A DNA stretch of 64,000 nucleotides, taken from the NCBI GenBank assembly GCA_045645285.1, contig JAZRIL010000006.1, forward strand, positions 1,185-65,184, written 5' to 3'. The notes beneath the pieces are model-generated. The model was given only the letters and a program-made list of their open reading frames with translations, did not search any database and had not been told where the DNA came from. Positions within the stretch are counted from its first letter, which is position 1; each line of letters starts with the position of its first letter. Below, one piece after another: positions 1-64,000 of this stretch. The stretch is from Elusimicrobiaceae bacterium (GTDB taxonomy: Bacteria > Elusimicrobiota > Elusimicrobia > Elusimicrobiales > Elusimicrobiaceae). The translations under genes were made by a program, and so were the position numbers.

Positions 1-1111
1 AATTCACATCAAAGAATGCGTTGAATTTACCCTTGAGTTTGGCCCGTACATAGTTGGCGTTCAAAATGGCTTTTTCGGCGATATCTTTAAGCGTAGACGC
101 GTCAAATTGCCGCAAGTAACAATACCCGCGCAACACGACCGCGATATTGCCGTAAAACGCTTTCATTTTACCTAAACTTTGTGGCATTTCGCCTTTAAGC
201 GTATACACGTTGCCTTTCTTTTCTACGATCGGTTTGGGCAAAAACGGCGCGACGTGCGCGGCCGCCCCCACAGGCCCGCTGCCCGGGCCGCCGCCACCGT
301 GCGGCGCGGCAAATGTTTTATGTAAATTCAGGTGCATCACATCTACGCCAAAATCCGCCGGCTTGGCCAGCCCAATAAGCGCGTTAAAATTCGCACCGTC
401 CATGTAGAGTAGCGCGCCCGCTTTGTGTACCATTTCCGCAATTTCGCGGATATCTTTTTCAAAAAGTCCCACCGTGTTAGGTACGGTCAGCATGACAGCG
501 GCGGTTTTATCAGAGAGTGCGGCTTGCAAGGCGGCTTTATCCACGCACCCGTCGGCAGCTGACTTAATATTCACCACCGTATATCCGGCCATATTGGCCG
601 TGGCGGGATTGGTGCCGTGGGCGGTATCGGGCACGATGACTTCCGTGCGTGACGTATTTTTATGCGCATCGTGGTACGCCCGCACCGTCAAAATCCCGGT
701 CAGTTCGCCGTGCGCACCCGCCGCGGGTTGCAAGGTAAACACAGATAAACCCGTGATTTCTTTTAATAATTCTTGCAATTCATACATCACTTGGAGCGTC
801 CCTTGTACGGCACTTTCCGGCGCAAACGGATGGGCGTTGGCAAACGGTTCTAAGACGGATAACACATCATACGCCTTGGGATTATACTTCATCGTACAAG
901 AGCCGAGCGGATAAAACTGCCCGTCTAACGAATAGTTTTGTTGCGACAACCGCGTAAAGTGGCGCACCGTATCAAACTCGCTCATCTCAGGCAGTTTCGG
1001 CGCGGACGTGCGCAGCAAATTTTGCGGCAAATAGTCGTGCTTTTGCGCTTGTTCAAACCGCACGCCGCGCCGACCGGATTGTGATTTTTCAATAGAGAGT
1101 AAATTTTCCAT
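1..1111 (-). CDS. gcvPB: glycine dehydrogenase (decarboxylating) subunit 2, C-terminal part cut by window edge
   Basis: Not in ORF track because it runs off the window. My translation from ATG at 1111..1109 gives MENLLSIEKSQSGRRGVRFEQAQKHDYLPQNLLRTSAPKLPEMSEFDTVRHFTRLSQQNYSLDGQFYPLGSCTMKYNPK, a typical GcvPB N-terminus. It lies 1 nt downstream of the gcvPA stop. Confidence 0.85.
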   Translation of the reverse strand, partial: MENLLSIEKSQSGRRGVRFEQAQKHDYLPQNLLRTSAPKLPEMSEFDTVRHFTRLSQQNYSLDGQFYPLGSCTMKYNPKAYDVLSVLEPFANAHPFAPESAVQGTLQVMYELQELLKEITGLSVFTLQPAAGAHGELTGILTVRAYHDAHKNTSRTEVIVPDTAHGTNPATANMAGYTVVNIKSAADGCVDKAALQAALSDKTAAVMLTVPNTVGLFEKDIREIAEMVHKAGALLYMDGANFNALIGLAKPADFGVDVMHLNLHKTFAAPHGGGGPGSGPVGAAAHVAPFLPKPIVEKKGNVYTLKGEMPQSLGKMKAFYGNIAVVLRGYCYLRQFDASTLKDIAEKAILNANYVRAKLKGKFNAFFDVN

Positions 1112-1112
1112 A

Positions 1113-2438
1113 TTAAATTTCCTCCAGGGCACTCACGTATACGGAAATATCTTGCGGCGTGTTAAGTTCGGTGGCACAAACGAGCAAGGCATTTTTCATC
1201 TGCCCGCATGTTTGGCCCAAATCATACCCGGCCCCGATGCCTTTGGCGGCTAACTTTTCAATGACTTCGGTGGCGGGTATCGGGCAAGTTACTACAAACT
1301 CGTTAAAAAACGGCGCGGCCGATAACACTTTAAAACCTTTCACTTTGTTTATTTTCTCGGCTAACTGATGGGCACGTTCTACGTTGAGTTCGGCTACTTC
1401 CTTGAGTCCTTGCGGCCCGAGTAATGTTAAATAAATGACCGCGTTTAACGCACAAATCGCTTCGTTAGAACAAATGTTAGAGGCGGCTTTTTCCCGTCTA
1501 ATATGCTGTTCGCGCGCTTGCAAGGTAAGCACAAAAGCGCGGCGTCCGTTTTTGTCTTTAGCAATTCCCACCATGCGCCCGGGCAGTTGGCGCATATATG
1601 CTTTTTTAGCCGTCATAATACCCAGCCCCGGCCCACCAAAACTGATAGGATTGCCGAGCGGTTGCCCTTCGGCGACGGCAAAATCGGCATCATACGAGCC
1701 GGGCGTTTGGAGTAACCCCAGCGACAACGGATTGACTTGCGCCACGAGCAAAGCACCTTTTTCATGCGTAATTTTGGAAATTTCGCCCGCTTGTTCCACA
1801 TATCCTAAAAAGTTCGGTGTGGAAATGACCACGCACGCAGTTTTGTCAGACACGTGATTTTTAAGTGCTTGCACATCCAGCGTACCGTCCGACGTGGGCT
1901 TGGCTTCTGTCAAACGGATAGCACTGTGGCGCGTGTATGTTTTTAAAACTTCTTTGTAATGCGGGTGAAGTAAGGAAGAAATAATTACTTCTTCACGTCC
2001 GGTGACGCGGTGCGCGGCTAAAACGGCCTCGGCCAGCGCAGTGGCCCCGTCATAGTGCGAGGCGGTAGCCACGTCCATATCCAAAAGCGCGCAAATGCAA
2101 CTCTGGAACTCATAAATTGTTTGCAAGGTGCCTTGGCTGGCCTCGGCCTGATAAGGCGTATAGGCGGTTAAAAATTCCCCGCGGCCCGACAACGCCGGTA
2201 CCGCCGCCGGGATAAAGTGTTTATACATCCCAACGCCGATGAAATTTTTAAGCGGTTTATTTTCAGCGGCCAGCGTGTGCAAATGCGCAGTAAGTTGTTG
2301 TTCCGTCAGTGCGGAGGGTAAGTGATAGTTGGGATACAGCAAATCCGCCGGAATTTTATTTAACAGTTCTTTCACAGATGAAACGCCAACCTCTGCCAGC
2401 ATTTCCCGTTCGTCTTGTTTGGTATGTGGAGTAAACAT
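1113..2438 (-). CDS. gcvPA: glycine dehydrogenase (decarboxylating) subunit 1
   Basis: 441-aa ORF located between gcvH and gcvPB. Length and sequence are typical of the P-protein alpha subunit. Confidence 0.9.
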   Translation of the reverse strand: MFTPHTKQDEREMLAEVGVSSVKELLNKIPADLLYPNYHLPSALTEQQLTAHLHTLAAENKPLKNFIGVGMYKHFIPAAVPALSGRGEFLTAYTPYQAEASQGTLQTIYEFQSCICALLDMDVATASHYDGATALAEAVLAAHRVTGREEVIISSLLHPHYKEVLKTYTRHSAIRLTEAKPTSDGTLDVQALKNHVSDKTACVVISTPNFLGYVEQAGEISKITHEKGALLVAQVNPLSLGLLQTPGSYDADFAVAEGQPLGNPISFGGPGLGIMTAKKAYMRQLPGRMVGIAKDKNGRRAFVLTLQAREQHIRREKAASNICSNEAICALNAVIYLTLLGPQGLKEVAELNVERAHQLAEKINKVKGFKVLSAAPFFNEFVVTCPIPATEVIEKLAAKGIGAGYDLGQTCGQMKNALLVCATELNTPQDISVYVSALEEI

Positions 2439-2446
2439 AAGTTAAA

Positions 2447-2467
2447 ATCCCCCGGCGTGCGGGGGAT
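2447..2467. repeat. intercistronic hairpin ATCCCCCG-gcgtg-CGGGGGAT between gcvH and gcvPA; possible variant of the family-1 hairpin
   Basis: 8-bp perfect stem read directly. ATCCC...GGGAT(A) ends resemble the REP-like cores elsewhere in the window. Confidence 0.45.
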
Positions 2468-2472
2468 ACAAT

Positions 2473-2853
2473 TTATTTTTGAATCGTGGCTTTATAGGCC
2501 GCCAAATCTAAGAGCGTATCATATTCGGCGGGATTAGACATTTTGATTTTGAACAGCCAACCGCCCGCGTGCGGCTCGCGGTTGACAAGGGCCGGGTCAC
2601 CGTTTAAGGCGTCGTTGACGGCTACAATTTCGCCGCTGACAGGAGCGTAAATTTCAGAGGCGGATTTTACCGATTCCACCACACAGCAATTTTCTCCCGC
2701 TTTTACGACGCGGCCGATTTTGGGTAAATCCACAAAAACGATATCGCTGATTTCTTCTTGGGCATGGTTGGAAATACCGACGACGGCATTTTCGCCTTCT
2801 TTATAGGCCCATTCGTGCGTTTTCAAAAAACGGCAATTTTCTTCGTTGTACAT
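2473..2853 (-). CDS. gcvH: glycine cleavage system H protein
   Basis: 126 aa with lipoyl-lysine context VESVKSASEIYAP; sits in the gcv operon. Confidence 0.93.
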   Translation of the reverse strand: MYNEENCRFLKTHEWAYKEGENAVVGISNHAQEEISDIVFVDLPKIGRVVKAGENCCVVESVKSASEIYAPVSGEIVAVNDALNGDPALVNREPHAGGWLFKIKMSNPAEYDTLLDLAAYKATIQK

Positions 2854-2862
2854 AGTTTCTCC

Positions 2863-3945
2863 TTACACTCTATTTTTATAAAACGGCGGTTTGACTACTT
2901 GCGCGGGTACGCGGCGGGCGTGGATTTCAATTTCCACGTCTGCTCCGGCGGGAACTGAACTGTCCAAATACCCTACGGCAATTCCTTTAAATAACGGGGA
3001 AAACGTGCCGCTTGTTAAATAACCCACTTCTTTCCCTTCGTAAAAAACTCTGCAGCCGCTACGCGGAACACCTGCCGTTTTTAATACAAAACCAACTAAA
3101 CGGCTTGGAAATCCGGCGGATTTTTTGGCAACGAGTGCGGCTTTGCCGATAAAATTTTCTTTGGCAAGTTTAACCACCCAACCGCAGTTGGCCTCGTACG
3201 GCGTTTTGGTCGGGTTGGCGTCCTCGCCGTTGAGCAAATACCCGGCTTCTAAACGTAACACGTCGCGCGCGCCGAGCCCGCACGGTTTTACGCCCAACTG
3301 CAATAGCGTATCCCACAATTGACCGATTTGCGCGTTGGGGAGCATAATTTCCACGCCGTCCTCGCCGGTGTATCCGGTACGGGTCACGTAGCCGTCCGCC
3401 CCGAACATCGTTAGCGGCGAAATGTGAAAACGCGGCAAATCTTTCACGCCGGGCAAGAGTTGGTTGACAATTTCCACGGCCTTCGGGCCCTGCACAGCCA
3501 ACATGCTCCATGTATTGCTTTCGTTGCGTACGGTAACATCAAAAGCGGCGGCGTATTTGTTAAGCCAATTAAAATCCGTTTCCACACACGCGGCGTTGAC
3601 GACGACTAAAAATTGGGTTTGCGACAGACAAAAGGCAATTGCGTCATCAATAATCGTGCCCTCATCCGTTAAAATGTGGAAATACGTACCTTCGGCCGGA
3701 CCGTTTTTAATGTTATTGCAACCGATAAATTGCAAAAACTCCCACGCTTTCGGGCCCTCCACAAACAGTTGGCCCATGTGCGACACGTCAAACATACCCG
3801 CGCTTTCGCGCACGGCTTTGTGTTCGGCTAAAATGCCGTCGTATTGCACGGGAAGTAACCACCCGTGGAAATCCACCATTTTACCGCCGGCTTTTTCACA
3901 TGCGCAGCGCAAAGCAGTTGTTTTGAGAGTACATGTTTCGGTCAC
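2863..3945 (-). CDS. gcvT: aminomethyltransferase (glycine cleavage T protein)
   Basis: 360 aa containing GGKMVDFHGWLLPVQY and MFDVSHMG motifs. GTG start with AGGAGA 6 nt upstream. Confidence 0.92.
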   Translation of the reverse strand: MTETCTLKTTALRCACEKAGGKMVDFHGWLLPVQYDGILAEHKAVRESAGMFDVSHMGQLFVEGPKAWEFLQFIGCNNIKNGPAEGTYFHILTDEGTIIDDAIAFCLSQTQFLVVVNAACVETDFNWLNKYAAAFDVTVRNESNTWSMLAVQGPKAVEIVNQLLPGVKDLPRFHISPLTMFGADGYVTRTGYTGEDGVEIMLPNAQIGQLWDTLLQLGVKPCGLGARDVLRLEAGYLLNGEDANPTKTPYEANCGWVVKLAKENFIGKAALVAKKSAGFPSRLVGFVLKTAGVPRSGCRVFYEGKEVGYLTSGTFSPLFKGIAVGYLDSSVPAGADVEIEIHARRVPAQVVKPPFYKNRV

Positions 3946-3964
3946 AAAAATCTCCTATACGGTT

Positions 3965-3973
3965 ATTATATCA
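3965..3973 (-). promoter_or_regulatory. extended -10 (TGaTATAAT) for the gcv operon
   Basis: Minus-strand reading is TTGATATAATaaccgtatAGGAGAtttttGTG. The implied 5' UTR is only about 20 nt. Confidence 0.5.
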
Positions 3974-4035
3974 AACAAAGAATGTTTTTGCCCCGGCGAT
4001 AACCCTTCTATTTTCTTCGGGTTACAAAATTTTAC

Positions 4036-4063
4036 TTGACAAATCAAAAAAAAAAACGATAAT
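4036..4063 (+). promoter_or_regulatory. pilin promoter cassette copy 1: TTGACA, 16-nt spacer containing A11, GATAAT
   Basis: TTGACA at 4036..4041, A11 at 4046..4056, GATAAT at 4058..4063. The block is nearly identical to 7827.., 36738.. and 60827... Confidence 0.7.
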
Positions 4064-4097
4064 AGAGTGTCGGACAAAAAAGACAAAGGAGAATTTT

Positions 4098-4778
4098 ATG
4101 GAAAGCAATAAATATAAAAAAATGTCATTCCCGAAATTCGTTGTCGGGAATCTTCCTCTTGTTAACTCGTTAATAAAAGAGGAAAAACAACTTTATTGTA
4201 TGCAAAAAGTGGAAGATCCCCGACAGAAACCCTCGGGGATGACATCTAATTTAATGGGCTTTACGTTAATAGAATTATTAGTTGTCGTTCTTATTATCGG
4301 TATTTTAGCGGCGGTGGCGTTGCCGCAATATACTTTGGCCGTCAACAAATCGCGGTTTGCCAATTTAAAAACTGCCGCACAATCCTTTGCTACGGCCGCG
4401 CAAGTGTATTATTTGGCTAACGGCACCTGGCCCGGTAATTTTGATGAATTGGCCATAGACGCCACCGCCGGATTTACCAAAACCAACAATCCCTATGGCG
4501 GCGGAGTCAATACAGGAACTTGTGCCGGTAATAATGAAATATATTGTTGCATTCTTCCGTCAGTAGAAGGGCAGTCTGCCAGCGTTATATGCGGACGCCA
4601 AGATTATTCTTTCGCCGCGATGCGTTTTTTAACGGACGAGCTAGATGATTGTATAGCAAAAACAACCGATACAAAAGCCGTCGCCCTCTGTAACGCGTTA
4701 GGCTCTTTTTACAGAACAGCCAATATGCCCACCCCGGAAGGCCACAAAAGCGGCTACAGTTATTACCGGTTGCCATAA
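4098..4778 (+). CDS. type IV pilin-like protein (prepilin-type N-terminal cleavage/methylation domain) with a 54-aa leader
   Basis: AAGGAG sits 7 nt upstream of ATG 4098. Motif G|[24 protein letters not shown] is present. The ORF-track start at 3933 runs through the promoter and was rejected. Confidence 0.8.
   Translation: MESNKYKKMSFPKFVVGNLPLVNSLIKEEKQLYCMQKVEDPRQKPSGMTSNLMGFTLIELLVVVLIIGILAAVALPQYTLAVNKSRFANLKTAAQSFATAAQVYYLANGTWPGNFDELAIDATAGFTKTNNPYGGGVNTGTCAGNNEIYCCILPSVEGQSASVICGRQDYSFAAMRFLTDELDDCIAKTTDTKAVALCNALGSFYRTANMPTPEGHKSGYSYYRLP
4124..4243 (+). mobile_element. 120-bp MITE-like palindromic element (two inverted family-1 hairpin units) in frame in the pilin leader
   Basis: Termini are GTCATTCCCGA...TCGGGGATGAC. 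Hairpins are ATTCCCGA/TCGGGAAT, CCTCTT/AAGAGG and ATCCCCGA/TCGGGGAT. A homologous copy lies at 36922..37053. Confidence 0.7.
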
Positions 4779-4810
4779 TTTTTGCCATACCCCTTACGCA
4801 AGCCCGCGGT

Positions 4811-4937
4811 AATTTCAAACTAATTTGGCGCGGGTCTAGGCACGCGCCGACGTAGCGTACATACGCAAACGGGGCGTAGCCCCGCGGGTACGTAAGGAGG
4901 CGCGTAACAACGAGCCGCACCAAATTAGGAAGAAATT
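4811..4937. repeat. family-2 nested palindromic element A (127 bp)
   Basis: TIRs are AATTTCAAACTAATTTGGCGCGG and CCGCACCAAATTAGGAAGAAATT. Internal TCTAGGCAC and TAACAAC boxes and GC-rich inner hairpins are present. An extra outer stem CTTACGC/GCGTAAG lies at 4793..4799 and 4945..4951. Confidence 0.65.
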
Positions 4938-4956
4938 ACAATGAGCGTAAGTTTAG

Positions 4957-4962
4957 TATAAT
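4957..4962 (+). promoter_or_regulatory. -10 box TATAAT 6 nt upstream of ATG (leaderless-type arrangement)
   Basis: Sequence reads TATAATgatgatATG with no Shine-Dalgarno. Confidence 0.45.
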
Positions 4963-4968
4963 GATGAT

Positions 4969-5661
4969 ATGGCAGATACACAAAGCGTCGTCAGCGACGT
5001 AAAACTGTTTTTAGAACGGCTCAAAAAAGAAATGCCGGAAATCTTCGGCACGCAAGAAAAATCCACTCAAACGGATGACGCCTCGGTCGCCCCGGTTGCC
5101 GCTAACAAAGTGCTCTACAACGGCGACTTATTGGAAGCGCGCACGTACATAACGCCCGACCAGGAAGAGGGCGTATCGTTTGACGGTAAAATTTTCCACG
5201 TGTATTTGCAAAGCGAACAAAGCAGCCCTTCTGCGCTGGTTACCCAATGGCTTAGAGACAAAGCCGCCGAAATTCTGCCGCAAAAAACAAAAGACTGGGC
5301 GGAAAAAATCGGCGTGGAATATAACCGCGTGGTATTAAAAGACCAACGCACGTTGTGGGCCAGTTGCTCGTCACAAAAAAATATCAATTATTCCTACCGC
5401 ATTGTCAAAATGCCGCCCGTGGTGCAAGATTATTTAGTCATCCACGAACTGTGCCACTTAAAATTTATGAATCACGGCGAGGAGTACTGGTCACTCGTCG
5501 GGCAGTTCAGCCCGGACTATAAACTCCACCGCCGCTGGCTCAACGAACACAAGGACGCCGTATTTGAAGACGTGCACATCACGCTGACAAAAGACGAGCC
5601 GGAAAAAGAAATGCAAGAAACGGCGGACGCTTCCAATCCAATAGATACACCGCAAAACTAA
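4969..5661 (+). CDS. YgjP/DUF45-family (M48-like) zinc metallohydrolase
   Basis: 230 aa with HELCHLKFMNHGEEYW (an HExxH motif in the context typical of DUF45). Confidence 0.7.
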   Translation: MADTQSVVSDVKLFLERLKKEMPEIFGTQEKSTQTDDASVAPVAANKVLYNGDLLEARTYITPDQEEGVSFDGKIFHVYLQSEQSSPSALVTQWLRDKAAEILPQKTKDWAEKIGVEYNRVVLKDQRTLWASCSSQKNINYSYRIVKMPPVVQDYLVIHELCHLKFMNHGEEYWSLVGQFSPDYKLHRRWLNEHKDAVFEDVHITLTKDEPEKEMQETADASNPIDTPQN

Positions 5662-5670
5662 AACTAAAAT

Positions 5671-5702
5671 AAAACCGCCGGGCACAAAGCCCGGCGGTTT
5701 TT
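5671..5702. terminator. bidirectional rho-independent terminator
   Basis: AAAACCGCCGGGCacaaaGCCCGGCGGTTTTT lies between convergent genes. A second hairpin lies at 5710..5731. Confidence 0.8.
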
Positions 5703-5757
5703 ATAGGAGCCCGCTGCGGCTAAACAGCGGGTGTAACTCAAATTTTTACCGATAACC

Positions 5758-6492
5758 TCAGCGGATAATCGCAAACGCACTTTCGGATACACCACCCAAA
5801 AGCCCGCCGTACGTCCGCACGCGCGTTTTTACCAACGCCACCAGTTTTCCGTCGTAAAATAACGGCTCGCCCAGTTGCAAACGCGGCTCGCTGTATACAA
5901 GGCCGGGACGGCATCGGCGGTGTTGCACCACCCCGCGTGCACGGAAAAACTGTTTAAGGTGTTGTGTCATCGCGTCCCCAAACGCCTCTTGCAATGATTT
6001 CCCCGACGTTACCGGCTTGACCGTCACGTAAGATAATCCTTTTGTTTGCGCCGTATCTACGCGCAACCACGCCACGTCCTCTTTCACGGACACCTCGGAA
6101 GGCGCCACGGAGATTTCTTTCCCATTGGCAAATTGCAAACTAATTTTATCCAACGTATAACCACCTTTCACGGTGCACACTTCCGGCAAGACCACGCGGG
6201 TCCCTTGCGAAACCAACACTCCTAAACATTCGGTTTGTACACGCGATACGGCAATGACTTGATTGGGATTGGCCGGCCGGCGCGGCGAGCGCAACATGCG
6301 GTCTTTCAGCGCAACTTGCTTTTTAAACTGCACCTTGATCGTAACCATATACCGCTCAGCCATTACCTGTGCCGCCATGACGGCGCGTGCCACTTTGCTT
6401 TCCAAAGAAGACGGGGCAGCCCAGGCAACTTGGGCAAGTCCGGCCCCCAGCATCGCCCCCACTACATATATACTAATTTTTGTTCTTATCAT
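5758..6492 (-). CDS. secreted hypothetical protein, possibly a degenerate trypsin-fold domain
   Basis: Signal peptide MIRTKISIYVVGAMLGAGLAQVAWA and SD AAGGAAAG. Segments EDVAWLRVD and LGEPLFYDGKLVALV resemble the Asp and Ser-loop regions of S1 proteases, but the His and Ser are absent. Confidence 0.6.
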   Translation of the reverse strand: MIRTKISIYVVGAMLGAGLAQVAWAAPSSLESKVARAVMAAQVMAERYMVTIKVQFKKQVALKDRMLRSPRRPANPNQVIAVSRVQTECLGVLVSQGTRVVLPEVCTVKGGYTLDKISLQFANGKEISVAPSEVSVKEDVAWLRVDTAQTKGLSYVTVKPVTSGKSLQEAFGDAMTQHLKQFFRARGVVQHRRCRPGLVYSEPRLQLGEPLFYDGKLVALVKTRVRTYGGLLGGVSESAFAIIR

Positions 6493-6647
6493 ATTCTTTC
6501 CTTTTTTATTGGGATAGATATATTATACAAAAGTTAGTTGAAACTAATAAGTATTTTTTAAAAAATATATTTATCGTCATAAATAAACATTTATTTTTGA
6601 TAAATATATTATTTAAAAAGTTAGGAAAGACTTATTTATAGGGATCT

Positions 6648-7172
6648 CTAATACACCCACATTCCCGCGCACGCACTTAGCAGCAGCACCAAAATCGGCC
6701 CGGCTTTGCGCGTCCACACGAGAATAAAAGCCACCAGAAAGAAAAGTATACTTTTGTAATCCACAAAATTTTCGCTATTGCACAGCACCAGCGCGGCGGC
6801 GGCAATTAAGCCCACCACCGCCGGACGAATGCCCGCCAGTACCCCTTGCAGGCGCGGGGAAGATTGGTGTTTGCGTAAGAATTTACCCAACGCAATTAGT
6901 AAAATAAGCGACGGCAAACACAACGCCACCGTGGCCACCGCCGCGCCCCACCCGTTGCCGCAGGCGGTATACCCCACATACGTCGCCATATTGATACCGA
7001 TGGGACCGGGGGTTACTTGGCTGACGGCCACGATGTCGGTAAATTGCGCCGTTGTCAGCCACGCGTGTTTGAAAACAATTTCATTTTGTAAAAATGAAAT
7101 CATCGCATAGCCGCCCCCGAAATTAAAAAGGCCGATTTTAAAAAACGTGATGAATAGTTGCAAATAAATCAT
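6648..7172 (-). CDS. chrA: chromate transporter (CHR family, short-chain), second half-size subunit
   Basis: Start MIYLQLFITFFKIGLFNFGGGYAM chosen. ATGA overlap with the upstream chrA stop at 7169..7172. Confidence 0.8.
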   Translation of the reverse strand: MIYLQLFITFFKIGLFNFGGGYAMISFLQNEIVFKHAWLTTAQFTDIVAVSQVTPGPIGINMATYVGYTACGNGWGAAVATVALCLPSLILLIALGKFLRKHQSSPRLQGVLAGIRPAVVGLIAAAALVLCNSENFVDYKSILFFLVAFILVWTRKAGPILVLLLSACAGMWVY

Positions 7173-7702
7173 TTGGCCTCCCGTCGTAAGGCATACCAAT
7201 ATCCGCCAATACCCGCGGCTAAAACAATATACACGGGCGACACCTTGACTAACCACACCAGAAGGGCTACGGTTATAGGTATCCACACCGTCTTCCAATG
7301 GATATGCGCCGCACGGGCTAAACGGAAAACCGGTACGGCAATCAGTGCCACTACCGCCGGGCGGACGCCTTTAAAAATCCGGATGACAAGGGGATTATGT
7401 TGATACGCGCGAAAGAAAAGAGCAATTAGCAAAATGATGACAAAGGACGGAAGTGCCGCCCCCGCCGCCGCGCAAATACTGCCGCGCGTACGGGCTAAAC
7501 GATACCCGGTCAAAATCGCTACGTTGGCCGCCATAATGCCCGGTGCGGCTTGCGCCAGGGCAATAATATCCAAAAAATCGGCACGCGTAAGCCACTTGTG
7601 TTTATCCACCAACTCTTGTTCCATCAGCGGCAACATAGCATATCCGCCGCCCAGCGTAAAGAGTCCGATTTTGGCAAATACGTAAAATAAAGAAAATAAC
7701 AT
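7169..7702 (-). CDS. chrA: chromate transporter (CHR family, short-chain), first half-size subunit
   Basis: 177 aa containing KIGLFTLGGGYAMLPLMEQELVDKHKWL and QAAPGIMAANVA. Confidence 0.8.
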   Translation of the reverse strand: MLFSLFYVFAKIGLFTLGGGYAMLPLMEQELVDKHKWLTRADFLDIIALAQAAPGIMAANVAILTGYRLARTRGSICAAAGAALPSFVIILLIALFFRAYQHNPLVIRIFKGVRPAVVALIAVPVFRLARAAHIHWKTVWIPITVALLVWLVKVSPVYIVLAAGIGGYWYALRREAK

Positions 7703-7708
7703 ATCTCT

Positions 7709-7714
7709 ATTTTA
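7709..7714 (-). promoter_or_regulatory. -10 box TAAAAT 6 nt upstream of the chrA ATG (leaderless-type)
   Basis: Minus-strand reading is TAAAATagagatATG. Confidence 0.4.
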
Positions 7715-7826
7715 CTATTTCATTACCTCACTTTTAATAACTCACTTTCGGTTAGTTTTTCAGCCCACAAACACAGATGCTTTGTTAGAGCCGTTTAGAC
7801 TCTTGCGTCGGGCTGAAAAGATTTCC

Positions 7827-7854
7827 TTGACAAATCAAAAAAAAAAACGATAAT
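7827..7854 (+). promoter_or_regulatory. pilin promoter cassette copy 2 (TTGACA, A11 spacer, GATAAT)
   Basis: Differs from copy 1 at only 2-3 positions across about 68 nt, including the SD and the first codons ATGGAAAG. Confidence 0.7.
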
Positions 7855-7888
7855 AGAGTGTCAGAGAAAAAAGACAAAGGAGAATTTT

Positions 7889-8560
7889 ATGGAAAGAAAA
7901 AATCAGTTAAAGATTTGTTTGACCTCGCCCCTTGCGGGAGAGGATGCCCACAGGGCAGGTGAGGGGTGTAAAAAAGGAAATAACTTTATGGTTTCCCCCT
8001 CATCGGTTTGTTCGGACTTCGTCCGCCAAACCACTTCCCCCTCACAGGGGGGAAGCCATACGGCAAACAGCGGCTTTACGTTAATAGAATTATTGGTCGT
8101 CGTCCTTATTATCGGTATTTTGGCCGCCGTGGCGTTGCCGCAATATCAAAAAGCCGTTATCAAAGCGCGGTTTGCTAATATCAAAACTGTCATGGCAGAC
8201 ATTAAACGCGCCGAAGAAGCATACTATTTAGCCAACGGAGAATATGCGTTTGATTTGGATGCGCTGGCCACGGAAAGTTCATGCCAAAAATTGTCCGCCG
8301 ATGACGGCTCCACCTATACCTGCGGCTCTTACTTTGATGTGGATGTAATTGGAGCCGTACAAGCAGATGCGACCGCAAATCACCTGTACCTGGACGCTTA
8401 TTACTGTCCAACCGTAGCAAGCACCCATACCCGGGTTTCTCAGTGTTTGTCCGCCCGAGAATTTACCTACCGCGTTTGGTTAGATAATTCCTCCAATCCC
8501 GGAACAATCACCTGCACCGGCACGACGGCACTGGGTCAACAAATTTGCGCCAACCCGTAA
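7889..8560 (+). CDS. type IV pilin-like protein with a 71-aa leader
   Basis: SD AAGGAG and motif G|[28 protein letters not shown]. An alternative internal start at 7988 (AAGGAA upstream) cannot be excluded. Confidence 0.75.
7923..8055. repeat. array of four GC-rich hairpins inside the pilin-2 leader coding region
   Basis: The hairpins are CCTCGCCC/GGGAGAGG, TGCCC/GGGCA, GGTTTG(CGGAC/GTCCG)CCAAACC and CTTCCCC/GGGGAAG. All are translated in frame. Confidence 0.55.
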
Positions 8561-8590
8561 GAGACGGCCCGCCGACCCCAAGAATAACAT

Positions 8591-8650
8591 TTCCCCTATT
8601 CTCTGGTCGTTGCGTAGAGTTTTTGTACGGAATGTAGAGAATAGGGGAAA
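8591..8650. repeat. long hairpin with 14-bp perfect arms TTCCCCTATTCTCT / AGAGAATAGGGGAA
   Basis: Read directly; 32-nt loop; lies 30 bp downstream of the pilin-2 stop. Confidence 0.6.
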
Positions 8651-8654
8651 ATAG

Positions 8655-8712
8655 GATCTCTCTTTTTTATATCCCGCATAGAAAAACTGCGGGATGACGA
8701 AAAAAGAGAGAT
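8655..8712 (-). repeat. family-1 REP-like hairpin (core 8669..8700) inside outer stem CTCTCTTTTTT/AAAAAAGAGAG
   Basis: The reverse complement of the core is TCGTCATCCCGCAGTTTTTCTATGCGGGATAT. Confidence 0.7.
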
Positions 8713-8754
8713 TTTTAATGTCATAGTTACACGCAACAAGCGAAACGCAGAAAG

Positions 8755-8864
8755 CAAATTTGAGGCAAGGTAAGGCCGCAAGTTGAGCGCCGCGTACGTC
8801 GGCAAGACAACGCGAAGCGTTGCAAGTACGCAAGCGAAAGTCGGCCTTAGATTGCCCAAATTTG
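8755..8864. repeat. family-2 nested palindromic element B (110 bp)
   Basis: TIRs are CAAATTTGAGGCAAGGTAAGGCCG and CGGCCTTAGATTGCCCAAATTTG. It shares GCGCCG.CGTA and TACGCAA.CG blocks with element A. Confidence 0.6.
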
Positions 8865-8874
8865 CAAACTGGAA

Positions 8875-10482
8875 TCAATTAAGCCAACCTTCTTGCTTGG
8901 CATAGTTGTAAATGCCGTTATAAATCCCTTGCGCCATTTTTTTCTGAACACTACTTTGGGTAAGACGGCCGCGGTCTTTACTGCTACTGATGTATCCCAT
9001 TTCTACCAAAATGGCGGGGCTTTGCACCCCTTTTAGAACGTAGAAATTGGCTTGGCGCACGCTGCTGTTTTTATTAACGGCAATACCGATGCCCGGCTGT
9101 TTATATACTTCATTACGCACGTAACCGGCCAGTTTGGAACTTTCGTTAATATATTCATTTTTAGCCAGCGATTGCAACAAAGCGTCCACAAAGTTATAGT
9201 GGACTTCTTCGTATTGCATGGCTTCGTTTTCCAACGCGGCGGTTTCGGCGGCTTCTTTGTCGGTGGCTTTTTCACTGCGGAAATAGACTTCAAAGCCGTT
9301 GGCGTTGCGGTTTTTGGAGGAGTTGGTATGCACGGATACAAACAGATCCGCCTTGAAATTATTAGCCGTTTTGGAACGGCCCGAAAGCGGGATAAACGTG
9401 TCATCTTCGCGCGTGATTTTGACTTCAAAATTTCCTTTCTTAAGCAGTTTGTATAACTCTTTACTTACTGCCAAATTGAGGTCTTTTTCCCGCACGCGCG
9501 AGCGGAGGGCTCCGGGGTCTTTACCACCGTGGCCGGGGTCTATGACAATGCGCATTTTTTTATGCGCGGAGGATATCGCGGCCACCGGACCGGCTTTCAT
9601 CACAACCGTCGGACTGGAGGCCTGCATGGTCAGTTGGGTGGCGGTAATTTGCGTTTCACTGGGCACCAACTCTTCGGCCGGCATTTCTTCAATATCTTGC
9701 GGCGCGGCCGCGGCGGGCGGCGTTTGTATTGGCTTAGAAGATGACAGCGGTGCTAGTTTGCCCGCGCCGACCCGGAAATAAATTTTCCCTTCGTTTTCTT
9801 CCACCGTCCAATGCGTGGCACGCTTGCCCAAAATGACGTGCAGTTTGGCGTCGGCGCGGTCTTGGCGGACAGAAACAGACGAGATGAAATCGGTTTTTAG
9901 ACGGAAGTTTTCATCGCGCTTGACGGTAATGTTCGGGAACACCACGTCCACCGTGTGTGCATTGGGCGACTCGGACGACCACGTTACAGGCCCGCGCGCC
10001 GCAAACACAAGCCGGTTTTCCGATGGCGTTAACTGATTATCCGTACGAGATAACTGAAACGGACGCTCCGCCAGCAGTTGGTCATCCGAAAAAGAAATTT
10101 CTTTACCCACGGCTTTTTGCACGTCCGGCAATAGGAAAAATTCCACCGGCACCAACATACTGCCTCCGTCAATTTGTACCGGAGCCGTTAATTGGGCGGT
10201 TTTGGCGTTGATGATAAATTCGCTGAGTCCCGCCGTTAAAATGGCATAAAATCCGCGGGCGGTCAGTTTGGCTTGCTTGGAACGGGCAAACAATTCCACA
10301 CTTAAACCCAAACTGCGGGCTGTTTTTTGCAAGTCCACATAGGTTACGCCGTTTTGCGTACGGCCGGAGAGCATCGTTTGTTTGCGCCCGGAAACCAGGA
10401 GCGGGATTTTATCTTGCCCATATACCGGACAAGACAAAATCCCTAACAAAATGATCCCTAGCAACCGTAACACACGTTCCAT
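8875..10482 (-). CDS. N-acetylmuramoyl-L-alanine amidase (AmiC-like, secreted)
   Basis: Start at MERVLRLLGIILLGILSCPVYG (signal peptide). C-terminal amidase_3 motifs are IDPGHGGKDPGA and FVSVHTNS. Confidence 0.85.
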   Translation of the reverse strand: MERVLRLLGIILLGILSCPVYGQDKIPLLVSGRKQTMLSGRTQNGVTYVDLQKTARSLGLSVELFARSKQAKLTARGFYAILTAGLSEFIINAKTAQLTAPVQIDGGSMLVPVEFFLLPDVQKAVGKEISFSDDQLLAERPFQLSRTDNQLTPSENRLVFAARGPVTWSSESPNAHTVDVVFPNITVKRDENFRLKTDFISSVSVRQDRADAKLHVILGKRATHWTVEENEGKIYFRVGAGKLAPLSSSKPIQTPPAAAAPQDIEEMPAEELVPSETQITATQLTMQASSPTVVMKAGPVAAISSAHKKMRIVIDPGHGGKDPGALRSRVREKDLNLAVSKELYKLLKKGNFEVKITREDDTFIPLSGRSKTANNFKADLFVSVHTNSSKNRNANGFEVYFRSEKATDKEAAETAALENEAMQYEEVHYNFVDALLQSLAKNEYINESSKLAGYVRNEVYKQPGIGIAVNKNSSVRQANFYVLKGVQSPAILVEMGYISSSKDRGRLTQSSVQKKMAQGIYNGIYNYAKQEGWLN

Positions 10483-10499
10483 AACAAACGGGGAATTTT

Positions 10500-11954
10500 T
10501 TATTCCAATACGATTTTGTAATCTTCCCACGCCAGTTGCGGATCGGCCTGGATTTTGAGCGTGCGGTGAATATTCTGCTCAATATCTTCCTGGCGCAGTT
10601 TAATAGCATCGGCCAACACCGGGTGCAATACGACGCGCAAATTTCCACCGGGACGGCCGTTAGTCAGGTCGTAAATTTCGCGCTGGATTTTAATACGCAT
10701 ACTTTCAGCCGATAAAACCCGGCCCGAACCGTGGCATTGGGGACATTCTTCGCTGATGAAACTGCCCGTACTGGCGCGTTTGCGCTCGCGCGTCATTTCC
10801 ACCAAGCCCAAACGGGTGATGGGTAAAATGCGGATTTTGGCCCGGTCGCCGCGGACGGCTTGCGCGAGTGCTTCCACCACGCGGTGACGGCTGGAGGCCT
10901 TGCGCATATCAATAAAGTCAATCACAATGATCCCGCCGATATTGCGCAAGCGCAGTTGGTGGGCGATTTCCTGTGCGGCTTCAATGTTGGTCTGCGTAAC
11001 CGTTTCTTCCTGCGATTTGTTACCGGTAAATTTACCGGTATTTACGTCAATAGCACAAAGCGATTCGGCCTCTTGGATAATAATACTTCCGCCGTTAGGC
11101 AAAGGCAGTTTAATTTTGCGTAAATTATCAATTTCTTTTTCCACATCGTACGCTTCAAAAATCGGCGTTTTGCCTTTGTAGAGTTTTACGCGGTCGGCCA
11201 GTTCCGGCGAGTTCTTGCTGACAAAATCCATCACGCGGTTGTAATCTTTTTCGTTATCCAACATATACACTTTGGCATTTTCGGATAACACATCCCGCGC
11301 CACTTGAAGTACGGCGTCCATGTCTTCGTGTAACAAGCGCGGCGAGCGCGATGTTTCAAACTTCTTGACAATGGATTGCCATTGGCGATAGAGATATTTA
11401 ATCTCGCGTTCCAGTTCTTCTTTAGTGGCTTCTTCGGCTTCCGTGCGGACAATGCACCCCATGCCGTTTAAATGCTTTTCGGCTAATTCTTGCATGATAT
11501 CGTTTAATTTATGGCGTGCTTCCACATCTTCAATGTGTTTGGAAACCCCGACGAAACTTTGGTGCGGCGTAAGCACTAAATAGCGGCCGGGCAAGGTAAC
11601 GTCCATGGTTACCTTCATCCCTTTGGTGCTGATAGCATCTTTGACCACTTGCACCATGACTTCTTGACCTTTGTGAAGGGTTTTATCTATATTCTTTTTA
11701 TCACCGCCGATAACATCGGAAATGTATAAGTAGGCGTTTTTTTCATAGCCGATATTCAAAAATGCGCTGGAAATACCGGGTAGTACATTTTCCACAGTAC
11801 CTTTGTAAATGTTACCTACAATGTTAAGCGCGCCGCGGCGTTCCCACAAGAGTTCGTTGACGCGTCCGTCTTCTAAAATCGCAATACGCGTTTCTTCAAA
11901 CGACGTATTGACCAATGCTTCCACTACCGGAAGTTCTTCGTTAAGTTTGCTCAT
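10500..11954 (-). CDS. rng: ribonuclease G/E family endoribonuclease
   Basis: 484 aa with an S1 domain (GNIYKGTVENVLPGISSAFLNIG) and DVNTGKF and IIVIDFIDM motifs. Confidence 0.88.
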   Translation of the reverse strand: MSKLNEELPVVEALVNTSFEETRIAILEDGRVNELLWERRGALNIVGNIYKGTVENVLPGISSAFLNIGYEKNAYLYISDVIGGDKKNIDKTLHKGQEVMVQVVKDAISTKGMKVTMDVTLPGRYLVLTPHQSFVGVSKHIEDVEARHKLNDIMQELAEKHLNGMGCIVRTEAEEATKEELEREIKYLYRQWQSIVKKFETSRSPRLLHEDMDAVLQVARDVLSENAKVYMLDNEKDYNRVMDFVSKNSPELADRVKLYKGKTPIFEAYDVEKEIDNLRKIKLPLPNGGSIIIQEAESLCAIDVNTGKFTGNKSQEETVTQTNIEAAQEIAHQLRLRNIGGIIVIDFIDMRKASSRHRVVEALAQAVRGDRAKIRILPITRLGLVEMTRERKRASTGSFISEECPQCHGSGRVLSAESMRIKIQREIYDLTNGRPGGNLRVVLHPVLADAIKLRQEDIEQNIHRTLKIQADPQLAWEDYKIVLE

Positions 11955-11988
11955 GTATCAAATCCTCACTTGGGGTATTTCCCCTGTT

Positions 11989-12687
11989 TTAAATCGGGTG
12001 AAACTCGCCTTGCGAATCCCGCCAACATAATTCCTGCCTGATAAAAACTAAACCTGCTAGCGCAATGTTTTCGTCCTGCGGCGGGATTTCTATCCCCGCC
12101 CACGCGGCGACAAACCATTGCGGACTCACCCATTGGCCGTCTACCGGAGCCAATAACAACATTATTTCATCCGGTGCACAAACACGGGCGTCAACCAATC
12201 CCGCCGTAATATTACGCTTGCGCACCGTCTGATCCGCGGACCGCAGGGTAACCGTAAGTTCCCCCACCTTGTTCCACGTTTCCAACTTCCGCCCGGAAGA
12301 AAGATACACAGAAAAATCCCCCTTCACCCGGTACCTGGCCGCGGCTGCCAAGTTCTGCACGGAGGGCAGCGGATACGGTACGCGCGTCAGTTGCAACAGT
12401 TCAAACCCCTTCGGGGCCGTTTGCAACAACGCTTGGCGTACTTCGTCTTCACTGCGTTTTTCCAGCAGATAAATATCCAGGTACTCGCGCTCGGCCCGCT
12501 GTCCTGTAGCGGGAGCCGGGCCGTACGCCAGCCGTGGCAAACTGGCCACAAACTTGGACGGCTCATACGGCAAGCCCGAGTCAAGCACCATTCTTTTTAT
12601 ACCGCGTAAAACGTGTGCATGCTCCGCTGGGTTACCTTGCCAACGGAACACTATACGCATTTTATAAATTTTTGGGGTGTAATTCAT
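11989..12687 (-). CDS. DUF2344/TIGR03936-like (radical-SAM-linked) protein
   Basis: 232 aa. Weak by-eye resemblance plus the commonly seen position upstream of rng. Low certainty. Confidence 0.45.
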   Translation of the reverse strand: MNYTPKIYKMRIVFRWQGNPAEHAHVLRGIKRMVLDSGLPYEPSKFVASLPRLAYGPAPATGQRAEREYLDIYLLEKRSEDEVRQALLQTAPKGFELLQLTRVPYPLPSVQNLAAAARYRVKGDFSVYLSSGRKLETWNKVGELTVTLRSADQTVRKRNITAGLVDARVCAPDEIMLLLAPVDGQWVSPQWFVAAWAGIEIPPQDENIALAGLVFIRQELCWRDSQGEFHPI

Positions 12688-12692
12688 CTTTT

Positions 12693-14012
12693 TTATGCTC
12701 TAAGGCGGCGTGCATAAACCGATTGCACCACCCCCAGCGCCCACAAACTGGACACCAGGTTGGACCCTCCGTACGAGATAAACGGAAGCGGTATCCCCGC
12801 CACCGGCACAATGCCGATTAACATCCCATAGTTAATTAGCATATACGTGAAAAACATTCCAAAAATTCCGGCACATACCAGGTAGCCGTACCTATCGCCT
12901 GAAGCGTACGCCACCGCAATAATGCGCCACAAAATAATAAAATATAACCCCAACACGCATAGCGTACCCCATAAACCGAGTTCTTCCCCGACTACTGCCA
13001 AAATAAAATCGGTATGCCGCTCCGGCACAAACCCCAGGCGCGACTGCGTACCCGAAAACAGCCCTTTGCCCATAATGCCGCCGGCCCCCATGGCAATTTG
13101 CGCTTGCAATATGTTATACCCTGCCCCCTGCGGATCAGACCGCGGTGCTAAAAAGGCCTCCACACGTTTGCGCTGGTGGGGTTTCATCTGGTGTTCCACA
13201 AACATCCCGCCGAAAAGTCCGGCCAATACCACTGACGTAGCCAGCACAAAATAAAAGGAAGGCAGATAAATCCGAAACTGTTTGAATAACCACCAAGCCC
13301 CGTACCCCAGCAACATGACCACCGCCGAAAAACCGGCTATATACCACCCGTTATGGGCTAACCCGTGGAACACCCGCACCAACGGATAGTCCATCAGTTC
13401 GGGATGCAAATAAATATATGTCCAAGAAATTGTAAAAAATCCCGTTACCCCCGCCAGCAGGGCAATCAACCCCAGGTAAAAAACATTTACTCCGGTACAG
13501 TACAACAGCACCAGCAACGCAGGCAACGTGACCACTACGGATGAAAAATCCGGTTGCATCATAATAAGCCCAAAAATCGGCAACAGCAACAGACACAGCC
13601 AAAACACGGAAGAAACTTCCCGGATGCGCCGGCCGCGGCGGTCCAAAAAAGCGGCGGCTACCAAAATGGTACAAACCCGGCAAATTTCGGAGGGTTGCAT
13701 AGAGAAAAACGGCAACACAAACCACGAACGCGACCCGCGCTGATAGGACCCGAACAACAACACCCCCACCAATAACAGCAAAATGAACCCATACAGGGCC
13801 TTCCACTGTTCATCATAGATTTGATAATTGAAACTCCACCCTACAAAAAACGCCAACGCGCCCACCGGCAGTGCAATACAATGCGTACGTACAACCGGGT
13901 TGGCCCAGGAAATACTGTTCACGGCCGACATAATACACAAGGCCCCCAACAACACCAGCGCCACCATCGCACCCAGCAAAATGTAATCCAATCGGTTGCG
14001 GCTATTTCCCAT
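12693..14012 (-). CDS. rodA: rod shape-determining SEDS glycosyltransferase RodA
   Basis: 439-aa polytopic FtsW/RodA/SpoVE-type protein (DFILAVVGEELG, PLPFISYGGS), downstream of mrdA. Confidence 0.88.
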   Translation of the reverse strand: MGNSRNRLDYILLGAMVALVLLGALCIMSAVNSISWANPVVRTHCIALPVGALAFFVGWSFNYQIYDEQWKALYGFILLLLVGVLLFGSYQRGSRSWFVLPFFSMQPSEICRVCTILVAAAFLDRRGRRIREVSSVFWLCLLLLPIFGLIMMQPDFSSVVVTLPALLVLLYCTGVNVFYLGLIALLAGVTGFFTISWTYIYLHPELMDYPLVRVFHGLAHNGWYIAGFSAVVMLLGYGAWWLFKQFRIYLPSFYFVLATSVVLAGLFGGMFVEHQMKPHQRKRVEAFLAPRSDPQGAGYNILQAQIAMGAGGIMGKGLFSGTQSRLGFVPERHTDFILAVVGEELGLWGTLCVLGLYFIILWRIIAVAYASGDRYGYLVCAGIFGMFFTYMLINYGMLIGIVPVAGIPLPFISYGGSNLVSSLWALGVVQSVYARRLRA

Positions 14013-14019
14013 AAATATT

Positions 14020-15849
14020 CTATCTCCTGTAACTCTCCAGCGGGCTTAAAAGTTCTTCATATTCTTCTTCCGTTTTGGCAACCGGCTGGTGTAACGGGCT
14101 TTCAAAATACGCTTTTAACATATCGTGGGCAATCGGCCCGGCGGTGGCAGAACCACTTTCGCCATATTCCACAAACACCGCTACGGCGATTTCGGGCGTT
14201 TGCCCCGGCCTGGCGGCAAATGCCATAAACCAACCGTGGTCGGCCCCGTGCGGATTTTGCGCCGTACCCGTTTTGCCATACACCTCTATTCCCTTGATTT
14301 TGGCCCGGCGCGCGGTACCTTTGTCCACCGTATGTTTAAGGGCTTTGAACAAAGCGTCGTATGTTTCCGGTTTTAAATCCGCGTGTTGCAAAATGGTCGG
14401 GCGGCCCACCAGTTGCGTTTTGCCGGTTTGATTGCTGACAATTTTTTCCACATAATACGGGCGGTAGATATTGCCCCGGCTGGCCAAGGCGGCGGCAAAT
14501 TGCGCCAACTTAATCGGCGTAACTAACAATTCCCCTTGTCCGATAGATAAATTAAGCGTATCGCCGATAAACCAATACGTTTTATTACGCGCCCGGCGGG
14601 TAGGGCCGTACAAGTTGCCGGCTTTTTCACCGGGCAAATCAATACCGGTCGGCCGGCCGAACATAAACATCCGTTGGACACGTTCAATAGCAGCCGCGCC
14701 CAACTGAGCCGCTATGGTGTAAAAATAAACGTCACACGAGTGTCCCATCGCTTCCCAAAAATCTACTGGGCCGTGCTCGCCCCAGCATTTAAAAATACGC
14801 GGGCCGGCATTGTATTTACCATAACAACCGATTTTCCGCTCCGTGTCTAATTGCCCGTTTTCCAGTGCGGCCGCCGCCGTAATAACTTTAAACGTGGAAG
14901 CCGGCGGATAAATACCTTGCAAGGCCAAATTGTACTCGCTTATTTTTTTGGTGGACGGCTCCTGTTCCTGGTCGCTGTACGGTACAAAGATATTCGGGTC
15001 GTACGCCGGCGCACTGGCCAGTGCCAGCACTGCCCCGGTACGCGGGTCCAACGCCACCGCCGCGCCGCGACCGGTAAGGGAATTTTTAAGTCCGTTCTCC
15101 GCGGCTTGTTGGACGGCAAAATCCAACGTCAAATATACATCACTGCCGGCCGCCCACTTTTTATCTTCAATAATGCTTTTCACGCGACCGCGGTAATCCA
15201 CTTCCAAAAATACCCCGCCGTCTTTGCCTTTTAAATCTTGCTCAAATTTTTTTTCAATGCCGTTTTTACCGATTTTACTGGATAAACGGTATCCCAATTT
15301 GTTATCGCGCTTGCGCCATTGGCGTTCATCCAAACTGCCTAAATAGCCCAACAGGTGACTGGCAAAAATACCGTACGGATAATTACGTTTTGTTTCTTCA
15401 ATCAAATAAATCCCGGGGTAATAATACTGCAATTCCTGTAACGCCACGGTGCTTTTGGTAGACAAATTTTCCGCCAACAATACGGCTTTGCCGCTGGACG
15501 AACCCGATAATAATTTGGCTTGTAAAATTTCTTCCGTTACGTGCAAATGCGGCGCAAAATCACGCGCCAGGCGGGCCAGATACGCCGCGTCTTGCGTACC
15601 GCCTAAATAATACAAACTGAAGGAAGGAGCATTGGACGCCACGGCCACGCCGTCCGAGGTAAATACCCGGCCGCGCGGAGCCGTTTGATACAAAATTTGG
15701 GTCCGGTTCCGCTCGGCCATTTGCAAATACGCATTATGCCGCAAGATTTGAATATCAACCAGGCGCAACGCAATAATACTTCCCGCCAAGGCGGCAAGTA
15801 TCATCATCGTTTTTAAGCGCATATTGAACAAAACTTTTGTAACGGCCAT
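14020..15849 (-). CDS. mrdA: penicillin-binding protein 2 (elongasome transpeptidase)
   Basis: 609 aa with STFK (ASTFKVITA) and KTGTA motifs, located between mreD and rodA. Confidence 0.9.
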   Translation of the reverse strand: MAVTKVLFNMRLKTMMILAALAGSIIALRLVDIQILRHNAYLQMAERNRTQILYQTAPRGRVFTSDGVAVASNAPSFSLYYLGGTQDAAYLARLARDFAPHLHVTEEILQAKLLSGSSSGKAVLLAENLSTKSTVALQELQYYYPGIYLIEETKRNYPYGIFASHLLGYLGSLDERQWRKRDNKLGYRLSSKIGKNGIEKKFEQDLKGKDGGVFLEVDYRGRVKSIIEDKKWAAGSDVYLTLDFAVQQAAENGLKNSLTGRGAAVALDPRTGAVLALASAPAYDPNIFVPYSDQEQEPSTKKISEYNLALQGIYPPASTFKVITAAAALENGQLDTERKIGCYGKYNAGPRIFKCWGEHGPVDFWEAMGHSCDVYFYTIAAQLGAAAIERVQRMFMFGRPTGIDLPGEKAGNLYGPTRRARNKTYWFIGDTLNLSIGQGELLVTPIKLAQFAAALASRGNIYRPYYVEKIVSNQTGKTQLVGRPTILQHADLKPETYDALFKALKHTVDKGTARRAKIKGIEVYGKTGTAQNPHGADHGWFMAFAARPGQTPEIAVAVFVEYGESGSATAGPIAHDMLKAYFESPLHQPVAKTEEEYEELLSPLESYRR

Positions 15850-15861
15850 GGTACCTCTGTA

Positions 15862-16353
15862 TCAACGCTCCTCGGCACAACAGCCGGCCCATACCCAACG
15901 AACCGTCGCAAATACCACCGGTGCAAGCAGCGCTCCTACGGCGGCTCCGCCCACTAAACTGACGGTGCCCGGCCACATAAAAGAGGAAGTAAACCGCATC
16001 AGCAATAAACTGTTTATCACTCCCACCAAACACGAAAGCATAAATACCACTACGGCCTGCGGCAAAAAGCCGGAAAAATCAATCCGTTCCCGTAAAGCAT
16101 ATACCAAGCACGCCGCCACGGTAAACGAGAACGCGTTATTGCCAAACAATTTCGTGCCGAAAAAATCTAAAAAAAGCCCGCATAAAAAAGCCATTGGGTA
16201 TCCGATTTCCAACTGGACCACCGCACAAAAGGCAATTGCAAACACCAACATAAAGTTTACGTTTAATCCCCAATACGAAAACAGCGTGGCAAACCCCCAG
16301 TGGCACACCGTGGCGACCACAAATAACATAAATAATTTACAGACCTTCCACAT
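15862..16353 (-). CDS. mreD: rod shape-determining protein MreD
   Basis: 163-aa hydrophobic protein directly after mreC. Confidence 0.75.
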   Translation of the reverse strand: MWKVCKLFMLFVVATVCHWGFATLFSYWGLNVNFMLVFAIAFCAVVQLEIGYPMAFLCGLFLDFFGTKLFGNNAFSFTVAACLVYALRERIDFSGFLPQAVVVFMLSCLVGVINSLLLMRFTSSFMWPGTVSLVGGAAVGALLAPVVFATVRWVWAGCCAEER

Positions 16354-16356
16354 AAA

Positions 16357-17265
16357 TTACAAGGCCTCCTGTTTAAAAAGGACAAAAAGTTCCTTTACCG
16401 CGGCCGAACGCACCAGCGGTTCCACTTCCACCGTTTGGGCCGTTTGAAAACTGCTGTCTTCGCGCACCGCACGCACGTAACCCACCAAAATCCCCGCCGG
16501 GAAAATACTGCTGGTAGAAGAGGTAAACACCTTATCCCCTTTGGAAATTTGAGCCACCAGCGGCAAATATTTAATGCGCACGGCATGCGCACCGCCACCC
16601 ACCAACAGCCCTTCTTCTTGGCCTTTTTCCAGCGTTACCGCGGCCGAAAAATCTTCATCGCGCACGAGAAGTACTTTGGACGTGTTTTCCGCCACTTCCA
16701 CCACCACGCCGGCCAACCCTTCCTGACCGTGCTCCAACGAAAGCACCGCGCTGCGTTCCTCTATGCCGTCCGCCGCGCCTTTGTCTATAATAACGGTGTT
16801 CCATTGGCTGGGTTCGCGGTACGCCACTTTAGCCCACACCCCTTGCCAAGGCGTAGCCGGCTTGAGTGCCAGCGCCGAAGCCAACCGCACGTTTTCTTTA
16901 AATACGCTTTCGGCTTGCGCCGCCAATAAATGTTCCATTTCAATTTGCTGTTTTAAGCGAAGGTTTTCTTGGTGGACGTTTAATAATTCATGGACGGTCT
17001 GGTTAACCCCTTGGGCATATTTTACCGCGCCGTGCGCCACCCGAACCTGCGGAATAAACACGTACGATAAAACGGTCTTTACCGAGGTCACAACACCACC
17101 CAGGGGCAAAATCATCAACAAAAAAGATAACAATAAAAAAGCCACCGGGAACAACACGCGACGGCGGTTGCCGGTATATATTTGTTTTTTAATCGTTTTC
17201 TTACGAGAAGATACCATATAACTTGGAACCGTTTTTAATACGCGCAAACGGTTAAACGCATCCAT
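16357..17265 (-). CDS. mreC: rod shape-determining protein MreC
   Basis: ATG at 17265; the track start at 17268 is TTG. TM segment plus coiled coil plus beta domain, in the position after mreB. Confidence 0.8.
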   Translation of the reverse strand: MDAFNRLRVLKTVPSYMVSSRKKTIKKQIYTGNRRRVLFPVAFLLLSFLLMILPLGGVVTSVKTVLSYVFIPQVRVAHGAVKYAQGVNQTVHELLNVHQENLRLKQQIEMEHLLAAQAESVFKENVRLASALALKPATPWQGVWAKVAYREPSQWNTVIIDKGAADGIEERSAVLSLEHGQEGLAGVVVEVAENTSKVLLVRDEDFSAAVTLEKGQEEGLLVGGGAHAVRIKYLPLVAQISKGDKVFTSSTSSIFPAGILVGYVRAVREDSSFQTAQTVEVEPLVRSAAVKELFVLFKQEAL

Positions 17266-17328
17266 CAAAAAGCGGACACAACTTGTCTAGCAAGTGGTGC
17301 CCGCTTTTAATCCAACGGTAAAGCAAAA

Positions 17329-18372
17329 TTAGAACGACTTTCCGCGCGAACTAAAGAAGCGGGTTCCTTTTTCGTTAAGTTGCTCTAAAAACTTGCCCGT
17401 GCCCAATGCCACACAACTCAAAGGATCGGCTGCGCGATGCACCGGGATATCTGTTTCTTTGCGGATGAGTTCGGTAATACCCCGCAAAAGACTGCCGCCT
17501 CCCGCCACCACCAGACCGCGGTCCACTAAATCGGCCGCAAGTTCGGGCGGAGTTTCTTCCAGCGTACTTTTAATAACATCCAAAATCAAGCGCACCGGCT
17601 CCATGAGGGCTTGGCGGATTTCCTCGGAAGTAACCGTTAAAGTGCGAGGCAAACCTTGTGTTTGGTCGCGCCCTTTGACTTCCATGGATTTTTCCTCTTT
17701 AAGCGGGTATACAGACCCTAAGTTAATTTTGACTTCTTCGGCGGTGGTTTCCCCAATAATCAAGTTGTATTTTTTGCGGAAATACTGCACAATGCACTCG
17801 GTGAGTTCATCCCCGGCTACATCTACCGACTTCGCTACCACCATACCACCCAGCGAAATGACGGCTACTTCCGTCGTACCGCCACCAATATCTACAATCA
17901 TACTGGCGTGCGGTTCGGCAATCGGCAAATCCGCCCCCATGGCCGAAGCCATAGGTTCTTCAATCAAATACACTTTACGCGCACCGGCCTGGTAGGCGGC
18001 GTCTTCCACTGCCCGGCGTTCCACTCCGGTAATGTCCGAAGGGATACCAATGACAATGCGCGGACGTAACAGACTGCTACGGCTGTGCACTTTGCGGATA
18101 AAGTAACGAATCATTTCTTGCGTGACTTCAAAATCCGCAATGACACCGTTTTTCATCGGGCGTACGGCTACGATGTTGGCAGGCGTGCGGCCCAGCATTT
18201 GCTTGGCCTTGGCGCCTACGGCTTTTACTTCGCCGGTATCTCTTTCCACCGCGACCACGGACGGCTCACGCAACACAATGCCTTTATCCTTGACATAAAT
18301 CAAGCAGTTGGCGGTGCCTAAGTCCATCCCTAAGTCCGAGGAAAAAAGCCCTCCCAAATAGTCTATTACCAT
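17329..18372 (-). CDS. mreB: rod shape-determining protein MreB
   Basis: 347-aa actin-like ATPase ([24 protein letters not shown]). Confidence 0.95.
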
Positions 18373-18382
18373 GGGTTGCCTC

Positions 18383-18727
18383 TTAGTCTACTAATTTAAC
18401 AATTGCTACTTCCGCATTATCCCCTTGACGCAGACCTGCACGGTAAATACGGCAGAATCCGCCGGGGCGGTTGGCATAGCGGGCCGCCAACACTTCAAAA
18501 AGTTTTTTGCAAGCAGCGGCATCTTTGAGCGTATCTTTGGCCGCCGTTACGTTGTTGGCTTTCGCCAGGGTAATCAACCCTTCCACCACGCGGCGCACTT
18601 CTTTGGCTTTTTGCAGCGTCGTTTTGACTTCTTCATGCAAAATGATGCTGGTAGCCATGTTGTTTAACATCGCTTTGCGGTGGGAAGAGGTTTTGCCCAA
18701 TTTCCGGTGTCCGGTATTCTTAATCAT
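18383..18727 (-). CDS. rplQ: 50S ribosomal protein L17
   Basis: Contains [18 protein letters not shown] at 18727 with AAGGAG 10 nt upstream. TTG at 18733 is an alternative start. Confidence 0.9.
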
Positions 18728-18741
18728 ACTCAAACTACTCC

Positions 18742-19734
18742 TTAAATTTTCATACCTAAAGAAAGATTCATCTCGGCCAATCTTTCTTTGATTTCGTCCA
18801 TAGACTTCGCCCCGAAGTTTTTAATCATTTTCAGATCTTCTTCGGTCATTTTAACGAGGTCGCGCACGGTGTGTACATCTTCCGACTTCAAGCAATTGAT
18901 AGAGCGGGAGGACAACTCAATAAACTCAATAGATTGATTAAGCAGTTCTTCCTGTTTGCTTGTCGTGGTGCCGGAAGCATTGGTAGCGGCCGGGGAATCC
19001 TCGCCGGCTTCATCACCGGAAGTGGCCACGCCGCCTTCTTCGCCTTCAATCGTAAAGATGTGAAGCGAACCGGACAACAAAACCGCCGCCCGGTGTAGCG
19101 CCCGGGCCGGAGCCAAAGTGCCATCGGTGGTGATTTCCAAAATCAAGCGGTCGTAGTCGGTTTTCTGGCCAACGCGGGCCGGTTCCACATCGTAGTGTAC
19201 TTTTACAATCGGCGAGTACAACGCATCTACCGGGATAAACCCGGCCGGGCGCTGCACTTTGGCCAGTTCCTCAGCGGGAACATAGCCCTTACCGCGGGTG
19301 ATTTCAATTTCAATATCCAACGTACCGCCCACTTCCAAAGTGGCGAGCACGAGGTCTTTGTTAATAATTTCTACCCCGTCTACTTCTTCAATATCGGCCG
19401 CCGTTACGACACCGGGTTTGGAGACGTGCAATTGGACATATTCGCGCATTTTGCTTTCCATTTTAACACGCAAGTGCTTGAAGTTAAGCAAAATGTTGAT
19501 GACGTCTTCGCGCACGTTCGGGATGGCACTAAATTCATGCACAGCCCCGGCAATACGCACAGCGCTTACTGCGGCGCCTTCCATACCGGAGAGCAAAATC
19601 CGGCGTAAGGAATTCCCAACGGTGTGCCCGTAACCGCTTTCATACGGTTCGGCCGTAAACTTGCCGTAGAAGTCAGACGCAGTTTTTTCTTCCAATTGAA
19701 TTTTTTGAGGAAGAACCAATTCATTTAAAGCCAT
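18742..19734 (-). CDS. rpoA: DNA-directed RNA polymerase subunit alpha
   Basis: 330 aa containing PYESGYGHTVGNSLRRILLS. Confidence 0.95.
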   Translation of the reverse strand: MALNELVLPQKIQLEEKTASDFYGKFTAEPYESGYGHTVGNSLRRILLSGMEGAAVSAVRIAGAVHEFSAIPNVREDVINILLNFKHLRVKMESKMREYVQLHVSKPGVVTAADIEEVDGVEIINKDLVLATLEVGGTLDIEIEITRGKGYVPAEELAKVQRPAGFIPVDALYSPIVKVHYDVEPARVGQKTDYDRLILEITTDGTLAPARALHRAAVLLSGSLHIFTIEGEEGGVATSGDEAGEDSPAATNASGTTTSKQEELLNQSIEFIELSSRSINCLKSEDVHTVRDLVKMTEEDLKMIKNFGAKSMDEIKERLAEMNLSLGMKI

Positions 19735-19751
19735 TATCAGCCTCCAAACTA

Positions 19752-20381
19752 TTATTTAGAATAGTATTCTACAATGAGTTGTTCATTGACAGGGTAGGAC
19801 ATTTCCGCTCTGTCAGGCCACCGTAACAATTTACCGGTCATCTTTTCGCCGTCATATTCCAAGAAACTGGGGCGTTGGTTGCGTTTTTCCGCTTCCGTTA
19901 AACCTTGTTTGACCATCACGTTTTCCGCCAAGGATTTATCCAAGGTCACTTTGTCACCCAAGCGCAATTGATACGAAGGCACGTTGACGGCTTTACCGTT
20001 GACCGTTACATAACCGTGCAACACCAGTTGACGCGCGGCTTTGAGCGATACGGCAAACCCTAAACGGCGCACCACGTTATCCAAGCGGGTTTCCAATTTG
20101 CGTAGGAAATTTTCCCCGGTTTGGCCTTCGGCTTTAGCGGCCGCGGCAAACAAATTGTGGAACGGAATTTCCGACATGCCAGATTGCCATTTGGCTTTCT
20201 GTTTTTCTTGCAAGCGGATACCGTATTCCGATACTTTGGCTTTGCGCACTTTTCCGCCACGTTTGGTGGCAGCGGCCAACTTGTCCATGACGCAGTTGGT
20301 GTAGCATTTCGTTCCTTTAAGGAATAATTTGCAATCTAATTTTCTGCATTTTTTGCAGGCGGGTCCTGTATATCTAGACAT
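19752..20381 (-). CDS. rpsD: 30S ribosomal protein S4
   Basis: 209 aa starting MSRYTGPACKKCR. Confidence 0.95.
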   Translation of the reverse strand: MSRYTGPACKKCRKLDCKLFLKGTKCYTNCVMDKLAAATKRGGKVRKAKVSEYGIRLQEKQKAKWQSGMSEIPFHNLFAAAAKAEGQTGENFLRKLETRLDNVVRRLGFAVSLKAARQLVLHGYVTVNGKAVNVPSYQLRLGDKVTLDKSLAENVMVKQGLTEAEKRNQRPSFLEYDGEKMTGKLLRWPDRAEMSYPVNEQLIVEYYSK

Positions 20382-20386
20382 AAAAA

Positions 20387-20809
20387 TTATACTCTCCTGG
20401 CTTTAGGCGGTCTGCATCCGTTATGCGGGATGGGGGTGATGTCTTTAATGGAAGACACGATGAGTCCGGCTTGTTGCACGGCACGAACAGCCGTTTCACG
20501 GCCCTGGCCGGGCCCGCAAACTTTTACGGCAACTTCGCGCATCCCTAACGCATATGCTTTTTCGGCGGCTTTGTTGCTGGTGATTTGCGCCGCGAACGGG
20601 GTGCTTTTTTTGGTGCCTTTGAAACCATGGGAACCGGCGGTGGACCAGGCAACGGTGTTGCCTTTGTCATCAGACACGGTTACGATGGTGTTGTTAAACG
20701 AGCAATAAATATGCACGACGCCAAAAGCCGGGGCTTTGGAGTTTTTCTTTTTCGCTTTTGCCGCAGGCGCTTGGGCCGGAGCGGCGGTTGTTACTTTTTC
20801 TTCTGCCAT
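20387..20809 (-). CDS. rpsK: 30S ribosomal protein S11
   Basis: 140 aa containing [15 protein letters not shown]. Confidence 0.95.
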
Positions 20810-20828
20810 AGTAAATTCCTTCTAAAAG

Positions 20829-21203
20829 TTATTTGGTTTTAGAACCCACGGTTTTTCTTCTGCCGCGGCGGGTTCTGCTGTTGGTTTTGGTGCGTTGGCC
20901 GCGTACCGGCAAATTGCGGCGGTGGCGCTGCCCACGATAGGAGCCGATTTCAATAGCGCGGTGAATGTTTTGCGCCACTTCACGGCGAAGTTCACCTTCC
21001 ACTTTGTATTCTTTCTGCAAAATGGTGTTTAAGAGACCGGCTTGTTGTTCGGTCAAATCTTTCACGCGGGTAGCGGGATCAATTTGGCCTTCTACTTTGG
21101 CAAGCACTTCTTTGGCGTTCTTTTTGCCGATGCCGTAGATGTATTCCAACGCGACATCAATTCTTTTATTTTTCGGTAAATCAATACCTGCGACTCTAGC
21201 CAT
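20829..21203 (-). CDS. rpsM: 30S ribosomal protein S13
   Basis: 124 aa starting [14 protein letters not shown]. Confidence 0.95.
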
Positions 21204-21226
21204 AATTCTTGTTAGACTCCTCTAAA

Positions 21227-21340
21227 TTAACCTTGGCGTTGTTTGTGTTTTGCGACTTCGCAAACCACACGGACTACGCCGTTGCGTTTAATAATTTTGC
21301 ATTTCTGACATATCTTTTTTACACTGGCTCTGACTTTCAT
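21227..21340 (-). CDS. rpmJ: 50S ribosomal protein L36
   Basis: Not in the ORF track. My translation is [37 protein letters not shown]. Confidence 0.93.
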
Positions 21341-21553
21341 TTATTTCTCCCTATAAGTTATTCTTCCTCGGGATAAATCGTACGGAGATAACTCCAATCT
21401 CACGCTGTCGCCCGGAAGAATTCTTATATGATGAACTCTCATTTTGCCGGATATGTGCCCCAGAATTACTTTGCCGCCGGCGATTTCAATTTTAAACATC
21501 GCGTTTGGCAACGCTTCTAAGACCTTACCCTCAACTTCTATTTTGTCACTCAT
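21341..21553 (-). CDS. infA: translation initiation factor IF-1
   Basis: Internal start gives the 70-aa [24 protein letters not shown]... Confidence 0.93.
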
Positions 21554-21618
21554 ACAACTCCGAGTTCGGATAAATTTCAGAAAAACACCCCGGCACACTA
21601 CTACCCGTGCCCGGCGTG

Positions 21619-22371
21619 CTATTCAAAAGCAGTAAGAATCTCACTGCCGTTAGCGGTAACGGCTACCGTGTGTTCAAAATGGGCCGCATAACTGCCGTCC
21701 AACGTGACCACCGTCCAACCGTCATCCAACTCCCTGACTTTATAAGTTCCCGCAGTCAACATGGGCTCAATCGCGAGCGTCATCCCCGCTTCCAACACCG
21801 GGCCTGTACCCGGTTTGCCGAAGTTAGGGATGCTCGGTTCTTCGTGCATATTGCGGCCGATTCCGTGCCCGCAATAGTCACGTACAACGCCCATATCATG
21901 TTGCATGGCAAAAGTTTCCACCGCGTGCTGCGCGTCGCCAAGACGGCGGCCGGGTTTGATTTGCCCGATGGCTTTGTATAACGATTTTTTCGTTACGTCC
22001 ATCAATTTTTGGGCTTCCTCAGAAACTTTTCCCACACCGAGGGTGATTGCGGCATCCGAACAGAAACCGTCAAGGCGGGCTCCTGTATCTATACTGATAA
22101 TATCACCACTCTTTAATATTCTATCTTTTTTTGGGATTCCGTGCACGACTTCTTCATTGACAGACGCGCAAATACTGCCCGGAAACCCATAATAGCCCAG
22201 AAAAAGCGGCGTCGCCCCGAAAGAGCGAATCGTTTTTTCCGCGGACTGATCCAACTCCCACGTAGAAATGCCGGGTTTAACTAACTCGGTCATTTGCTTG
22301 AGTACGGCGGCCGTAACCTTCCCGGCTGCACGCATACGTTGAAGTTCTTGTTCGTTTTTTACTTCTATCAT
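21619..22371 (-). CDS. map: type I methionine aminopeptidase
   Basis: Start [14 protein letters not shown] at 22371, directly after the adk stop. Metal-ligand context [12 protein letters not shown] is present. Confidence 0.92.
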
Positions 22372-22372
22372 G

Positions 22373-23005
22373 TTACTTCTCAAGGATTTTTTGAATATCC
22401 TCAAAAACTTTTTCCGGCGTTTGATGGCCGTTTACTTCCACATATTTGCCGCTGTTTTGGTAATAATTTTTTACCGGGAGCGTGCTTTGCCGGTATACTT
22501 CCAACCGGCGGGCCGCCTTTTCCGGCGTATCGTCGGCACGGGTATATAATTCCCCACCGCACGCACTACATTTTTCAGCCGGATTTTTTAAATCCACCCG
22601 GGCAATCGCCCCGCATTTTCTGCACTGTTTGCGCGAGCAAATGCGGTTGACGACTTCCTCTTGCGGCAAGTCAATCATAATTACATGGGTCACTTCACGT
22701 TGCAAACGTTGCATCATTTTATCCAACGCCTCGGCTTGTGCCACCGTGCGCGGGAAACCGTCAAAAATAATGCCTTTGTCCGTTGATTTAACAATGTTTT
22801 CCAACATCGCAATCATCAGTTCATCGGGCACCAAATTGCCTTGATTGACAATCCCGGCAATTTGTTTACCCAACGCCGAACCGGACGCCATTTCCGCCCG
22901 GAGCACATCCCCCGTAGAAATGTGATACAACGGAAAAGTTTGTAACAACTTTGCCGATTGCGTCCCTTTACCGGCACCCGGACAACCCATTAAAATTATG
23001 TTCAT
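22373..23005 (-). CDS. adk: adenylate kinase (zinc-lid type)
   Basis: ATG at 23005 gives MNIILMGCPGAGKGTQ. CxxC...CxxC lid is present. The track start at 23017 is TTG. Confidence 0.93.
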   Translation of the reverse strand: MNIILMGCPGAGKGTQSAKLLQTFPLYHISTGDVLRAEMASGSALGKQIAGIVNQGNLVPDELMIAMLENIVKSTDKGIIFDGFPRTVAQAEALDKMMQRLQREVTHVIMIDLPQEEVVNRICSRKQCRKCGAIARVDLKNPAEKCSACGGELYTRADDTPEKAARRLEVYRQSTLPVKNYYQNSGKYVEVNGHQTPEKVFEDIQKILEK

Positions 23006-23035
23006 AAAAACTCTCAAACACTTCTTTTAGTTTTG

Positions 23036-23268
23036 TGAAATTTGGAGACGGCTAAAAGCAACTCCCAAAAATCTTTTCCTACAAAAACCGGAACAGTCTA
23101 TGGGTTTTTGAGGAGATTGCTAGGAGTCTAGCTGCGAAATACTCCAAAATCCCAAACCATCAACTTCGTATTTTTTGAGATTTTGAGGGAATTTCTAGGC
23201 GCTTAGGAACGAAGCGTATAAAAGAAATACGCGAGTTCCGTAGCAACACCGAAATTCCCCAAAATCAC
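23036..23268. repeat. three tandem family-2-type palindromic units in the secY-adk spacer
   Basis: Units at 23038..23072, 23102..23158 (contains GCTAGgagtCTAGC) and 23179..23266. The last has TIRs GATTTTGAGGGAATTTC / GAAATTCCCCAAAATC, a TAGGCG box and a CAACAC box. Confidence 0.65.
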
Positions 23269-23275
23269 ATAAAAA

Positions 23276-24613
23276 CTACTGGCCGACGTTGAACCAGCGG
23301 CCTTTAATCCGTTTGGACCCTTTCATCAGCGGTTCATAATTGCGGGCCAACAAGTGTGCTTGCACCTGGCCGACCGTATCCAACGCTACACCGACTACGA
23401 TGAGTAGCGCTGTACCGCCGAAATAGAAGTCCACATTAAAATACGAGCGGAAGAAGTCCGGCAATACCGCTACCAAACATACAAAAATGGCACCGCAGAA
23501 TGTTAAGCGGTTCATCACCCATTCAATGTAATTTTTGGTCGGTTCACCGGGACGAATTCCGGGAATAAAACCACCCCATTTCTTCATGTTATCGGCTAAA
23601 TCCGACGGGTTAATCGTCATAGAGTTATAGAAATAGCAGAAGAAAATGATGAGCGCCGAGAAAATCAGCATGTACCACAGGTTACTATGGTTCATCGCGC
23701 TGAGAATTTTCTGCGCCCAAGGGGCCTCTTGGTTAAAACTGGCAATCGTAAGCGGCAAGGAAATTACGGACGAGGCAAAGATTACCGCAATCACACCGCT
23801 CTGGTCAATCTTGAGCGGCAAGTAACTGGTTTGCCCGCCGTACGATTTATTGCCCACTTGACGTTTGGCATACTGTACCGGGATTTGGCGTTGGGCCGTT
23901 TCCAGCCATACCACCAAAGCCGTAATCACCGCGACTGCACCGAAAATGACTAACGCCATAAAGAAATCCATTTCGTCGGTTTGGACGCGTTGGACAATTT
24001 CCATAATGGCACTGGGCAAGCGGTCTACGATACCCGCAAAAATGATCAGCGAGATACCGTTTCCCACGCCTTTTTCGGTGATTTGTTCACCCAGCCACAT
24101 CACAAACATCGTGCCGGCGGCCAAGGTGAGCACCGTGGTAACAAAAAACATAAAGGACGGATTAACAACCGCCGGAACGTTGCCTGCTCCCGTTACACGG
24201 GTAATGGCAAACGTCATCATAGATCCTTGCAATACGGCCAAGAACAGTGCAAAAATACGGGTAATCTGGTTTTCTTTTCTTCTGCCGGATTCCCCTTCTT
24301 TGTGCATACGGTCCAATGCCGGGAAAATATGCGCCCCGCGCACTAACCCCATGATGATGGAAGCGTTAATATACGGCATGATACCCAAAGCCAAAATGGA
24401 AAAGCGCCCCAAGGCCCCGCCCGAAAAGATATTCATAAAACCTAAAATACCGTTTTGGTGGGCATTGAACAACTGTTGGAGCACCGTCGCATTGATGCCG
24501 GGTATAGGGATTGCAGCCGCAATCCGGAAAACAGCCAACGCACCGAACACAAAAAGCAAACGCTTTTTGAGTTCGGGTGCGTTAAAAATATTTGCAACTG
24601 TATTATTTGCCAT
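23276..24613 (-). CDS. secY: preprotein translocase subunit SecY
   Basis: 445-aa polytopic protein in the spc operon position. Confidence 0.95.
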   Translation of the reverse strand: MANNTVANIFNAPELKKRLLFVFGALAVFRIAAAIPIPGINATVLQQLFNAHQNGILGFMNIFSGGALGRFSILALGIMPYINASIIMGLVRGAHIFPALDRMHKEGESGRRKENQITRIFALFLAVLQGSMMTFAITRVTGAGNVPAVVNPSFMFFVTTVLTLAAGTMFVMWLGEQITEKGVGNGISLIIFAGIVDRLPSAIMEIVQRVQTDEMDFFMALVIFGAVAVITALVVWLETAQRQIPVQYAKRQVGNKSYGGQTSYLPLKIDQSGVIAVIFASSVISLPLTIASFNQEAPWAQKILSAMNHSNLWYMLIFSALIIFFCYFYNSMTINPSDLADNMKKWGGFIPGIRPGEPTKNYIEWVMNRLTFCGAIFVCLVAVLPDFFRSYFNVDFYFGGTALLIVVGVALDTVGQVQAHLLARNYEPLMKGSKRIKGRWFNVGQ

Positions 24614-25074
24614 TATTTGGTCTTCTGTTCAAGTACAGTCACAGTGCCGCCGGCTTTTTCAATCGCCGCTTTGGCAGTGGCGGAAAAACCGTGCGCGGAC
24701 ACTTTAAGCGCTTTGGTGAGCGTGCCGTTAGCCAGCACTTTCACGCGGGTAACATCGTGGATGATACCGGCTTTTTTCAGCGCTTCGGGGGTCACTTCCG
24801 TTCCCGCCGCAAAAACTTTTTCCAACGAGCCAACGTTTACATAATCGTACCGTTTGGCAAAATCTTTATTGGAAAAACCGCTCTTAGGCGTATGGCGGAT
24901 TAAAGGCATCTGCCCGCCTTCTTTGCTTTCTTTGCGGCTGTTACCGGAGCGGGAGGTTTGTCCTTTCATCCCTTTGGTGCAGTAGTTGCCCAAACCGGAA
25001 CCCGGGCCGATACCTAAGCGTCTTCTTTCTTTTCTGGACCCATGTTTAGGGAAAAGTGTGTTCAAATTTACCAT
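24613..25074 (-). CDS. rplO: 50S ribosomal protein L15
   Basis: 153 aa containing RRLGIGPGSGLG. Confidence 0.93.
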   Translation of the reverse strand: MVNLNTLFPKHGSRKERRRLGIGPGSGLGNYCTKGMKGQTSRSGNSRKESKEGGQMPLIRHTPKSGFSNKDFAKRYDYVNVGSLEKVFAAGTEVTPEALKKAGIIHDVTRVKVLANGTLTKALKVSAHGFSATAKAAIEKAGGTVTVLEQKTK

Positions 25075-25091
25075 ATTCTTTCTCCTCCAAA

Positions 25092-25694
25092 CTATTCGGC
25101 CTTAGCGGTTTCGGTTTTCACTTCTTCCGCTTTCGGGGCTTCCTGGGCCGGCGCGGCTTTACCGCGCAAGACGTTGACGGCCTCTTTGCTTTTAAGTTGT
25201 TTAAAAGCCTCTAACGTGGCATAAACCAAGTTGCACGGGTTGGTGCTGCCCAGACTTTTGGCCAGAACGTCTTTGATGCCGGCGGCTTCAAACAACAGCC
25301 GCACACCGCTACCCGCGATTACACCCGTACCGGGAGCGGCCGGTTTCATCCAAACCGACGCAGCCCCGAACTTACCAATCGTTTCGTGCGGAATCGTTTC
25401 GCCGACGATCGGGAACGTAATCATGTGTTTACGCGCATGGGATTCAGCCTTGGCAATTGCCAACTGAACCTGATTCGCCTTGCCAATAGCAACGCCCACT
25501 TTACCCATGCCGTTTCCGACAACCACCAGCGCACGGAAGCCAAAGCGTTTACCGCCTTTGACTACCTTGGCCGTGCGGGCTACGTGGATAACCGTGGTCT
25601 TACCTTCTACCGCCGGTCTTGCTTTTTGAAACTCGGCTCTTTTGCCTTTCGCTTCTTTTTTGTTTTCGCTTTTCACGAGCGTTTCATTGGACAT
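25092..25694 (-). CDS. rpsE: 30S ribosomal protein S5 (with N- and C-terminal extensions)
   Basis: ATG at 25694 with AGGTG 6 nt upstream; the track start at 25703 is GTG. Contains [18 protein letters not shown]. Confidence 0.92.
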
Positions 25695-25710
25695 TAAATT
25701 CACCTGTAAC

Positions 25711-26076
25711 TTAGAATTTCAATCCTGCTTCTCTGGCAGAATCGGCTAATGCTTTAATTCTGCCATGGTAGACGCGTCCACCGCGATCAAACATCACTTC
25801 GCTGATGCCTTTTTCCAAGGCCTTTTTGGCAATGGCAGCACCGAGGGCCTTAGCGGCTTCAATGCTTTTGCCGGACGCTTCAAACTTGCCTTCAAATTCT
25901 TTGGACAACGTCGTAGCAGACACTAAGGTGCTATGGGTATTGTCGTCAATAATTTGGGCGTAGATGTATTTCAAACTCCGGTATACCGATAAGCGCGGGC
26001 GGTGTGCACCGTTTTTCAACAGGTGCGCCCGGCTGCGGTCTTTACGGAATTGGTATCTTGCTTGTTTAGTAGCCAT
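25711..26076 (-). CDS. rplR: 50S ribosomal protein L18
   Basis: 121 aa; operon position and sequence. Confidence 0.93.
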
Positions 26077-26078
26077 AA

Positions 26079-26630
26079 TTATTTACCTCCTGCCGCAGTC
26101 TTACCGGCTTTGCGAGCAATATGTTCGCCTTGGTATTTAATACCGCTGCCTTTGTAGGGCTCCGGAGGACGAATTCTTCTGATTTTGGCGGCAAAGTCAC
26201 CGACTTTAAATTTGTCGCTTCCTTTAACCGTTACCGCACCGGATTTCGGATCTACCACGACGGTTAAACCTTCGGGGATATCCAAATTGACCGGGTGGGA
26301 AAACCCAAGTTCCAAATTGAGTTTTTTGCCAGCCACTGACGCGCGGTAACCCAGCCCATTGATTTCCAATACTTTGGAAAATCCGTTCGTTACGCCTTCA
26401 ATGATATTGAAAACGTTAGCGCGGGTGGTGCCGTGCAAGGCGTTGAGTTCTTTAACCCGGTTTTCCGGGATGGAGAACGTCAAGTTGCCGTCTTTAAGTT
26501 CCGCGGTAATACCGGCCGGAATCGTGTAAGAGAGCGTGCCCAACGCGCCCGTAGCGGTGATTAAATTATCTTTTACTTCCACTTTGGTTTTAGCGGGAAT
26601 AGCAATTACTTTTTTACCAATTCTGCTCAT
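26079..26630 (-). CDS. rplF: 50S ribosomal protein L6
   Basis: 183 aa starting [12 protein letters not shown]. Confidence 0.94.
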
Positions 26631-26639
26631 AATTCCCCC

Positions 26640-27032
26640 TTACCAAACTTGACACAATAATTCGCCGCCGATTTTTTCGGCTTTGGCTTGCGCGTCCGTC
26701 ATAACACCTTTGGAGGTGGACAAAATCGTCACCCCGAAGGCACCGCGGACTTTCGGGATATTGTTGTACGCGCTGTAAACACGGGAACCCGGCTTGGAAA
26801 TGCGTTTCAAGCCCTGGATTACACATTCGTTTTCCGGCGTGTATTTCAAAAATACCCGAACGACGCCGCCCTTCGTTTCATTATGAACGGCTTTGAAATT
26901 GGCGATATACCCTTCTTCTTTGAGTACGCGCGCAATTTCGGTTTTGATTTTAGAAAAAGGAATATCCACTTTTTCTTTTTTCTTCATATTGGCGTTTCTT
27001 ATTCTGGTTAAGAAATCTGCAATCGGATCCAT
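26640..27032 (-). CDS. rpsH: 30S ribosomal protein S8
   Basis: 130 aa containing DPIADFLTRIRNA. Confidence 0.95.
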   Translation of the reverse strand: MDPIADFLTRIRNANMKKKEKVDIPFSKIKTEIARVLKEEGYIANFKAVHNETKGGVVRVFLKYTPENECVIQGLKRISKPGSRVYSAYNNIPKVRGAFGVTILSTSKGVMTDAQAKAEKIGGELLCQVW

Positions 27033-27105
27033 ATATTTAGGTCACCGTCCCAAGCCACTTTCTTTTTTAAGAGTTGGCCCGAAAGCGGAAACCTCCTCCT
27101 GTAAA

Positions 27106-27291
27106 TTACCAACTTGATTTTCTCAGACCCGGGATTAAACCCTGGTGTGCCATTTTTCTCAGGCAGATACGGCAGAGGCCGAAGTCGCGATAATACCCGC
27201 GCGCACGTCCGCAGATTTGGCAGCGGTTGTGGTAGCGTACGGCGAACTTTTGGTCTTTAGCCATTTTTGCAACCCATGCTTTAGTAGCCAT
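27106..27291 (-). CDS. rpsN: 30S ribosomal protein S14 type Z (zinc-binding)
   Basis: 61 aa with CxxC...CxxC ([20 protein letters not shown]). Confidence 0.93.
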
Positions 27292-27308
27292 AAAGTTTTT
27301 TGCTCCTC

Positions 27309-27902
27309 TTATTTGGTCGCCTTGCGGAACGGCAAGCCCATGTAATCCATGAGCATGCGGCCGGTTTGGTCGTTCTGGGCCGTGGTAACGAACGTAATGT
27401 TCATACCGTGAGCCTTGGGCGATTTTTCCACGTCAATTTCCGGGAAAATATAATGTTCTTTAATCCCCAAGTTCAAATTGCCTTTGCCGTCAAAACTGGC
27501 ATTGAAGCCCTGAAAGTCGCGGATGCGCGGGCAGGCAATGCAGATGAAGCGTTCCATGAACTCATACATCTTAGCACCACGCAACGTGACGCGCACGCCA
27601 ATGGGCATCCCTTCTCTAAGTTTGAAGTTAGAGATGGATTTTTTGGCACGGCGCACTTGCGCGGCTTGGCCGGCAATAGCGGTCAAGTCTTCTTTGGCCG
27701 TTTCTAACGCTTTGATGTCTTCGCGGGCATCCTTAACACCGATGTTGATGACAATTTTAGTCATTCTCGGTACAGCCATCGGGCTTTTGACGTTCATGTC
27801 TTTAAGCAAAGCCGGAAGCACTTTTTCTTTATAGAGGGCTTGCAAGCGGGGTTGATACCCGGCGGGCGCCTTCGTTACGGTTTTGGTTTCTTTCTTAGTC
27901 AT
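27309..27902 (-). CDS. rplE: 50S ribosomal protein L5
   Basis: 197 aa; operon position and sequence. Confidence 0.94.
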
Positions 27903-27916
27903 GTTACTTACCTAGA

Positions 27917-28225
27917 TTAAATGATCGGCTCATTGCATTTGCGGCAAACACGCGTTTTGGTGCCGTCGGCCGCGACTTGCATCTTGGGCGTCATTGCTTT
28001 TTTGCATTTGGCGCAGACGACCGCTACATTGGACGCATCCAACGCGGCTTCCATCTTAATAATGCCGCCCTGCTTGTTTTGGGAAGGTTTCACGTGTTTG
28101 GAAATCATGTTAATCCCGGCCACTACAACCGTATTTTTGGACGGATTGACCGATTTCACTTCACCCTTCTTGCCTTTGTCCTTGCCGGACAATACTAAAA
28201 CGGTATCTTTTTTCTTGATAATCAT
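27917..28225 (-). CDS. rplX: 50S ribosomal protein L24
   Basis: 102 aa with KOW motif VLSGKDKGKKGEV. Confidence 0.93.
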   Translation of the reverse strand: MIIKKKDTVLVLSGKDKGKKGEVKSVNPSKNTVVVAGINMISKHVKPSQNKQGGIIKMEAALDASNVAVVCAKCKKAMTPKMQVAADGTKTRVCRKCNEPII

Positions 28226-28226
28226 A

Positions 28227-28595
28227 CTATACCACCTCAGGAGCGAGCGAAATAATTTTTAAGAAATTCTTTTCGCGTAACTCTCTGGCAATAGGGCCGA
28301 ATACACGGGTACCTTTGGGTTCGCCATTATCGTTGATGATGCAAACGGCGTTGTCATCAAAACGAATGTACGAACCGTCTTTTCTTCTCTTTTCGCGGGC
28401 TACGCGTACTACGACCGCGCGGACCACGTCGCCTTTTTTAATGGCGGAGGTAGGGATCGCATCTCTGACAGAGCACATAATAACGTCTCCCAAAGTTGCG
28501 ATATCCCGATGGTGGCCGCCGCGCACTTTAAAGCATTGCACTTTACGCGCGCCGGAATTGTCGGCCACATTGACGATGCTTCTTAATTGAATCAT
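28227..28595 (-). CDS. rplN: 50S ribosomal protein L14
   Basis: 122 aa starting [18 protein letters not shown]. Confidence 0.96.
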
Positions 28596-28622
28596 ACTTT
28601 TCTAACTCCGTAGTTTTACCAA

Positions 28623-28892
28623 CTAAACTCTAGCTTTTTCCACAATTTTGGAAATGCGCCATTTCGTCGTTTTAGAAACGGGACGGGTGCTCATAATTTC
28701 CACTTTATCGCCGATTTTGGTTTCATTGGCCGCATCGTGCGCGTGGAATTTGGCCGCTCTTTTGAGCGTTTTGCCGTAGCGGGCATCGTGCACCAAGCGT
28801 TCTACGCTAACGGTGCGGGTTTTGTCCATTTTATCGGACACGACGACGCCGGTAAGCACTTTTCTTTTGCCACGAATTTCTTGATTTTCCAT
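28623..28892 (-). CDS. rpsQ: 30S ribosomal protein S17
   Basis: 89 aa; operon position. Confidence 0.93.
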   Translation of the reverse strand: MENQEIRGKRKVLTGVVVSDKMDKTRTVSVERLVHDARYGKTLKRAAKFHAHDAANETKIGDKVEIMSTRPVSKTTKWRISKIVEKARV

Positions 28893-28903
28893 GGTGTAAA
28901 CCT

Positions 28904-29107
28904 CTATTTTTGCTCTTTCTTCTGGTTAATCAGCGTTTGCAAAAGAGCAATTTCGCGTCTGACAGCGCGGATTTCCATCGGGTTGGCGATGGGCGTCGTG
29001 CTGTGTTTGAAAAGAAGGTTGAATTTCTTTTCTTGGGCTTTGCTAAGCGCTTCGCTGAGTTCGGCCACGGTTTTGTTTTTCAGGGCTTGTTTTTCGTTCG
29101 TTTTCAT
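28904..29107 (-). CDS. rpmC: 50S ribosomal protein L29
   Basis: 67 aa; operon position. Confidence 0.9.
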   Translation of the reverse strand: MKTNEKQALKNKTVAELSEALSKAQEKKFNLLFKHSTTPIANPMEIRAVRREIALLQTLINQKKEQK

Positions 29108-29110
29108 AAA

Positions 29111-29521
29111 CTACCTTCTGGTTACTAATTTGGTTTTGATGGGCAGTTTGTCGGAAGCCAAACGCATAGCCCGTTTGGTATCTTCTTCAGAAGCCCCTTC
29201 CAACTCAAACAAAATCCGGCCCGGTTTGACGACGGCAGCCCAATACTCCGGGGCCCCTTTACCTTTACCCATACGGGTTTCGGCCGGATGTTTGGTGATG
29301 GCTTTATCCGGGAAAATGCGAATCCACAATTTCCCTTTTTTCTTAATAAAGCGCGACAAGGTTACACGGGCCGCTTCAATTTGGCGGGCGGTAATCCATT
29401 TGGGTTCCAAGGCTTTTAAGCCATATTCACCGAAGACCACTTCCGTACCGCGTTTAGCGTTACCTTTAATGCGCGGCGCGCTGAAGGGTTTGCGGTATTT
29501 TACTCTTTTAGGCATCAACAT
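29111..29521 (-). CDS. rplP: 50S ribosomal protein L16
   Basis: 136 aa starting [11 protein letters not shown]. Confidence 0.95.
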
Positions 29522-29535
29522 AAGTCAAAGTCCTC

Positions 29536-30267
29536 TTAGTTCGCTTCCGCTACGGGGGCGGCTACTTCTTGCACGCCTTCGGTAGCAGCGGTTTCCATGT
29601 CACGGTGTTTCTTGAGTTCATGCATAATCTCTTTGGGAGATTTGGCAAAGTGAGTTCTCTTGAAAATCCAGACTTTGATACCGATTTTACCGCTTACGGT
29701 GTTCGCTTCGGTAAAACCGTAATCAATATCGGCGCATAACGTGTGGAGCGGCACGCGGCCTTCACGTTTCCATTCCGTGCGGGCAATTTCCGCACCGCCT
29801 AAACGGCCGGATACCATAATTTTAATACCCAAGGCCTTGCCGGAGAGCGCTTTTTCAATGGCTTTCTTGATAGCAGCACCGTAGTGGGCGCGTTTTTCAA
29901 GTTGCATCGCGATATTTTGCGCAACGAGTTGGGCATCGGTTTCCGGGTTTTTGATTTCTACCACGTTCACAAAGGTTTTGCTGCCGGTAAAGGCCTCTAA
30001 TTCTTTGCGAAGGGCTTCAATATCAGCACCTTTTTTACCGATAACCACACCGGGGCGCGCGGTGTGAATGTTCACACGCAAGAACGCACCGGCTCTTTCA
30101 ATGCCCACGTAACTGATCGCGGCCATATTGAATTTGCCTTCTACGATTTTGCGGATTTCAAAATCTTCTTTGATCAAGGCCGGCATATTCTTCGGGGCGA
30201 ACCAGCGGGAACGCCAATCTTGAATATAACCTAAGCGGATTGACCGGGGGTGAATCTTATGTCCCAT
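29536..30267 (-). CDS. rpsC: 30S ribosomal protein S3
   Basis: 243 aa starting MGHKIHPRSIRLG. Confidence 0.95.
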   Translation of the reverse strand: MGHKIHPRSIRLGYIQDWRSRWFAPKNMPALIKEDFEIRKIVEGKFNMAAISYVGIERAGAFLRVNIHTARPGVVIGKKGADIEALRKELEAFTGSKTFVNVVEIKNPETDAQLVAQNIAMQLEKRAHYGAAIKKAIEKALSGKALGIKIMVSGRLGGAEIARTEWKREGRVPLHTLCADIDYGFTEANTVSGKIGIKVWIFKRTHFAKSPKEIMHELKKHRDMETAATEGVQEVAAPVAEAN

Positions 30268-30270
30268 AAC

Positions 30271-30630
30271 TTAGCGACCTCCCTTTTTTTCATCGGTTAC
30301 AATAACCGTCAAGTGGCACATGCTCTTTTTGTAGGGCATCGCGCGGCCTTGCGGGCCGGGCTGCACTCTTTTCAAGTGGCCGCTGGGGCCCAAATTCGCA
30401 AAGGCCTCTTTAATAAACACTTTGCTAAAGTCCAGTTTTTTACCGGCTTTGACTTCTAAGTTAGCAGCGGCGCTGTGAAGCGTCTTGGCCACTAAATCCG
30501 CCGTACGTTTAGCGACAAACGGTAATACATCTTCCGCCGCCTTTACGTTTTTCCCGCGGATTTGGTCAAGCACTAAGTTCACCTTGCGGCTGCCAAAGCG
30601 TTGAAATTTTGCTTTTGCACAAGCTTCCAT
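30271..30630 (-). CDS. rplV: 50S ribosomal protein L22
   Basis: 119 aa; operon position. Confidence 0.93.
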
Positions 30631-30646
30631 ATCAAATCCTCAACTC

Positions 30647-30931
30647 TTATTTTAAGGCGGTGGAATCTTTCGTCATACCACCGTGACCTTTGAACAAACG
30701 CGTGAACGAAAATTCACCGAGTTTGTATCCTACCATACGTTCGGAAACGTAAATGGGAAGAAACTTGCGGCCATTATGTACCAAAAACGTATGTCCTACG
30801 AATTCCGGTACAATCGTGCACGCTCTTGCCCACGTTTTGATAGGTTTCTTTTCGTTGGAAGCATTCATGGCTTGAACTTTTTCCAACAGGTTTAAATCCA
30901 CAAACGGACCTTTTTTAGTTGATCTTCCCAT
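30647..30931 (-). CDS. rpsS: 30S ribosomal protein S19
   Basis: 94 aa starting [12 protein letters not shown]. Confidence 0.95.
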
Positions 30932-30933
30932 AG

Positions 30934-31773
30934 TTATTTAACCTTATTTTTTCTTCTATCGCTGACAATCATCCAGCCAAACGCTTTTTTGGTAGAGCGT
31001 GTCTTCAAACCGCGGGTTTGTTGGTTCCACGGAGAGCGCGGGATATTGCCGCCTTTACCGTGACCGCGGCCACCACCCATCGGGTGGTCAACAGCGTTCA
31101 TCGCGCTACCGCGTACGGTAGGACGTTCGCCGCGGTGGCGGTTGCGCCCCGCGTTGCCGATGACGATGTTGCCGTGGTCAATGTTGCCGACTTGGCCGAT
31201 AGTCGCACAGCAATCGCTGGGTACTAAGCGGATTTCGCCGGACGGCATTTTGATATGGGCATAGTCCGATTCTTTGGCCATAAGTTGGGCCTGACTGCCG
31301 GCGCTGCGCGCAAGTTGCGCCCCTTTGCCGACTTTCAGTTCAATGGCGTGGATAAAAGTACCTTCAGGAATGTTTTTAAGTGCAAGGCAATTACCCACTT
31401 TAATATCTGCGGCCGGGCCGGACATAAGTACGTCGCCCACCTGAACACCGAGCGGATGCAAGATATATCTCTTGTCGCCGTCGGCATAATTTAACAAGCA
31501 GATACGGGCGCTGCGGTTCGGGTCGTATTCAATAGACACGACTTTGGCCGGCACGCCGTATTTTTCACGCTTGAAATCAATTTGTCTATAGGCACGTCTG
31601 TGCCCGCCGCCAATATGGCGAACCATAATCATACCGGTATTGTTTCTACCACCGGTTTTGCGTAGACCTTTGGTTAAACGCTTCTCGGGCGTGGTCTTGG
31701 TAATATCGGAGTAATCCGACACCGTGATCGTGCGGCGGGAAGGGGTATAAGGTCTAAAAGACTTAATAGGCAT
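30934..31773 (-). CDS. rplB: 50S ribosomal protein L2
   Basis: 279 aa containing [13 protein letters not shown]. Confidence 0.96.
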
Positions 31774-31794
31774 AGTTAGTAGTTTCTCCTTTCT

Positions 31795-32088
31795 CTACTT
31801 TGAAGCGGCTTCCACCATTTCAATTTTATCGCCTTCTTTCAAGGTCACAAAGGCCTTTTTATAGTCAGGCCGTTTGCCCTCAAAGCGACCCATCCGATGG
31901 GTCTTACCCGTGACGGAAATCGTGTTAATCTTTTTAACGGTTACGTTAAAGATGGTTTCCACCGCGGTTTTAATTTCGCCTTTGGACGCGTTGGCGGCTA
32001 CGATAAAGCCGTAGCGGTTGTGGCTATCGCGTTCAATCAGACTTTTTTCCGTTAAGAGCGGTTTTTTCAAGGTTGTATAGGTGGTCAT
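31795..32088 (-). CDS. rplW: 50S ribosomal protein L23
   Basis: 97 aa; operon position. Confidence 0.92.
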   Translation of the reverse strand: MTTYTTLKKPLLTEKSLIERDSHNRYGFIVAANASKGEIKTAVETIFNVTVKKINTISVTGKTHRMGRFEGKRPDYKKAFVTLKEGDKIEMVEAASK

Positions 32089-32720
32089 TACTTGGCCTCC
32101 TTAGCAAACGTATCGCTGAGTTTTTGTACCGCTTCTTGGGTTAGGATAACTTTCGTGCTGTTGAGCACCGCATACGCGTTGGCATCTTGCGGCATCAAGC
32201 GGGTTAAGCCCGCGATGTTGCGGCTGGCCAAAGCGGCGTTTTCATCGGCGAAGTTATCCATCACTAAGGGTTTGCGCCCGGCGGATAATACGTTCATAAT
32301 CTCGGCAAATGCGTGAGTTTTGGGTTCGCTGAGTTTGAGCGTATCCAACACCACCACATTTCCTTCTGCCATTTTGGCAGACAACGCCATAGCCAGCGCG
32401 GCGCGGCGTTTAGCCACCGGCAAGTATTGGCGGTATGAATGCGGAGTCGGCCCGAAGGCGATACCACCGTGGCGGAATTGCACGGCACGCAACGAACCCT
32501 GACGGGCGCGGCCGGTGCCTTTTTGTTTCCACGGTTTTTTACCGGTACCGGAAACTTCGGCGCGGGTTTTGGTATCCGCGGTGCCGCGTCTTTGGTTAGC
32601 CAAAAAAGCGGTGACGACTTCGTGTAAGAAAGTAGGATTGGGTTTCACACCGAACAAACTATCCGGCAGATTGCACGTTCCTTTCTCTTTACCTGTGATA
32701 TCTAAAACTTTCGTTTCCAT
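32088..32720 (-). CDS. rplD: 50S ribosomal protein L4
   Basis: ATG at 32720 (METKVLD) with AAGGA 8 nt upstream; the track start at 32726 is TTG. Confidence 0.93.
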   Translation of the reverse strand: METKVLDITGKEKGTCNLPDSLFGVKPNPTFLHEVVTAFLANQRRGTADTKTRAEVSGTGKKPWKQKGTGRARQGSLRAVQFRHGGIAFGPTPHSYRQYLPVAKRRAALAMALSAKMAEGNVVVLDTLKLSEPKTHAFAEIMNVLSAGRKPLVMDNFADENAALASRNIAGLTRLMPQDANAYAVLNSTKVILTQEAVQKLSDTFAKEAK

Positions 32721-32731
32721 GGTCAAAGTCC

Positions 32732-33523
32732 TTACTTCTTGTTAGCGGCCTTAGAAGCAGAAATCTTGCTTTGTTGGGGCGCCACATAGTGTTTTTTGTA
32801 TTTGGAAGTTTCCAAGACGGACACGATGGAACCTTTCGCTCCCGGAACAGAACCTTTTAAGAACAAAAGTCCGTTTTCGTTGTCTACTTTGATAACTTCA
32901 ATTTTGGCTACCGTGTGGGTAGTGGTACCGTAGTGGCCCGCCATGCGTTGGCCGGACAATACTTTACCTAAAGAGCGGCGGGAGCCCAAAGACCCCGGAG
33001 CGCGCGAGCGGTCGGACTGACCGTGCGAATCCGGTTGCCCGGCAAAGCCGTGGCGTTTCATCGCACCGGCAAAACCGTGCCCTTTAATTTTACCCTGTAC
33101 GTCCACATAGTCGCCGGGTTTAAAGATTTTTTCAAGTGAAATGACTTGACCGATTTCAAAGCCGGCTACATCGGCAACACGGCATTCTTTCATGTGTTTG
33201 ACCGGAGCCACGTTGGCTTTTTTGAAATACCCGAGTTCAGGTTTATTCAGTTTGCTTTCTTTCACTTCGCCAAAACCCACGCAAACGGCGTTGTAGCCGT
33301 CTTTTTCCTGGGTTCTGACACGCACAACCTTGCACGGGCCCGCTTTGACAACGGACACACCATACAGATTGCCTTTTTCATCAAAGAGTTGCGTCATGCC
33401 GATTTTTTCGCCAATTACAAAGCGGAAAGTTTCGGGCGCCTCTTTGACAGTTTCTGCTTTGGCCGGTTCAGCAACGGGCGTTGCCTCTTGGGCACCAGCA
33501 GCATTTTGCATTTCTTCTGTCAT
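32732..33523 (-). CDS. rplC: 50S ribosomal protein L3 with about 35-aa acidic Ala/Pro-rich N-terminal extension
   Basis: 263 aa. The conserved core begins at FVIGEKIGMTQLF. No alternative start codon lies near it. Confidence 0.92.
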   Translation of the reverse strand: MTEEMQNAAGAQEATPVAEPAKAETVKEAPETFRFVIGEKIGMTQLFDEKGNLYGVSVVKAGPCKVVRVRTQEKDGYNAVCVGFGEVKESKLNKPELGYFKKANVAPVKHMKECRVADVAGFEIGQVISLEKIFKPGDYVDVQGKIKGHGFAGAMKRHGFAGQPDSHGQSDRSRAPGSLGSRRSLGKVLSGQRMAGHYGTTTHTVAKIEVIKVDNENGLLFLKGSVPGAKGSIVSVLETSKYKKHYVAPQQSKISASKAANKK

Positions 33524-33539
33524 AGTTCCTATTTATTCC

Positions 33540-33884
33540 TTAGTTACTTTTAATGGCCACATCTACACCGGCGGGCAAATCCAATTTCATGAGTTCGTCC
33601 ACGGTTTTAGAGGTGGGGCTTTTCAAGTCAATGAGTCTTTTGTGAATGCGCATTTCAAATTGTTCTCTGCTCTTTTTATCGGTATGGGGAGAGCGAAGTA
33701 CGGTGTACTTTTTAATCCGGACCGGTAACAGAACAGGACCCGCTACTAACGCACCCGTTTTTTGCGCGGTTTCTACGATGCGCGCAACCGAGGCGTCCAG
33801 CATGCGATGGTCATAAGAACGCAATTTAATGCGGATTCTTTCTTGGCCAATAGTATTGGCTTTTTTTGCTGTTTTTTCTGCCAT
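33540..33884 (-). CDS. rpsJ: 30S ribosomal protein S10
   Basis: 114 aa containing [15 protein letters not shown]. Confidence 0.95.
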
Positions 33885-34017
33885 TTTTAGTTTTTTCCTT
33901 ACTATTTTTACAAAGTTTTTTACAAATAATTTATCGGCAGAAAACCCCTTTCCGGTCCGATTTCTTCGTCGGGCCGGTTAGGAATTTTTTGCCTTACTGC
34001 TAATTCAATACCATTTT

Positions 34018-34026
34018 ATTATATCA
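34018..34026 (-). promoter_or_regulatory. extended -10 (TGaTATAAT) upstream of rpsJ; implies a 5' leader of about 125 nt
   Basis: Minus-strand reading is AATTTGATATAATAAAATGG. The leader contains the hairpin CCGGCCCGAcgaagaaaTCGGACCGG. Confidence 0.45.
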
Positions 34027-34177
34027 AATTAGCGGGCTTTTGTGCACACTGTTTTTAGCGGTTTCACCCTTGCGCATAAAACAGGGCTACACTAAAATCC
34101 TGATGGATATATTGTACTATAAATTATCCCGCGTGTAAATAGGGAAATAAATTTGCTATACTAATGCGGGAGGAAAT

Positions 34178-34405
34178 ATGAAAAAAGGATTTTCACTCAT
34201 CGGTTTTTTAGTTACCATGCTGCTTATCGGCATTTTACTAAAACTGATGATTGCGCCGTACCAGCAACAAACGAAAAAATCTTCCCGCACTCATATTCAA
34301 ACCAAAAGCCAAGCCAAACAGACTGTAGATAACGTCCGCGCCACATTGGAGCAAGCCCAAAAGGAATCTGCCCGGCAACGCGCCGAAGCAGGTTTGGATT
34401 TTTAA
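34178..34405 (+). CDS. small prepilin-like / pseudopilin-like membrane protein
   Basis: SD GGGAGG. N-terminus MKKGFSLIGFLVTMLLIGIL resembles a class III signal peptide, but has Gly where Glu5 is expected. Confidence 0.5.
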   Translation: MKKGFSLIGFLVTMLLIGILLKLMIAPYQQQTKKSSRTHIQTKSQAKQTVDNVRATLEQAQKESARQRAEAGLDF

Positions 34406-34406
34406 T

Positions 34407-34799
34407 ATGATGAAAATGTCCGCCATCGCCAAAACAATTCTTATAGGGTTAATCGTGATTCCCGGAATTTTTTTACTGATAGGATCTTCTCTTATTATGT
34501 CATGGCCGATAATACTGGCATCTATCGGATTGGCGGTTTTAGCCATTCTATATTTTAAGAAAGCCGTTCATTGTACCGAACAAATTAGCAACCGAATTGA
34601 TGAACGTAAAAACTTTATTATACTCTCTTTGATGGCGTTGCCCTTTGTATTGCTATCATTAGGTCTTATGGTCCGGGTTTTTTTTAGCGGCAATTGGCAA
34701 CTAATCGGAGCGCAATTACTCCTTCATCCCTTATCATTATCTTTATATTTATCTCTTTATATTCTTATACAGGATACAATACTGTTGTTAAAAAAATAA
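34407..34799 (+). CDS. hypothetical integral membrane protein (about 4 TM)
   Basis: 130 aa, hydrophobic, AT-rich. Start lies 1 nt after the upstream stop. Confidence 0.5.
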   Translation: MMKMSAIAKTILIGLIVIPGIFLLIGSSLIMSWPIILASIGLAVLAILYFKKAVHCTEQISNRIDERKNFIILSLMALPFVLLSLGLMVRVFFSGNWQLIGAQLLLHPLSLSLYLSLYILIQDTILLLKK

Positions 34800-34804
34800 A
34801 TACT

Positions 34805-35335
34805 ATGACATTAAACTTCAAACTTAACATTGTAAAAGATTATCCAAAACCGGGAATCAATTTCATTGATATTAACCCGCTGTTACAAAACCCGTCGGAA
34901 TATGCGGCTGTTATTGACGCTTTTTGCGATACGATTAAAAAGTCAGGCGCGGACTTAACCAAAACCGCTATTATCGCGCCCGAAGCGCGCGGGTTTCTGT
35001 TTGCTACCCCAGTAGCCCATGCACTACACTTGCCCTTGATTTTGATTCGCAAACAAGGCAAAATCCCTAACCACCCCTATACGTTTCATATTACTAACGA
35101 ATATACATCGTACAATATGGAAGTGGATAGCGATTTATTAGATAACTTTTCGCAATTTATTTACATTGATGATATTTTGGCAACCGGGCAGACGCTTGCG
35201 TCTGTGCGGGGGGCGTTGAAAGCCAAAGACAAAGACCTTGTGCTTGCCGTCCACTTGACTGACGTAACCGACCTTAAAAAAATGCGTGATGAAAACCCGG
35301 CTTTAGTCGGGCTGCCTTTAGAGATTATTTTGTAA
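34805..35335 (+). CDS. apt: adenine phosphoribosyltransferase
   Basis: Start MTLNFKLNIVKDYPKPGINFIDI. PRPP motif is FIYIDDILATGQT. Confidence 0.88.
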   Translation: MTLNFKLNIVKDYPKPGINFIDINPLLQNPSEYAAVIDAFCDTIKKSGADLTKTAIIAPEARGFLFATPVAHALHLPLILIRKQGKIPNHPYTFHITNEYTSYNMEVDSDLLDNFSQFIYIDDILATGQTLASVRGALKAKDKDLVLAVHLTDVTDLKKMRDENPALVGLPLEIIL

Positions 35336-35398
35336 TACACCAAAGGGCCTATTGGGTGTATAGGTCTTTTGACCCTTGTTTACCGAGCTACCGCGTAT

Positions 35399-35404
35399 TA
35401 CAAT
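35399..35404 (+). promoter_or_regulatory. -10 box TACAAT 6 nt upstream of ATG (leaderless-type); -35 TTGTTT at 35376..35381
   Basis: Sequence reads TACAATaaaagtATG with no SD. Confidence 0.4.
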
Positions 35405-35410
35405 AAAAGT

Positions 35411-36610
35411 ATGAAGAAGATTTTTCTTTTCCTTTTATTGCTAACGCTGGGAACTATATCCTACGCACAAAAATTTTCGGTCAAATTCTTAAAACCCGGT
35501 TTTTCCCAAGGGGCAGCGTCTTACGCGCAAAAATTCCCGGTCCGGTTTATCCGGCCCGGTTTCCCGCAGACAACCGGGCTGGTGAACATGACGGCGTTAC
35601 GAACTAGCATATACGCGGCCGCCCGGCAAGCCGGGATAACGTCGCGCGTGCGGCTGGCTCAAGAGGCGGCCCGGGCCGATTTAGTCAAAAGTGTTTTCCG
35701 CGCGTACCCGTTGGGACAAACCAAAGGACACGCTTATTCCGGTTTTATTTTTAAAACCACCTATCAAGGTAAAGAAGAAGTTTTTGGCGCAATTGCCCAA
35801 CACGCCATGTCTTCTACTTTGAAAGACAGCGGAAAACTGGGCATAACCTTTACCGCACGCGTGATGAACGGCGAACAAGTAGTAGATATCCCAGCGGAGG
35901 TGGTCCAACTGTCCGCCATCAGTATGCCGGATATTGCGCTCGTCAAATTCCGCCCGGAAGATGAAAAATTACTTACCCCGCTCACGCTGGCCGAGCAAGA
36001 GCCGACACTCAACGAACCGTTGCAACTCATTGGGTTTGGCATGAAAGAATTAACCTTTATTACAGATAGCCCGCTACTTAAAACCGCTCCGTTTAATTTG
36101 CGTTTCCCTATGGGGGAAGATTCATGGGCCTGGCCGGGGCTATGCGGTAGCCCGGTGTTGAATGAGGCTGGAGAAGTGGTCGGCACGATGACAGGGGCCG
36201 CACTTCAAACAACTGACCCGTCTTATTATTACACCGGATATGCCACGCGCAATTTGTATTTGCGGGCTTTAGTAGCGGCCTTTCACGGCGACGTGGAAAA
36301 AGCGTCTTTCCCGCTTATTTTGAATGGAGAAAAAATTGTTGATTTGCGCACGGACGAATTTGTTTCACTCATTATTTTACGAGATGAAAACAGCAAAACC
36401 ATTTTCCAAAAAGCCATACAAAGCAAATTCCCCAACTCTACCATTATGGAATATTTGCCCGAAACCCGGTATATTGAATTATATATTGAAAATGTATGGT
36501 GGTCCGGCTACGAACTTATAGAAGGCGGAAATATCCTCTCTACTCGTTATGTGGTGTACGACTTGCAGGAAAAGCAAATTATTACAGATCGCCCACGCAG
36601 AAATAATTAA
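35411..36610 (+). CDS. secreted trypsin/V8-like (clan PA fold) peptidase with Cys at the nucleophile position
   Basis: Signal peptide MKKIFLFLLLLTLGTISYA. His131 (FGAIAQHAM), Asp174 (PDIALVKF) and Cys245 in GLCGSPVL (compare GNSGSPV). Tandem 20-aa repeat YAQKF.V.F..PGF at the N-terminus. Confidence 0.65.
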   Translation: MKKIFLFLLLLTLGTISYAQKFSVKFLKPGFSQGAASYAQKFPVRFIRPGFPQTTGLVNMTALRTSIYAAARQAGITSRVRLAQEAARADLVKSVFRAYPLGQTKGHAYSGFIFKTTYQGKEEVFGAIAQHAMSSTLKDSGKLGITFTARVMNGEQVVDIPAEVVQLSAISMPDIALVKFRPEDEKLLTPLTLAEQEPTLNEPLQLIGFGMKELTFITDSPLLKTAPFNLRFPMGEDSWAWPGLCGSPVLNEAGEVVGTMTGAALQTTDPSYYYTGYATRNLYLRALVAAFHGDVEKASFPLILNGEKIVDLRTDEFVSLIILRDENSKTIFQKAIQSKFPNSTIMEYLPETRYIELYIENVWWSGYELIEGGNILSTRYVVYDLQEKQIITDRPRRNN

Positions 36611-36620
36611 ACTTTATGTA

Positions 36621-36651
36621 ATACCCCCGCCGCGTGCGGGGGTATTTTTTT
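36621..36651 (+). terminator. rho-independent terminator
   Basis: Sequence is ATACCCCCGCcgcgtGCGGGGGTATTTTTTT. Confidence 0.85.
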
Positions 36652-36737
36652 GGCTACTATTTGCAAACCAATCCTTTTCAGACCCGGTTTTATTCAATTA
36701 AACAACGTACTATTTCCGTTGGACCGCCAAATTTTCC

Positions 36738-36765
36738 TTGACAAAGCAAAAAAAAAAACGATAAT
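36738..36765 (+). promoter_or_regulatory. pilin promoter cassette copy 3 (TTGACA, A11 spacer, GATAAT)
   Basis: Same block as the other copies. It is separated from its SD by an inserted palindrome. Confidence 0.65.
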
Positions 36766-36787
36766 AAAGAGACGAAAAAAATATAAG

Positions 36788-36862
36788 GTCATTCTGAAGA
36801 CCGCGCCTCGTCATCCCGCAGTGTTGGTATGCGGGATATGGGCGCGGTGAGAAAGGAATGAC
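36788..36862 (+). repeat. three-layer nested palindrome with a family-1 core (36808..36839) in the pilin-3 5' UTR
   Basis: Structure is GTCATTC..ACCGCGCC-TCGTCATCCCGCAGTGTTGGTATGCGGGATAT-GGGCGCGGT..GAATGAC. Confidence 0.7.
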
Positions 36863-36889
36863 ACCCTTGTTGATATTAAGGAGAATTTT

Positions 36890-37543
36890 ATGAACAACAA
36901 AAGCCGTTATGAAAAAGAAGTGTCATTCCCGAATTTGCCCGTCCGGCAAGGACTCGGGAATCTTCCTCTTTCTAGGTCGTTATTAAAAGAGGAAAAACAA
37001 CCTTATTTTATGAAGAAAGTAGAAGATCCCCGACAGAAACCTTCGGGGATGACAACGCTTTTTTATAACGGCAACGGTGGTTTCACTCTCATTGAACTTC
37101 TTGTAGTTGTACTCATCATCGGAATTTTGGCGGCGGTGGCCCTGCCGCAGTATAAACAGGCCGTGGAGAAAAGTAAAATTATGCCTTATATTTCTTCTCT
37201 AAAAACACTGGCGCAGGCACAAGAAGTCTTCTTTTTGGCTAATGGCAGGTATAGTCTTTTTAGCCAAGATTTAGACATTACCGTCCCCTCTACTTGCACA
37301 ACAGTAAATGATAATGTTTTTAAGTGCGGAAATCTAGCATGGATGGAAATTTATAATGCCGAGACTAAAGCCCTACTTTTTGTATATTGTCCGAATAGTC
37401 TTCAATCTTGGGGCACGTGTAATGCTGCTAGTCATTTTGAGTTGAAATATAATTTAGAATCCGGTAACGCATCCTCGTCCGGGTGGGAATGTACCGTTAA
37501 AAACAATTCCTCTTTCGGAAAGTACTTCTGTAAAACTTTCTAA
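36890..37543 (+). CDS. type IV pilin-like protein with a 65-aa leader
   Basis: SD AAGGAG and motif G|[28 protein letters not shown]. Confidence 0.8.
   Translation: MNNKSRYEKEVSFPNLPVRQGLGNLPLSRSLLKEEKQPYFMKKVEDPRQKPSGMTTLFYNGNGGFTLIELLVVVLIIGILAAVALPQYKQAVEKSKIMPYISSLKTLAQAQEVFFLANGRYSLFSQDLDITVPSTCTTVNDNVFKCGNLAWMEIYNAETKALLFVYCPNSLQSWGTCNAASHFELKYNLESGNASSSGWECTVKNNSSFGKYFCKTF
36922..37053 (+). mobile_element. 132-bp MITE-like element, homolog of 4124..4243, in frame in the pilin leader
   Basis: Same termini GTCATTCCCGA...TCGGGGATGAC. About 85% identical to copy 1 apart from a 12-nt indel. Same reading phase. Confidence 0.7.
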
Positions 37544-37551
37544 TTTATTAC

Positions 37552-37585
37552 AAAAAAGAGCCACCCAAAAGGGTGGCTCAATTTT
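37552..37585. terminator. bidirectional terminator between pilin-3 and fusA
   Basis: Sequence is AAAAAAGAGCCACCCaaaaGGGTGGCTCAATTTT. Confidence 0.85.
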
Positions 37586-37606
37586 ACTGCACTCAATCTA
37601 GTTGAC

Positions 37607-39715
37607 TTACGCGGCGACGGCGGCTTTGCCTTCTGCGCGTTTTTCAACAATCGCTTTGGCAACGTTGGCCGGCACTTCGGCGTAGTGGCTCGGTTCCATC
37701 GTGAACGACGCGCGGCCTTGAGACAAGGAGCGCACATTCGTGGCGTAACCGAACATTTCGGCAAGCGGCACTTCGGCGCGGACGTAGCGGACGTTTCCGC
37801 GTACACCCATTTCGCCGATTTGACCGCGGCGGCTGCTCAAGTCCCCGATAATATCCCCGAGGTTGGCTTCCGGCGCAACGACTTCCACTTTCATAATCGG
37901 TTCCAAAATGACGGGCGCGGCTTTTTTGGCACCGTCTTTCAGCGCCATAGAAGCAGCGATTTTAAACGCCATTTCGGAGGAGTCTACTTCGTGGAACGAA
38001 CCGTCAAATACGGCCACTTTAATATCCACTAAGGGGTAACCTGCCATAGCACCGGAGTCCAATGCTTCGCGGCAACCTTTTTCAATAGCCGGGATATATT
38101 CTTTCGGAATGCGGCCTTGGGTAATTTCGTTAACAAATTCAAACCCTTTGCCTTTTTCCTGCGGTTCCAAACGGAGGAACACGTGCCCGTATTGACCGCG
38201 ACCACCGGACTGACGGACGAACTTGGTTTCTTGTTCCACCGTCTTGGTGATGGTTTCGCGATAGGCCACTTGCGGCGCGCCGACGTTGGCTTGTACGTTG
38301 AACTCACGTTTCATGCGGTCCACGATGATGTCCAGGTGCAACTCGCCCATACCGCTAATGACGGTTTGGCCGGTTTCTTCGTCGGTGCGGACGCGGAAGG
38401 TTTGGTCTTCTTCCGCCAAGCGCGCCAAGGCGTTGGACATTTTTTCTTCGTCGGCTTTAGATTTCGGTTCTACAGCAATAGAAATTACCGGTTCCGGGAA
38501 GGTGATGCTTTCGAGTACAATCGGGGCATCCGGCGAGCAGATCGTTTGACCTACGCGGGAGTTTTTAATAGCCACCGTAGCGGCAATTTCCCCGGCGGAA
38601 AGTTCTTTCACTTCTTCGCGTTTATCGGCCATCATACGCATCATACGACCGAAGCGTTCGGTGGCGTTTTTGCCCGGGAAGTATACGGCGTCCCCGGCTT
38701 TAATCGTACCGGAATAAATGCGGAAGAAACTCAGTTTACCTACAAACGGGTCCGTTTGTACTTTAAAGATAAGTCCGCAGAACGGTTCGCTGTTGGACGG
38801 TTTGCGGAACGTTTCTTCGCCCGTGTTCGGGTTCGTACCTTTGACGGCGGGCACATCTACAGGAGAGGGTAGATAGTCGTTTACGCAGTCCAACAAAGGT
38901 TGTACCCCTTTGTTTTTGTACGAAGAACCGCAAATCACCGGGAAGAATTTACCCGTCAGTGTACCGCGGCGGATGGCTTTTTTGATTTCTTCTACGGTAA
39001 AGTTGGTTTCGCCGTTTAAGTAACGCTCCATAATGGCTTCGTCAAAATCGGCGAGTTTTTCTATCATTTCTGTGCGGTATTTATTGGCCAATTCAACCAG
39101 GTCAGCCGGGATATTGCCTTCGGTAAAGGTGGCACCGTTGTGGTCACCGTCCCAGACGATTCCTTTCATTTTGACGAGGTCAACGACGCCAACAAATTTG
39201 TCTTCCGCGCCAATAGGCAATTGAATCGGGCACGCATTTCCGCCCAGTTTTTCTTTAATGGAGTTGGCGGAGCGGATAAAGTCCGCGCCGATGCGGTCCA
39301 TTTTGTTGATGTAGGCAATACGCGGAACATGGTATTTATCCGCTTGACGCCATACGGTTTCGGATTGGGGTTCTACACCCTGCACACCGTCAAAACAGCA
39401 CACAGCACCGTCCAACACACGCAAAGAACGTTCCACTTCGGCCGTAAAGTCCACGTGGCCGGGAGTGTCAATAATGTTGAGTTGGCAGTCTTTCCATACG
39501 CAGTAGATGGCCGCGGAGGTAATGGTGATACCTCTTTCGCGTTCTTGTTCCATCCAATCGGTTACGGACGCACCATCGTGCGTTTCACCGATTTTGTGCA
39601 CCTTACCGGTGTAGTACAAAATGCGTTCGGACGTGGTGGTCTTACCGGCGTCAATGTGCGCGATAATACCGATGTTGCGGATCTTCTCTAACGGATAGGT
39701 TTTAAATTCAGCCAT
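37607..39715 (-). CDS. fusA: elongation factor G
   Basis: 702 aa containing [19 protein letters not shown] and DTPGHVDF. Confidence 0.97.
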
Positions 39716-39729
39716 AGTTGAGTTCCCGC

Positions 39730-40209
39730 TTAAAATTTAAAGTGGGCGAAAGCGCGGTTGGCTTCGGCCATTTTGTGCACGTCTTCGCGTTTTTTGAACG
39801 CGGTGCCTTCTTTTTTGGCGCCCAAGATAATTTCTTCGGCCAATTTTTCAGCCATCGGGCGGCCTTTGCGGCTTTGGGCAGCCCCAATCAGCCAGCGCAT
39901 CGCTAAGGACGTGCTGCGAAGGGGTTTTACTTCCGTAGGCACTTGATAGTTAGCACCACCTACGCGGCGGGCTTTTACTTCCACGAGCGGGCGGACGTTT
40001 TCAATGCATTTGGTAAATACGTCTAACGCATTTTCTTTCGTTTTTTGGGCGATAATCTCCATCGCATCATCTAAAATGCGCTCAGCGGTGGAAGTTTTAC
40101 CTTCAAAATTTAATTTGTTAATGAACCGGGCCACGAGCACGGAATTGTATTTATAATCCGGCGCGGGTTGCGGTCTTCTGTCTCTGGGTCTTAAACCTTT
40201 TCTCGGCAT
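39730..40209 (-). CDS. rpsG: 30S ribosomal protein S7
   Basis: 159 aa; str operon position. Confidence 0.95.
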
Positions 40210-40232
40210 ATTCTTTCATTCACTCCTAAAAA

Positions 40233-40613
40233 TTATTTACCGGCTTTGGGGCGTTTTACGCCATAAAGCGAGCGGCCTTGTTTTCTGTTTTCTACGCCCG
40301 ACGCATCAAGCGCACCGCGGATGATGTGATAGCGCACACCCGGCAAGTCTTTCACACGTCCGCCGCGCACGAGCACGATGGAGTGTTCTTGCAAGTTGTG
40401 GCCCACACCCGGGATGTAAGCGGTTACTTCCATTTTGGAAGTGAGTTTTACACGGGCGACCTTCCGTAAAGCCGAGTTCGGTTTTTTAGGGGTCGTGGTA
40501 TAAACACGGGTGCAAACGCCGCGCCGTTGGGGGCAGGATTGCAACGCCGGGGATTTAGTCCGGTTGGACTCTTTCGCCCGTCCGTATTTTACTAATTGGT
40601 TTACTGTTGGCAT
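40233..40613 (-). CDS. rpsL: 30S ribosomal protein S12
   Basis: Internal start gives [12 protein letters not shown]. Contains [10 protein letters not shown]. Confidence 0.95.
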
Positions 40614-40623
40614 TACTTCTCTC

Positions 40624-43600
40624 CTATTTTGTTTCTTTGCGTTTTTGTTCAAACTCATGGGCGATTTGACGCGCGGAAATACCAGTTCCCGCCGGGATCA
40701 AATGGCCTACAATGACGTTTTCTTTCAGACCGGCGAGTTCATCTACCTGGCCGGTAATCGCGGCGTCCGTCAAAACCTTGGTGGTTTCTTGGAACGAAGC
40801 CGCGGAGATAAATGATTCAGACGCTAACGAGGCCTTACTAATACCTAAAAGGATCGTTTCGGCTTCCGCCATACGTTTGCCGGCCGCTTTCATCTTGGCG
40901 TTTTCACGCAGCCAACTGGCACGGCTTAACACTTCGCCTTTTAGGAAGTGGGTATCCCCAGCATCCAGAATTTTTACGTTCCCTAACATCTGACGGACAA
41001 TCACCTCAATATGTCTATCATTGATGGTTACGCCCTGCAAGCGGTACACTTCTTGAATAGCGTTTAACAGGAACTCTTGTGCTTCTTTTTCGCCCTTCAC
41101 GCGCAGCACGTCGTGGGGGTCAATGGCGCCGTCGGTGAGGGCTTCGCCCACGCCTACATGGTCGCCTTCGTATACCACCAGGTGTTTACCTTGCGGGATA
41201 CTGTATTGTTTGACTTGGTTGGTCTCCTCGTTACGGACGACTACTTCAATCAAACCGCGCGGAGATGTTTCCAGACTGACAATCCCTTCAAATTCCGAGA
41301 TAATCGCCGGATTTTTGGGTCTGCGCGCTTCAAATAATTCCGCGATACGGGGCAAACCGCCGGTGATATCTTTGGTACCTCCGGCTTCGCGCCCGATCTT
41401 GGCGAGCACGTCTCCGGGTTCCACTTCTTCACCGTTTTCCACCATCAGAATCGTATCAATAGGCAACGGGAAATTGATTTTCTTCTCTTTGCCTTCAATG
41501 CTGATGCGCGGGTTTTTCTTGCCCATGCGGCTAGCGGTAATTTTGCGTTCAATAACGCCGGTTACCTTGTTGCGTTCTTCCTGCAAGGTGATACCTTCCA
41601 CCACGTCCGTCAAGCGGACTTTGCCGGTTACTTCCGCCAACACCGGGATAGAGTGCGGGTCCCATTCGGCAAGCAAGGAACCTTTTTTCACGGTTTCTTT
41701 GTCTTTTACGTACAAAGAGGCACCGTACTGAATCTTGTATTCTTTTATTGTACCATTTCCGGCGGTTACAAAGATAGAACCGTTGCGGGAGATACAAATT
41801 CTGTTATCATAGCGGTTGGTAATTACTTTGATATCCTTGAAAGTAACTTTACCGTCAATTTCGGCCACCGCTTGACTGCGGGACAGCACGCGGGAGGCCG
41901 TACCACCGATGTGGAACGTACGCAAGGTTAACTGCGTGCCCGGCTCGCCGATGGACTGCGCGGCAATAATACCGACCGAGTCCCCGGGATTGCTTTGGGA
42001 AGACGTCGCCAAAGACAAGCCGTAGCATTTTGCACACACCCCATAAGGTGCTTCGCAGGTCAATACGGAGCGGATACGTACAGATTCCACACCGTATTTT
42101 TTGACTTGTTTGCTTTGTTCCAGCGTAATCAAATCGCCTTCTTTGATGATGGTTTTTTCTTCTTCGGAGCCGTCGGCTTTTTTCACTTTAACGACCACAT
42201 CTTCCAGCGCCGTGCGCCCTAAAATGCGTTCGTCTAACGGTTCTACCATTTCTTCGCCGCTCATCAAAGATTTTACGACGATACCGTTATGCGTGCCGCA
42301 GTCTTCTTCCGTAATGACTACGTTATGCGCCACGTCTACCAAGCGGCGGGTTAAATAACCCGCATCGGCGGTTTTTAACGCCGTATCGGAAAGACCTTTA
42401 CGTCCGCCGTGGGTGGAAATAAAATATTCCAACACGGACAGCCCTTCACGGAAGTTGGCGGTAATCGGGTTTTCAATAATTTCACCCTGACCGCCGGTCA
42501 GTTTCTTCTGCGGTTTAGCCATTAGACCGCGCATACCGGCTAACTGTCGCACCTGTTGGCGCGAACCGCGGGCCCCGGAATCCGCCATTAAATAGACGGA
42601 GTTAAAGCGTTGGCCGCTGTGTTCTTTGTTGGTGGGGTCAAATTTGGATTCTTCAAATTTTTTCATTTCTTTGAAGAGTTCGTTGGCCACATCATCGGTT
42701 ACACGCGTCCAGATATCAATAACTTTGTTGTAGCGTTCGCCTTCGGTAATAATACCGGCTTCGGCTTGCGCTTGAATTTGTTTAACTTGTTTTTTCGCGT
42801 CATCAATGTATTTTTGTTTGATAGACGGAATGGTCATATCGGCAATAGAGATGGACAAGCCGGACAAGGTAGCATAGTGATACCCCATCTTCATAATCTT
42901 ATCCAAGAATTGCACGGCTTCGTAGCGGCCGTATTTTTTGCTCTTGTAGCATTCATCTACCAAAGCACCCAATTCTTTTTTGCCGATCGTCTTGTTAATA
43001 TATTCCCAACCTTTAGGCAAGATTTGATTGAAGATGATGCGCCCTACGGAAGTATAATCTTTCCATTTGGACGCGTTCTTTTCATCTTTACCTTCTAAAC
43101 CCGGTTCCGGAATGGCATTGATACCGCGCACTTTGATTTTAGCGTGGTACGAAAGTTTGCCATATTCCAACGCCACAAGCGCATCTTCTTTGCTACCGAA
43201 GATAGAACCTTCGCCGATATCACCGTCTTTGATCTTGGTCAGGAAGTTAATACCTAACACCATATCGTGGGACGGAGCGGCAATCGGCTTACCCGAAGCG
43301 GGGGACAAAATGTTGTTGGAGGCCAACATCAAGGTGCGGGCTTCCATTTGTGCTTCCAAGGAAAGCGGCACGTGTACGGCCATCTGGTCACCGTCAAAGT
43401 CAGCGTTGAATGCGGCACAAGTAAGCGGGTGCAACTGAATGGCTTTACCTTCAATAAGGACCGGTTCAAACGCTTGAATACCCAAACGGTGCAACGTCGG
43501 AGCGCGGTTTAACATCACCGGATGGGATTTAGTTACTTGTTCCAAAATATCCCAAATTTCCGGGCGGACACGTTCCAACATCTTCTTGGCGGATTTAAGC

Positions 43601-44793
43601 GTGACGCCTTCTTTTTTCATTAGTTCGCCAATGATAAACGGTTTGAAAAGTTCCAACGCCATCAGTTTAGGTAAACCGCATTGGTGGAGTTTCAAGTTCG
43701 GGCCGACCACAATTACGGAACGGCCGGAATAGTCTACACGTTTACCGAGCAAGTTTTGGCGGAAACGACCGTGTTTCCCTTTGATGTTATCAGAGAGAGA
43801 TTTAAGCGGTCTGCCGCCGGCGCCGATGAAGAATTTACCGCGGGCCCCGTTTTCAATCAAGGCGTCTACGGCTTCTTGCAAGAGGCGTTTTTCGTTGTAA
43901 ATCATTACTTCCGGCGCACGCAAAGATTCAATGTGTTTGAGGCGGTTGTTGCGGTTAATAATACGGCGGTATAAGTCGTTTAAGTCAGACGCCGCAAACC
44001 GGCCTCCGTCCAAGGCCACCAGCGGGCGCAAATCCGGCGGGATGACAGGCAATACACTTAAAATCATCCATTCCGGGCGGTTGCCGCTTTCTTTGAACTC
44101 TTCCATCGTTTTGACGCGGCGGATGAGTTTGGTGCGTTCAATTTCGCTTTGCGTATTTTTAAGTTGTTCGTGCAACGCCGGGATTTCTTTATCAAAATCA
44201 ATCCCTTCCAAAAGCGTACGGATAGCCGGAGCCCCAATATCCACTTTGAGGCGCGAACCGTGTTTTTTGCGGGCTTCGCGCACTTGCACGTCGGAAAGGA
44301 GCGTCCCTTTCTTGAAGTCCACACGTCCGGTTACGCTATCCACGCAGTCTTCAATGACGACATAAGAGGCATAATAGACGACGCGTTCCAAATCGCTCGT
44401 GCGCATATCCAACATAATACCGATACGAGACGGATTTTTGCGCAAGAACCACACGTGAGCTACCGGCACGGCCAATTCAATGTGGCCCATGCGTTCACGG
44501 CGGACTTTGGCTTCGGTAATTTCAACACCGCAGCGGTCGCACTTAATACCTTTGAATTTTACCCAACGGTATTTACCGCAGGAACATTCATAGTCTTTCG
44601 TCGGGCCGAAAATGCGTTCGCAGAACAGACCGTCGCGCTCCGGTTTGAGCGTGCGGTAGTTAATCGTTTCCGGTTTTTTTACTTCCCCATAAGACCAACC
44701 CAAAATTTGTTCGGGGCTGGCAATCCCTAACTTGATTGCATCAAAGTCAAAGAAGTTTAAGTCGCTTAATTGTTTAACTTTTTTTGTTTGCAT
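40624..44793 (-). CDS. rpoC: DNA-directed RNA polymerase subunit beta'
   Basis: 1389 aa containing NADFDGDQM. Confidence 0.97.
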
Positions 44794-44812
44794 GGTTCAA
44801 ATTCCCGGCTGA

Positions 44813-47800
44813 CTATTCGGCCTTGGCCTCCTTTTTATCTTCGGATTTTTCCGGCGCGGAGGCGGAGTTTTTCTCGTTGTGCTCTACGTTTTTAAGCAAG
44901 TCCACGCTTAAACCCAGGGCCTGAAGTTCTTTCACAAGTACTTTGAAAGATTCCGGCACACCCGGTTGGGCGGGGGCATCGCCTTTAACAATAGATTCGT
45001 ACATTTTCGTCCGTCCGGCAAAATCGTCGGACTTGACGGTTAAGAATTCTTGTAAGGTGTACGTAGCACCGTACCCTTCCATGGCCCACACTTCCATTTC
45101 CCCGAAGCGCTGACCACCGAATTGGGCCTTACCGCCCAGCGGCTGGCGGGTAATCATACTGTACGGACCGGTAGAACGCGAGTGCACTTTGTCTTCTACC
45201 AAGTGAATCAGTTTCATCATGTACATGTAACCGATAGTCACTTTTTCTTCAAAGGGTTCGCCCGTGCGGCCGTCGTAAAGCGTGATACGGCAGTAATCAT
45301 CGGGCAAGTATTTAGCGGCGTATTCTTCGCGCGCTTTGCCTTTGAGTCCTTTATCATCTAAGATTTTTTCTTTGGCTTTGCGGACTTCGTTGACCACTTC
45401 GGCTTCGCTCGGCCCGTCAAACACAGGCGTCGCGGCGTTGTAGTGCAAGTAGTGCGCGGCCCAGCCGAGCATCGTTTCCAACAACTGCCCTACGTTCATA
45501 CGGGAAGGAATACCCAGCGGCGAGAGCACGATGTCTAACGGGGTGCCGTCCGGCAAGAAAGGCATATCTTCTTGCGGCAAGATGCGGGCAACCACCCCTT
45601 TGTTTCCGTGGCGGCCGGACATCTTATCTCCGACGTGCAGTTTGCGTTTGGAAGCAATATATACTTTGACCGATTTGTTTACGGTAACCGGGAGTTCATC
45701 GCCTTGTTTGGAGAAGTCCATTTCCCGTTCGTAATGTTCCAACGCTTTCTTTTCCATTAACTTATATAACGAAGTAATGCGCGCGGTTTCTTTTTTCAAG
45801 TCGGCATCTTTTTTGATAGTTGCTTTGGCATTACTCAAGGCACGCTTGCGTTGTTCTTTCAAAAGGTCAAGCGTCGCCTCCTTTTCGTTTTCCAACGCAG
45901 CCAAACGCGCTTTTTCCTCGGCTTTGGTGAGTTTTTCTTTGCGCACAAACACGCGGGTACCCACTACTTTGCCGCTCGTTCCGGGCGGAACGCGCAAAGA
46001 AGCGTCCACCACGTCGTCGGCTTTTTTACCGAAGATTACTTTTAACAACCGTTCTTCCGGCGTTAATTGTTGTTCGCCTTTCGGGGTTACTTTACCCACT
46101 AAAATATCGCCGGGTTCTACCACCGTAGCCGGCAAAACAATACCGTCGTTGTCCAAGTGCGAGAGCGCATCGGCACCGATGTTGGGAATATCGCGGGTAA
46201 TTTCTTCCGCGCCCAATTTGGTATTGCGCGCATCCAACGTAAATTCGTGCAAGTGCACCGAGGTAAACACATCGTCTTTCACGAGGCGGCTGGACACCAA
46301 AATAGCGTCTTCGTAGTTATACCCTTCCCAACACATAAAGCCAACAAGCATGTTGCGCCCTAAGGCCAAGTAACCGTTATCCATGGATGGACCGTCGGCA
46401 ATCACTTGGCGGGCTTTTACGTTGTCGCCTGTTTTGACAATCGGGTGCTGGTTGATACACGTATCCGAGTTGGAGCGTTTGAATTTCAACAAATCATACA
46501 CATCCGTAGAGCCGTCTTTGGCTTCTATGATGATTTTGGTAGCATCGGCAAATTGGACACGCCCGTCGCGTTTGGCTACCATAGAAGTACCGGAGTCGCG
46601 CGCGACTTCGTGCTCAATACCGGTTCCCACATACGGGGCTTCCGGCATTAAGAGCGGTACGCCCTGGCGTTGCATGTTACAACCCATCAAGGCACGGTTG
46701 GCGTCGTCGTGCTCTAAGAACGGAATGAGCGCGGCGGATACGCTGATTACTTGCAAGGGCGATACGTCCATGTAGTTGACGTTTTTAGGCGCCACCATCG
46801 GATAGTCCGAGCGGACGCGGCAGGAAACGAGGTCGGTGTCAATCGTACCGTCTTTTTTAAGCGGCGTATTGGCCTGCGCCACGAATTTATCGTCTTCCGT
46901 ATCGGCGGTTAAGTTTTCAATTTTATCGGTTACTTTGCCGTTGACTACTTTGCGGTACGGCGTTTCAATTAAACCGTATTTGTTGACCTTAGAGTAGCAC
47001 GCCAACGAGGTAATTAACCCGATGTTCGGACCTTCCGGCGTTTCAATCGGGCAGACGCGGCCGTAGTGCGTATAGTGTACGTCGCGCACTTCAAACCCGG
47101 CACGTTTGCGGTTTAAACCACCGGGCCCTAACGCGGACAAACGGCGTTTGTGGGTCAATTCACCCAAGGGGTTAATTTGGTCCATAAACTGCGAAAGTTG
47201 CGAAGTACCGAAGAACTTGCGGACAATCGCTTGCACCGGTTGTGCATTGACCAGCGCACGCGGCGTAAACGAGGTTAATTCGCGGTTCATGCGGTCACGC
47301 ACGGTTTTAGCCATTTGGCTTAGCCCGATGCGGATTTGGTTTTCCAACAGTTCCCCAATCCCGCGTACGCGGCGGTTACCCAAGTGGTCAATATCGTCTA
47401 CTTTAAAGGTAAAATCTTCGCCATATTCCTTTTGCACGTCTTCACCCGCGTTGAGCGCGAGCAAGTATTTAACAGCCACAATGACGTCTTCCGGCGCGAG
47501 GGTGCGGCGGTTATCAGACGGCTTTTGGAATTTTTTGAATTTGAATTTGCTAATCAAATCAAACATATTGGCAAATTTCTTGTTGATTTTGTAGCGGCCC
47601 ACGAAACTCAAATCGTACCGGCGGATGTTATTGAAAATCAAGTTATCCAAATACGATTCGGCTTGTTCTTTGACGACGAAATCTTGCCCTCTCATCTTTT
47701 TGTAGATTTCGGCTTGCGCTTCGGCCACGGTGCGGATGGAATCCTTGCGGTGTTCCAACGTGGCTAAAATGCCGGGGTCGTCTTGGCGCGGTTTGCCGCA

Positions 47801-48655
47801 AATTACTTTGATGGTTTTAACTTTCTTTTCTAAGAGCGTTTTAAACAGTTTGTCATCAATCGGCAAGGCGGCTTTTTCATCCAGGTTCCACAACACTTCG
47901 CCGGTGGACGGATCGTAAATATCGTCGGCGGCGTAACGGCCGATAATAGAATCAATGTGATTGGGTTTGACATCAATATCTTCGCATTTATAGAACGTTT
48001 GGATGATTTGTGCGTTAGTTTCCAAACCGCACGCGCGCAGGAAGGTGGACGCGAGTACTTTTTTCTTGCGGTCAATGCGAACCCACAAAGCGTTCATGAG
48101 GTCAAACGAAAATTCAATCCACGCCCCGCGGTACGGAATAATGCGCGCCACATACAGGCGTTTACCGAAGGTGGACTGTTTCTTTTCTTCGTCTTCTTCA
48201 AAAATGATACCCGGCGAGCGGTGCATCTGGCTGACGACGACGCGTTCCGCGCCGTTGAACACAAAGCAGCCGGCATCGGTCATTAAGGGTAAATCGCAAA
48301 GGTGGACGTCTTGGTCGGAGGCCTCTTTCATTTTCCCGTTTTTCTGTTTTACATATAGCCGCAACCAGGCCTTTAACGGAGCCGCGTAGGTGCTGTCGCG
48401 CACGGTGGCTTCGGCCGGAGTGGCGTAACGGGGGGTGCCTAATTCATATTTCAAAAATTCTAAGCGCATACTTCCGTCGGGGGCTTCAATAGGAAACACA
48501 TCTTCAAAAGCGGCTTGCAGGCCTTTCAATTCCCGTTTGGAAGGAGATACATCAAGTTGCAAAAAGTCCACAAAAGATTGCTTTTGCATATCCAACAAAT
48601 CCGGTAACGGTAGTTTGGTGGAAATTTTGCCGAAATTGGTTTGTTTTTCAATCAT
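44813..48655 (-). CDS. rpoB: DNA-directed RNA polymerase subunit beta
   Basis: ATG at 48655 (MIEKQTNFGK) with AGGAAG 7 nt upstream; the track start at 48703 is GTG. Confidence 0.96.
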   Translation of the reverse strand: MIEKQTNFGKISTKLPLPDLLDMQKQSFVDFLQLDVSPSKRELKGLQAAFEDVFPIEAPDGSMRLEFLKYELGTPRYATPAEATVRDSTYAAPLKAWLRLYVKQKNGKMKEASDQDVHLCDLPLMTDAGCFVFNGAERVVVSQMHRSPGIIFEEDEEKKQSTFGKRLYVARIIPYRGAWIEFSFDLMNALWVRIDRKKKVLASTFLRACGLETNAQIIQTFYKCEDIDVKPNHIDSIIGRYAADDIYDPSTGEVLWNLDEKAALPIDDKLFKTLLEKKVKTIKVICGKPRQDDPGILATLEHRKDSIRTVAEAQAEIYKKMRGQDFVVKEQAESYLDNLIFNNIRRYDLSFVGRYKINKKFANMFDLISKFKFKKFQKPSDNRRTLAPEDVIVAVKYLLALNAGEDVQKEYGEDFTFKVDDIDHLGNRRVRGIGELLENQIRIGLSQMAKTVRDRMNRELTSFTPRALVNAQPVQAIVRKFFGTSQLSQFMDQINPLGELTHKRRLSALGPGGLNRKRAGFEVRDVHYTHYGRVCPIETPEGPNIGLITSLACYSKVNKYGLIETPYRKVVNGKVTDKIENLTADTEDDKFVAQANTPLKKDGTIDTDLVSCRVRSDYPMVAPKNVNYMDVSPLQVISVSAALIPFLEHDDANRALMGCNMQRQGVPLLMPEAPYVGTGIEHEVARDSGTSMVAKRDGRVQFADATKIIIEAKDGSTDVYDLLKFKRSNSDTCINQHPIVKTGDNVKARQVIADGPSMDNGYLALGRNMLVGFMCWEGYNYEDAILVSSRLVKDDVFTSVHLHEFTLDARNTKLGAEEITRDIPNIGADALSHLDNDGIVLPATVVEPGDILVGKVTPKGEQQLTPEERLLKVIFGKKADDVVDASLRVPPGTSGKVVGTRVFVRKEKLTKAEEKARLAALENEKEATLDLLKEQRKRALSNAKATIKKDADLKKETARITSLYKLMEKKALEHYEREMDFSKQGDELPVTVNKSVKVYIASKRKLHVGDKMSGRHGNKGVVARILPQEDMPFLPDGTPLDIVLSPLGIPSRMNVGQLLETMLGWAAHYLHYNAATPVFDGPSEAEVVNEVRKAKEKILDDKGLKGKAREEYAAKYLPDDYCRITLYDGRTGEPFEEKVTIGYMYMMKLIHLVEDKVHSRSTGPYSMITRQPLGGKAQFGGQRFGEMEVWAMEGYGATYTLQEFLTVKSDDFAGRTKMYESIVKGDAPAQPGVPESFKVLVKELQALGLSVDLLKNVEHNEKNSASAPEKSEDKKEAKAE

Positions 48656-48745
48656 TGCTTTTCTTCCTGAAGTAGCAACGGGCGTTTTGGGTAGCGTGCG
48701 CACTCACGCCAACGGCCTCGTTGTGGTACCCGGTCTAGGGTACGA

Positions 48746-48775
48746 ATCCCAACCCCCGAAACCGGGGGCTGGGAT
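48746..48775. promoter_or_regulatory. hairpin ATCCCAACCCCCG-aaa-CCGGGGGCTGGGAT in the rplL-rpoB spacer (attenuator position; family-1-like ends)
   Basis: Read directly. An adjacent smaller palindrome GTACCCggtctaGGGTAC lies at 48726..48743. Confidence 0.5.
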
Positions 48776-48793
48776 ATAAGTGCATCGGTTGAA

Positions 48794-49180
48794 CTATTTG
48801 AGTTCTACGGTGCCGCCGGCTTCGGTGATTTTCTTTTTGAGTTCTTCCGCTTCGGCTTTGGCAACGTTTTCTTTTACGGCTTTCGGGGCGCCTTCAACGA
48901 GGTCTTTGGCTTCTTTGAGGCCCAAGCCCGTGATTTCGCGCACTACTTTGATGACGCCGATTTTCTTGGCGGCATCTACCGCGGTCAACACGACGTTGAA
49001 TTCATCTTTTTCTTCAGCGGCAGCACCGGCAGCCGGGGCAGCAGCGGCGGCTACGGCTACGGCCGGAGCAGCGGCTTTTACGCCGAATTTTTCTTCAATC
49101 GCTTTCACGAGTTCGGAGAGTTCCAAAACGGTGAGTTCAGCGATCGCATTTACTAATTCATCTTTGGTCATTTTTGCCAT
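48794..49180 (-). CDS. rplL: 50S ribosomal protein L7/L12
   Basis: 128 aa with an Ala-rich hinge; ends GGTVELK. Confidence 0.95.
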
Positions 49181-49292
49181 TTTATTTTTTCCTTTTATTT
49201 CTAGAGTAGCGGCCTTCTGCTTAACCCAGTTAAGCCCGTACCTTTACCCCTTGCGGGACTACTACCGCTCTTGGCGGGTTTAGATTTCGCCG

Positions 49293-49323
49293 GGTTTCAG
49301 TTGGCACAAAGCCAACCGAAACC
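49293..49323. repeat. hairpin GGTTTCAGTTGGC-acaaa-GCCAACCGAAACC in the 150-bp rplJ-rplL spacer
   Basis: Read directly; lies immediately after the rplJ stop on the minus strand. Confidence 0.5.
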
Positions 49324-49330
49324 TGTTGCG

Positions 49331-49852
49331 TTATTTTTGCTTGTCTTCCAACGCCTTAATAACGTAGGCAAAATCCCGTATCGGAGCTTGCAAGACTTGC
49401 GCCGATTGGGCCACCGCGTTGTACAACGCACCGGCCAATTTGGACAAGTTTTCTTCCTTCGTACCAATGGTAGCGAGTTGTTTAACTTGTGCCTCATTGT
49501 ACCAGACCCCTTCGGAATAGCAAGCACGCAGCTTCAAAGCCGCATTCTTCTTCTGAAAGTCAACCAGCGCTTTGGCTACGGCGGCGATATCGCCACCTAC
49601 CGCGATAGCGGTCGGGCCTTGAAAGAGTTTCGTATCGGCTCCTTCAATTTTGGCTTGGCTGACAGCGTGTTCCACGATTGCGTTGCGCTCTACGCGGAAT
49701 TTGGCTCCCGCGGGGGCTAACGCTTGGCGCACGGCTTCCATATCGGTAAACTTCAAGCCCTGATAGGACGTGAAGAACACCGTGCCACCGGTGGTAATTT
49801 CAGAAGCAAGGTCTTGCGACTTTTGTTTCTTTTGGTCTTTTGTCAGGTTCAT
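49331..49852 (-). CDS. rplJ: 50S ribosomal protein L10
   Basis: 173 aa, upstream of rplL. Confidence 0.93.
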   Translation of the reverse strand: MNLTKDQKKQKSQDLASEITTGGTVFFTSYQGLKFTDMEAVRQALAPAGAKFRVERNAIVEHAVSQAKIEGADTKLFQGPTAIAVGGDIAAVAKALVDFQKKNAALKLRACYSEGVWYNEAQVKQLATIGTKEENLSKLAGALYNAVAQSAQVLQAPIRDFAYVIKALEDKQK

Positions 49853-49997
49853 TTTATTGCCTGTTTTTTAACGAAAACCGCTGTTGTTTCCGCTACTTTT
49901 TAGAGCGAGAAAACGACAGCCACAGATTCCCCTTCCTCCGTTTTTCCGTCGGGGGGAATCATGGTTCTCGTAAAATCTGATAAATAACTTCTATTTT

Positions 49998-50026
49998 ATT
50001 TTATCAATTTAGTCCGCCAAATGCAA
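49998..50026 (-). promoter_or_regulatory. rplJL-rpoBC promoter: TTGCAT, 17 nt, (TGa)TAAAAT; about 139-nt leader follows
   Basis: Minus-strand reading is TTGCATttggcggactaaatTGATAAAAT. Confidence 0.5.
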
Positions 50027-50071
50027 ACACTCTTGCACCGTTCTATCCGCGGACAACATAAATATTGTAGC

Positions 50072-50101
50072 AAAATCCGCTTGCACGCGCAAGCGGATTT
50101 T
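50072..50101. terminator. rho-independent terminator after the coiled-coil gene
   Basis: Sequence is AAAATCCGCTTGCacgcGCAAGCGGATTTT. Confidence 0.85.
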
Positions 50102-50120
50102 GGACAACAAAATAAATAGC

Positions 50121-50987
50121 CTACCGGCCTCTACCGCCTCTAATATAACCCGAGTGCATCAAGCGTTGGGCCTGTTCTTGGCAAGGGACATACGCGGAGA
50201 CCGGCAAAGACGGCACAGTAGCCCTGGTTTCGCTGTCAAGGTAGTTGTAGTGGGTATAAAGAGACGTTTGGAAACAAATATCGTAGGCATTATAAAAACG
50301 CCCGTTCGGGCATTGAATCAAAAAAGAGTATTGATTCTCAAAAAGGAAACCATTATCCACCCGAATTGGTTGCTTTCCTTCCGTTTTTTGCACTTCCCAT
50401 TTGACTTCGTTTAGCGAGGAAACTTTCCCGGCCTCACACTTGTTTTCATAGGCCTCTAAAAGGGCGGTTTGAGTTTGCGAAAACTGATTGACGCCGTGTT
50501 TGTCTTCCTTAAAAAACCGCTGAAGATTGGCTTCCGATTGCGCACAGCCGGCACGATATTTTGCCAGCATATCGTCAAAATCTTTTTGCGTTTTTTGCTC
50601 TTGTTGTTTTTTCTGCTTCTGCTGTTTTTTAGCCGCGGCCTCTTGTTTTGCTTGCTCTTTTTTCTGTTTTTGCAGTTGGGCGGCTTGTTGTTCAATTTGG
50701 GTTTGTAAATTTTGTGCGACGTTGCTTAACGAGTCGTTTTGATGTTGCAGTTGCAAATAACGGTTGTTAAGTTGCCCGTAGAGAGAGTCCAACCGGCTGA
50801 CTTGTTTTTGCAAATTGTCTTGATATCCTTGCAAATACGCATTGGCCACACGCAACGAATCCAATTGGCGTTGCTGCGCTTGAATTTGTTGTTGTTGGTT
50901 AGCAATAACTTCTTTTTTAGATTGTGCGCATACGGGCATAGTTCCTAAAAAACCGATAACGCACACCATGCTGATAATTTTATTCAT
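50121..50987 (-). CDS. secreted Gln/Lys-rich coiled-coil protein with a Cys-containing C-terminal domain (hypothetical)
   Basis: Start MNKIISMVCVIGFLGTMPVCAQ (signal or lipoprotein-like peptide) with GGAGGA SD. Long heptad-like Q-rich stretch. Confidence 0.6.
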   Translation of the reverse strand: MNKIISMVCVIGFLGTMPVCAQSKKEVIANQQQQIQAQQRQLDSLRVANAYLQGYQDNLQKQVSRLDSLYGQLNNRYLQLQHQNDSLSNVAQNLQTQIEQQAAQLQKQKKEQAKQEAAAKKQQKQKKQQEQKTQKDFDDMLAKYRAGCAQSEANLQRFFKEDKHGVNQFSQTQTALLEAYENKCEAGKVSSLNEVKWEVQKTEGKQPIRVDNGFLFENQYSFLIQCPNGRFYNAYDICFQTSLYTHYNYLDSETRATVPSLPVSAYVPCQEQAQRLMHSGYIRGGRGR

Positions 50988-51104
50988 GCTTTTTTCCTCC
51001 GTATTTTTTATTATACGGAAAACAAAACTGACCCGCAAGGGAAAAAGGGCCCAACCGTGCCTAGGTCATTGGTCCTATTACTCTTTTTCCGTATGTTCCG
51101 GGTT

Positions 51105-51113
51105 TGCTATAAT
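51105..51113 (+). promoter_or_regulatory. extended -10 TGcTATAAT 6 nt upstream of ATG (leaderless-type)
   Basis: Sequence reads TTGCTATAATatttatATG. Confidence 0.45.
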
Positions 51114-51119
51114 ATTTAT

Positions 51120-51902
51120 ATGAAATCCACGAGTGAAAATGTACAAAATCCGCAAGCGCCGCTGCCGGAAAATTTCGTCATCAATTTGCCGGATACGTTT
51201 GCAAACAGCGGCGAGATTATCCACAACGCGCGTAACCAAATTCGCGTGTTTGACGTAAATGACCATAAAATTAACGTGAAGAAATTTTGTATCCCGCCCA
51301 TCGTCAACCGCATTTTGTACTCGCTTGGTTGGCGCACGCCCAAGGCCGTGGCGACCTATCAAAACGCGTTGGAAATTCTAAAGCGCGGTTTTCACACTCC
51401 CGCCCCGTACGGATATCGTATTGAACGCAAGGGGGGACTTATCAATTTTTCATATTTTGTGAGTGCGCAAGAAGAAAATATGCGCCCCGTACGTGACGCA
51501 GCCAACGACCCCGCCCTTATCACGGCACTTGCGCAGTATACCGCCGATATGCACGCCAAGGGCCTTTGGCATAAAGATTTTACACCGGGGAATATCTTGT
51601 TTCGCGTGAAAGACGGCAAGCATGAATTTTCGCTAATTGATATCAACCGGTTCCATTTTTTTGACGGCCCGGTGCCCCAAAAAATCGTGCGGCGTAATTT
51701 AATCCAACCGTTTTATGACGATAAAAACTTGTCTGCATTTGTGGAAGAATATGCCCGCATTACCCATTGGCACGGCAACTTAGTGCGCGAAGTATTACAT
51801 AAAAAGCATTTGCGTAACAAGTATGATACCTTTAAGCGTAATTTGAAAAAATTGCCCGGCGCGTATATCTTTTTAAATAAGCCGTTTCAGAAACAAAAGT
51901 AA
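51120..51902 (+). CDS. lipopolysaccharide kinase (Kdo/WaaP/InaA) family protein
   Basis: Contains NARNQIRVFDVNDHKINVKKF and HAKGLWHKDFTPGNILF...FSLIDINRF. Confidence 0.7.
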   Translation: MKSTSENVQNPQAPLPENFVINLPDTFANSGEIIHNARNQIRVFDVNDHKINVKKFCIPPIVNRILYSLGWRTPKAVATYQNALEILKRGFHTPAPYGYRIERKGGLINFSYFVSAQEENMRPVRDAANDPALITALAQYTADMHAKGLWHKDFTPGNILFRVKDGKHEFSLIDINRFHFFDGPVPQKIVRRNLIQPFYDDKNLSAFVEEYARITHWHGNLVREVLHKKHLRNKYDTFKRNLKKLPGAYIFLNKPFQKQK

Positions 51903-51990
51903 AAACTTTAATGGATTTTGCTATAATAAACGTGTAGTAACTTAGGAGGATGAAGCACCGCGCCAACCGCGCGCAGAAAACAATTTGAAA

Positions 51991-52168
51991 AACTATATTT
52001 GAACCGTATGTTTAGCATACGGGTTATCTGTTAAAGATTTCAAAAAGGGTCAAATATAGTCGTTATAGGCACGAAATAAACGGACTAATTACCCGGTTGT
52101 TTCGTGCCGAGTGTTTATCGTGTAAGCGATAAACCACGGCTATTATATTTGGTCAACCCTTTTTGAGG
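51991..52168. repeat. composite palindromic region upstream of the OMP gene
   Basis: Three copies of GGT(T)CAAATATAGT in alternating orientation. Inner hairpins are CCGTATG/CATACGG, GGCACGAAA/TTTCGTGCC and GTTTATCG/CGATAAAC. The region ends in TTTTTGAGGCTAGG. Confidence 0.55.
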
Positions 52169-52232
52169 CTAGGTATAACAGCCGTTTTTATTTGGCTTTG
52201 TGCCGGGCCTGGGAAATAAAAAGGAGAAAAAA

Positions 52233-52976
52233 ATGAAAAAAGTAATAATAGCAGTAATTAGTTTGTTGTGTATCGCCCCGTTGTTTGCACACGAATCCAA
52301 TTCGTATATGGCGAAACCGGGACAAGGCAGTTTGTTTGGCAGTAGCCAAAAAACGGATGAGAAAAAAATTGCTCAAGAAACTTCCGTTCGGACGGGCCAG
52401 TTCGGTGTTGGCTTGCGCGCCGGAATCGCCCAAAACGACCCGAAAGACATGAAAGACGAGTACAATACGTTAGGCGATGGAGATTTTAGACACGCTAAAT
52501 TAGAGAAAGGAAATGGTGTTTTTGGTTTAGAAGCATTCTATGAATGGTCTACAAATCAAGAACCGAGTAAGGTAGGCGTCAAACTGGGAATTGATTGGTA
52601 CGGACAGAACAAATTAACACTGGACCAATCTTTGCTTTACATGGATGAAAAGTTTACTGAAACCACTTATGCAGTGCCTCTTACGATGTATTATAAATAT
52701 GACGGCGGCGTTAAAAATTGGAGTTGGTTTATTGGAGGAGGTGCTACATGGATACATTCGGAAGTAGAAACCGAGGGGCTTTGGCCTGATGTGACATTAT
52801 CTAAAACTAAAATCTTCCCGCACATTACGGCCGGAGCAGAATATCGTTTCAATGAAGTGTTTGCTTTAGGGTTAGATCTAAAATACAACATCGCGGCCAA
52901 GGTTAAAAAGGACGGCGATGTTTTGTCTGACCGTTCCGGAATTGGAGCTGCCTTGACAGGTAGATTCTATTTCTAA
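52233..52976 (+). CDS. outer-membrane beta-barrel protein (porin/OmpA-N-like)
   Basis: SD AAAGGAG, signal peptide MKKVIIAVISLLCIAPLFA, alternating beta pattern, C-terminal GRFYF. Confidence 0.7.
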   Translation: MKKVIIAVISLLCIAPLFAHESNSYMAKPGQGSLFGSSQKTDEKKIAQETSVRTGQFGVGLRAGIAQNDPKDMKDEYNTLGDGDFRHAKLEKGNGVFGLEAFYEWSTNQEPSKVGVKLGIDWYGQNKLTLDQSLLYMDEKFTETTYAVPLTMYYKYDGGVKNWSWFIGGGATWIHSEVETEGLWPDVTLSKTKIFPHITAGAEYRFNEVFALGLDLKYNIAAKVKKDGDVLSDRSGIGAALTGRFYF

Positions 52977-52999
52977 TAGAGTCTTCCTCCTAACAAGAC

Positions 53000-53032
53000 C
53001 CCCCGTTTCCTATTGGGAAACGGGGGATTTTA
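53000..53032 (+). terminator. rho-independent terminator
   Basis: Sequence is CCCCCGTTTCCtattgGGAAACGGGGGATTTTA. Confidence 0.85.
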
Positions 53033-53143
53033 TTGGACTTTCACACAAAAAAGGCGTATTTCTAGGCACTTGCGAGAAAAGTATACTGGCGGCGCGGTAT
53101 TATTTCAACGGTTTATAAGCGTTTTATTCAGAGCCAATCGTAT

Positions 53144-53190
53144 CCCCCGCTCGTCATCCCGCAGTGTTTCTATGCGGGATATAGCGGGGG
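53144..53190 (+). repeat. family-1 REP-like hairpin (core 53151..53182) in outer stem CCCCCGCT/AGCGGGGG
   Basis: Core is TCGTCATCCCGCAGTGTTTCTATGCGGGATAT. Confidence 0.7.
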
Positions 53191-53204
53191 GCAATATATA
53201 TTTA

Positions 53205-53213
53205 TGCTAAAAT
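53205..53213 (+). promoter_or_regulatory. extended -10 TGcTAAAAT 6 nt upstream of ATG (leaderless-type)
   Basis: Sequence reads TGCTAAAATacccatATG. Confidence 0.45.
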
Positions 53214-53219
53214 ACCCAT

Positions 53220-53513
53220 ATGGGATATGTCTACATACTGACCACAAAAAATAACAAAATGCTCTATATCGGAGTTACAAATAATTTGCTACGACGTGTG
53301 TATGAGCACAAACAAGGTTTTGTGGAAGGTTTTACCAAAAGATTCCATATTAAAAAATTAGTCTATTATGAGCAATACAATTCCATTCAAGATGCCATAC
53401 AACGAGAAAAAGTCTTGAAAGAATGGAATCGCGCCTGGAAAGAATATCTAATAAATTCTTTTAATCCTTCTTGGAAAGATCTTTACGAAGAAATAGCCCC
53501 CTCTTTTTTATAA
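53220..53513 (+). CDS. small stand-alone GIY-YIG nuclease family protein (COG2827/YhbQ-like)
   Basis: 97 aa containing GYVYIL..LYIGVTNNLLRRVYEH...QREKVLKEWNRAWK. Confidence 0.85.
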   Translation: MGYVYILTTKNNKMLYIGVTNNLLRRVYEHKQGFVEGFTKRFHIKKLVYYEQYNSIQDAIQREKVLKEWNRAWKEYLINSFNPSWKDLYEEIAPSFL

Positions 53514-53517
53514 AAAC

Positions 53518-53561
53518 AACCCTTTTATTTATATCCCGTCTTCACACGTCGGACAAGGGTT
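53518..53561 (-). repeat. degenerate family-1 hairpin in outer stem AACCCTT/AAGGGTT
   Basis: Sequence is TATATCCCGTCttcacacGTCGGAC, which compares with TATATCCCGCA...TGCGGGATGAC. Confidence 0.45.
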
Positions 53562-53592
53562 AAGTCAGCGAGAAAGCAAAGAAACTAAAAAA

Positions 53593-53645
53593 CGCTCTCT
53601 TTTATATCCCGCATAACAACACTGCGGGATGACGAAAAGAGAGCG
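53593..53645 (-). repeat. family-1 REP-like hairpin (core 53604..53635) in outer stem CGCTCTCTTTT/AAAAGAGAGCG
   Basis: The reverse complement of the core is TCGTCATCCCGCAGTGTTGTTATGCGGGATAT. Confidence 0.7.
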
Positions 53646-53787
53646 TAAAAAGGGACCCCTGCCAGGAAGGTCCTGTCCTTTCACACAAAAAAGGCGTCCC
53701 ACCACCCCAAGACTAACATTGTAGAAGATTATATGATTTTTCAAAATCGCTCCAAGTTGCGCGGGCTAGTTGGGCGCATAGGCGTTT

Positions 53788-54054
53788 GGGTTGGCAAGGT
53801 GTTCTGTTTGCTCTATTGCGTTTAGCCGTTTTTGCGTAAGACGGCTAGGCAAAAAAGTGATGGCTATGTAATCATAGACAAACTTTTCTAACAACGCCGG
53901 ATAGCAAAAACGGCTAAACCCTTCGGGCCGCGCCCTTTTTGGTTATCACTTCTTTTTTTGCGCGCACCTAGTTCACTAGGCACGCGCAAAAGAAACTACG
54001 CGCTACCTCAAAAAGTTCAGCGGCGCAAAGGCAAAAAGAGCACCTTGCCAACCC
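53788..54054. repeat. 267-bp element with perfect 14-bp TIRs GGGTTGGCAAGGTG / CACCTTGCCAACCC, containing nested palindromes
   Basis: Inner element at 53820..53919 has 16-bp arms GTTTAGCCGTTTTTGC and CTAGGC and TAACAAC boxes. A second palindrome lies at 53950..53994. Confidence 0.6.
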
Positions 54055-54119
54055 AGTTACGTCAAGGGCAAGGCGGGGCAAAGATACTCAAATGTGGCAA
54101 ATTGTTGGCCAACGATATA

Positions 54120-54156
54120 GCAAACGCCCGCAAAAGATATCTTTTGCGGGCGTTGC
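54120..54156. repeat. 37-bp near-perfect palindrome centred on GATATC
   Basis: Sequence is GCAAACGCCCGCAAAAGAT|ATCTTTTGCGGGCGTTGC. Confidence 0.6.
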
Positions 54157-54211
54157 GAAAACGAAACTTAACAAAGCCGTTAAATAGTGAAAGGGACGGT
54201 ATCCTTTGAAG

Positions 54212-54317
54212 AAAAACCCCTTAATTCTAGGCGTGAGGCGGCGCAGTATACTGTGCGAAGCGGCGCGGTAGCGCCGAGGTATTCAAGCCGCCGAACAACA
54301 ACGAAGTAAGGGGTTTT
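54212..54317. repeat. family-2 nested palindromic element D (106 bp), directly downstream of 5S on the minus strand; likely operon terminator
   Basis: TIRs are AAAAACCCCTTAATTC / GAAGTAAGGGGTTTT. Contains TAGGCG and AACAACAAC boxes and inner hairpins GCAGTATACTGTGC and GCGGCGCggtaGCGCCG. Confidence 0.65.
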
Positions 54318-54336
54318 ACAAAAAAGGATAGAGGCC

Positions 54337-54470
54337 TTGATGAGACCGACATCGATCTACTCTCTCAGCACCGAATTGGGTGCCAATACCATCGACCCTT
54401 ACGAGCTTAACTGCCGTGTTCGGAATGGGAACGGGTGTGACCTCGTCGGAATTAATATCAGTCTCATCAA
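54337..54470 (-). rRNA. rrf: 5S ribosomal RNA (ends approximate)
   Basis: The reverse complement contains CCCGTTCCCATTCCGAACACGGCAGTTAAGC and GAGAGTAG. Terminal helix is GATGAGAC/GTCTCATC. Confidence 0.85.
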
Positions 54471-54637
54471 AGCCTCTATGTTAAAAGAACAAATCGGAAG
54501 GAACCGTCGCTACAACAATTCCTTTCTCGTTAGAATCTTGCTCGCCGTGTTCTAGACGGGTCATCGCGTACTTCTAACGTCAGATAATAGAAAAGCGCAA
54601 GTGTTTCACTTACATATTCTATTGGATTAAAGAATAT

Positions 54638-57646
<3,009 letters not shown>

Positions 57647-57980
57647 ATATTCTTTAATCCTACAGATTTTGGTCATTTCAAATGCTAGATATTGCTATCT
57701 ATATTTTTAGGTATGATAACCATTAACTTTAAGTTAATTGTCTCATGCATCATTGTGTAAGTGTAAGTATATTTTTATCACATGTCAAATATACAAACGC
57801 TTGGCTTTTCTAAAATATACTTTCATTCTCTTTGCTACCCGCCGGACTTTTTATCAATTATAAGCCCAACTACTGGAGTCTTACAAGAGACGATTGAGTA
57901 TAAGTTATCTGATTTTCAAAGAACTACAAATCTGACGCAACATTTTATTTTGAAGTTGCAAGGTTTCTGGTTTAAAGTTG

Positions 57981-58053
57981 TGGAGCTGATCGGGATCGAA
58001 CCGACGACCTCCTGCTTGCAAAGCAGGCGCTCTCCCAACTGAGCTACAGCCCC
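57981..58053 (-). tRNA. tRNA-Ala (anticodon UGC)
   Basis: The reverse complement is GGGGCTGTAGCTCAGTTGGGAGAGCGCCTGCTTTGCAAGCAGGAGGTCGTCGGTTCGATCCCGATCAGCTCCA. Confidence 0.95.
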
Positions 58054-58066
58054 GTTAGTAAGTTGG

Positions 58067-58140
58067 TGGGCCCGGAAGGAATTGAACCTTCGACCTCACG
58101 CTTATCAAGCGTGCGCTCTAACCAGCTGAGCTACGAGCCC
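58067..58140 (-). tRNA. tRNA-Ile (anticodon GAU)
   Basis: The reverse complement is GGGCTCGTAGCTCAGCTGGTTAGAGCGCACGCTTGATAAGCGTGAGGTCGAAGGTTCAATTCCTTCCGGGCCCA. Confidence 0.95.
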
Positions 58141-58271
58141 AGGCTATTTAAAATAAAGAGCATAAACTCTGCAAAACCTTGCTATGTGCGAGTGGCCGAC
58201 TTGAACCAGACTGCGCGTAGCGCACCAGTCTATGGTTACCGACCTATTCTAACTTCCGAAGAAGAAAGAAT

Positions 58272-59783
<1,512 letters not shown>

Positions 59784-60078
59784 AATTAATTACCTTTAAA
59801 TCGCAAGCGGTTTAAAGGCAACTAATCGCTAACATTGAGTTGTTGACTTTTGACTCTACTTGTTTGAATTAACTTGGTGTCCTATTTTTGAAAAGTATAG
59901 GACTTAACTTAATGAGCCATGAACTGTAAAACTTTCGTTTTTCCGGTTCAAATCGCCCATTCGCACATTGCTGTCAAATTTTCATAGAGCGAAAATTCCT
60001 CGTTGCTTTTTCTTTATTTCAAAAAAGCAATGGAATTTTTAACTTCTTCATGCAGCCTTTTCTCTCGGCTACACATAT

Positions 60079-60107
60079 AGTATAGCAAATCTAATTGACT
60101 TTGTCAA
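60079..60107 (-). promoter_or_regulatory. rRNA promoter: TTGACA, 17 nt, (TGc)TATACT
   Basis: Minus-strand reading is CTTGACAaagtcaattagatttgcTATACT, about 300 nt upstream of 16S. Confidence 0.6.
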
Positions 60108-60156
60108 GCCCTTTTTAATTCAACGGCTCAACTTGTCAAATCCTTGCTACCTAATT

Positions 60157-60185
60157 ATTAAAGCATATTTTTTAAAGTTTGTCAA
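60157..60185 (-). promoter_or_regulatory. second tandem promoter: TTGACA, 17 nt, TTTAAT
   Basis: Minus-strand reading is CTTGACAaactttaaaaaatatgcTTTAAT. Confidence 0.45.
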
Positions 60186-60488
60186 GTTTTTCTTGTTTTA
60201 CTTCAAACGGCTTTGCTTACTGCCTAGTTAAAATTTACGAAACATTTAATCTTTTTTGTACCGCTTGGTTATTCAAGCCGGTCATGGCCGCTAAGGACCG
60301 AAGGGATAGATTAAATACTTATTATATATAGTAAAGAACAAAACTAACTTGATCGGCTAGGCTCAGTCCATCGGCTGCCTTTTCTAATATAAGGAGATGT
60401 TTCGCTGCCGAAAAGTTTTCTGTTTGTACTTCACTTTTACTACAGAAGTTTTTTGCTTTTACAAAGATCAATTCAAGACTACCTAAAT

Positions 60489-60517
60489 AGTCTATCAAAA
60501 AAAGACAGAAATGTCAA
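60489..60517 (-). promoter_or_regulatory. third tandem promoter-like site: TTGACA, 17 nt, TAGACT
   Basis: Minus-strand reading is CTTGACAtttctgtctttttttgaTAGACT. Confidence 0.4.
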
Positions 60518-60605
60518 GGCCCGTTTTTCTTTTCCTTTTTAAAAGTGGAAAAAGGGCTCTTGAAAACTTCCATGGAAACAAACCTTTTTGTTTCCGTATA
60601 TAAGT

Positions 60606-60634
60606 AGTGTAGCAGTTTTTTGGGAAAATGTCAA
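60606..60634 (-). promoter_or_regulatory. fourth tandem promoter-like site: TTGACA, 17 nt, TACACT
   Basis: Minus-strand reading is GTTGACAttttcccaaaaaactgcTACACT. Confidence 0.4.
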
Positions 60635-60826
60635 CTCTTTTTTTCTCCGTCGGAGATTTTTATAAAAATTGACTTTATTTCAAAAGAACTGGCAACTTTC
60701 GTTGCGGTTTTGCGCGGTTTGTTGTGCGCTGAAAAACTGCATTACTATTTATATATTTATTGTAACAAAATCTGCGCAACCAAGCAACACTTCCTCTTTT
60801 TCATTTTTCCCGCAGGTAGAAAATTC

Positions 60827-60854
60827 TTGACAAAGCAAAAAAAAAAACGATAAT
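60827..60854 (+). promoter_or_regulatory. pilin promoter cassette copy 4 (TTGACA, A11 spacer, GATAAT)
   Basis: Same block as the other copies. The uninterrupted UTR leads to SD AAGGAG. Confidence 0.7.
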
Positions 60855-60891
60855 AGAGTGTCAGACAAAAAAATAACAAGGAGCGAACAAT

Positions 60892-61401
60892 ATGAAAAAC
60901 AGACAAGCATTTACGTTAATAGAACTACTCGTCGTCATACTCATCATTGGCATATTGGCAGCGGTGGCCCTGCCGCAATATCAAATGGCTGTCCTAAAAA
61001 GCCGTTTCACACAAGCAAAAGCAGTGGTTAATGCTCTGGCTCAAGCACAAGAAGTTTATTATTTGGCAAACGGAACATACAGTCATTCCTATGATGATTT
61101 AGATATTGACACGCCGGCGTATAAAGAGGAAACGGAAAATATAAGTGACGGAATTAACCGTCCGCATAGAATTTTTTCTTGGGGTGCTTGTACATTATGG
61201 CAGGTAGATGTTGTTTCTTGTCGGGTGGGCGATGTGCTGTACGAAAAATATTATGACCACTCCGCAAAGCCCGGAGTCACCCTTTGCAGTGTATACAATA
61301 CAGATCTTTCCTCTAACGAAAATAAACTATGTAAAAGCGAAACGGGAAAAACCGCCCCGGAAACAACAGGCGACAATTATGTGACATGGGTATACCCTTA
61401 A
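60892..61401 (+). CDS. type IV pilin-like protein with a canonical short leader
   Basis: Starts MKNRQA|[28 protein letters not shown]; 169 aa. Confidence 0.85.
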   Translation: MKNRQAFTLIELLVVILIIGILAAVALPQYQMAVLKSRFTQAKAVVNALAQAQEVYYLANGTYSHSYDDLDIDTPAYKEETENISDGINRPHRIFSWGACTLWQVDVVSCRVGDVLYEKYYDHSAKPGVTLCSVYNTDLSSNENKLCKSETGKTAPETTGDNYVTWVYP

Positions 61402-61410
61402 ACCCTCTTA

Positions 61411-62520
61411 TTACCCAAACAACTCTTTGAAGAAACTTTTTTTGCCGCCCGTTTCTTTGGCAAGTTCTTCCAGCAGTTCTTTTTGGCGGGCGGTGGGTTT
61501 TTTGGGCACCTCAATTTTCACATTAACAAGTAAATCGCCAAATCCTTTTTTGCTAAGTTTAGGCATGCCGTTTCCTTGCATTTTTAATACGTCACCAAAT
61601 TGCGTGCCTTTGGGGATTTCCACTTCAATTTCTTTGCCCTCAATCGTGGGCACCTTGATACTGCCGCCGAGCACCGCTTGCGGATAGGTAATCTGTGCGT
61701 CTAAAATTAAATCATCGCCTTCGCGGCGGAAAATTTTATGGTCTTTGACATGTACTTCCACATATAAATCGCCAAAGCCGCCACCGTTCGTGCCGATATC
61801 CCCACCGTTGGAAACACGCAACGTAACCCCGCTGCGTACGCCGGAGGGCACTTTAACGGTGATATTTTCTTTCACGCGTTTGGTGCCGGAGCCGCGGCAA
61901 GAAGAACACGGTTTTTCAACGACCGTACCGCGCCCGCCGCAATCGGGACAGACTTGGCGCATGCTGAAAAATCCTTGCGAATACGTAACCGTTCCCGTAC
62001 CGGCACACGAGCGGCACGTTTTGCGCGCACTACCCGGGGCGGCGCCGGAGCCGTCGCAGGCGGAACAATTATCCAGCCGCGTATATTCTACCGGGATTTC
62101 CTTGCCGGAAAATGCTTCTTCCAACGTCATTGTAACGTCCAGTTTGAGGTCTTCGCCGCGCTGTGCATGCGGTTTTCCGCCGCGACGGCCAAAACCGCCG
62201 CCGAAAATATCACCAAACATGGAACCGAAAATATCGTTGATATCGCCAAAGCCGCTCGCGTTAAATCCGCCAAAACCGCCGGCACCGTTTAAACCTTCGT
62301 GGCCGTATTGGTCATACATTTGCTTTTTTTGCGGGTCGGACAAAACGGAAAACGCTTCGTTAATTTTTTTAAACTGCTCCTCGGCTTGTTTGTTGCCGGG
62401 ATTTCTATCAGGGTGAAATTTCATGGCCTGGCGGCGAAACGCAGTCTTGATTTCCACTTCCGTGGCGGTGCGTTCCACGCCGAGCACTTGGTAATAATCT
62501 TCTTTCATAGTTGTGGGCAT
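61411..62520 (-). CDS. dnaJ: molecular chaperone DnaJ
   Basis: 369 aa with J domain (DYYQVLGV...HPDRNPG), a G/F region and four CxxCxGxG repeats. Confidence 0.95.
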   Translation of the reverse strand: MPTTMKEDYYQVLGVERTATEVEIKTAFRRQAMKFHPDRNPGNKQAEEQFKKINEAFSVLSDPQKKQMYDQYGHEGLNGAGGFGGFNASGFGDINDIFGSMFGDIFGGGFGRRGGKPHAQRGEDLKLDVTMTLEEAFSGKEIPVEYTRLDNCSACDGSGAAPGSARKTCRSCAGTGTVTYSQGFFSMRQVCPDCGGRGTVVEKPCSSCRGSGTKRVKENITVKVPSGVRSGVTLRVSNGGDIGTNGGGFGDLYVEVHVKDHKIFRREGDDLILDAQITYPQAVLGGSIKVPTIEGKEIEVEIPKGTQFGDVLKMQGNGMPKLSKKGFGDLLVNVKIEVPKKPTARQKELLEELAKETGGKKSFFKELFG

Positions 62521-62582
62521 AACATTTTCAAGGGATATGTATATTTTATGAAATTTTTACGTTCCGTGGGTAAAGTCAAAAA

Positions 62583-62591
62583 TGATACAAT
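62583..62591 (+). promoter_or_regulatory. extended -10 TGaTACAAT 6 nt upstream of ATG (leaderless-type)
   Basis: Sequence reads TGATACAATacttgcATG. Confidence 0.45.
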
Positions 62592-62597
62592 ACTTGC

Positions 62598-63722
62598 ATG
62601 GAAAAAACCCCGACGCCTTATACTGTTCCTTTACGCATTTTGCAGTACGTCCCGTCTTGCTGTGCACATATCGGCATGGACTTGGTACCGCAAAATTGGT
62701 ATCACCATTTGGATAAAAATAAAATTGTCTTTGATTTTGCCGTACTATCTGACCAACATCTAAATCTCCCTTTCAAAAATTTAGTTCTTCACGATGGAAA
62801 CCGTTTTTTAGCAGGAACAGGACGCTCCAACGGAATCCGGGGCCGTTTTTCGTTTTACCGTCAATTATTCATTATGATGCGAAAAAATCACTATGATGCG
62901 TTTTTCGTTCACGAATCCACCCCTCTTTTACTCATTCCTTGCTGGTTGGCCAAATTAGCAGGCATCCGAAAAATTTTTCTACTCAGTCATAATGCCATTG
63001 CTAGTCAACAATCTTTTTTTGTAAAAAAATTTCTTGCTCTTTCACTTCGCCTAACGGCCCCTCAATATTTAGCGGTGTCCGAACAATCCGGAAAAGGATT
63101 TTATGGCAACAGACCTTTTGCTGTTTTTCATGTTGGTATTGAAACCAAAAAATTCAACTATAGCCCAACGGTCGGCCAAAAACTCCGCGCCGAATTATCT
63201 ATGGAAAACAATTGGGTAATGGGATTTGTCGGACGACTCGCCCCGGAAAAAAATGTCCTTTTCTTATTAAAGGTTTTTCAACAAATCTTGCATAAAAAGG
63301 CAGAGGCACGTCTAGTGCTGGTAGGTAGTGGGCCACAGGAACAAATGCTACGTCAAGAAGTACGAAATTTGGGAATAGCACATGCTGTGTTATTCTTAGG
63401 AAAACGCCCGGATTCGGCCGCACTCTATCAGGCCTTTGATACTTTTGTGCTGCCTTCTTTATTTGAAGGATTGCCCCTTGTTCATCTGGAAGCCCAATCT
63501 TGCGGTCTACCGTGTTTTCTTTCAGACAGCATTACGCAAGAGTCTAATATTTGCAACACCTTTTACCTTCCGCTGGAAAAAGGACCTGCTTATTGGGCCA
63601 ACGTTATTTTGGAAAAAACAAAAAATTTCCAACGCAAAGATGGGTCCTCCTTGGTAAAACAAGCCGGATTTGATATCGCTGACAGCACCCACCGCTTAGA
63701 AGAATTATTAAAAAACGCATAA
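62598..63722 (+). CDS. glycosyltransferase family 4 (GT-B, GT1/GT4-like)
   Basis: 374 aa containing VGRLAPEKN and FVLPSLFEGLPLVHLEAQSCGLP. Confidence 0.8.
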   Translation: MEKTPTPYTVPLRILQYVPSCCAHIGMDLVPQNWYHHLDKNKIVFDFAVLSDQHLNLPFKNLVLHDGNRFLAGTGRSNGIRGRFSFYRQLFIMMRKNHYDAFFVHESTPLLLIPCWLAKLAGIRKIFLLSHNAIASQQSFFVKKFLALSLRLTAPQYLAVSEQSGKGFYGNRPFAVFHVGIETKKFNYSPTVGQKLRAELSMENNWVMGFVGRLAPEKNVLFLLKVFQQILHKKAEARLVLVGSGPQEQMLRQEVRNLGIAHAVLFLGKRPDSAALYQAFDTFVLPSLFEGLPLVHLEAQSCGLPCFLSDSITQESNICNTFYLPLEKGPAYWANVILEKTKNFQRKDGSSLVKQAGFDIADSTHRLEELLKNA

Positions 63723-63734
63723 TCCCGCATTTTA

Positions 63735-63743
63735 TGCTATAAT
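63735..63743 (+). promoter_or_regulatory. extended -10 TGcTATAAT upstream of rplU
   Basis: Sequence reads TTTATGCTATAATTAG. Confidence 0.45.
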
Positions 63744-63750
63744 TAGAGTA

Positions 63751-63779
63751 GCGGAATTTCCCCACGCGGGAAATTCCGC
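63751..63779 (+). promoter_or_regulatory. 5' UTR hairpin GCGGAATTTCCC-cacgc-GGGAAATTCCGC ahead of rplU
   Basis: 12-bp perfect stem between the -10 box and the ATG at 63791. Confidence 0.5.
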
Positions 63780-63790
63780 CGGAAAAACTT

Positions 63791-64000
63791 ATGTACGCAA
63801 TTATTGAAACTGGTGGAAAACAGTACTGGGTAAAACCCGGTCAAGATCTGCAGGTTGAAAAACTGGAAGCGAAAGCGGGAGATACCGTAGAACTTAAAGT
63901 TCTTTGGGCCGCTAACGAAGAAGGTACCTCAGCAGATACCAAAGCCGCTAACACGGCCAAGGTCACCGCTCAGGTGGTTAAACACTTGAGAGGTCAAAAA
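63791..64000 (+). CDS. rplU: 50S ribosomal protein L21, C-terminus cut by window edge
   Basis: Not in the ORF track. My translation is MYAIIETGGKQYWVKPGQDLQVEKLEAKAGDTVELKVLW...VVKHLRGQK. Confidence 0.88.
   Translation, partial: MYAIIETGGKQYWVKPGQDLQVEKLEAKAGDTVELKVLWAANEEGTSADTKAANTAKVTAQVVKHLRGQK

Follow-up and report, generated by a model that had tools for sequence, protein, structure and literature searches.

Prepilin-type genes of gut and rumen Elusimicrobiaceae share promoters whose −35/−10 spacer is built on a pure A or T run, a candidate slow expression dial

Prepilin-type genes in a 64-kb window of Elusimicrobiaceae DNA (the whole stretch analysed, 64,000 nt) and in related genomes are transcribed from promoter cassettes in which an uninterrupted homopolymer, mostly of 11 nt, lies between the −35 and −10 boxes. 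These cassettes are linked exclusively to pilin-like genes, the tract is under selection for both purity and length, and alleles one nucleotide longer or shorter occur without compensation elsewhere in the spacer. We propose, tentatively and at nearly even chances, that the slippage-prone A11 spacer may act as a slow, locus-by-locus expression dial on the pilin paralogues.

A pattern search of the window for the cassette TTGACAAA(T/G)C-A11-CGATAAT returned exactly four matches, all on the + strand and without mismatch. The same pattern was absent from 100 dinucleotide-preserving shuffles, a chance expectation of none, so the four cassettes reported in the initial annotation are real exact matches. 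Its description of the A tract as 11 nt in every copy and as most of a 16-nt spacer also holds, as the coordinates and a promoter scanner agree. The promoter features are as follows.

4036–4063, + strand: promoter core of copy 1, with −35 box TTGACA at 4036–4041, spacer AATC-A11-C, A tract at 4046–4056 and −10 box GATAAT at 4058–4063
4064–4097, + strand: conserved initial transcribed region and 5′ UTR of copy 1, AGAGTGTCGGACAAAAAA, with SD AAGGAG at 4086–4091
7827–7854, + strand: promoter core of copy 2, A tract at 7837–7847 (pattern search, promoter scanner)
36738–36765, + strand: promoter core of copy 3, A tract at 36748–36758 (pattern search, promoter scanner)
60827–60854, + strand: promoter core of copy 4, A tract at 60837–60847 (pattern search, promoter scanner)

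The scanner reads each site as TTGACA-16 nt-GATAAT, matching the consensus at 11/12 positions, and ranks it as the top-scoring promoter of its region. The simple-sequence repeat is placed between the two boxes (TTGACA-AATC-A11-C-GATAAT), and the four A11 tracts are the only homopolymers of at least 9 nt in the window, the next-longest being two T8 runs. The rRNA operon promoters of the same organism, three of which lie in the window, have the form TTGACA-17 nt-TAnACT. This implies that the sigma-70 reading holds here and that a change of one nucleotide falls in the sensitive range of spacer length; other promoters at the related loci are too few to give a genome-wide optimum, and the three rRNA promoters are the informative ones. 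The cassette is thus supported as a putative sigma-70-type promoter and 5′ UTR common to the pilin-like genes.

If an alternative sigma factor, for example of the sigma-28/FliA type, read the cassette, the A tract would not be a −35/−10 spacer at all. Sigma-28 promoters combine a GCCGATAA −10 element with a TAAA −35 element 15 nt before it, and on inspection CGATAA in the cassette matches the core of that −10 element. However, no TAAA-type −35 is present at the required 15-nt distance in the cassette matches inspected, and the sigma-28 reading was rejected because this match is missing. The T-type cassette described below retains TTGACA with TACATT in place of CGATAA, the three main spacer contexts all have TTGACA and a 16-nt spacer, and the rRNA promoters in the window also use TTGACA. 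We regard a sigma-28 promoter as extremely improbable. Reading the cassette by eye revealed no sigma-54 motif (GG-N10-GC).

Exactly four FTLIELL-type prepilin motifs occur in the window, one in each gene downstream of a cassette (↓ marks cleavage).

4098–4778, + strand: prepilin-type gene 1, 226 aa, G↓FTLIELL cleavage motif from 4257
7889–8560, + strand: prepilin-type gene 2, 223 aa, cleavage motif from 8072
36890–37543, + strand: prepilin-type gene 3, 217 aa, cleavage motif from 37079
60892–61401, + strand: prepilin-type gene 4, 169 aa, canonical 6-aa leader MKNRQA↓FTLIELL, no insert

All four genes are positive for Pfam N_methyl and NCBIfam TIGR02532, the latter above cut-off in 4/4, which confirms their annotation as prepilin-type. 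Each has the type IV pilin hallmark, a (G/A)↓F-T-L-I-E motif with Glu5 followed by a hydrophobic helix, and the N-terminal helix resembles PilA/PilE structures. The pilin-like family has more than 4800 database members. In a related locus, L155, a T2SSE ATPase gene adjoins a pilin gene.

The cassette-proximal ATG of genes 1–3 lies 54–64 codons 5′ of the G↓FTLIELL motif, as against the 6-aa leader of gene 4. The leaders are long because palindromic elements are inserted in frame, and a further element lies in the 5′ UTR of copy 3.

4120–4245, + strand: MITE-like palindromic element that lies within the leader-coding stretch of gene 1 and keeps its frame (fold −49 kcal/mol, z −7.4)
about 7912–8058, + strand: a different structured insert, in frame in gene 2 (RNA fold)
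36782–36872, + strand: palindromic insert of 91 nt in the 5′ UTR of copy 3, between cassette and SD (fold −45.9 kcal/mol, z −7.05)
36925–37060, + strand: palindromic insert, in frame in gene 3 (sequence comparison, RNA fold)

The inserts of genes 1 and 3 are 89% identical over 101 nt, and a 32-nt core of the UTR insert is repeated at 8669–8700, 53150–53182 and 53604–53635. A short leader could arise from an ATG further into the reading frame, where the insert ends, in gene 1 (MTSNLMG↓F) and gene 3 (MTTLFYNGNGG↓F); neither ATG has a well-spaced SD. At gathering thresholds, Rfam matched only rRNA and tRNA in the whole window, so the structured inserts and UTRs correspond to no known riboswitch. 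The distance from promoter to SD-ATG ranges from 34 to 124 nt across the copies. The proposal of a shared 5′ UTR running into SD and ATG fails at copy 3, which has AAAGAGAC in place of AGAGTGTC and carries the UTR insert before its SD and ATG.

The cassette is not confined to the window. The window-specific pattern (…CGATAATAGAGTGTC) had no match in JGI metagenomes, which were then searched with a generic cassette pattern. With a threshold of at least 8 A's in the tract, gut and rumen Elusimicrobiaceae (Avelusimicrobium-like) contain at least 127 unique copies of the A-type cassette, at least 61 cassette copies being found in one MAG, and every A-type copy with readable downstream sequence precedes a pilin-like FTLIELL gene. 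Among these 127 copies the tract is A11 in 109 (86%), A10 in 10 and A12 in 8, with nothing beyond one nucleotide either way and no interrupted tract. Beyond the −10 box about 16 nt more are conserved, and the free spacer position beside the tract varies in about 6% of copies. A second cassette, in the T orientation (TTGACATCG-T11-GCTACATT), has 24 copies, with T10 in one and T12 in two. Further variants with a run of 11–14 nt in the spacer include TTGACGCG-T12-GATATT and TTGCATTTG-T14-CTTTAAT, and TTGACA-A10-C-T7-C-TATACT also occurs, so the homopolymer spacer is found in at least five flanking contexts and in both orientations.

The lengths that deviate by one nucleotide make up about 14% of the A-type and 12% of the T-type copies, and 8/61 loci in one MAG. 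They are uncompensated elsewhere in the spacer, giving spacers of 15 or 17 nt, and the downstream ORFs are all intact. The distribution of A/T runs in 631 kb of related DNA sets these tracts apart: runs of 6, 7, 8 and 9 nt number 1491, 403, 57 and 2, and then about 150 runs of 10–14 nt follow, every one of them inside a pilin promoter spacer. Since all A/T runs of at least 10 nt lie in pilin promoters and are never interrupted, the tract is selected for purity and length.

This run distribution also bears on whether the tract has any function of its own, since A11 could simply hitchhike on a recent duplication or gene conversion of the four copies. As annotated, copies 1 and 2 are almost identical, with 2 differences from the −35 box to codon 3, and their N-terminal helix regions differ at 6 synonymous positions. 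The sequence just 3′ of the −10 box has a genome-specific flavour, AGAGTGTC in the window and AAAGGGAC in RUG13843, which also fits hitchhiking. However, among 86 copies with an identical 24-aa N-terminus the synonymous third positions are 55% identical, near saturation, and the mature pilin proteins are 38–45% identical overall with highly divergent C-terminal domains. This implies that the pilin family is old, and the third-position identity implies that it is not undergoing homogenisation. Upstream of the −35 box conservation is lost (42% identity), the homopolymer recurs among unrelated flanks, and long A/T runs are lacking outside pilin promoters in the 631 kb. Run counts, flank contexts and third-position identity largely refute hitchhiking, which we consider very improbable. 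The suggestion that the shared cassette promotes recombination between loci is likewise weakly supported at best: copies 1 and 2 alone resemble a pair of recent origin.

Tract length is mostly constant when loci are followed between genomes and samples. In RUG13843, the MAG of a different species, the tract is likewise A11 at the orthologues of window copies 1 and 3. Ortholog-like groups with 90–100% flank identity have equal tract length in 11/13 cases, and one unequal pair is A12 versus A11 at 93% flank identity. Independent assemblies of one locus are always concordant (T12 6/6, T11 2/2, A11 2/2, A10 2/2), and this includes the off-mode A10 and T12 loci. Four pilin proteins were traced to further assemblies, and among those listed the tract length of a locus never varied. 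Strain-level comparison by way of the YgjP-like neighbour gene retrieved two loci of 100% identity for P0012, each with A11, and 8 contigs for P0021; as 7 of these break inside the pilin 5′ region, a single promoter, with a different homopolymer variant, was recovered there. The nearest relative of the YgjP-like neighbour protein has 94% identity and lies on an 857-bp contig. No second assembly turned up in exact-protein look-ups with pilin 4 and its neighbour, and the species of the window is rare. Because orthologues and repeated assemblies keep their length, frequent ON/OFF flipping is without support at the consensus level.

Such constancy makes a structural or regulatory role of the tract a serious rival to the slippage dial, and one that we hold to be quite possible, if short of probable. 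Rigid dA:dT with its narrow minor groove, here one helical turn long, could set the 16-nt spacer geometry for RNA polymerase, or the tract could bind a hypothetical regulator or silencer common to the whole family, such as an AT-hook or H-NS-like protein. All pilin-like genes would then be co-regulated, slippage would be incidental and mildly deleterious, and the deviating alleles would be mutation-selection noise. Purity and length are extremely conserved in two cassette types (86–88% at 11), length is stable across orthologues and samples, and three contexts (4+11+1, 3+11+2 and 2+12+2) all add up to a 16-nt spacer. The core C-A11-CGAT is common to the two main cassettes in opposite orientation, as an orientation-independent duplex feature or binding site predicts, and purity is easier to explain by direct selection than by second-order selection for mutability. 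Against this, the CGAT core is absent from the T14 and A10-C-T7 variants, and no regulator candidate was identified. Further, about 14% of loci, with intact genes, are uncompensated and off-mode as the population consensus, and an identical off-mode length recurs between samples; together this exceeds the expectation for strongly deleterious alleles.

In the slippage dial that we tentatively prefer, each site would be the sigma-70-type promoter of a monocistronic prepilin-like gene, and this promoter class would drive a large pilin-like family of gut and rumen Elusimicrobiaceae, with a −35/−10 spacer built from an uninterrupted dA:dT homopolymer. A11, giving a 16-nt spacer, would be the standard expressed setting, held by selection at most loci. 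The 11-nt run would be liable to slipped-strand mispairing, so that single loci would now and then gain or lose one A; a spacer of 17 or 15 nt would then cause a heritable rise or fall in transcription of that one paralogue. The outcome would be low-frequency phase or graded variation across a repertoire of surface filament subunits. Sigma-70 spacer rules, together with the 17-nt spacing in the rRNA promoters, lead us to expect that expression depends on repeat length, and uncompensated lengths of 10 and 12 before intact genes fit the pattern expected of slippage. We infer that the deviating alleles would alter expression, arise by slippage, revert and be adaptive. Independent phase variation of the pilin paralogues, as originally suggested, is partly supported, being favoured by the selected tract and its uncompensated variants and disfavoured by a length held at 11 and concordant between orthologues and assemblies; the proposed comparison of tract length across MAGs yielded constancy with the one A12/A11 exception. 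The 86% of copies at length 11 and the constancy in 11/13 ortholog-like groups and all repeated assemblies count against the dial. So do two points of background: classical contingency loci are usually unlike between closely related isolates, and 11-nt A/T runs in mismatch-repair-proficient bacteria are hypermutable only borderline.

The cassettes probably belong to the class of promoter-homopolymer contingency loci; literature searches found no description of this cassette. In Mycoplasma hyorhinis vlp, poly-A reportedly lies between the −35 and −10 boxes (Yogev et al. 1991; Citti & Wise 1995; both cited in PMC4198240). As there, a multigene family of surface proteins has a conserved promoter block per gene with an uninterrupted poly(A) spacer, in which one nucleotide more or less alters spacing. 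The vlp tracts are 17–20 nt, clonally very variable and switch at high frequency, whereas the tracts here are 11 nt, 86% of one length and stable across samples; the family here is also about ten times larger, encodes prepilin-type proteins instead of lipoproteins and uses both A and T orientations. Neisseria meningitidis porA and opc have poly-G or poly-C in the −35/−10 spacer, and Haemophilus influenzae hifA/B reportedly has TA repeats (van Ham 1993, listed in PMC11868660). At these loci a simple-sequence repeat within the spacer sets promoter strength stepwise, as may also be the case here, but each is a single locus, the repeats are of G/C or dinucleotide type, and their variation between strains is well documented. 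The tpr genes of Treponema pallidum and the vlhA genes of Mycoplasma gallisepticum, with poly-G or GAA repeats upstream of each paralogue, resemble the present system as large paralogous surface-protein families in which every member has its own repeat promoter. There, however, the repeats do not fill the spacer but are found upstream of the TSS or around it, and their numbers vary widely among paralogues. The fim2, fim3 and fimX genes of Bordetella pertussis are a comparable set of paralogous fimbrial subunit genes, each with a conserved homopolymer promoter element, a C-stretch whose length tunes transcription; single-base changes act in a graded way, with a 3.8-fold difference for fimX (PMC1891110). 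The C-stretch is poly-C, lies between the BvgA activator site and the −10 box and serves 3–4 genes (PMC1891110). The present cassettes differ in having poly-A/T at dozens of genes and no sign of an activator site, the sequence upstream of the −35 box being unconserved.

A further reading, which we think unlikely, is that the one-turn dA:dT spacer is a regulatory code that defines the promoter class by its spacer and not by an operator. RNA polymerase or a dedicated minor-groove-binding factor would read the spacer, and slippage would add a per-locus tier. If this were true, one switch would govern at least 60 scattered pilin-like genes that make up about 4% of a small genome, with two-tier expression control over the largest known single-family homopolymer promoter set, in a barely cultured phylum.

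In gut and rumen Elusimicrobia a large share of the small genomes consists of dispersed pilin-like genes. Nearly all of these genes have one of a few promoter cassettes with a pure A or T run, mostly of 11 nt, as spacer, and these runs, the only long homopolymers in the DNA surveyed, provide a testable handle on expression of the repertoire. In practical terms, the cassette breaks short-read assemblies at pilin genes and can be used to mark the presence of these organisms. Should slippage prove functional, no known promoter-homopolymer contingency family would come near this one in size, and it would be the first in the phylum.

A pattern search of the window with the 28-nt promoter cassette TTGACAAA(T/G)C-A11-CGATAAT gave four exact matches, with none expected in dinucleotide-preserving shuffles:

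4036, plus strand: cassette copy 1, ahead of pilin gene 1
7827, plus strand: cassette copy 2, ahead of pilin gene 2
36738, plus strand: cassette copy 3, ahead of pilin gene 3
60827, plus strand: cassette copy 4, ahead of pilin gene 4

No other homopolymer in the window reaches 9 nt besides the four A11 runs; two T8 runs come next in length. Scanned in six frames for the class III signal motif, the window has exactly four FTLIELL genes, namely those downstream of the cassettes. All four pass Pfam N_methyl and NCBIfam TIGR02532, and solved PilA/PilE/GspG structures match the helix at their N-terminus. Pattern search, motif scan and family models thus confirm the initial annotation, which had placed four exact cassettes ahead of prepilin-type genes. 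It had also described copies 1 and 2 as nearly identical, and they differ at two positions between the -35 box and codon 3. The common sequence after the -10 box, followed by a Shine-Dalgarno (SD) sequence and ATG, that it assigned to all four does not hold for copy 3, in which the -10 box is followed by AAAGAGAC and the SD is preceded by a palindromic insert of 91 nt. In copies 1–3 the G/FTLIELL cleavage motif lies 54–64 codons downstream of the cassette-proximal ATG. Between pilin gene 3 and a convergent gene of 702 aa is a perfect 9-bp GC-rich hairpin (37558–37579) with a terminator-like score on both strands and a clean T run after the minus-strand copy only, consistent with pilin gene 3 having a transcript to itself.

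All four promoters read TTGACA-16 nt-GATAAT (11/12 consensus) and are the top-scoring site of their region in a promoter scan. Homologues of a neighbouring gene are named Candidatus Avelusimicrobium (Elusimicrobiaceae), the closest being 94% identical. The window also holds large ORFs that are, by their size, candidates for rpoB/rpoC and ribosomal-protein operons, and the following rRNA features:

54344–59783, minus strand: rRNA operon
60079–60107, 60489–60517 and 60606–60634, minus strand: three tandem rRNA promoters, TTGACA-17 nt-TA(T/C/G)ACT with an extended-10 TG, ahead of the 16S rRNA gene, pointing away from pilin gene 4

The sigma-70 consensus is therefore valid in this host, whose strong promoters have a native spacing of 17 nt. 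The cassette spacer is one base below that of the strongest housekeeping promoters. That an alternative sigma factor reads the cassette is largely excluded by the TTGACA of the rRNA promoters, and we give it hardly any credence.

Searching one genome per species with a variable-gap cassette pattern gave at least 59 stretches. At least 48 of those listed are from Elusimicrobia, and all 48 listed lie upstream of an FTLIELL-type pilin gene; matches also occur in Elusimicrobium MAGs from rumen, horse and human gut. In JGI metagenomes the same pattern gave 82 stretches, 50 with a pilin gene downstream, and most long-tract matches lacking one are cut off by contig ends. After deduplication, 127 unique A-type copies remained among the matches listed (A11 109, A10 10, A12 8). 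The rumen MAG RUG13843, of another species, by itself contributes 47 or more A-type copies and 14 or more copies of a T-type cassette with a T run. The pilin-like protein family exceeds 4800 members at E <= 1e-15. The conserved block begins ~10 nt before the -35 box and ends ~16 nt after the -10 box (AAAGgGACggaAAAAA), and sequence farther upstream is unconserved; as judged from this pattern, the block is the footprint of a promoter and initial transcribed region and not that of a mobile element. We found no description of this cassette in the literature. One 3.7-kb contig labelled as an Alphaproteobacteria MAG (JBGUXS010000028.1) carries A-type and T-type Elusimicrobia pilin cassettes with their genes and is probably a binning contaminant.

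Long homopolymers recur in other flanks and orientations:

24 copies (L016 at 22; L022 at 70; L043 at 58 and 6752; L154 at ~655; others): T-type cassette TTGACATCG-T11-GCTACATT, also written TTGACATCG-T11-GCTACATTTTATTT...AAGGAGGTTGTATG, with pilin-like genes downstream of all
L158–L163: variant TTGACGCG-T12-GATATTCT
L059, ~3245, reverse strand: variant TTGCATTTG-T14-CTTTAAT
L144, 3388–3420: variant TTGACA-A10-C-T7-C-TATACT, found where another species has its orthologue of window copy 1

The T-type tracts are T11 in 21 copies, T12 in two and T10 in one, and the spacer again totals 16 nt in three of the homopolymer contexts. The cassette-bearing loci total 631 kb and hold 1491, 403, 57 and 2 A/T runs of 6, 7, 8 and 9 nt; their ~150 runs of 10–14 nt all lie inside pilin promoter spacers. 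No interrupted tract was found, although the search tolerated interruptions at tract positions 7–11; by contrast, the third position of the spacer, which is free, differs in ~6% of copies. The 86 copies that share one 24-aa N-terminus show only 55% identity at third codon positions, and the mature window pilins are 38–45% identical to one another, so by sequence divergence the paralogues are judged to be old. Because long runs are confined to pilin spacers with varied flanks and orientations, uninterrupted and in old paralogues, tract purity and length are kept by selection, not recent duplication. The same observations largely exclude hitchhiking of A11 through duplication or conversion, which we consider very unlikely. 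Read on the opposite strand, the T-type core ATCG-T11-G becomes the A-type C-A11-CGAT, which hints at an orientation-independent feature. This fits the main rival to a tuning role, a substantial possibility in our judgement: the one-turn dA:dT tract would be a structural or regulatory element, setting spacer geometry or binding a family-wide factor, with slippage incidental. A decayed cassette, TTGATATATTGC-A8-CATAAT, occurs in RUG130 (L003, reverse strand, ~2960–3010) at the orthologue of window copy 4; its -35 box is mutated, its tract is down to 8 and its pilin gene adjoins the rRNA operon. It may be a locked-down promoter.

The initial annotation had proposed phase variation through the tract, and comparison across loci, orthologues and repeat assemblies bears this out in part. 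Tract length departs from the mode by +1 or -1 only; such variants occur at 12–14% of loci, with intact genes behind them, and each genome thus has its own subset of off-mode promoters (tract length other than 11). In RUG13843 these are 8 of 61, 61 being a lower bound on copies. Nothing elsewhere in the spacer compensates, and the variants therefore have 15- or 17-nt spacers. One ortholog-like pair is A12 vs A11 at 93% flank identity. Other observations speak against fast switching. Tract length is identical in 11 of 13 ortholog-like groups, and in RUG13843 the loci orthologous to window copies 1 and 3 are A11 (83–92% flank identity). Independent assemblies of one locus from different samples are always concordant (T12 6/6, T11 2/2, A11 2/2 twice, off-mode A10 2/2). 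At the consensus level, then, the tract shows a net rate of change just a few times that of an ordinary nucleotide site, and far below the drift of an unconstrained A11 run. The consensus-level data fit strong stabilising selection for 11, with occasional slips to heritable +1/-1 alleles.

Many pilin leaders carry in-frame palindromic MITE-like elements between start codon and cleavage motif (46 of 122 cassette-linked genes, window copies 1–3 included); inserts are confined to the UTR in 21 of the 122, and none of the 122 lacks an in-frame SD-ATG. Leaders with inserts span 31–88 aa across related loci (for example ...APLYPGLQISGMTNGAGG/FTLIELL) and 54–64 aa in the window. The window inserts, which fold much more stably than shuffled controls, are as follows, with their RNA-fold z scores:

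4120–4245: coding insert, gene 1, z -7.4
7912–8058: coding insert, gene 2, z -3.6
36925–37060: coding insert, gene 3, z -4.3
36782–36872: 5' UTR insert, copy 3, z -7.05
36808–36839: 32-nt hairpin core of the copy-3 UTR insert, CGTCATCCCGCAG...TGCGGGATATGG, recurring at 8669–8700, 53150–53182 and 53604–53635

The hairpin core is a dispersed small repeat family, whose placements include the stretch that separates the rRNA operon from genes upstream. The leader inserts recall the in-frame palindromic elements of Rickettsia; they may be tolerated since the leader is cleaved off, or may regulate translation. Seven of eight metagenome contigs carrying the YgjP-like neighbour gene (L145–L151) break within the 5' part of the adjoining pilin gene. 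Repetition of the cassette and of the N-terminal coding block seems to break up short-read assemblies, and this will bias any survey of homopolymer-spacer promoters.

The vlp promoters of M. hyorhinis have a poly-A spacer and belong to a multigene family, an architecture that the Elusimicrobia pilin cassettes match. The cassettes also resemble the spacers of N. meningitidis porA/opc and H. influenzae hif. By analogy, they may parallel in function the C-stretch of B. pertussis fim, in which changing one base gives graded transcription (PMC1891110). They differ from all these systems in their dozens of loci, tight length mode, A and T orientations and different phylum. In repeat position, over-representation and gene type they agree with contingency loci. 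We put forward, at a little below even confidence and from sequence comparison, that the spacer tract may act as a slow expression dial at each locus. A11, with its 16-nt spacer, would be the standard expressed setting, and slippage to A10 or A12 would retune single paralogues, which would be members of a variable surface-filament repertoire.

Follow-up and report, generated by a model that had tools for sequence, protein, structure and literature searches.

A REP-type hairpin dimer lies in frame within the leader-coding segment of a type IV prepilin gene in Elusimicrobiaceae

Type IV prepilins carry a leader on the cytoplasmic side, about 5-10 residues long in type IVa and 15-30 in type IVb pilins, which the prepilin peptidase removes after a Gly or Ala at position -1. 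Palindromic repeats inserted in frame in protein-coding genes have been known since the Rickettsia palindromic elements (RPEs), and the open question is what makes such an insertion tolerable. The closest described repeats are the CGTC REPs, which combine a CGTC tag (with TGTC and CCTC as variants), an 8-9-bp stem, a loop of 4-5 nt and a 3-nt tail that is mostly CCA (PMC3733652). Di Nocera et al. 2013 class RPE-4 and RPE-6 as CGTC REPs and caution that many N-terminal REPs are annotation artefacts (PMC3733652). In Neisseria, NTS repeats cluster near surface-protein genes, cutting at NTS by SsnA, a GIY-YIG ssDNA nuclease, lowers transformation, and the hairpin-ssn-hairpin architecture has been published (Chenal et al. 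2025; PMC11893778).

We compare with these systems a 64-kb stretch of Elusimicrobiaceae DNA (the whole stretch analysed, here called the window) that holds four pilin paralogs. The features of the first pilin gene, with a slash marking the processing site here and throughout, are as follows.

4036-4063, plus strand: pilin 1 promoter, with TTGACA at 4036-4041, a 16-nt spacer containing an A11 tract at 4046-4056, and GATAAT at 4058-4063
4086-4100, plus strand: pilin 1 Shine-Dalgarno and start, with AAGGAG at 4086-4091, a 6-nt spacer and ATG at 4098-4100
4098-4778, plus strand: pilin 1 ORF, 226 aa, with the G54/F55 processing site at 4257-4262, N-terminal methylation motif and helix
4124-4243, plus strand: palindromic element of 120 bp, in frame, pilin 1 codons 9-49, termini GTCATTCCCGA / TCGGGGATGAC
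4124-4152: left hairpin of the element, GTCAT-TCCCGA-N9-TCGGGA-ATC
about 4155-4183: central CCTCTT/AAGAGG hairpin of the element
4215-4243: right, inverted hairpin of the element
4244-4259, plus strand: tail TSNLMG, from the element to the cleavage site

The original prediction of a 54-residue leader interrupted at codons 9-49 by this element is confirmed by translation and by reading of the sequence, and the in-frame palindromic element is real. Translation of 4098-4778 gives the N-terminus MESNKYKKMSFPKF...SGMTSNLMG/FTLIELL, with 54 residues ahead of F55 (codon 4260), and VEDPRQKPSGMTSNLMG is an example of the peptide within residues 1-54; the whole protein has an exact database match (P0001). 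The core of the class III signal is intact, with G at -1, F at +1, E at +5 and then a hydrophobic helix of about 20 residues. Pfam N_methyl (PF07963) matches all four paralogs, in pilin 1 at residues 54-75, and the Pfam search gives no domain match of any kind in the long leader. With 54, 62 and 64 residues, pilins 1-3 depart from the short, positively charged leaders typical of types IVa and IVb. Tails of the form T-x-N/D-F/L-M-G or LFYNGNGG between element and cleavage site occur only in element-bearing leaders, and an intergenic repeat copy in contig L146 is trailed by a tail similar to TSNLMG.

Upstream, the signals for expression are shared among the paralogs. A 28-mer of the pilin 1 promoter (repeat families D2/D3) stands upstream of all four pilins and at 13 further promoters on related contigs, with a T11 variant at 6. 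Phase variation through this A11/T11 tract was considered and rejected: the tract is 11 nt long in 19 of 20 promoters from several assemblies, and consensus assemblies give no hint of length variation. The Shine-Dalgarno region AAGGAGAATTTTATG (family D12) is identical in pilins 1, 2 and 3. The two internal ATGs of pilin 1, at 4201 and 4240, have no comparable or usable Shine-Dalgarno upstream at functional spacing: a GAGG lies 18 nt from ATG 4201, and a GGGG abuts ATG 4240 inside a stem.

The element had been called a MITE, and this label stands as far as size and termini go (11-nt inverted repeats with 1 mismatch, 120 bp in total) and falls on the target-site duplication, for which we find no consistent candidate: the flanks are AT/AT in pilin 1, ambiguous and perhaps belonging to the element's inverted repeat, and GT/AA in pilin 3. 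We conclude that it is a REP-type hairpin dimer, CGTC/TGTC-tagged and Ssn-associated, and not a classical MITE with terminal inverted repeats and target-site duplication. Both of its ends carry TGTC, as family-1 hairpins of the window carry CGTC, and its hairpins are stem variants of family 1. The stems, ATTCCCGA/TCGGGAAT, ATCCCCGA/TCGGGGAT and ATCCCGCA/TGCGGGAT, have the 8-9 bp of REPs with A-T and T-A as first pairs. The loops, 9 nt long but 21 nt in two of the copies, fall outside the 4-5 nt of REPs, and the tails are CTT/CTC in the pilin copies and ATA in family 1 as against mostly CCA in CGTC REPs, although many environmental relatives do carry CCA. From its sequence the element belongs to a superfamily of CGTC REPs, Neisseria NTS-dRS3 (NTS-SRM) repeats and Rickettsia RPE-4/-6. 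The terminus pattern is matched 4 times where 0.73 matches are expected, and an Rfam scan of the 64-kb window returns only the rRNA operon and tRNAs, with no match at the element.

The predicted make-up of two inverted terminal hairpins around a central one likewise holds, but not as local hairpins in the minimum-energy fold. There, one terminal hairpin is base-paired with the other along a single long stem, and the local hairpins form an alternative fold. Against dinucleotide shuffles the RNA of the pilin 1 element folds at -48.7 kcal/mol with z = -7.9, and that of the pilin 3 copy with z = -5.9. The fold around Shine-Dalgarno and start, which the original prediction proposed to compute, has z = -5.1 for the whole pilin 1 5' mRNA.

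Further hairpins and repeats in the window lie at the other pilins and at a nuclease-like gene.

7889-8560, plus strand: pilin 2 ORF, with a 62-residue leader (ATG 7889)
about 7910-8070, plus strand: pilin 2 in-frame repeat of a different family (...SPSQGG), fold z = -3.6
8668-8700, minus strand: family-1 hairpin, with stem and loop CGTCATCCCGCAG-loop-TGCGGGAT, situated some 108 nt beyond the stop codon of pilin 2 (8560)
36778-36856, plus strand: nested palindromic element lying between the promoter and the Shine-Dalgarno of pilin 3, within the 5' UTR, fold z = -5.0
36890-37543, plus strand: pilin 3 ORF, with a 64-residue leader (ATG 36890) and Pfam N_methyl at residues 61-85
36922-37053, plus strand: element copy in pilin 3, 132 bp, in the same codon phase as in pilin 1
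53151-53635, plus strand: Ssn-like unit, with a 97-aa GIY-YIG ORF at 53220-53513 (Pfam PF01541, E = 4.6e-16)
53151-53183 (plus) and 53603-53635 (minus): inverted family-1 hairpins bracketing the GIY-YIG ORF, CGTC tags outward
60892-61401, plus strand: pilin 4 ORF (ATG 60892), used as the reference paralog; its leader, MKNRQA/FTLIELL, has the normal 6 residues

As had been predicted, the pilin 3 copy occupies the same place and phase, neither copy contains a stop codon, and both lengths and the 12-nt difference between them are multiples of 3. The two are 89% identical over 101 nt, and the excess 12 nt in pilin 3 come from expansion of the left hairpin loop from 9 to 21 nt. Translation also bears out the normal leader of pilin 4. 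The original count of affected genes was right for pilins 1 and 3 and missed pilin 2, which carries another in-frame repeat, so that three of the four window paralogs have such inserts; pieces related to the pilin 2 repeat recur in the leaders of L082-8325 and L085-6265. Pilin genes make up about 6% of the window, yet six of its eight hairpins are either inside them or no more than about 130 nt away, and the other two flank the Ssn-like gene. Hairpins also stand ahead of pilin promoters and within the 5' UTRs of pilin genes, and the pilin 3 5' UTR element includes a family-1 hairpin at 36808-36840.

The GIY-YIG gene was entertained as a new REP-associated enzyme, and this idea was dropped, the literature placing it in the published Ssn family. 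Ten metagenome contigs hold GIY-YIG homologs bracketed by matching hairpins, and the same inverted arrangement around such a gene is seen in L132, L182, L114, L159 and L199. The published SRM pattern (HGTCWY N0-2 YYVSBRH N0-5 WNVSBRG N0-2 RNCYNB) has 0 matches in the window even with its loop relaxed to 21 nt; the window hairpins break it at the first loop base, at one stem base and in the tail.

Now we consider relatives, where empty and filled loci were compared by direct reading of the sequences. The original prediction had called for a search of orthologous pilin loci for empty sites, and contigs L083/L084 provide them: the syntenic locus (gcvH-gcvT, pilin, a YgjP-like gene, a 243-aa gene, chromate transporters, pilin) shares the A11 promoter and is empty at the positions of both pilin 1 and pilin 2, with 6-residue leaders MKSTKA/F and MKNKQA/F. 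The filled pilin 1 leader is longer than the empty ortholog by 144 nt, not 120, the extra 24 nt beyond the element lying roughly 11 nt to its left and 16 nt to its right (the tail TSNLMG). In GCA_045606805.1 the leader of the syntenic ortholog runs to 87 residues and consists of a different element, the pilin-2-type repeat; the insert is mobile, and polymorphic at orthologous sites. About 45% of the 120 best homologs have leaders of 30-100 residues that are translated GTCAT...ATGAC repeats, and these use both of the allowed phases at the right end, GMT and DD, the third phase giving a TGA stop. A search of genome contigs with the pilin alignment finds, among the matches listed, mostly distant species with short leaders. 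We take the leader-insert phenomenon to be clade-wide and to involve many repeat families. Within the DNA examined, the full 120-bp composite is confined to pilin leaders, and what turns up elsewhere is its hairpin modules and a single partial copy (L146); the composite may therefore have spread by gene conversion among paralogs and not by transposition. The same class of hairpin is abundant in non-coding DNA of many environments and phyla and also lies in frame in unrelated proteins (aconitase, FolC, a histidine kinase), which agrees with what is published on CGTC REPs and RPEs (PMC3733652).

Quantitative inspection of the inserts reveals constraints on frame, length and stem. Read at the DNA level from the Shine-Dalgarno ATG to G/FTLIELL, independently of gene callers, every one of the 17 inserts keeps the frame and is free of stops (three from the window, two each from L081, L082, L085 and L086, and one each from L130, L173, L165, L135, L014 and L005); four were retrieved by the DNA hairpin pattern alone, and in two the gene callers had placed the start at an internal ATG. 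Some of the 17 are related copies and hence not fully independent. The set comprises at least 9 distinct insert architectures, for which (1/3)^9 is about 5e-5 even when stop codons are ignored. The eight family copies measure 120, 132, 120, 84, 84, 87, 132 and 114 bp, all divisible by 3, while 85 mostly intergenic two-hairpin metagenome elements divide 33:29:23 by length modulo 3, with no bias. In the stems, 144 of 144 cells are paired and 4 of 8 pairs have undergone compensatory double changes, values that none of 500 shuffles attains. These changes rewrite the encoded residues (FPKFVVGN, SSPRVSVGD, SSREVVARD), and because the stems covary while the residues change, we read the constraint as acting on the hairpin and not on the peptide.

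The reading we favour, with a probability of about 0.68, is that a REP/MITE-like insertion is translated as an extended leader, which the prepilin peptidase then removes. The pilin 1 segment would be a miniature, gene-less dimer of TGTC-tagged REP-type hairpins with 8-bp stems, its ends tagged outward as in the window's hairpin-ssn-hairpin unit, lodged where the DNA encodes the N-terminal leader of the type IV prepilin. Translation would begin at the ancestral Shine-Dalgarno and ATG 4098 and run through the repeat, yielding a prepilin with a 54-residue cytoplasmic leader, and cleavage at G54/F55 would leave the mature pilin unchanged. Since the leader is cytoplasmic and discarded, the insert would be constrained only by frame and the absence of stops; selection may filter insertions and later indels for an open frame without a stop, and a DNA- or RNA-level constraint, or turnover, may keep the hairpins intact. 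The repeat may have arrived by transposition linked to an Ssn-type unit or by recombination between paralogs, for which the promoter and the N-terminal helix would offer conserved sequence. The anatomy, the mobility and polymorphism, the constraint on frame and stops and the covariation of the hairpins are read from the sequences themselves, whereas we infer that the upstream start is used, that the long leader is cleaved and how the repeat arrives. The original suggestion that the cleaved leader is a permissive landing site gains support from the empty sites, the alternate element, the frame in 17 of 17 inserts, lengths divisible by 3 and the non-coding copies, and the disposable leader seems to give a widespread class of DNA repeats a place where they do no harm.

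It is also conceivable that the element works as 5' UTR and that translation starts at ATG 4240 (MTSNLMG/F) or 4201 (MQKVEDPRQKPSGMTSNLMG/F), the frame upstream being an incidental or regulatory uORF. The terminal ATGAC of the repeat itself supplies the in-frame ATG 4240, MTSNLMG is canonical in length, gene callers picked internal starts for P0032, P0069, P0006 and P0042, and the caution of Di Nocera et al. over N-terminal REPs (PMC3733652) points the same way, as does the distant L003 (pilin at 10052), in which 97 open codons run through three repeats with no canonical upstream start and which we count against the favoured reading. However, MTSNLMG has no positive charge, unlike MKNRQA and MKSTKA, the internal ATGs lack, as described above, a Shine-Dalgarno at functional spacing, and many of the homologous DD-phase leaders are devoid of internal Met (P0051, P0013 and P0086 are examples among several long leaders without one). 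A UTR or an uncoupled uORF would escape the constraint that keeps all 17 inserts and every indel in frame, so frame conservation contradicts this explanation; the comparison speaks against an element that is purely 5' UTR, and we hold it improbable. Another view would make the long leader a conserved protein domain, ancestral to a pilin subfamily, with no DNA repeat behind it; in its favour, many homologs, drawn from several assemblies, have the peptide LSFPKFVVGNLPL...KVEDPRQKPSGMT in this very position. Here the syntenic orthologs are empty or carry a different element, the compensatory changes alter residues while the stems covary, the same hairpins flank the GIY-YIG gene besides abounding outside genes, and the leader has no Pfam match; the likelihood of such a domain is very small. 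Repeat insertion near a start codon is a common route of inactivation, and the element-bearing pilins could on that ground be decaying pseudogenes; yet their ORFs are intact to the stop, helix, Cys pattern, promoter and Shine-Dalgarno are conserved, the frame is kept in every insert and the insert-bearing state is common to many species, which makes decay very improbable. Empty sites, covariation and intact ORFs together led us to reject both of these last readings.

A further possibility is compatible with the favoured reading: the hairpin dimer may be retained at pilin 5' ends for a function, its being in frame the price of that position. It might serve as a target for an Ssn-type nuclease that limits or channels recombination and transformation, as portable homology for cassette exchange, or as an mRNA stem tuning translation or stability. 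The crowding of window hairpins at the pilin and Ssn-like genes, including pilin 5' UTRs and sites upstream of pilin promoters, would fit, as would the clustering of Neisseria NTS at surface-protein genes with the effect of SsnA on transformation (PMC11893778), the perfect stem pairing kept in diverged copies, and a strong stem (-49 kcal/mol) from 26 nt after the AUG. Against this, some orthologs lack the element, which is therefore dispensable; the site is taken by many unrelated repeat families, a pattern that suits permissiveness better than one specific function; and the window hairpins do not match the published SRM pattern, their recognition by the local Ssn being only putative. We consider retention for a function unlikely, though worth keeping in view. 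Its stronger form is rather more doubtful: the pilin hairpin dimers would be working parts of an Ssn-type system that marks the 5' ends of a large and variable pilin family, where they could control cassette replacement or exchange, or set expression through the mRNA stem after the start codon, and the cleavable leader would be the only coding site able to hold such a mark.

On the favoured reading, what makes an insertion tolerable gets an unusually clean answer: repeats accumulate in a coding segment that is discarded, and the sequences display the two constraints that survive, open frame and intact hairpin, apart from each other. This reading predicts prepilins with 30-100-residue leaders of arbitrary sequence, which would test the tolerance of the prepilin peptidase and of membrane insertion. 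For annotation, many Elusimicrobia pilin starts are called inconsistently, and odd N-terminal 'domains' may be translations of repeats. The Ssn/SRM system would also extend to gut Elusimicrobia, with its repeats inside the genes of an organelle for DNA uptake and adhesion.

How does this locus compare with known systems? With the leaders of type IVb pilins it shares a length beyond the 5-10 residues of type IVa and a conserved removal site ahead of a hydrophobic helix, whereas type IVb leaders are family-conserved peptides of 15-30 residues and those described here, at 27-100 residues, are interchangeable DNA repeats missing from orthologs. REPINs with their RAYTs (Bertels and Rainey 2011; Nunvar 2010) resemble it in joining two inverted REP hairpins and a spacer into one long stem, and in a single-copy enzyme gene flanked by the same hairpins; here, however, a predicted GIY-YIG nuclease takes the place of the IS200/IS605-type tyrosine transposase, the hairpins are tagged CGTC/TGTC instead of GTAG, and no RAYT is seen within the 64-kb window. 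In the Neisseria NTS/dRS3-SRM-SsnA system the NTS-ssnA-NTS layout has its counterpart in the 97-aa single-domain GIY-YIG gene between inverted CGTC hairpins, and hairpins again gather near genes that encode surface structures. The pilin element is a gene-less version of that unit with outward-tagged ends; what differs is the SRM pattern, and from its sequence the local homolog is a predicted nuclease.

The CGTC REPs (PMC3733652) share the unpaired tag, an 8-bp stem with A-T and T-A first and a short unpaired tail; they too often form inverted dimers, spaced by 20-100 bp, and now and then such a dimer lies in frame within a gene and adds 20-30 or more residues, but the loops here are outside 4-5 nt, the tail is CTT or ATA and not CCA, and Elusimicrobia are not among the phyla described. 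RPEs are alike in being palindromic, in-frame and stop-free insertions in protein-coding genes that add 20-80 residues, some at the N-termini of expressed proteins, and RPE-4 and RPE-6 share the CGTC/TGTC tag and an 8-9-bp stem opening with AT, a link made through the classification in PMC3733652 and not through RPE sequences. Loops of 9 or 21 nt as against 4-5 nt, and a different host phylum, set the present elements apart. RPEs, moreover, are scattered in unrelated housekeeping proteins and stay in the mature protein, whereas here the inserts are concentrated within a single gene family, in a stretch that proteolysis is predicted to remove. In-frame REP insertions were already known; what appears to be new is that they colonise a class III signal peptide systematically.

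We find, in the leader-coding DNA of pilin genes, a REP-type hairpin dimer that is absent from orthologs and is kept both in frame and hairpin-competent. Four type IV pilin paralogs lie in the window, which derives from a gut-type Elusimicrobia genome (those homologs that carry a name are from Candidatus Avelusimicrobium, and the related contigs are Elusimicrobiaceae MAGs). They are listed here with a slash at the predicted prepilin cleavage site:

4098-4778: pilin 1, 54 residues ahead of F55, codons 9-49 being a 120-bp element
7889-8560: pilin 2, 62-residue leader (7889-8075) with a different repeat, likewise in frame
36890-37543: pilin 3, with a 132-bp copy of the element at 36922-37053
60892-61401: pilin 4, normal leader MKNRQA/FTLIELL

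The original prediction placed a palindromic element in frame inside the pilin 1 leader and a same-phase copy in pilin 3, and its coordinates, termini and translation are all verified; the in-frame repeat of pilin 2 had been overlooked. The 120-bp element (4124-4243) has termini GTCATTCCCGA and TCGGGGATGAC, a pattern with four matches against 0.73 expected, and at each end a hairpin built as [C/T]GTC-AT-6 bp-loop(9)-6 bp-AT-tail. The pilin 3 copy is 89% identical in the same codon phase, its extra 12 nt forming an enlarged left hairpin loop. Fold z-scores against shuffled sequence are -7.9 for the pilin 1 element, -5.9 for the pilin 3 copy and -3.6 for the pilin 2 repeat, and together with the terminus count and the in-frame copies they confirm that the leader elements are not a chance feature. 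In the minimum-energy fold of the 120-bp element, the terminal hairpins join in a single long stem. As for the mRNA around the start, a fold that the original prediction had proposed to examine, this stem is predicted to begin 26 nt past the AUG of pilin 1, leaving the Shine-Dalgarno (SD) sequence and AUG essentially unpaired. The pilin 2 repeat is of a widespread type, CCTCTCCCTTGNGGGAGAGG...GGTGAGGGG, pieces of which also occur in the L082-8325 and L085-6265 leaders of related loci. The pilin 3 5' UTR carries a nested palindrome (36778-36856) in which GTCATTC...GAATGAC arms lie outermost, GC-rich arms lie within them and a CGTC-tagged single hairpin (family 1) sits at the centre; similar UTR inserts occupy about 9450-9525 of L081 and a stretch upstream of L086-15163.

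Orthologous loci, which had been proposed as the place to look for empty sites, include one with short leaders. This syntenic locus, present in two assemblies (L083/L084; gcvH-gcvT, pilin, YgjP-like, 243 aa, chromate transporters, pilin), shares the A11 promoter and the SD, and its leaders at the pilin 1 and pilin 2 positions are 6 residues long, MKSTKA/F and MKNKQA/F. In GCA_045606805.1 the syntenic pilin 1 ortholog instead has an 87-residue leader of the pilin-2-type repeat. Leaders of 30-100 residues occur in about 45% of the best 120 homologs, and these are translations of many differing GTCAT...ATGAC repeats. All three left-end phases are used (xSFP/xSSR, CHS/RHS, VIL/VIP), and at the right end only GMT and DD, both of which avoid the TGA within ATGAC. 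The leader inserts are polymorphic insertions, not an ancestral domain. Separately, L005 (7517-7611), P0027 and P0088 have inserts just past the original cleavage site (MNTKHTRRGFTQIK...HTAA/FTLIELL; MKNKQAFTWIELLYPAP...GG/FTLIELL), with the coding sequence for G-F-T (or FTLIELL) duplicated at their flanks, which looks like a target duplication or recombination scar.

Protein sets are skewed towards long ORFs by gene calling, so evidence that the repeat is translated was sought in the DNA itself: at each pilin motif of the window and related contigs an SD-ATG was sought, and the interval to G/F was tested for frame and openness. All 17 insert-bearing pilins (three in the window; two each in L081, L082, L085 and L086; one each in L130, L173, L165, L135, L014 and L005) are in frame and open from an SD-ATG, no out-of-frame insert is seen among these motifs, and the short-leader pilins of close-relative contigs have their SD-ATG 4-9 codons upstream in every case. 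Four of the 17 were recovered by DNA hairpin pattern alone. The 17 represent at least nine insert architectures, for which the chance expectation is about (1/3)^9, stop codons ignored, and the eight copies of the 120-bp element family (120, 132, 120, 84, 84, 87, 132 and 114 bp) are all multiples of 3. P0032 and P0069, two of the 17, carry annotated starts at internal ATGs, although an upstream SD-ATG is in frame with each. In pilin 1 the internal ATGs have no SD at workable spacing, that at 4240 lies within a stem and would yield an uncharged leader, and several DD-phase homolog leaders contain no internal Met. At the distant locus L003 the start is ambiguous: three consecutive hairpin repeats (9800-10051) upstream of a pilin leave 97 open codons with no canonical SD-ATG, and the only in-frame ATGs come from repeat ends (GGAATGAC).

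What is conserved can be read from 18 aligned hairpins, taken from pilin leaders and family-1 sites. Stem cells are paired in 144/144 cases, with compensatory double changes at four of the eight stem pairs (20 cells); none of 500 shuffles reaches the observed pairing and covariation values, and slid-partner controls collapse. Since these compensatory changes rewrite the residues (FPKFVVGN, SSPRVSVGD, SSREVVARD), the constraint falls on a nucleic-acid hairpin plus an open frame rather than on the peptide. An ancestral protein domain, the outcome that the original prediction had set against itself, is ruled out, as the stems covary while the residues change.

From established pilus biology, the leader is expected to stay cytoplasmic and prepilin peptidase to cut after the -1 Gly. 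Even a long leader should then do no harm and leave the mature pilin as it is. Left element junctions are variable and right tails conserved, with a similar tail behind an intergenic copy in contig L146, which suggests a mobile unit somewhat longer than 120 bp. Within the DNA compared, the full composite is found in pilin leaders only. Gene conversion between paralogs is an alternative route of spread: conservation of the promoter and SD on the upstream side, and of the helix-coding DNA on the downstream side, would permit it. Earlier publications cover in-frame REP/RPE insertions, REP dimers and the association of Ssn with repeats; a limited literature search turned up neither repeats that colonise prepilin leaders nor leaders this long in Elusimicrobia. 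The leader inserts offer a natural demonstration of a 'disposable coding' niche, and the long leaders a testable prediction for prepilin processing.

All four pilins have upstream SD AAGGAG and a near-identical promoter, TTGACA-AAKC-A11-C-GATAAT:

4036-4063: pilin promoter
7827-7854: pilin promoter
36738-36765: pilin promoter
60827-60854: pilin promoter

Every pilin promoter, in the window and in L081, L082, L083, L086 and L165, has a homopolymer in its spacer, in the form TTGACA-N4-A11-C-GATAAT or TTGACA-TCG-T11-GC-TACATT. Of 20 promoters drawn from several assemblies, 19 have a tract of 11 nt, with a 16-nt spacer; it looks like a slipped-strand switch, and no length variation is seen in consensus assemblies. 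Between pilin 1 and the YgjP-like gene, a GC-rich palindromic stretch (4790-4900; CCCCTTACG...CGTAAGG plus inner hairpins) folds only weakly better than shuffles (z = -1.7) and may be a further repeat type or part of a terminator.

Outside pilin leaders, a metagenome scan with GATCCCCGA-N9-TCGGGGATGAC returned at least 120 stretches, which differ widely in environment and G+C content. Among the matches listed, 85 of 134 have an inverted left partner, giving two-hairpin elements (median 79 nt) whose lengths modulo 3 (33:29:23) show no bias to multiples of 3, and the majority of which lie outside long ORFs. The class is widespread and normally non-coding. Genuine in-frame insertions are few and in unrelated proteins: an aconitase (L160, 963 aa), a FolC-like ligase (L174) and a histidine kinase (L195). 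The environmental contigs L160, L174, L195, L110 and L185 also include a large secreted protein with several in-frame inserts, and the inserts of environmental proteins give recurrent peptides, LSSPNVSIGDP...SGMT or ...GND.

Lone hairpins of the same design, CGTCATCCCGCAG...TGCGGGAT, occur at four further window sites, two of them around a GIY-YIG gene:

8668-8700: family-1 hairpin downstream of pilin 2
36808-36840: family-1 hairpin within the nested palindrome of the pilin 3 5' UTR
53151-53183: family-1 hairpin flanking the GIY-YIG ORF, tag outward
53220-53513: GIY-YIG ORF, 97 residues, single domain (PF01541, E = 4.6e-16)
53603-53635: family-1 hairpin flanking the GIY-YIG ORF, inverted relative to 53151-53183, tag outward

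Pilin genes or their vicinity hold six of the eight window hairpins, pilin genes being about 6% of the sequence. By tblastn, GIY-YIG homologs give 11 further matches in 10/120 hairpin-selected contigs and 0/86 other loci, mostly bracketed by an inverted hairpin pair (e.g. L132, L182, L114, L159, L199) whose stem sequence varies among contigs, yet matches on both flanks. Contig L199 (about 400-2700 and 11400-12500) also has tandem ~140-nt units, each with two different tagged hairpins, beside two GIY-YIG gene copies. Directly downstream of the window's Ssn-like unit is a complete rRNA operon (54344-59783, minus strand; 16S, two tRNAs, 23S, 5S).

In the CGTC-tagged REP superfamily, which takes in Neisseria dRS3 and Rickettsia RPE-4 and RPE-6, a CGTC/TGTC tag accompanies an 8-9-bp stem beginning AT and a short tail, and inverted dimers are frequent; reports already exist of CGTC REPs and RPEs inserted in frame in proteins (Di Nocera et al. 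2013, PMC3733652). The window hairpins share the tag, stem, tail and inverted-dimer design but have 9-nt loops where the family has 4-5 nt, and the degenerate pattern published for SRM matches nothing across the window, so we would file them as a variant of this superfamily, not a strict member. The pilin element has the outward-tagged ends of the ssn unit without the gene, a relationship of the IS-to-MITE type; the label 'MITE' in the original prediction is thus fair for architecture, and a target-site duplication is not visible. The hairpin-flanked GIY-YIG gene is itself arranged like NTS-ssnA-NTS of the Ssn single-strand nuclease family (Chenal et al. 2025, PMC11893778), here as an Ssn/SRM architecture in Elusimicrobia. 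The gathering of window hairpins at pilin genes likewise recalls the Neisseria NTS repeats, which cluster around surface-protein genes and affect transformation (PMC11893778).

Follow-up and report, generated by a model that had tools for sequence, protein, structure and literature searches.

A 97-aa GIY-YIG gene from an Elusimicrobiaceae genome and the hairpin repeats on either side of it very likely form an SRM-ssn-SRM module, in which a gene for an Ssn-family nuclease is bracketed by its cognate repeats. Chenal et al. 2025 (Nat Commun 16:2388, PMC11893778) identified Neisseria SsnA and three homologues as site-specific ssDNA endonucleases, which bind NTS/SRM hairpins as ssDNA and cut just 5' of the hairpin; dsDNA is not cut. 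That paper, which appeared in March 2025, also describes the NTS-ssnA-NTS layout, so that the pairing is already known, contrary to an earlier note on this DNA that knew of no description; the Elusimicrobia locus adds a divergent Ssn member to a known system and does not found a new one. The central proposal of the same note, a REPtron-like functional pairing of a GIY-YIG nuclease with dispersed hairpins, is supported by the flanking of every homologue locus examined, by co-variation of hairpin and protein, and by the ssDNA binding and cleavage published for homologues (PMC11893778). Interest in Ssn enzymes comes from their being the first ssDNA endonucleases with site specificity, and the 97-aa protein would widen the catalogue of ssDNA cutting specificities.

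The probable ssn gene and its hairpins

The ssn gene occupies 53220..53513 (+) of the window, by which we mean the whole 64-kb stretch of DNA analysed, and was recognised as a single-domain ORF from a Pfam match, catalytic residues and homologues. PF01541 (GIY-YIG) spans residues 1-74 of the protein in a Pfam search (E 4.6e-16), in agreement with the domain first read from sequence motifs, and a profile search found no domain other than GIY-YIG and no Y1_Tnp match. Residues Y5, Y16-I17-G18, R26, E29, H30 and E63 are invariant in the 15 homologues compared; the counterparts of Y5, Y16 and E63 in N. meningitidis SsnA, numbered Y6, Y17 and E64 there, were mutated in PMC11893778. That paper admits a protein to the family at E < 1e-10 to SsnA and treats cd10448 as a family separate from Slx1 and UPF0213. 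We used proteins encoded inside canonical NTS-gene-NTS units as a proxy for SsnA itself, and the proposed Ssn membership is based on homology to these proteins. One of them, P0077, is 62% identical to the 97-aa protein and has flanks of TGTCATTCCCGCGCAAGCGGGAATCCA; the L183 protein is 48% identical (E 1e-25), and in L133, L183, L206 and L219, where the coding sequence lies between exact copies of the NTS consensus, tblastn aligns the encoded proteins at 47-49% identity with E-values of 1e-25 to 1e-28. Homologue clusters number more than 7,300 at 60-93% identity and extend across phyla. A sequence search of the PDB found no solved structure of an Ssn protein, the only relative there being the UPF0213 protein BH0048 (PDB 1zg2) with a marginal match (E 0.005, 20 bits). 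The COG2827-type label in the earlier note was imprecise.

The earlier note had called the segment AT-rich; the gene has a GC content of 0.35-0.36 vs ~0.44-0.49 in its surroundings. A putative extended -10 element (TGcTAAAAT, 53205..53213, +) lies inside the cassette, where TTTATGCTAAAATA is conserved among cassettes; this promoter is suggested by its sequence and was not called by a consensus promoter scan. The ATG at 53220 has no Shine-Dalgarno sequence before it, and the ssn mRNA is therefore probably leaderless or nearly so.

The hairpins have a two-tiered architecture that the earlier note does not mention, in which a variable outer stem leads to an internal loop with CGTC on one side and AT on the other and then to a conserved inner stem. 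In the left hairpin (53144..53190, +; ssDNA fold -17.9 kcal/mol, z -5.6) the outer stem CCCCCGCT/AGCGGGGG is formed by 53144-51 and 53183-90, followed by the unpaired CGTC tag (53152-55), an 8-bp inner stem ATCCCGCA/TGCGGGAT (53156-63 and 53173-80) enclosing a 9-nt loop, and an AT bulge (53181-82). Its core, 53152..53182 (+), ends 37 nt upstream of the ATG, at the spacing given before. Both downstream inverted copies reported earlier, one degenerate and one full, are also present. The degenerate copy (53518..53563, -) is the decayed right end of the cassette, as its alignment to the right hairpins of L001, L004, L012, L056, L085 and L262, all intact, indicates: it retains the outer-stem arms AACCCTT.../...AAGGGTT, has lost the inner stem and the tag, and folds no longer (z -1.35 vs -5.6 to -9.7 for intact copies). 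The full copy is a solo unit (53592..53646, -; core 53604..53635; fold -19.8 kcal/mol, z -9.7) that sits outside the conserved cassette, and its outer stem GCTCTCTTTT/AAAAGAGAGC recurs at 8656-8712 and in L101.

Dispersal of the hairpin elsewhere in the window, as claimed, was likewise found. A gene-less copy lies 3' of the pilin gene 7889-8560 (8656..8712, -; fold -18.4 kcal/mol, z -9.1) and a further copy of the family in the 5' leader of the pilin gene 36890-37543 (36788..36862, +; fold -23.2 kcal/mol, z -5.7), the latter nested within two further outer stems. The exact family thus has four copies in 64 kb, at 8671(-), 36813(+), 53156(+) and 53606(-), two of them within 130 bp of the ssn gene. 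All four carry CGTC, and the tag is unpaired in the predicted ssDNA folds. Rfam searches of the whole window at the gathering threshold and of 52900-54400 at an E-value threshold assigned neither the hairpins nor the cassette to a family, the matches being limited to rRNA, tRNA and chance miRNA-like ones.

A perfect 20-bp direct repeat encloses the locus. CTTTCACACAAAAAAGGCGT is present exactly twice in the window, 640 bp apart (chance expectation none), once just past the terminator (53000-53026) of the outer-membrane-protein (OMP) gene (53038..53057, +) and once at 53678..53697 (+), where its minus strand supplies the T-tract of a terminator-like site (53708..53691). The match stops at 20 bp on both sides, which rules out a piece of a larger duplication; a canonical target-site duplication is ruled out as well because the repeat does not adjoin the conserved cassette edges. 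The 87-bp and 114-bp stretches between repeat and cassette have no counterpart in other loci, the solo hairpin excepted. Direct repeats of 16-27 bp (cross-locus maximum 15) flank five of the 12 cassettes, the present one and four others. These flanking repeats vary in length, do not abut the conserved edges and are often pieces of terminators.

By homology with N. meningitidis SsnA and the three tested homologues, the repeat would fold into a hairpin when the DNA becomes single-stranded, as it may during replication, DNA uptake or in recombination intermediates. By analogy, the 97-aa protein would recognise both the sequence of the stem and the unpaired CGTC tag, would therefore bind in a single orientation, and would nick the same strand a few nt 5' of the tag. 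In the left and right hairpins here this position would lie within the 5' arm of the outer stem, which is rich in pyrimidines. With the flanking hairpins in inverted orientation, one cleavable site would be present on either strand of the cassette, at its 5' side. We infer both the activity and the cut position of the 97-aa protein, together with any role it may have in hairpin spread or in the control of recombination or transformation. The right end is decayed and the ORF and its catalytic residues are intact, so the window cassette is probably immobile now and its nuclease probably acts in trans on other hairpins. None of the substrates tested had a 9-nt loop or an outer stem, so the recognition rules may differ. 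In Neisseria, the base that weighs most for SsnA binding is the C just 3' of the palindrome (PMC11893778); in the hairpins here it is replaced by A(TA).

Gene and hairpin in relatives and in known systems

The earlier note proposed checking GIY-YIG paralogs for flanking hairpins; homologous genes have them at all Elusimicrobiaceae loci examined and at 15 of 15 distant loci. In Elusimicrobiaceae, homologues of 74-93% identity occupy differing positions, yet members of one hairpin family, with compensatory changes in the stem, bracket the gene every time; we found the bracketed gene in L001, L004, L006, L012, L016, L056, L061, L072, L082, L085, L108, L127 and L262, whose neighbourhoods differ, with intact hairpins on both sides in L001, L004, L012, L056, L085 and L262. 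The distant loci (Francisella, Omnitrophota and other taxa) include homologues picked by protein alone in other phyla, and each has (C/T)GTC-AT hairpins within 400 bp. The Francisella homologue has inverted CGTC-ATTCTACGG-N5-CCGTAGAAT on both sides, P0086, between glyQ and glyS, is flanked by doublets, and P0077 and viral-contig homologues have canonical NTS-like units; the canonical loop of 4 and the tail CCA are seen around distant homologues. The hairpin sequence co-varies with the protein lineage, and on these sequence comparisons the link between ssn and hairpin is not a matter of chance.

Variation among the hairpins themselves is consistent with this. Pair 1 of the inner stem is A-T in 160 of 186 units, pair 2 is T-A in 126 and C-G in 32, and pair 7 is C-G, T-A or G-C. 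The outer stem shows 5-6 pair types per position, with pairing of 61-73% (in units not selected for pairing) vs 45-51% when slid, and reaches at least 5 bp in 66% of units vs 9% at random positions; compensatory outer-stem changes also separate the window cassette from that of L262. Judged by these compensatory changes, the two-tier hairpin is under purifying selection. A hairpin-pattern scan returned at least 104 matching stretches, about 10 of which carry the gene, and ~90% of the hairpin copies in them do not adjoin it; among the matches listed, all but 5 of 80 titles are Elusimicrobia MAGs. Each MAG sampled has at most one gene copy.

Several features are common to this locus and the Ssn/SRM system: a protein of ~94-97 aa that consists of one GIY-YIG domain and has identical catalytic residues (Tyr, Tyr, Glu), a gene bracketed by inverted hairpin repeats that start (C/T)GTC-AT, hairpins that far outnumber the gene and cluster near surface-protein genes, and 48-62% identity to homologues inside canonical NTS-gene-NTS units. 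The differences from the system of PMC11893778 are the host phylum Elusimicrobiota, which is unmentioned there, a loop of 9 nt rather than 4-5, a 3' tail of ATA rather than C(YRG)/CCA, and a variable outer stem that places the CGTC tag in an internal loop. Accordingly, the published SRM pattern HGTCWYN(0-2)YYVSBRHN(0-5)WNVSBRGN(0-2)RNCYNB, a search pattern and not a biochemical definition, has no match in the window or in L001, L004, L006, L056, L127 and L262, whereas it does match canonical units in L120, L183, L206, L253 and L257. It fails on Elusimicrobiaceae hairpins because of the 9-nt loop and the ATA tail, and surveys by this pattern undercount the system since the Elusimicrobia cognate site falls outside it.

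The hairpins are members of the CGTC-tagged REP superfamily (Di Nocera et al. 2013, BMC Genomics 14:522, PMC3733652), as are Rickettsia RPE-4 and RPE-6 and Neisseria dRS3, and are dispersed in Elusimicrobiaceae genomes as solo units and head-to-head heterodimers. They share with that superfamily a high copy number, the unpaired CGTC/TGTC tag, an 8-bp stem beginning AT (8-9 bp in the superfamily), head-to-head dimers that are often heterodimers, copies inside or starting coding regions, and no adjoining HUH transposase; the loop (9 nt vs 4-5) and tail (ATA vs CCA) differ from those in PMC3733652. Joining Ssn to the CGTC-tagged REPs is our own step, as PMC11893778 does not cite PMC3733652. It suggests a bridge to the 2013 observation that these REPs, including in-frame Rickettsia palindromic elements, are without a dedicated transposase; should Ssn be the missing partner, a question of long standing could be put to a direct test.

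Possible mobility of the cassette and competing explanations

The ~420-bp hairpin-gene-hairpin unit behaves as a discrete, relocatable cassette. Its edges are sharp and shared by 6-7 aligned copies, the left one falling in the left hairpin, and it occurs in at least six separate contexts (OMP|rrn, ybeY|rplA, pilin|dnaE, POR|tRNA-Phe, pilin|fusA, glyQ|glyS) and in further ones besides. The empty sites anticipated in the earlier note were found in part. The fusA|pilin junction holds the cassette in L012, L056, L108, L127 and L262, and the closest relatives, with a protein identity of 93%, have it occupied; in the window the same junction is empty, a 63-bp intergenic region (37544..37606) with a terminator only and no hairpin target. 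An empty OMP|rrn site with a single 20-mer was not found, a metagenome scan with the OMP protein returning only relatives of 46-63% with different downstream genes. Four further stretches were rejected as clean empty sites on account of differing gene order (L073 and L011 for L006, L035 and L096 for L085). The comparison supports mobility of the cassette, and goes in this beyond PMC11893778, where mobility is a hypothesis only; the cassette thus appears to move, while dispersal of the hairpins by the nuclease, or a transposase role for it, is a hypothesis in that paper and here alike, the present evidence pointing to no particular enzyme.

Whether the nuclease itself drives this movement divides the two main alternatives. 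The cassette may be an active, autonomous selfish transposon with Ssn as its transposase, which also moves gene-less units and doublets, a GIY-YIG counterpart of IS200/IS605 and RAYT/REPIN; this would extend the module reading without excluding it, and we hold it to be possible while leaning against it. The shared edges, the separate contexts, the fusA|pilin site filled in the closest relatives and the 16-27-bp repeats all point this way, many homologues lie on short contigs, as repeats do, and the authors of PMC11893778 raised the idea too. The layout resembles the REPtron (RAYT HUH/Y1, GTAG-tagged REPs, REPIN doublets): a single-copy gene bracketed by inverted hairpins, a hairpin dispersed as gene-less singlets and inverted doublets, and recognition, on ssDNA, of a hairpin with an unpaired 4-nt tag. 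The enzyme here is, however, a GIY-YIG hydrolase rather than an HUH/Tyr transesterase, and the tag is CGTC/TGTC rather than GTAG. Similarly, IS200/IS605 (TnpA Y1, 'peel and paste' of ssDNA) acts on ssDNA, has subterminal hairpins in place of terminal inverted repeats and makes no canonical target-site duplication, but its end hairpins lie on the same strand whereas they are inverted here, its enzyme is of another class, and the cassette is far smaller. Strand-transfer or covalent-intermediate chemistry is not known for a GIY-YIG hydrolytic nuclease, so cut-and-rejoin by Ssn alone is unlikely and rejoining would need host functions. The sampled loci give about one gene copy per MAG, more RAYT-like than IS-like, the flanking repeats lie off the cassette edges and vary in length, and a canonical target-site duplication is not seen. 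The hairpins are found in either orientation relative to the gene, [hp+ gene hp-] or [hp- gene hp+], which makes a simple terminal-inverted-repeat model awkward, and recombination or transformation between dispersed repeats could equally relocate the cassette. The alternative is a purely host-serving (domesticated) nuclease that restricts or shapes recombination of incoming or replicating hairpin-marked ssDNA, the hairpins spreading by other means and the flanking sites being merely retained, e.g. for autoregulation. SsnA lowers integration of NTS-flanked transforming DNA in N. meningitidis (PMC11893778), the gene here appears single-copy, intact and conserved despite one decayed flanking hairpin, the two-tier hairpin is under selection, and doublets concentrate at pilin (surface-protein) genes, like Neisseria NTS. 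This account nevertheless strikes us as rather unlikely, since it leaves unexplained a sharp-edged cassette at different loci and an empty site.

Two other explanations are less probable. A free-standing homing endonuclease gene with the hairpins as a multi-copy target, repeatedly homing into pre-existing doublets, would fit the homing endonucleases among GIY-YIG enzymes, a weak TIGR01453 match (residues 1-36 only, 21 bits vs a cut-off of 56), and L006 and L116, where the gene lies between doublets or beside one. The homing enzymes I-TevI and Seg have the same kind of catalytic domain as the protein here and are likewise linked to mobile DNA, but they cleave dsDNA, at asymmetric sites of some length, and bear a DNA-binding domain at the C-terminus, whereas the 97-aa protein is a bare catalytic domain and its tested homologues do not cut dsDNA (PMC11893778). 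The outer stems of the cassette hairpins also move with the cassette and are not those of the common doublets, and the empty fusA|pilin site offers no hairpin target; we regard homing as very improbable. UPF0213/COG2827 proteins (E. coli YhbQ; B. halodurans BH0048) are alike in size and GIY-YIG core, with marginal sequence similarity. That ordinary REP-like or terminator elements merely accumulated in spare intergenic DNA beside a small gene is scarcely credible, even though most hairpin copies lie away from the gene and some may act at the RNA level: every homologue examined is hairpin-flanked, in other phyla included, the hairpin changes with the protein lineage, half of the family copies in the window adjoin the gene, and hairpin specificity has been published for homologues (PMC11893778).

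Returning to the SRM-ssn-SRM module, a wider proposal would have a GIY-YIG ssDNA nuclease drive the movement of a truly mobile hairpin-ssn-hairpin cassette, and would have Ssn mobilise all CGTC-tagged REPs (Rickettsia RPEs, Neisseria dRS3/NTS, Elusimicrobial hairpins). We consider it doubtful at present. If true, it would define a transposon class without a DDE, HUH, serine or tyrosine enzyme, in which Ssn is the long-missing mobiliser and movement proceeds via hairpin-directed nicks on opposite strands, and it would explain both the long, variable flanking duplications and the many outer stems around one conserved core.

Hairpins at pilin genes

The 120-130-bp MITEs in the pilin genes (4123-4244 and 36920-37054) had been taken to be built of the same hairpin. 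They do have the order seen in ssn hairpins, a tag followed by an 8-bp stem starting AT and a 9-nt loop; however, they carry TGTC as the tag, ATTCCCGA or ATCCCCGA as the stem and a different sequence as the 3' tail, and on these features their units are a sister subfamily of the ssn hairpin family. The argument that MITE and cassette stand as derivative and autonomous element thus rests, in the window, on another hairpin subfamily, and the doublets of related genomes do not bear it out in simple form. Among the matches listed, many are [+ -] doublets, 49 nt apart, that pair a ATCCCGCA unit with a ACCCCGCA unit. Cassette hairpins have outer stems CCCCCGCT; ACCCTTTTATCT, which travel with the cassette, vs GCCCCT; CACACACT in the common doublets, and because their outer stems differ from the cassette ends the family-1 doublets did not arise from the cassette by simple deletion.

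Pilin genes are where the hairpin doublets gather, many of them at the 5' ends, which makes this a second example after Neisseria of such hairpins gathering at surface-structure genes, here type IV pilin-like. Some of the copies may act at the RNA level. A pilin-gene hairpin can even supply the start codon: in 19 cases the GGGRTGAC hairpin motif provides an ATG or GTG in frame with a prepilin leader.

A probable ssn gene and its two-tier hairpins

Re-reading of the sequence agrees with the layout described in the earlier note, a gene with flanking hairpins and a direct repeat. The ORF at 53220..53513 (+), here called ssn, carries GIY-YIG motifs and encodes a stand-alone protein of 97 aa that matches Pfam PF01541 over residues 1-74 (E 4.6e-16); a domain profile search found no second domain. 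The segment is AT-rich as described, with a GC content of ~0.35 for the gene in less AT-rich surroundings, and lies between an outer-membrane beta-barrel gene (OMP, 52200-52976; terminator, 53000-53026) and the 3' end of a minus-strand rRNA operon (5S end, 54344). The COG2827-type label is imprecise: UPF0213/COG2827 is only marginally related to the window protein (PDB 1zg2, E 0.005).

The hairpin core, ATCCCGCA-N9-TGCGGGAT, was reported both to flank the gene and to be dispersed, and indeed has four copies in the window, at 8671(-), 36813(+), 53156(+) and 53606(-), two of them at the gene; none is expected by chance. Each hairpin consists of an outer stem, an unpaired CGTC, an 8-bp inner stem starting with AT, a 9-nt loop, the returning inner stem, AT and the returning outer stem. 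The outer stem varies by copy, reading CCCCCGCT/AGCGGGGG at 53144, GCTCTCTTTT/AAAAGAGAGC at 53592 and ACCGCGCC/GGCGCGGT at 36800, and the copy at 8656 has the same CTCTCTTTT arm as that at 53592, two T longer. Folded as ssDNA, intact window copies reach -18 to -23 kcal/mol (z -5.6 to -9.7). The downstream copy noted as degenerate is present directly past the ssn stop codon (53518-53563) and no longer folds (z -1.35).

We evaluated co-variation in 186 units collected with the seed CGTCAYCCC, no pairing being demanded. Changes are compensatory at inner-stem position 2 (T-A in 126, C-G in 32) and position 7 (C-G, T-A or G-C), and each outer-stem position shows 5-6 pair types with 61-73% of units paired, compared with 45-51% in slid controls. 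In a second set of 190 units, chosen because their inner stem pairs, the outer stem reaches 5 bp or more in 66%, versus 9% at random positions, and 86 different 5' outer-stem arms occur.

Pairing across genomes and relation to Ssn/SRM

Homologues of the window protein form more than 7,300 clusters. Elusimicrobiaceae MAGs supply the nearest ones, at 74-93% identity, and relatives with 60-66% identity are found in Francisella, Omnitrophota, Dadabacteria and Patescibacteria. The near homologues are bracketed by the window's hairpin family in every context despite differing neighbours: between ybeY and rplA (locus L001), pilin and dnaE (L004), POR and tRNA-Phe (L006), or pilin and fusA (L012, L056, L108, L127 and L262). 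Compensatory stem changes are seen in L001 (ACCCCGCA/TGCGGGGT) and L006 (ATCCCGTA/TACGGGAT). For distant homologues, loci were fetched by protein alone and hairpins then looked for within 400 bp. This turned up (C/T)GTC-AT hairpins at 15 of 15 loci, with versions particular to the other lineages and built to the same plan: a Francisella homologue has CGTC-ATTCTACGG-CTTGA-CCGTAGAAT upstream and an inverted copy downstream, an Omnitrophota homologue (P0077) has TGTCATTCCCGCGCAAGCGGGAATCCA and an inverted partner, and homologue P0086, between glyQ and glyS, has one doublet per side. The link between gene and hairpins, which the earlier note had suggested testing in paralogues and across genomes, is real. 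A hairpin scan using one genome per species returned at least 104 matching stretches, with Elusimicrobia MAGs accounting for all but 5 of the 80 matches listed. The gene is present in ~10 of the at least 104, with no more than one ssn per MAG among those sampled, and the remaining matches either stand alone or form [+ -] doublets with a 49-nt spacing; the pattern is one gene and many gene-less sites.

Two superfamilies of REPs, one with a GTAG and the other with a CGTC tag, have been distinguished (Di Nocera et al. 2013, PMC3733652). CGTC REPs, which take in Rickettsia RPE-4 and RPE-6 and Neisseria dRS3, have an unpaired CGTC and an 8-9-bp stem with an AT start, form head-to-head dimers that are often heterodimers, and "apparently lack a dedicated transposase" (PMC3733652). 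Starting from dRS3, Chenal et al. 2025 (PMC11893778) defined the 28-nt NTS, CGTCATTCCCGCGMAVGCGGGAATCYRG, and described one gene, ssnA, flanked by NTS and related "SRM" hairpins across bacteria. SsnA is a 94-aa single-domain GIY-YIG protein (cd10448). Like three of its homologues, it binds the hairpin in a single orientation and only when the DNA is single-stranded, cutting a few nucleotides upstream of the hairpin; cutting by SsnA is abolished by Y6A, Y17A and E64A (PMC11893778). NTS-ssnA-NTS was likened to an insertion sequence, as a hypothesis only (PMC11893778).

The window protein has counterparts of these residues in Y5, Y16 and E63. As a proxy for SsnA, we searched viral and prophage contigs for perfect copies of the NTS consensus; proteins encoded between two NTS copies (for example in L183: NTS 7785+, gene 7850-8113, NTS 8141-) are 47-49% identical to the window protein (E 1e-25 to 1e-28). 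Because the catalytic residues are equivalent and these proteins match, the locus very probably belongs to the Ssn/SRM kind. The first observation was essentially correct. Its REPtron-like interpretation was right in spirit, although a strict REPtron is ruled out by the missing HUH/Y1 protein and a tag other than GTAG, and the statement that no such pairing had been described is superseded by the 2025 paper. On viral/prophage contigs L141, L178 and L208 (IMG/VR), arrays of 6-13 exact NTS-consensus repeats at intervals of ~75-280 bp, the listed copies all in one orientation in L141 and all but one same-strand in L178 and L208, show that Ssn sites have been amplified in tandem in other taxa.

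As a member of this system the window locus is divergent. The published SRM pattern matches canonical units serving as positive controls but has no hit in the window or among the Elusimicrobiaceae cassettes tested, because of the 9-nt loop and ATA 3' tail. Canonical SRM units have a loop of 4-5 nt, and at the place of the ATA tail the Neisseria NTS has the C that counts most in binding. The variable outer stem is not described in PMC11893778, which makes no mention of Elusimicrobia and does not cite the CGTC-REP work. The pattern misses ssn-flanking hairpins in L008-L111, L112, L116, L123 and L252 (Elusimicrobiaceae, Francisella and several others), so that the published association rates (SRM near 71% of homologues, on both sides of 42%; PMC11893778) are probably underestimates.

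Evidence for cassette mobility, flanking repeats and possible roles

Edges were taken from an alignment of six cassettes, hairpin-ssn-hairpin units of ~420 bp. Identity begins abruptly at the left hairpin (window ~53145) and stops just past the right hairpin (~53563), the flanks being unrelated; the 93% identical L262 cassette has the same edges, and the differences in its left outer stem are compensatory. In L012, L056, L108, L127 and L262 the cassette adjoins the fusA 3' end. After the window's orthologous fusA end (84-88% identical in DNA) come a 63-bp spacer holding nothing but a terminator (37544-37606) and a convergent pilin gene; this spacer is an empty site that retains no trace of a hairpin. 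Thus, the cassette is at fusA in the closest relatives and between OMP and rrn here. An empty site between OMP and rrn, of the kind envisaged earlier, was not found in a metagenome scan with the OMP protein. With its right hairpin decayed, the window copy may no longer be mobilisable; its ORF is intact. Together, edges, contexts and empty site take the evidence for mobility past Chenal et al. 2025.

The perfect 20-bp direct repeat around the gene was borne out: CTTTCACACAAAAAAGGCGT has exactly two copies in 64 kb, at 53038 and 53678, with none expected by chance, and is not a piece of a larger duplication, since the match extends not one base further. The copies lie 87 bp off the left cassette edge and 114 bp off the right, the right-hand interval holding a solo hairpin; because they do not abut the cassette, a classical target-site duplication was rejected. 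The window repeat is the T-tract of a minus-strand terminator-like site. Comparable repeats flank four other cassettes (12 Elusimicrobiaceae cassettes examined), with 27 exact bp inside a diverged ~60-100-bp module in L004, 22 bp that are the entire fusA terminator in L056, 18 bp covering the terminator 3' half and its T-tract in L061, and 16 bp in L108; in control comparisons across loci, the longest string in common has a mean length of 8.3 and is at most 15. These repeats are a recurrent feature, possibly arising from long variable target duplications or duplication between opposite-strand nicks, or possibly kept by selection for a terminator on each side. Beside the L127 cassette, a ~270-bp insert (1303-1620) has its own 22-bp direct repeat, AATCGTTTCAACTG(A/C)AACAG, and long repeats may therefore be general to intergenic insertions in these genomes rather than ssn-specific.

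By analogy with its homologues, the window protein is most likely an ssDNA-specific, hairpin-directed nickase of dispersed CGTC-tagged hairpins. That such a nuclease spreads hairpins and cassette in the manner of a transposase is a tentative reading; a GIY-YIG hydrolase cannot alone rejoin DNA, so movement, if the cassette is mobile, would probably be host-assisted. Service to the host, shaping recombination or transformation as in Neisseria, is somewhat less likely still, and the two roles may be combined. A homing endonuclease is improbable, and coincidence hardly credible. What remains of interest is the mobility evidence, how the system connects with the orphan CGTC REPs and RPEs, and its association with pilin genes.

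Hairpins at pilin genes and other repeats

Two MITEs, hairpin doublets of a TGTC-tagged sister subfamily, lie inside window pilin ORFs (4123-4244 in ORF 3933-4778; 36920-37054 in ORF 36890-37543) and appear to be read through in frame, comparable to the in-frame insertions of Rickettsia RPEs. Doublets lie where type IV pilin-like genes begin, just 5' of the GFTLIELL prepilin motif, and do so likewise in L013, L019, L044, L053, L065, L070, L078, L091 and others, comparable to the clustering of Neisseria NTS near surface-protein genes. In related genomes, 35 of 178 units are at most ~110 nt from this motif; 19 of those 35 have an in-frame ATG/GTG inside a conserved GGGRTGAC, giving a short leader M/V-T-x4-6-G-F-T-L-I-E-L, so that the start codon would fall in the hairpin stem. 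In contigs L116-L119 (JGI/ENA/NCBI), the normally adjacent glyQ and glyS are split by an ssn homologue (63% identical; 2001-2285 in L116) with a full ~90-nt doublet on each side in direct orientation, closely resembling the window's pilin-gene MITE.

An ~80-nt conserved module, gactaacattgtagaNgNttatatgatttttcaNatt...attgcgcgggcNagt...ataggcgt, recurs in numerous intergenic regions of Elusimicrobiaceae genomes, often close to hairpin units. In the window (53711-53790) it has the right 20-bp repeat on one side and the trailer of the rRNA operon on the other; further copies are at ~1440-1520 in L004 and in L028, L033, L068, L080, L094 and L101. It has no Rfam match; a small RNA, a promoter or another repeat are candidates. 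A dispersed ~120-bp repeat unrelated to the CGTC hairpins (window 4813-4935, L001 3428-3549, L069 and L091) shows 74-78% identity between copies, and in L001 one end of it is the inverted copy of the other, ctaatttggcc...ggaccaaattag. Finally, a block of nearly the same sequence, TTGACAAAKCAAAAAAAAAAACGATAAT, lies upstream of each of four pilin-like genes (window 4008-4079, 7799-7870, 36710-36781 and 60799-60870). It holds good -35 and -10 hexamers, and the A11 tract between them could be a slippage-prone spacer and hence a candidate for phase variation.
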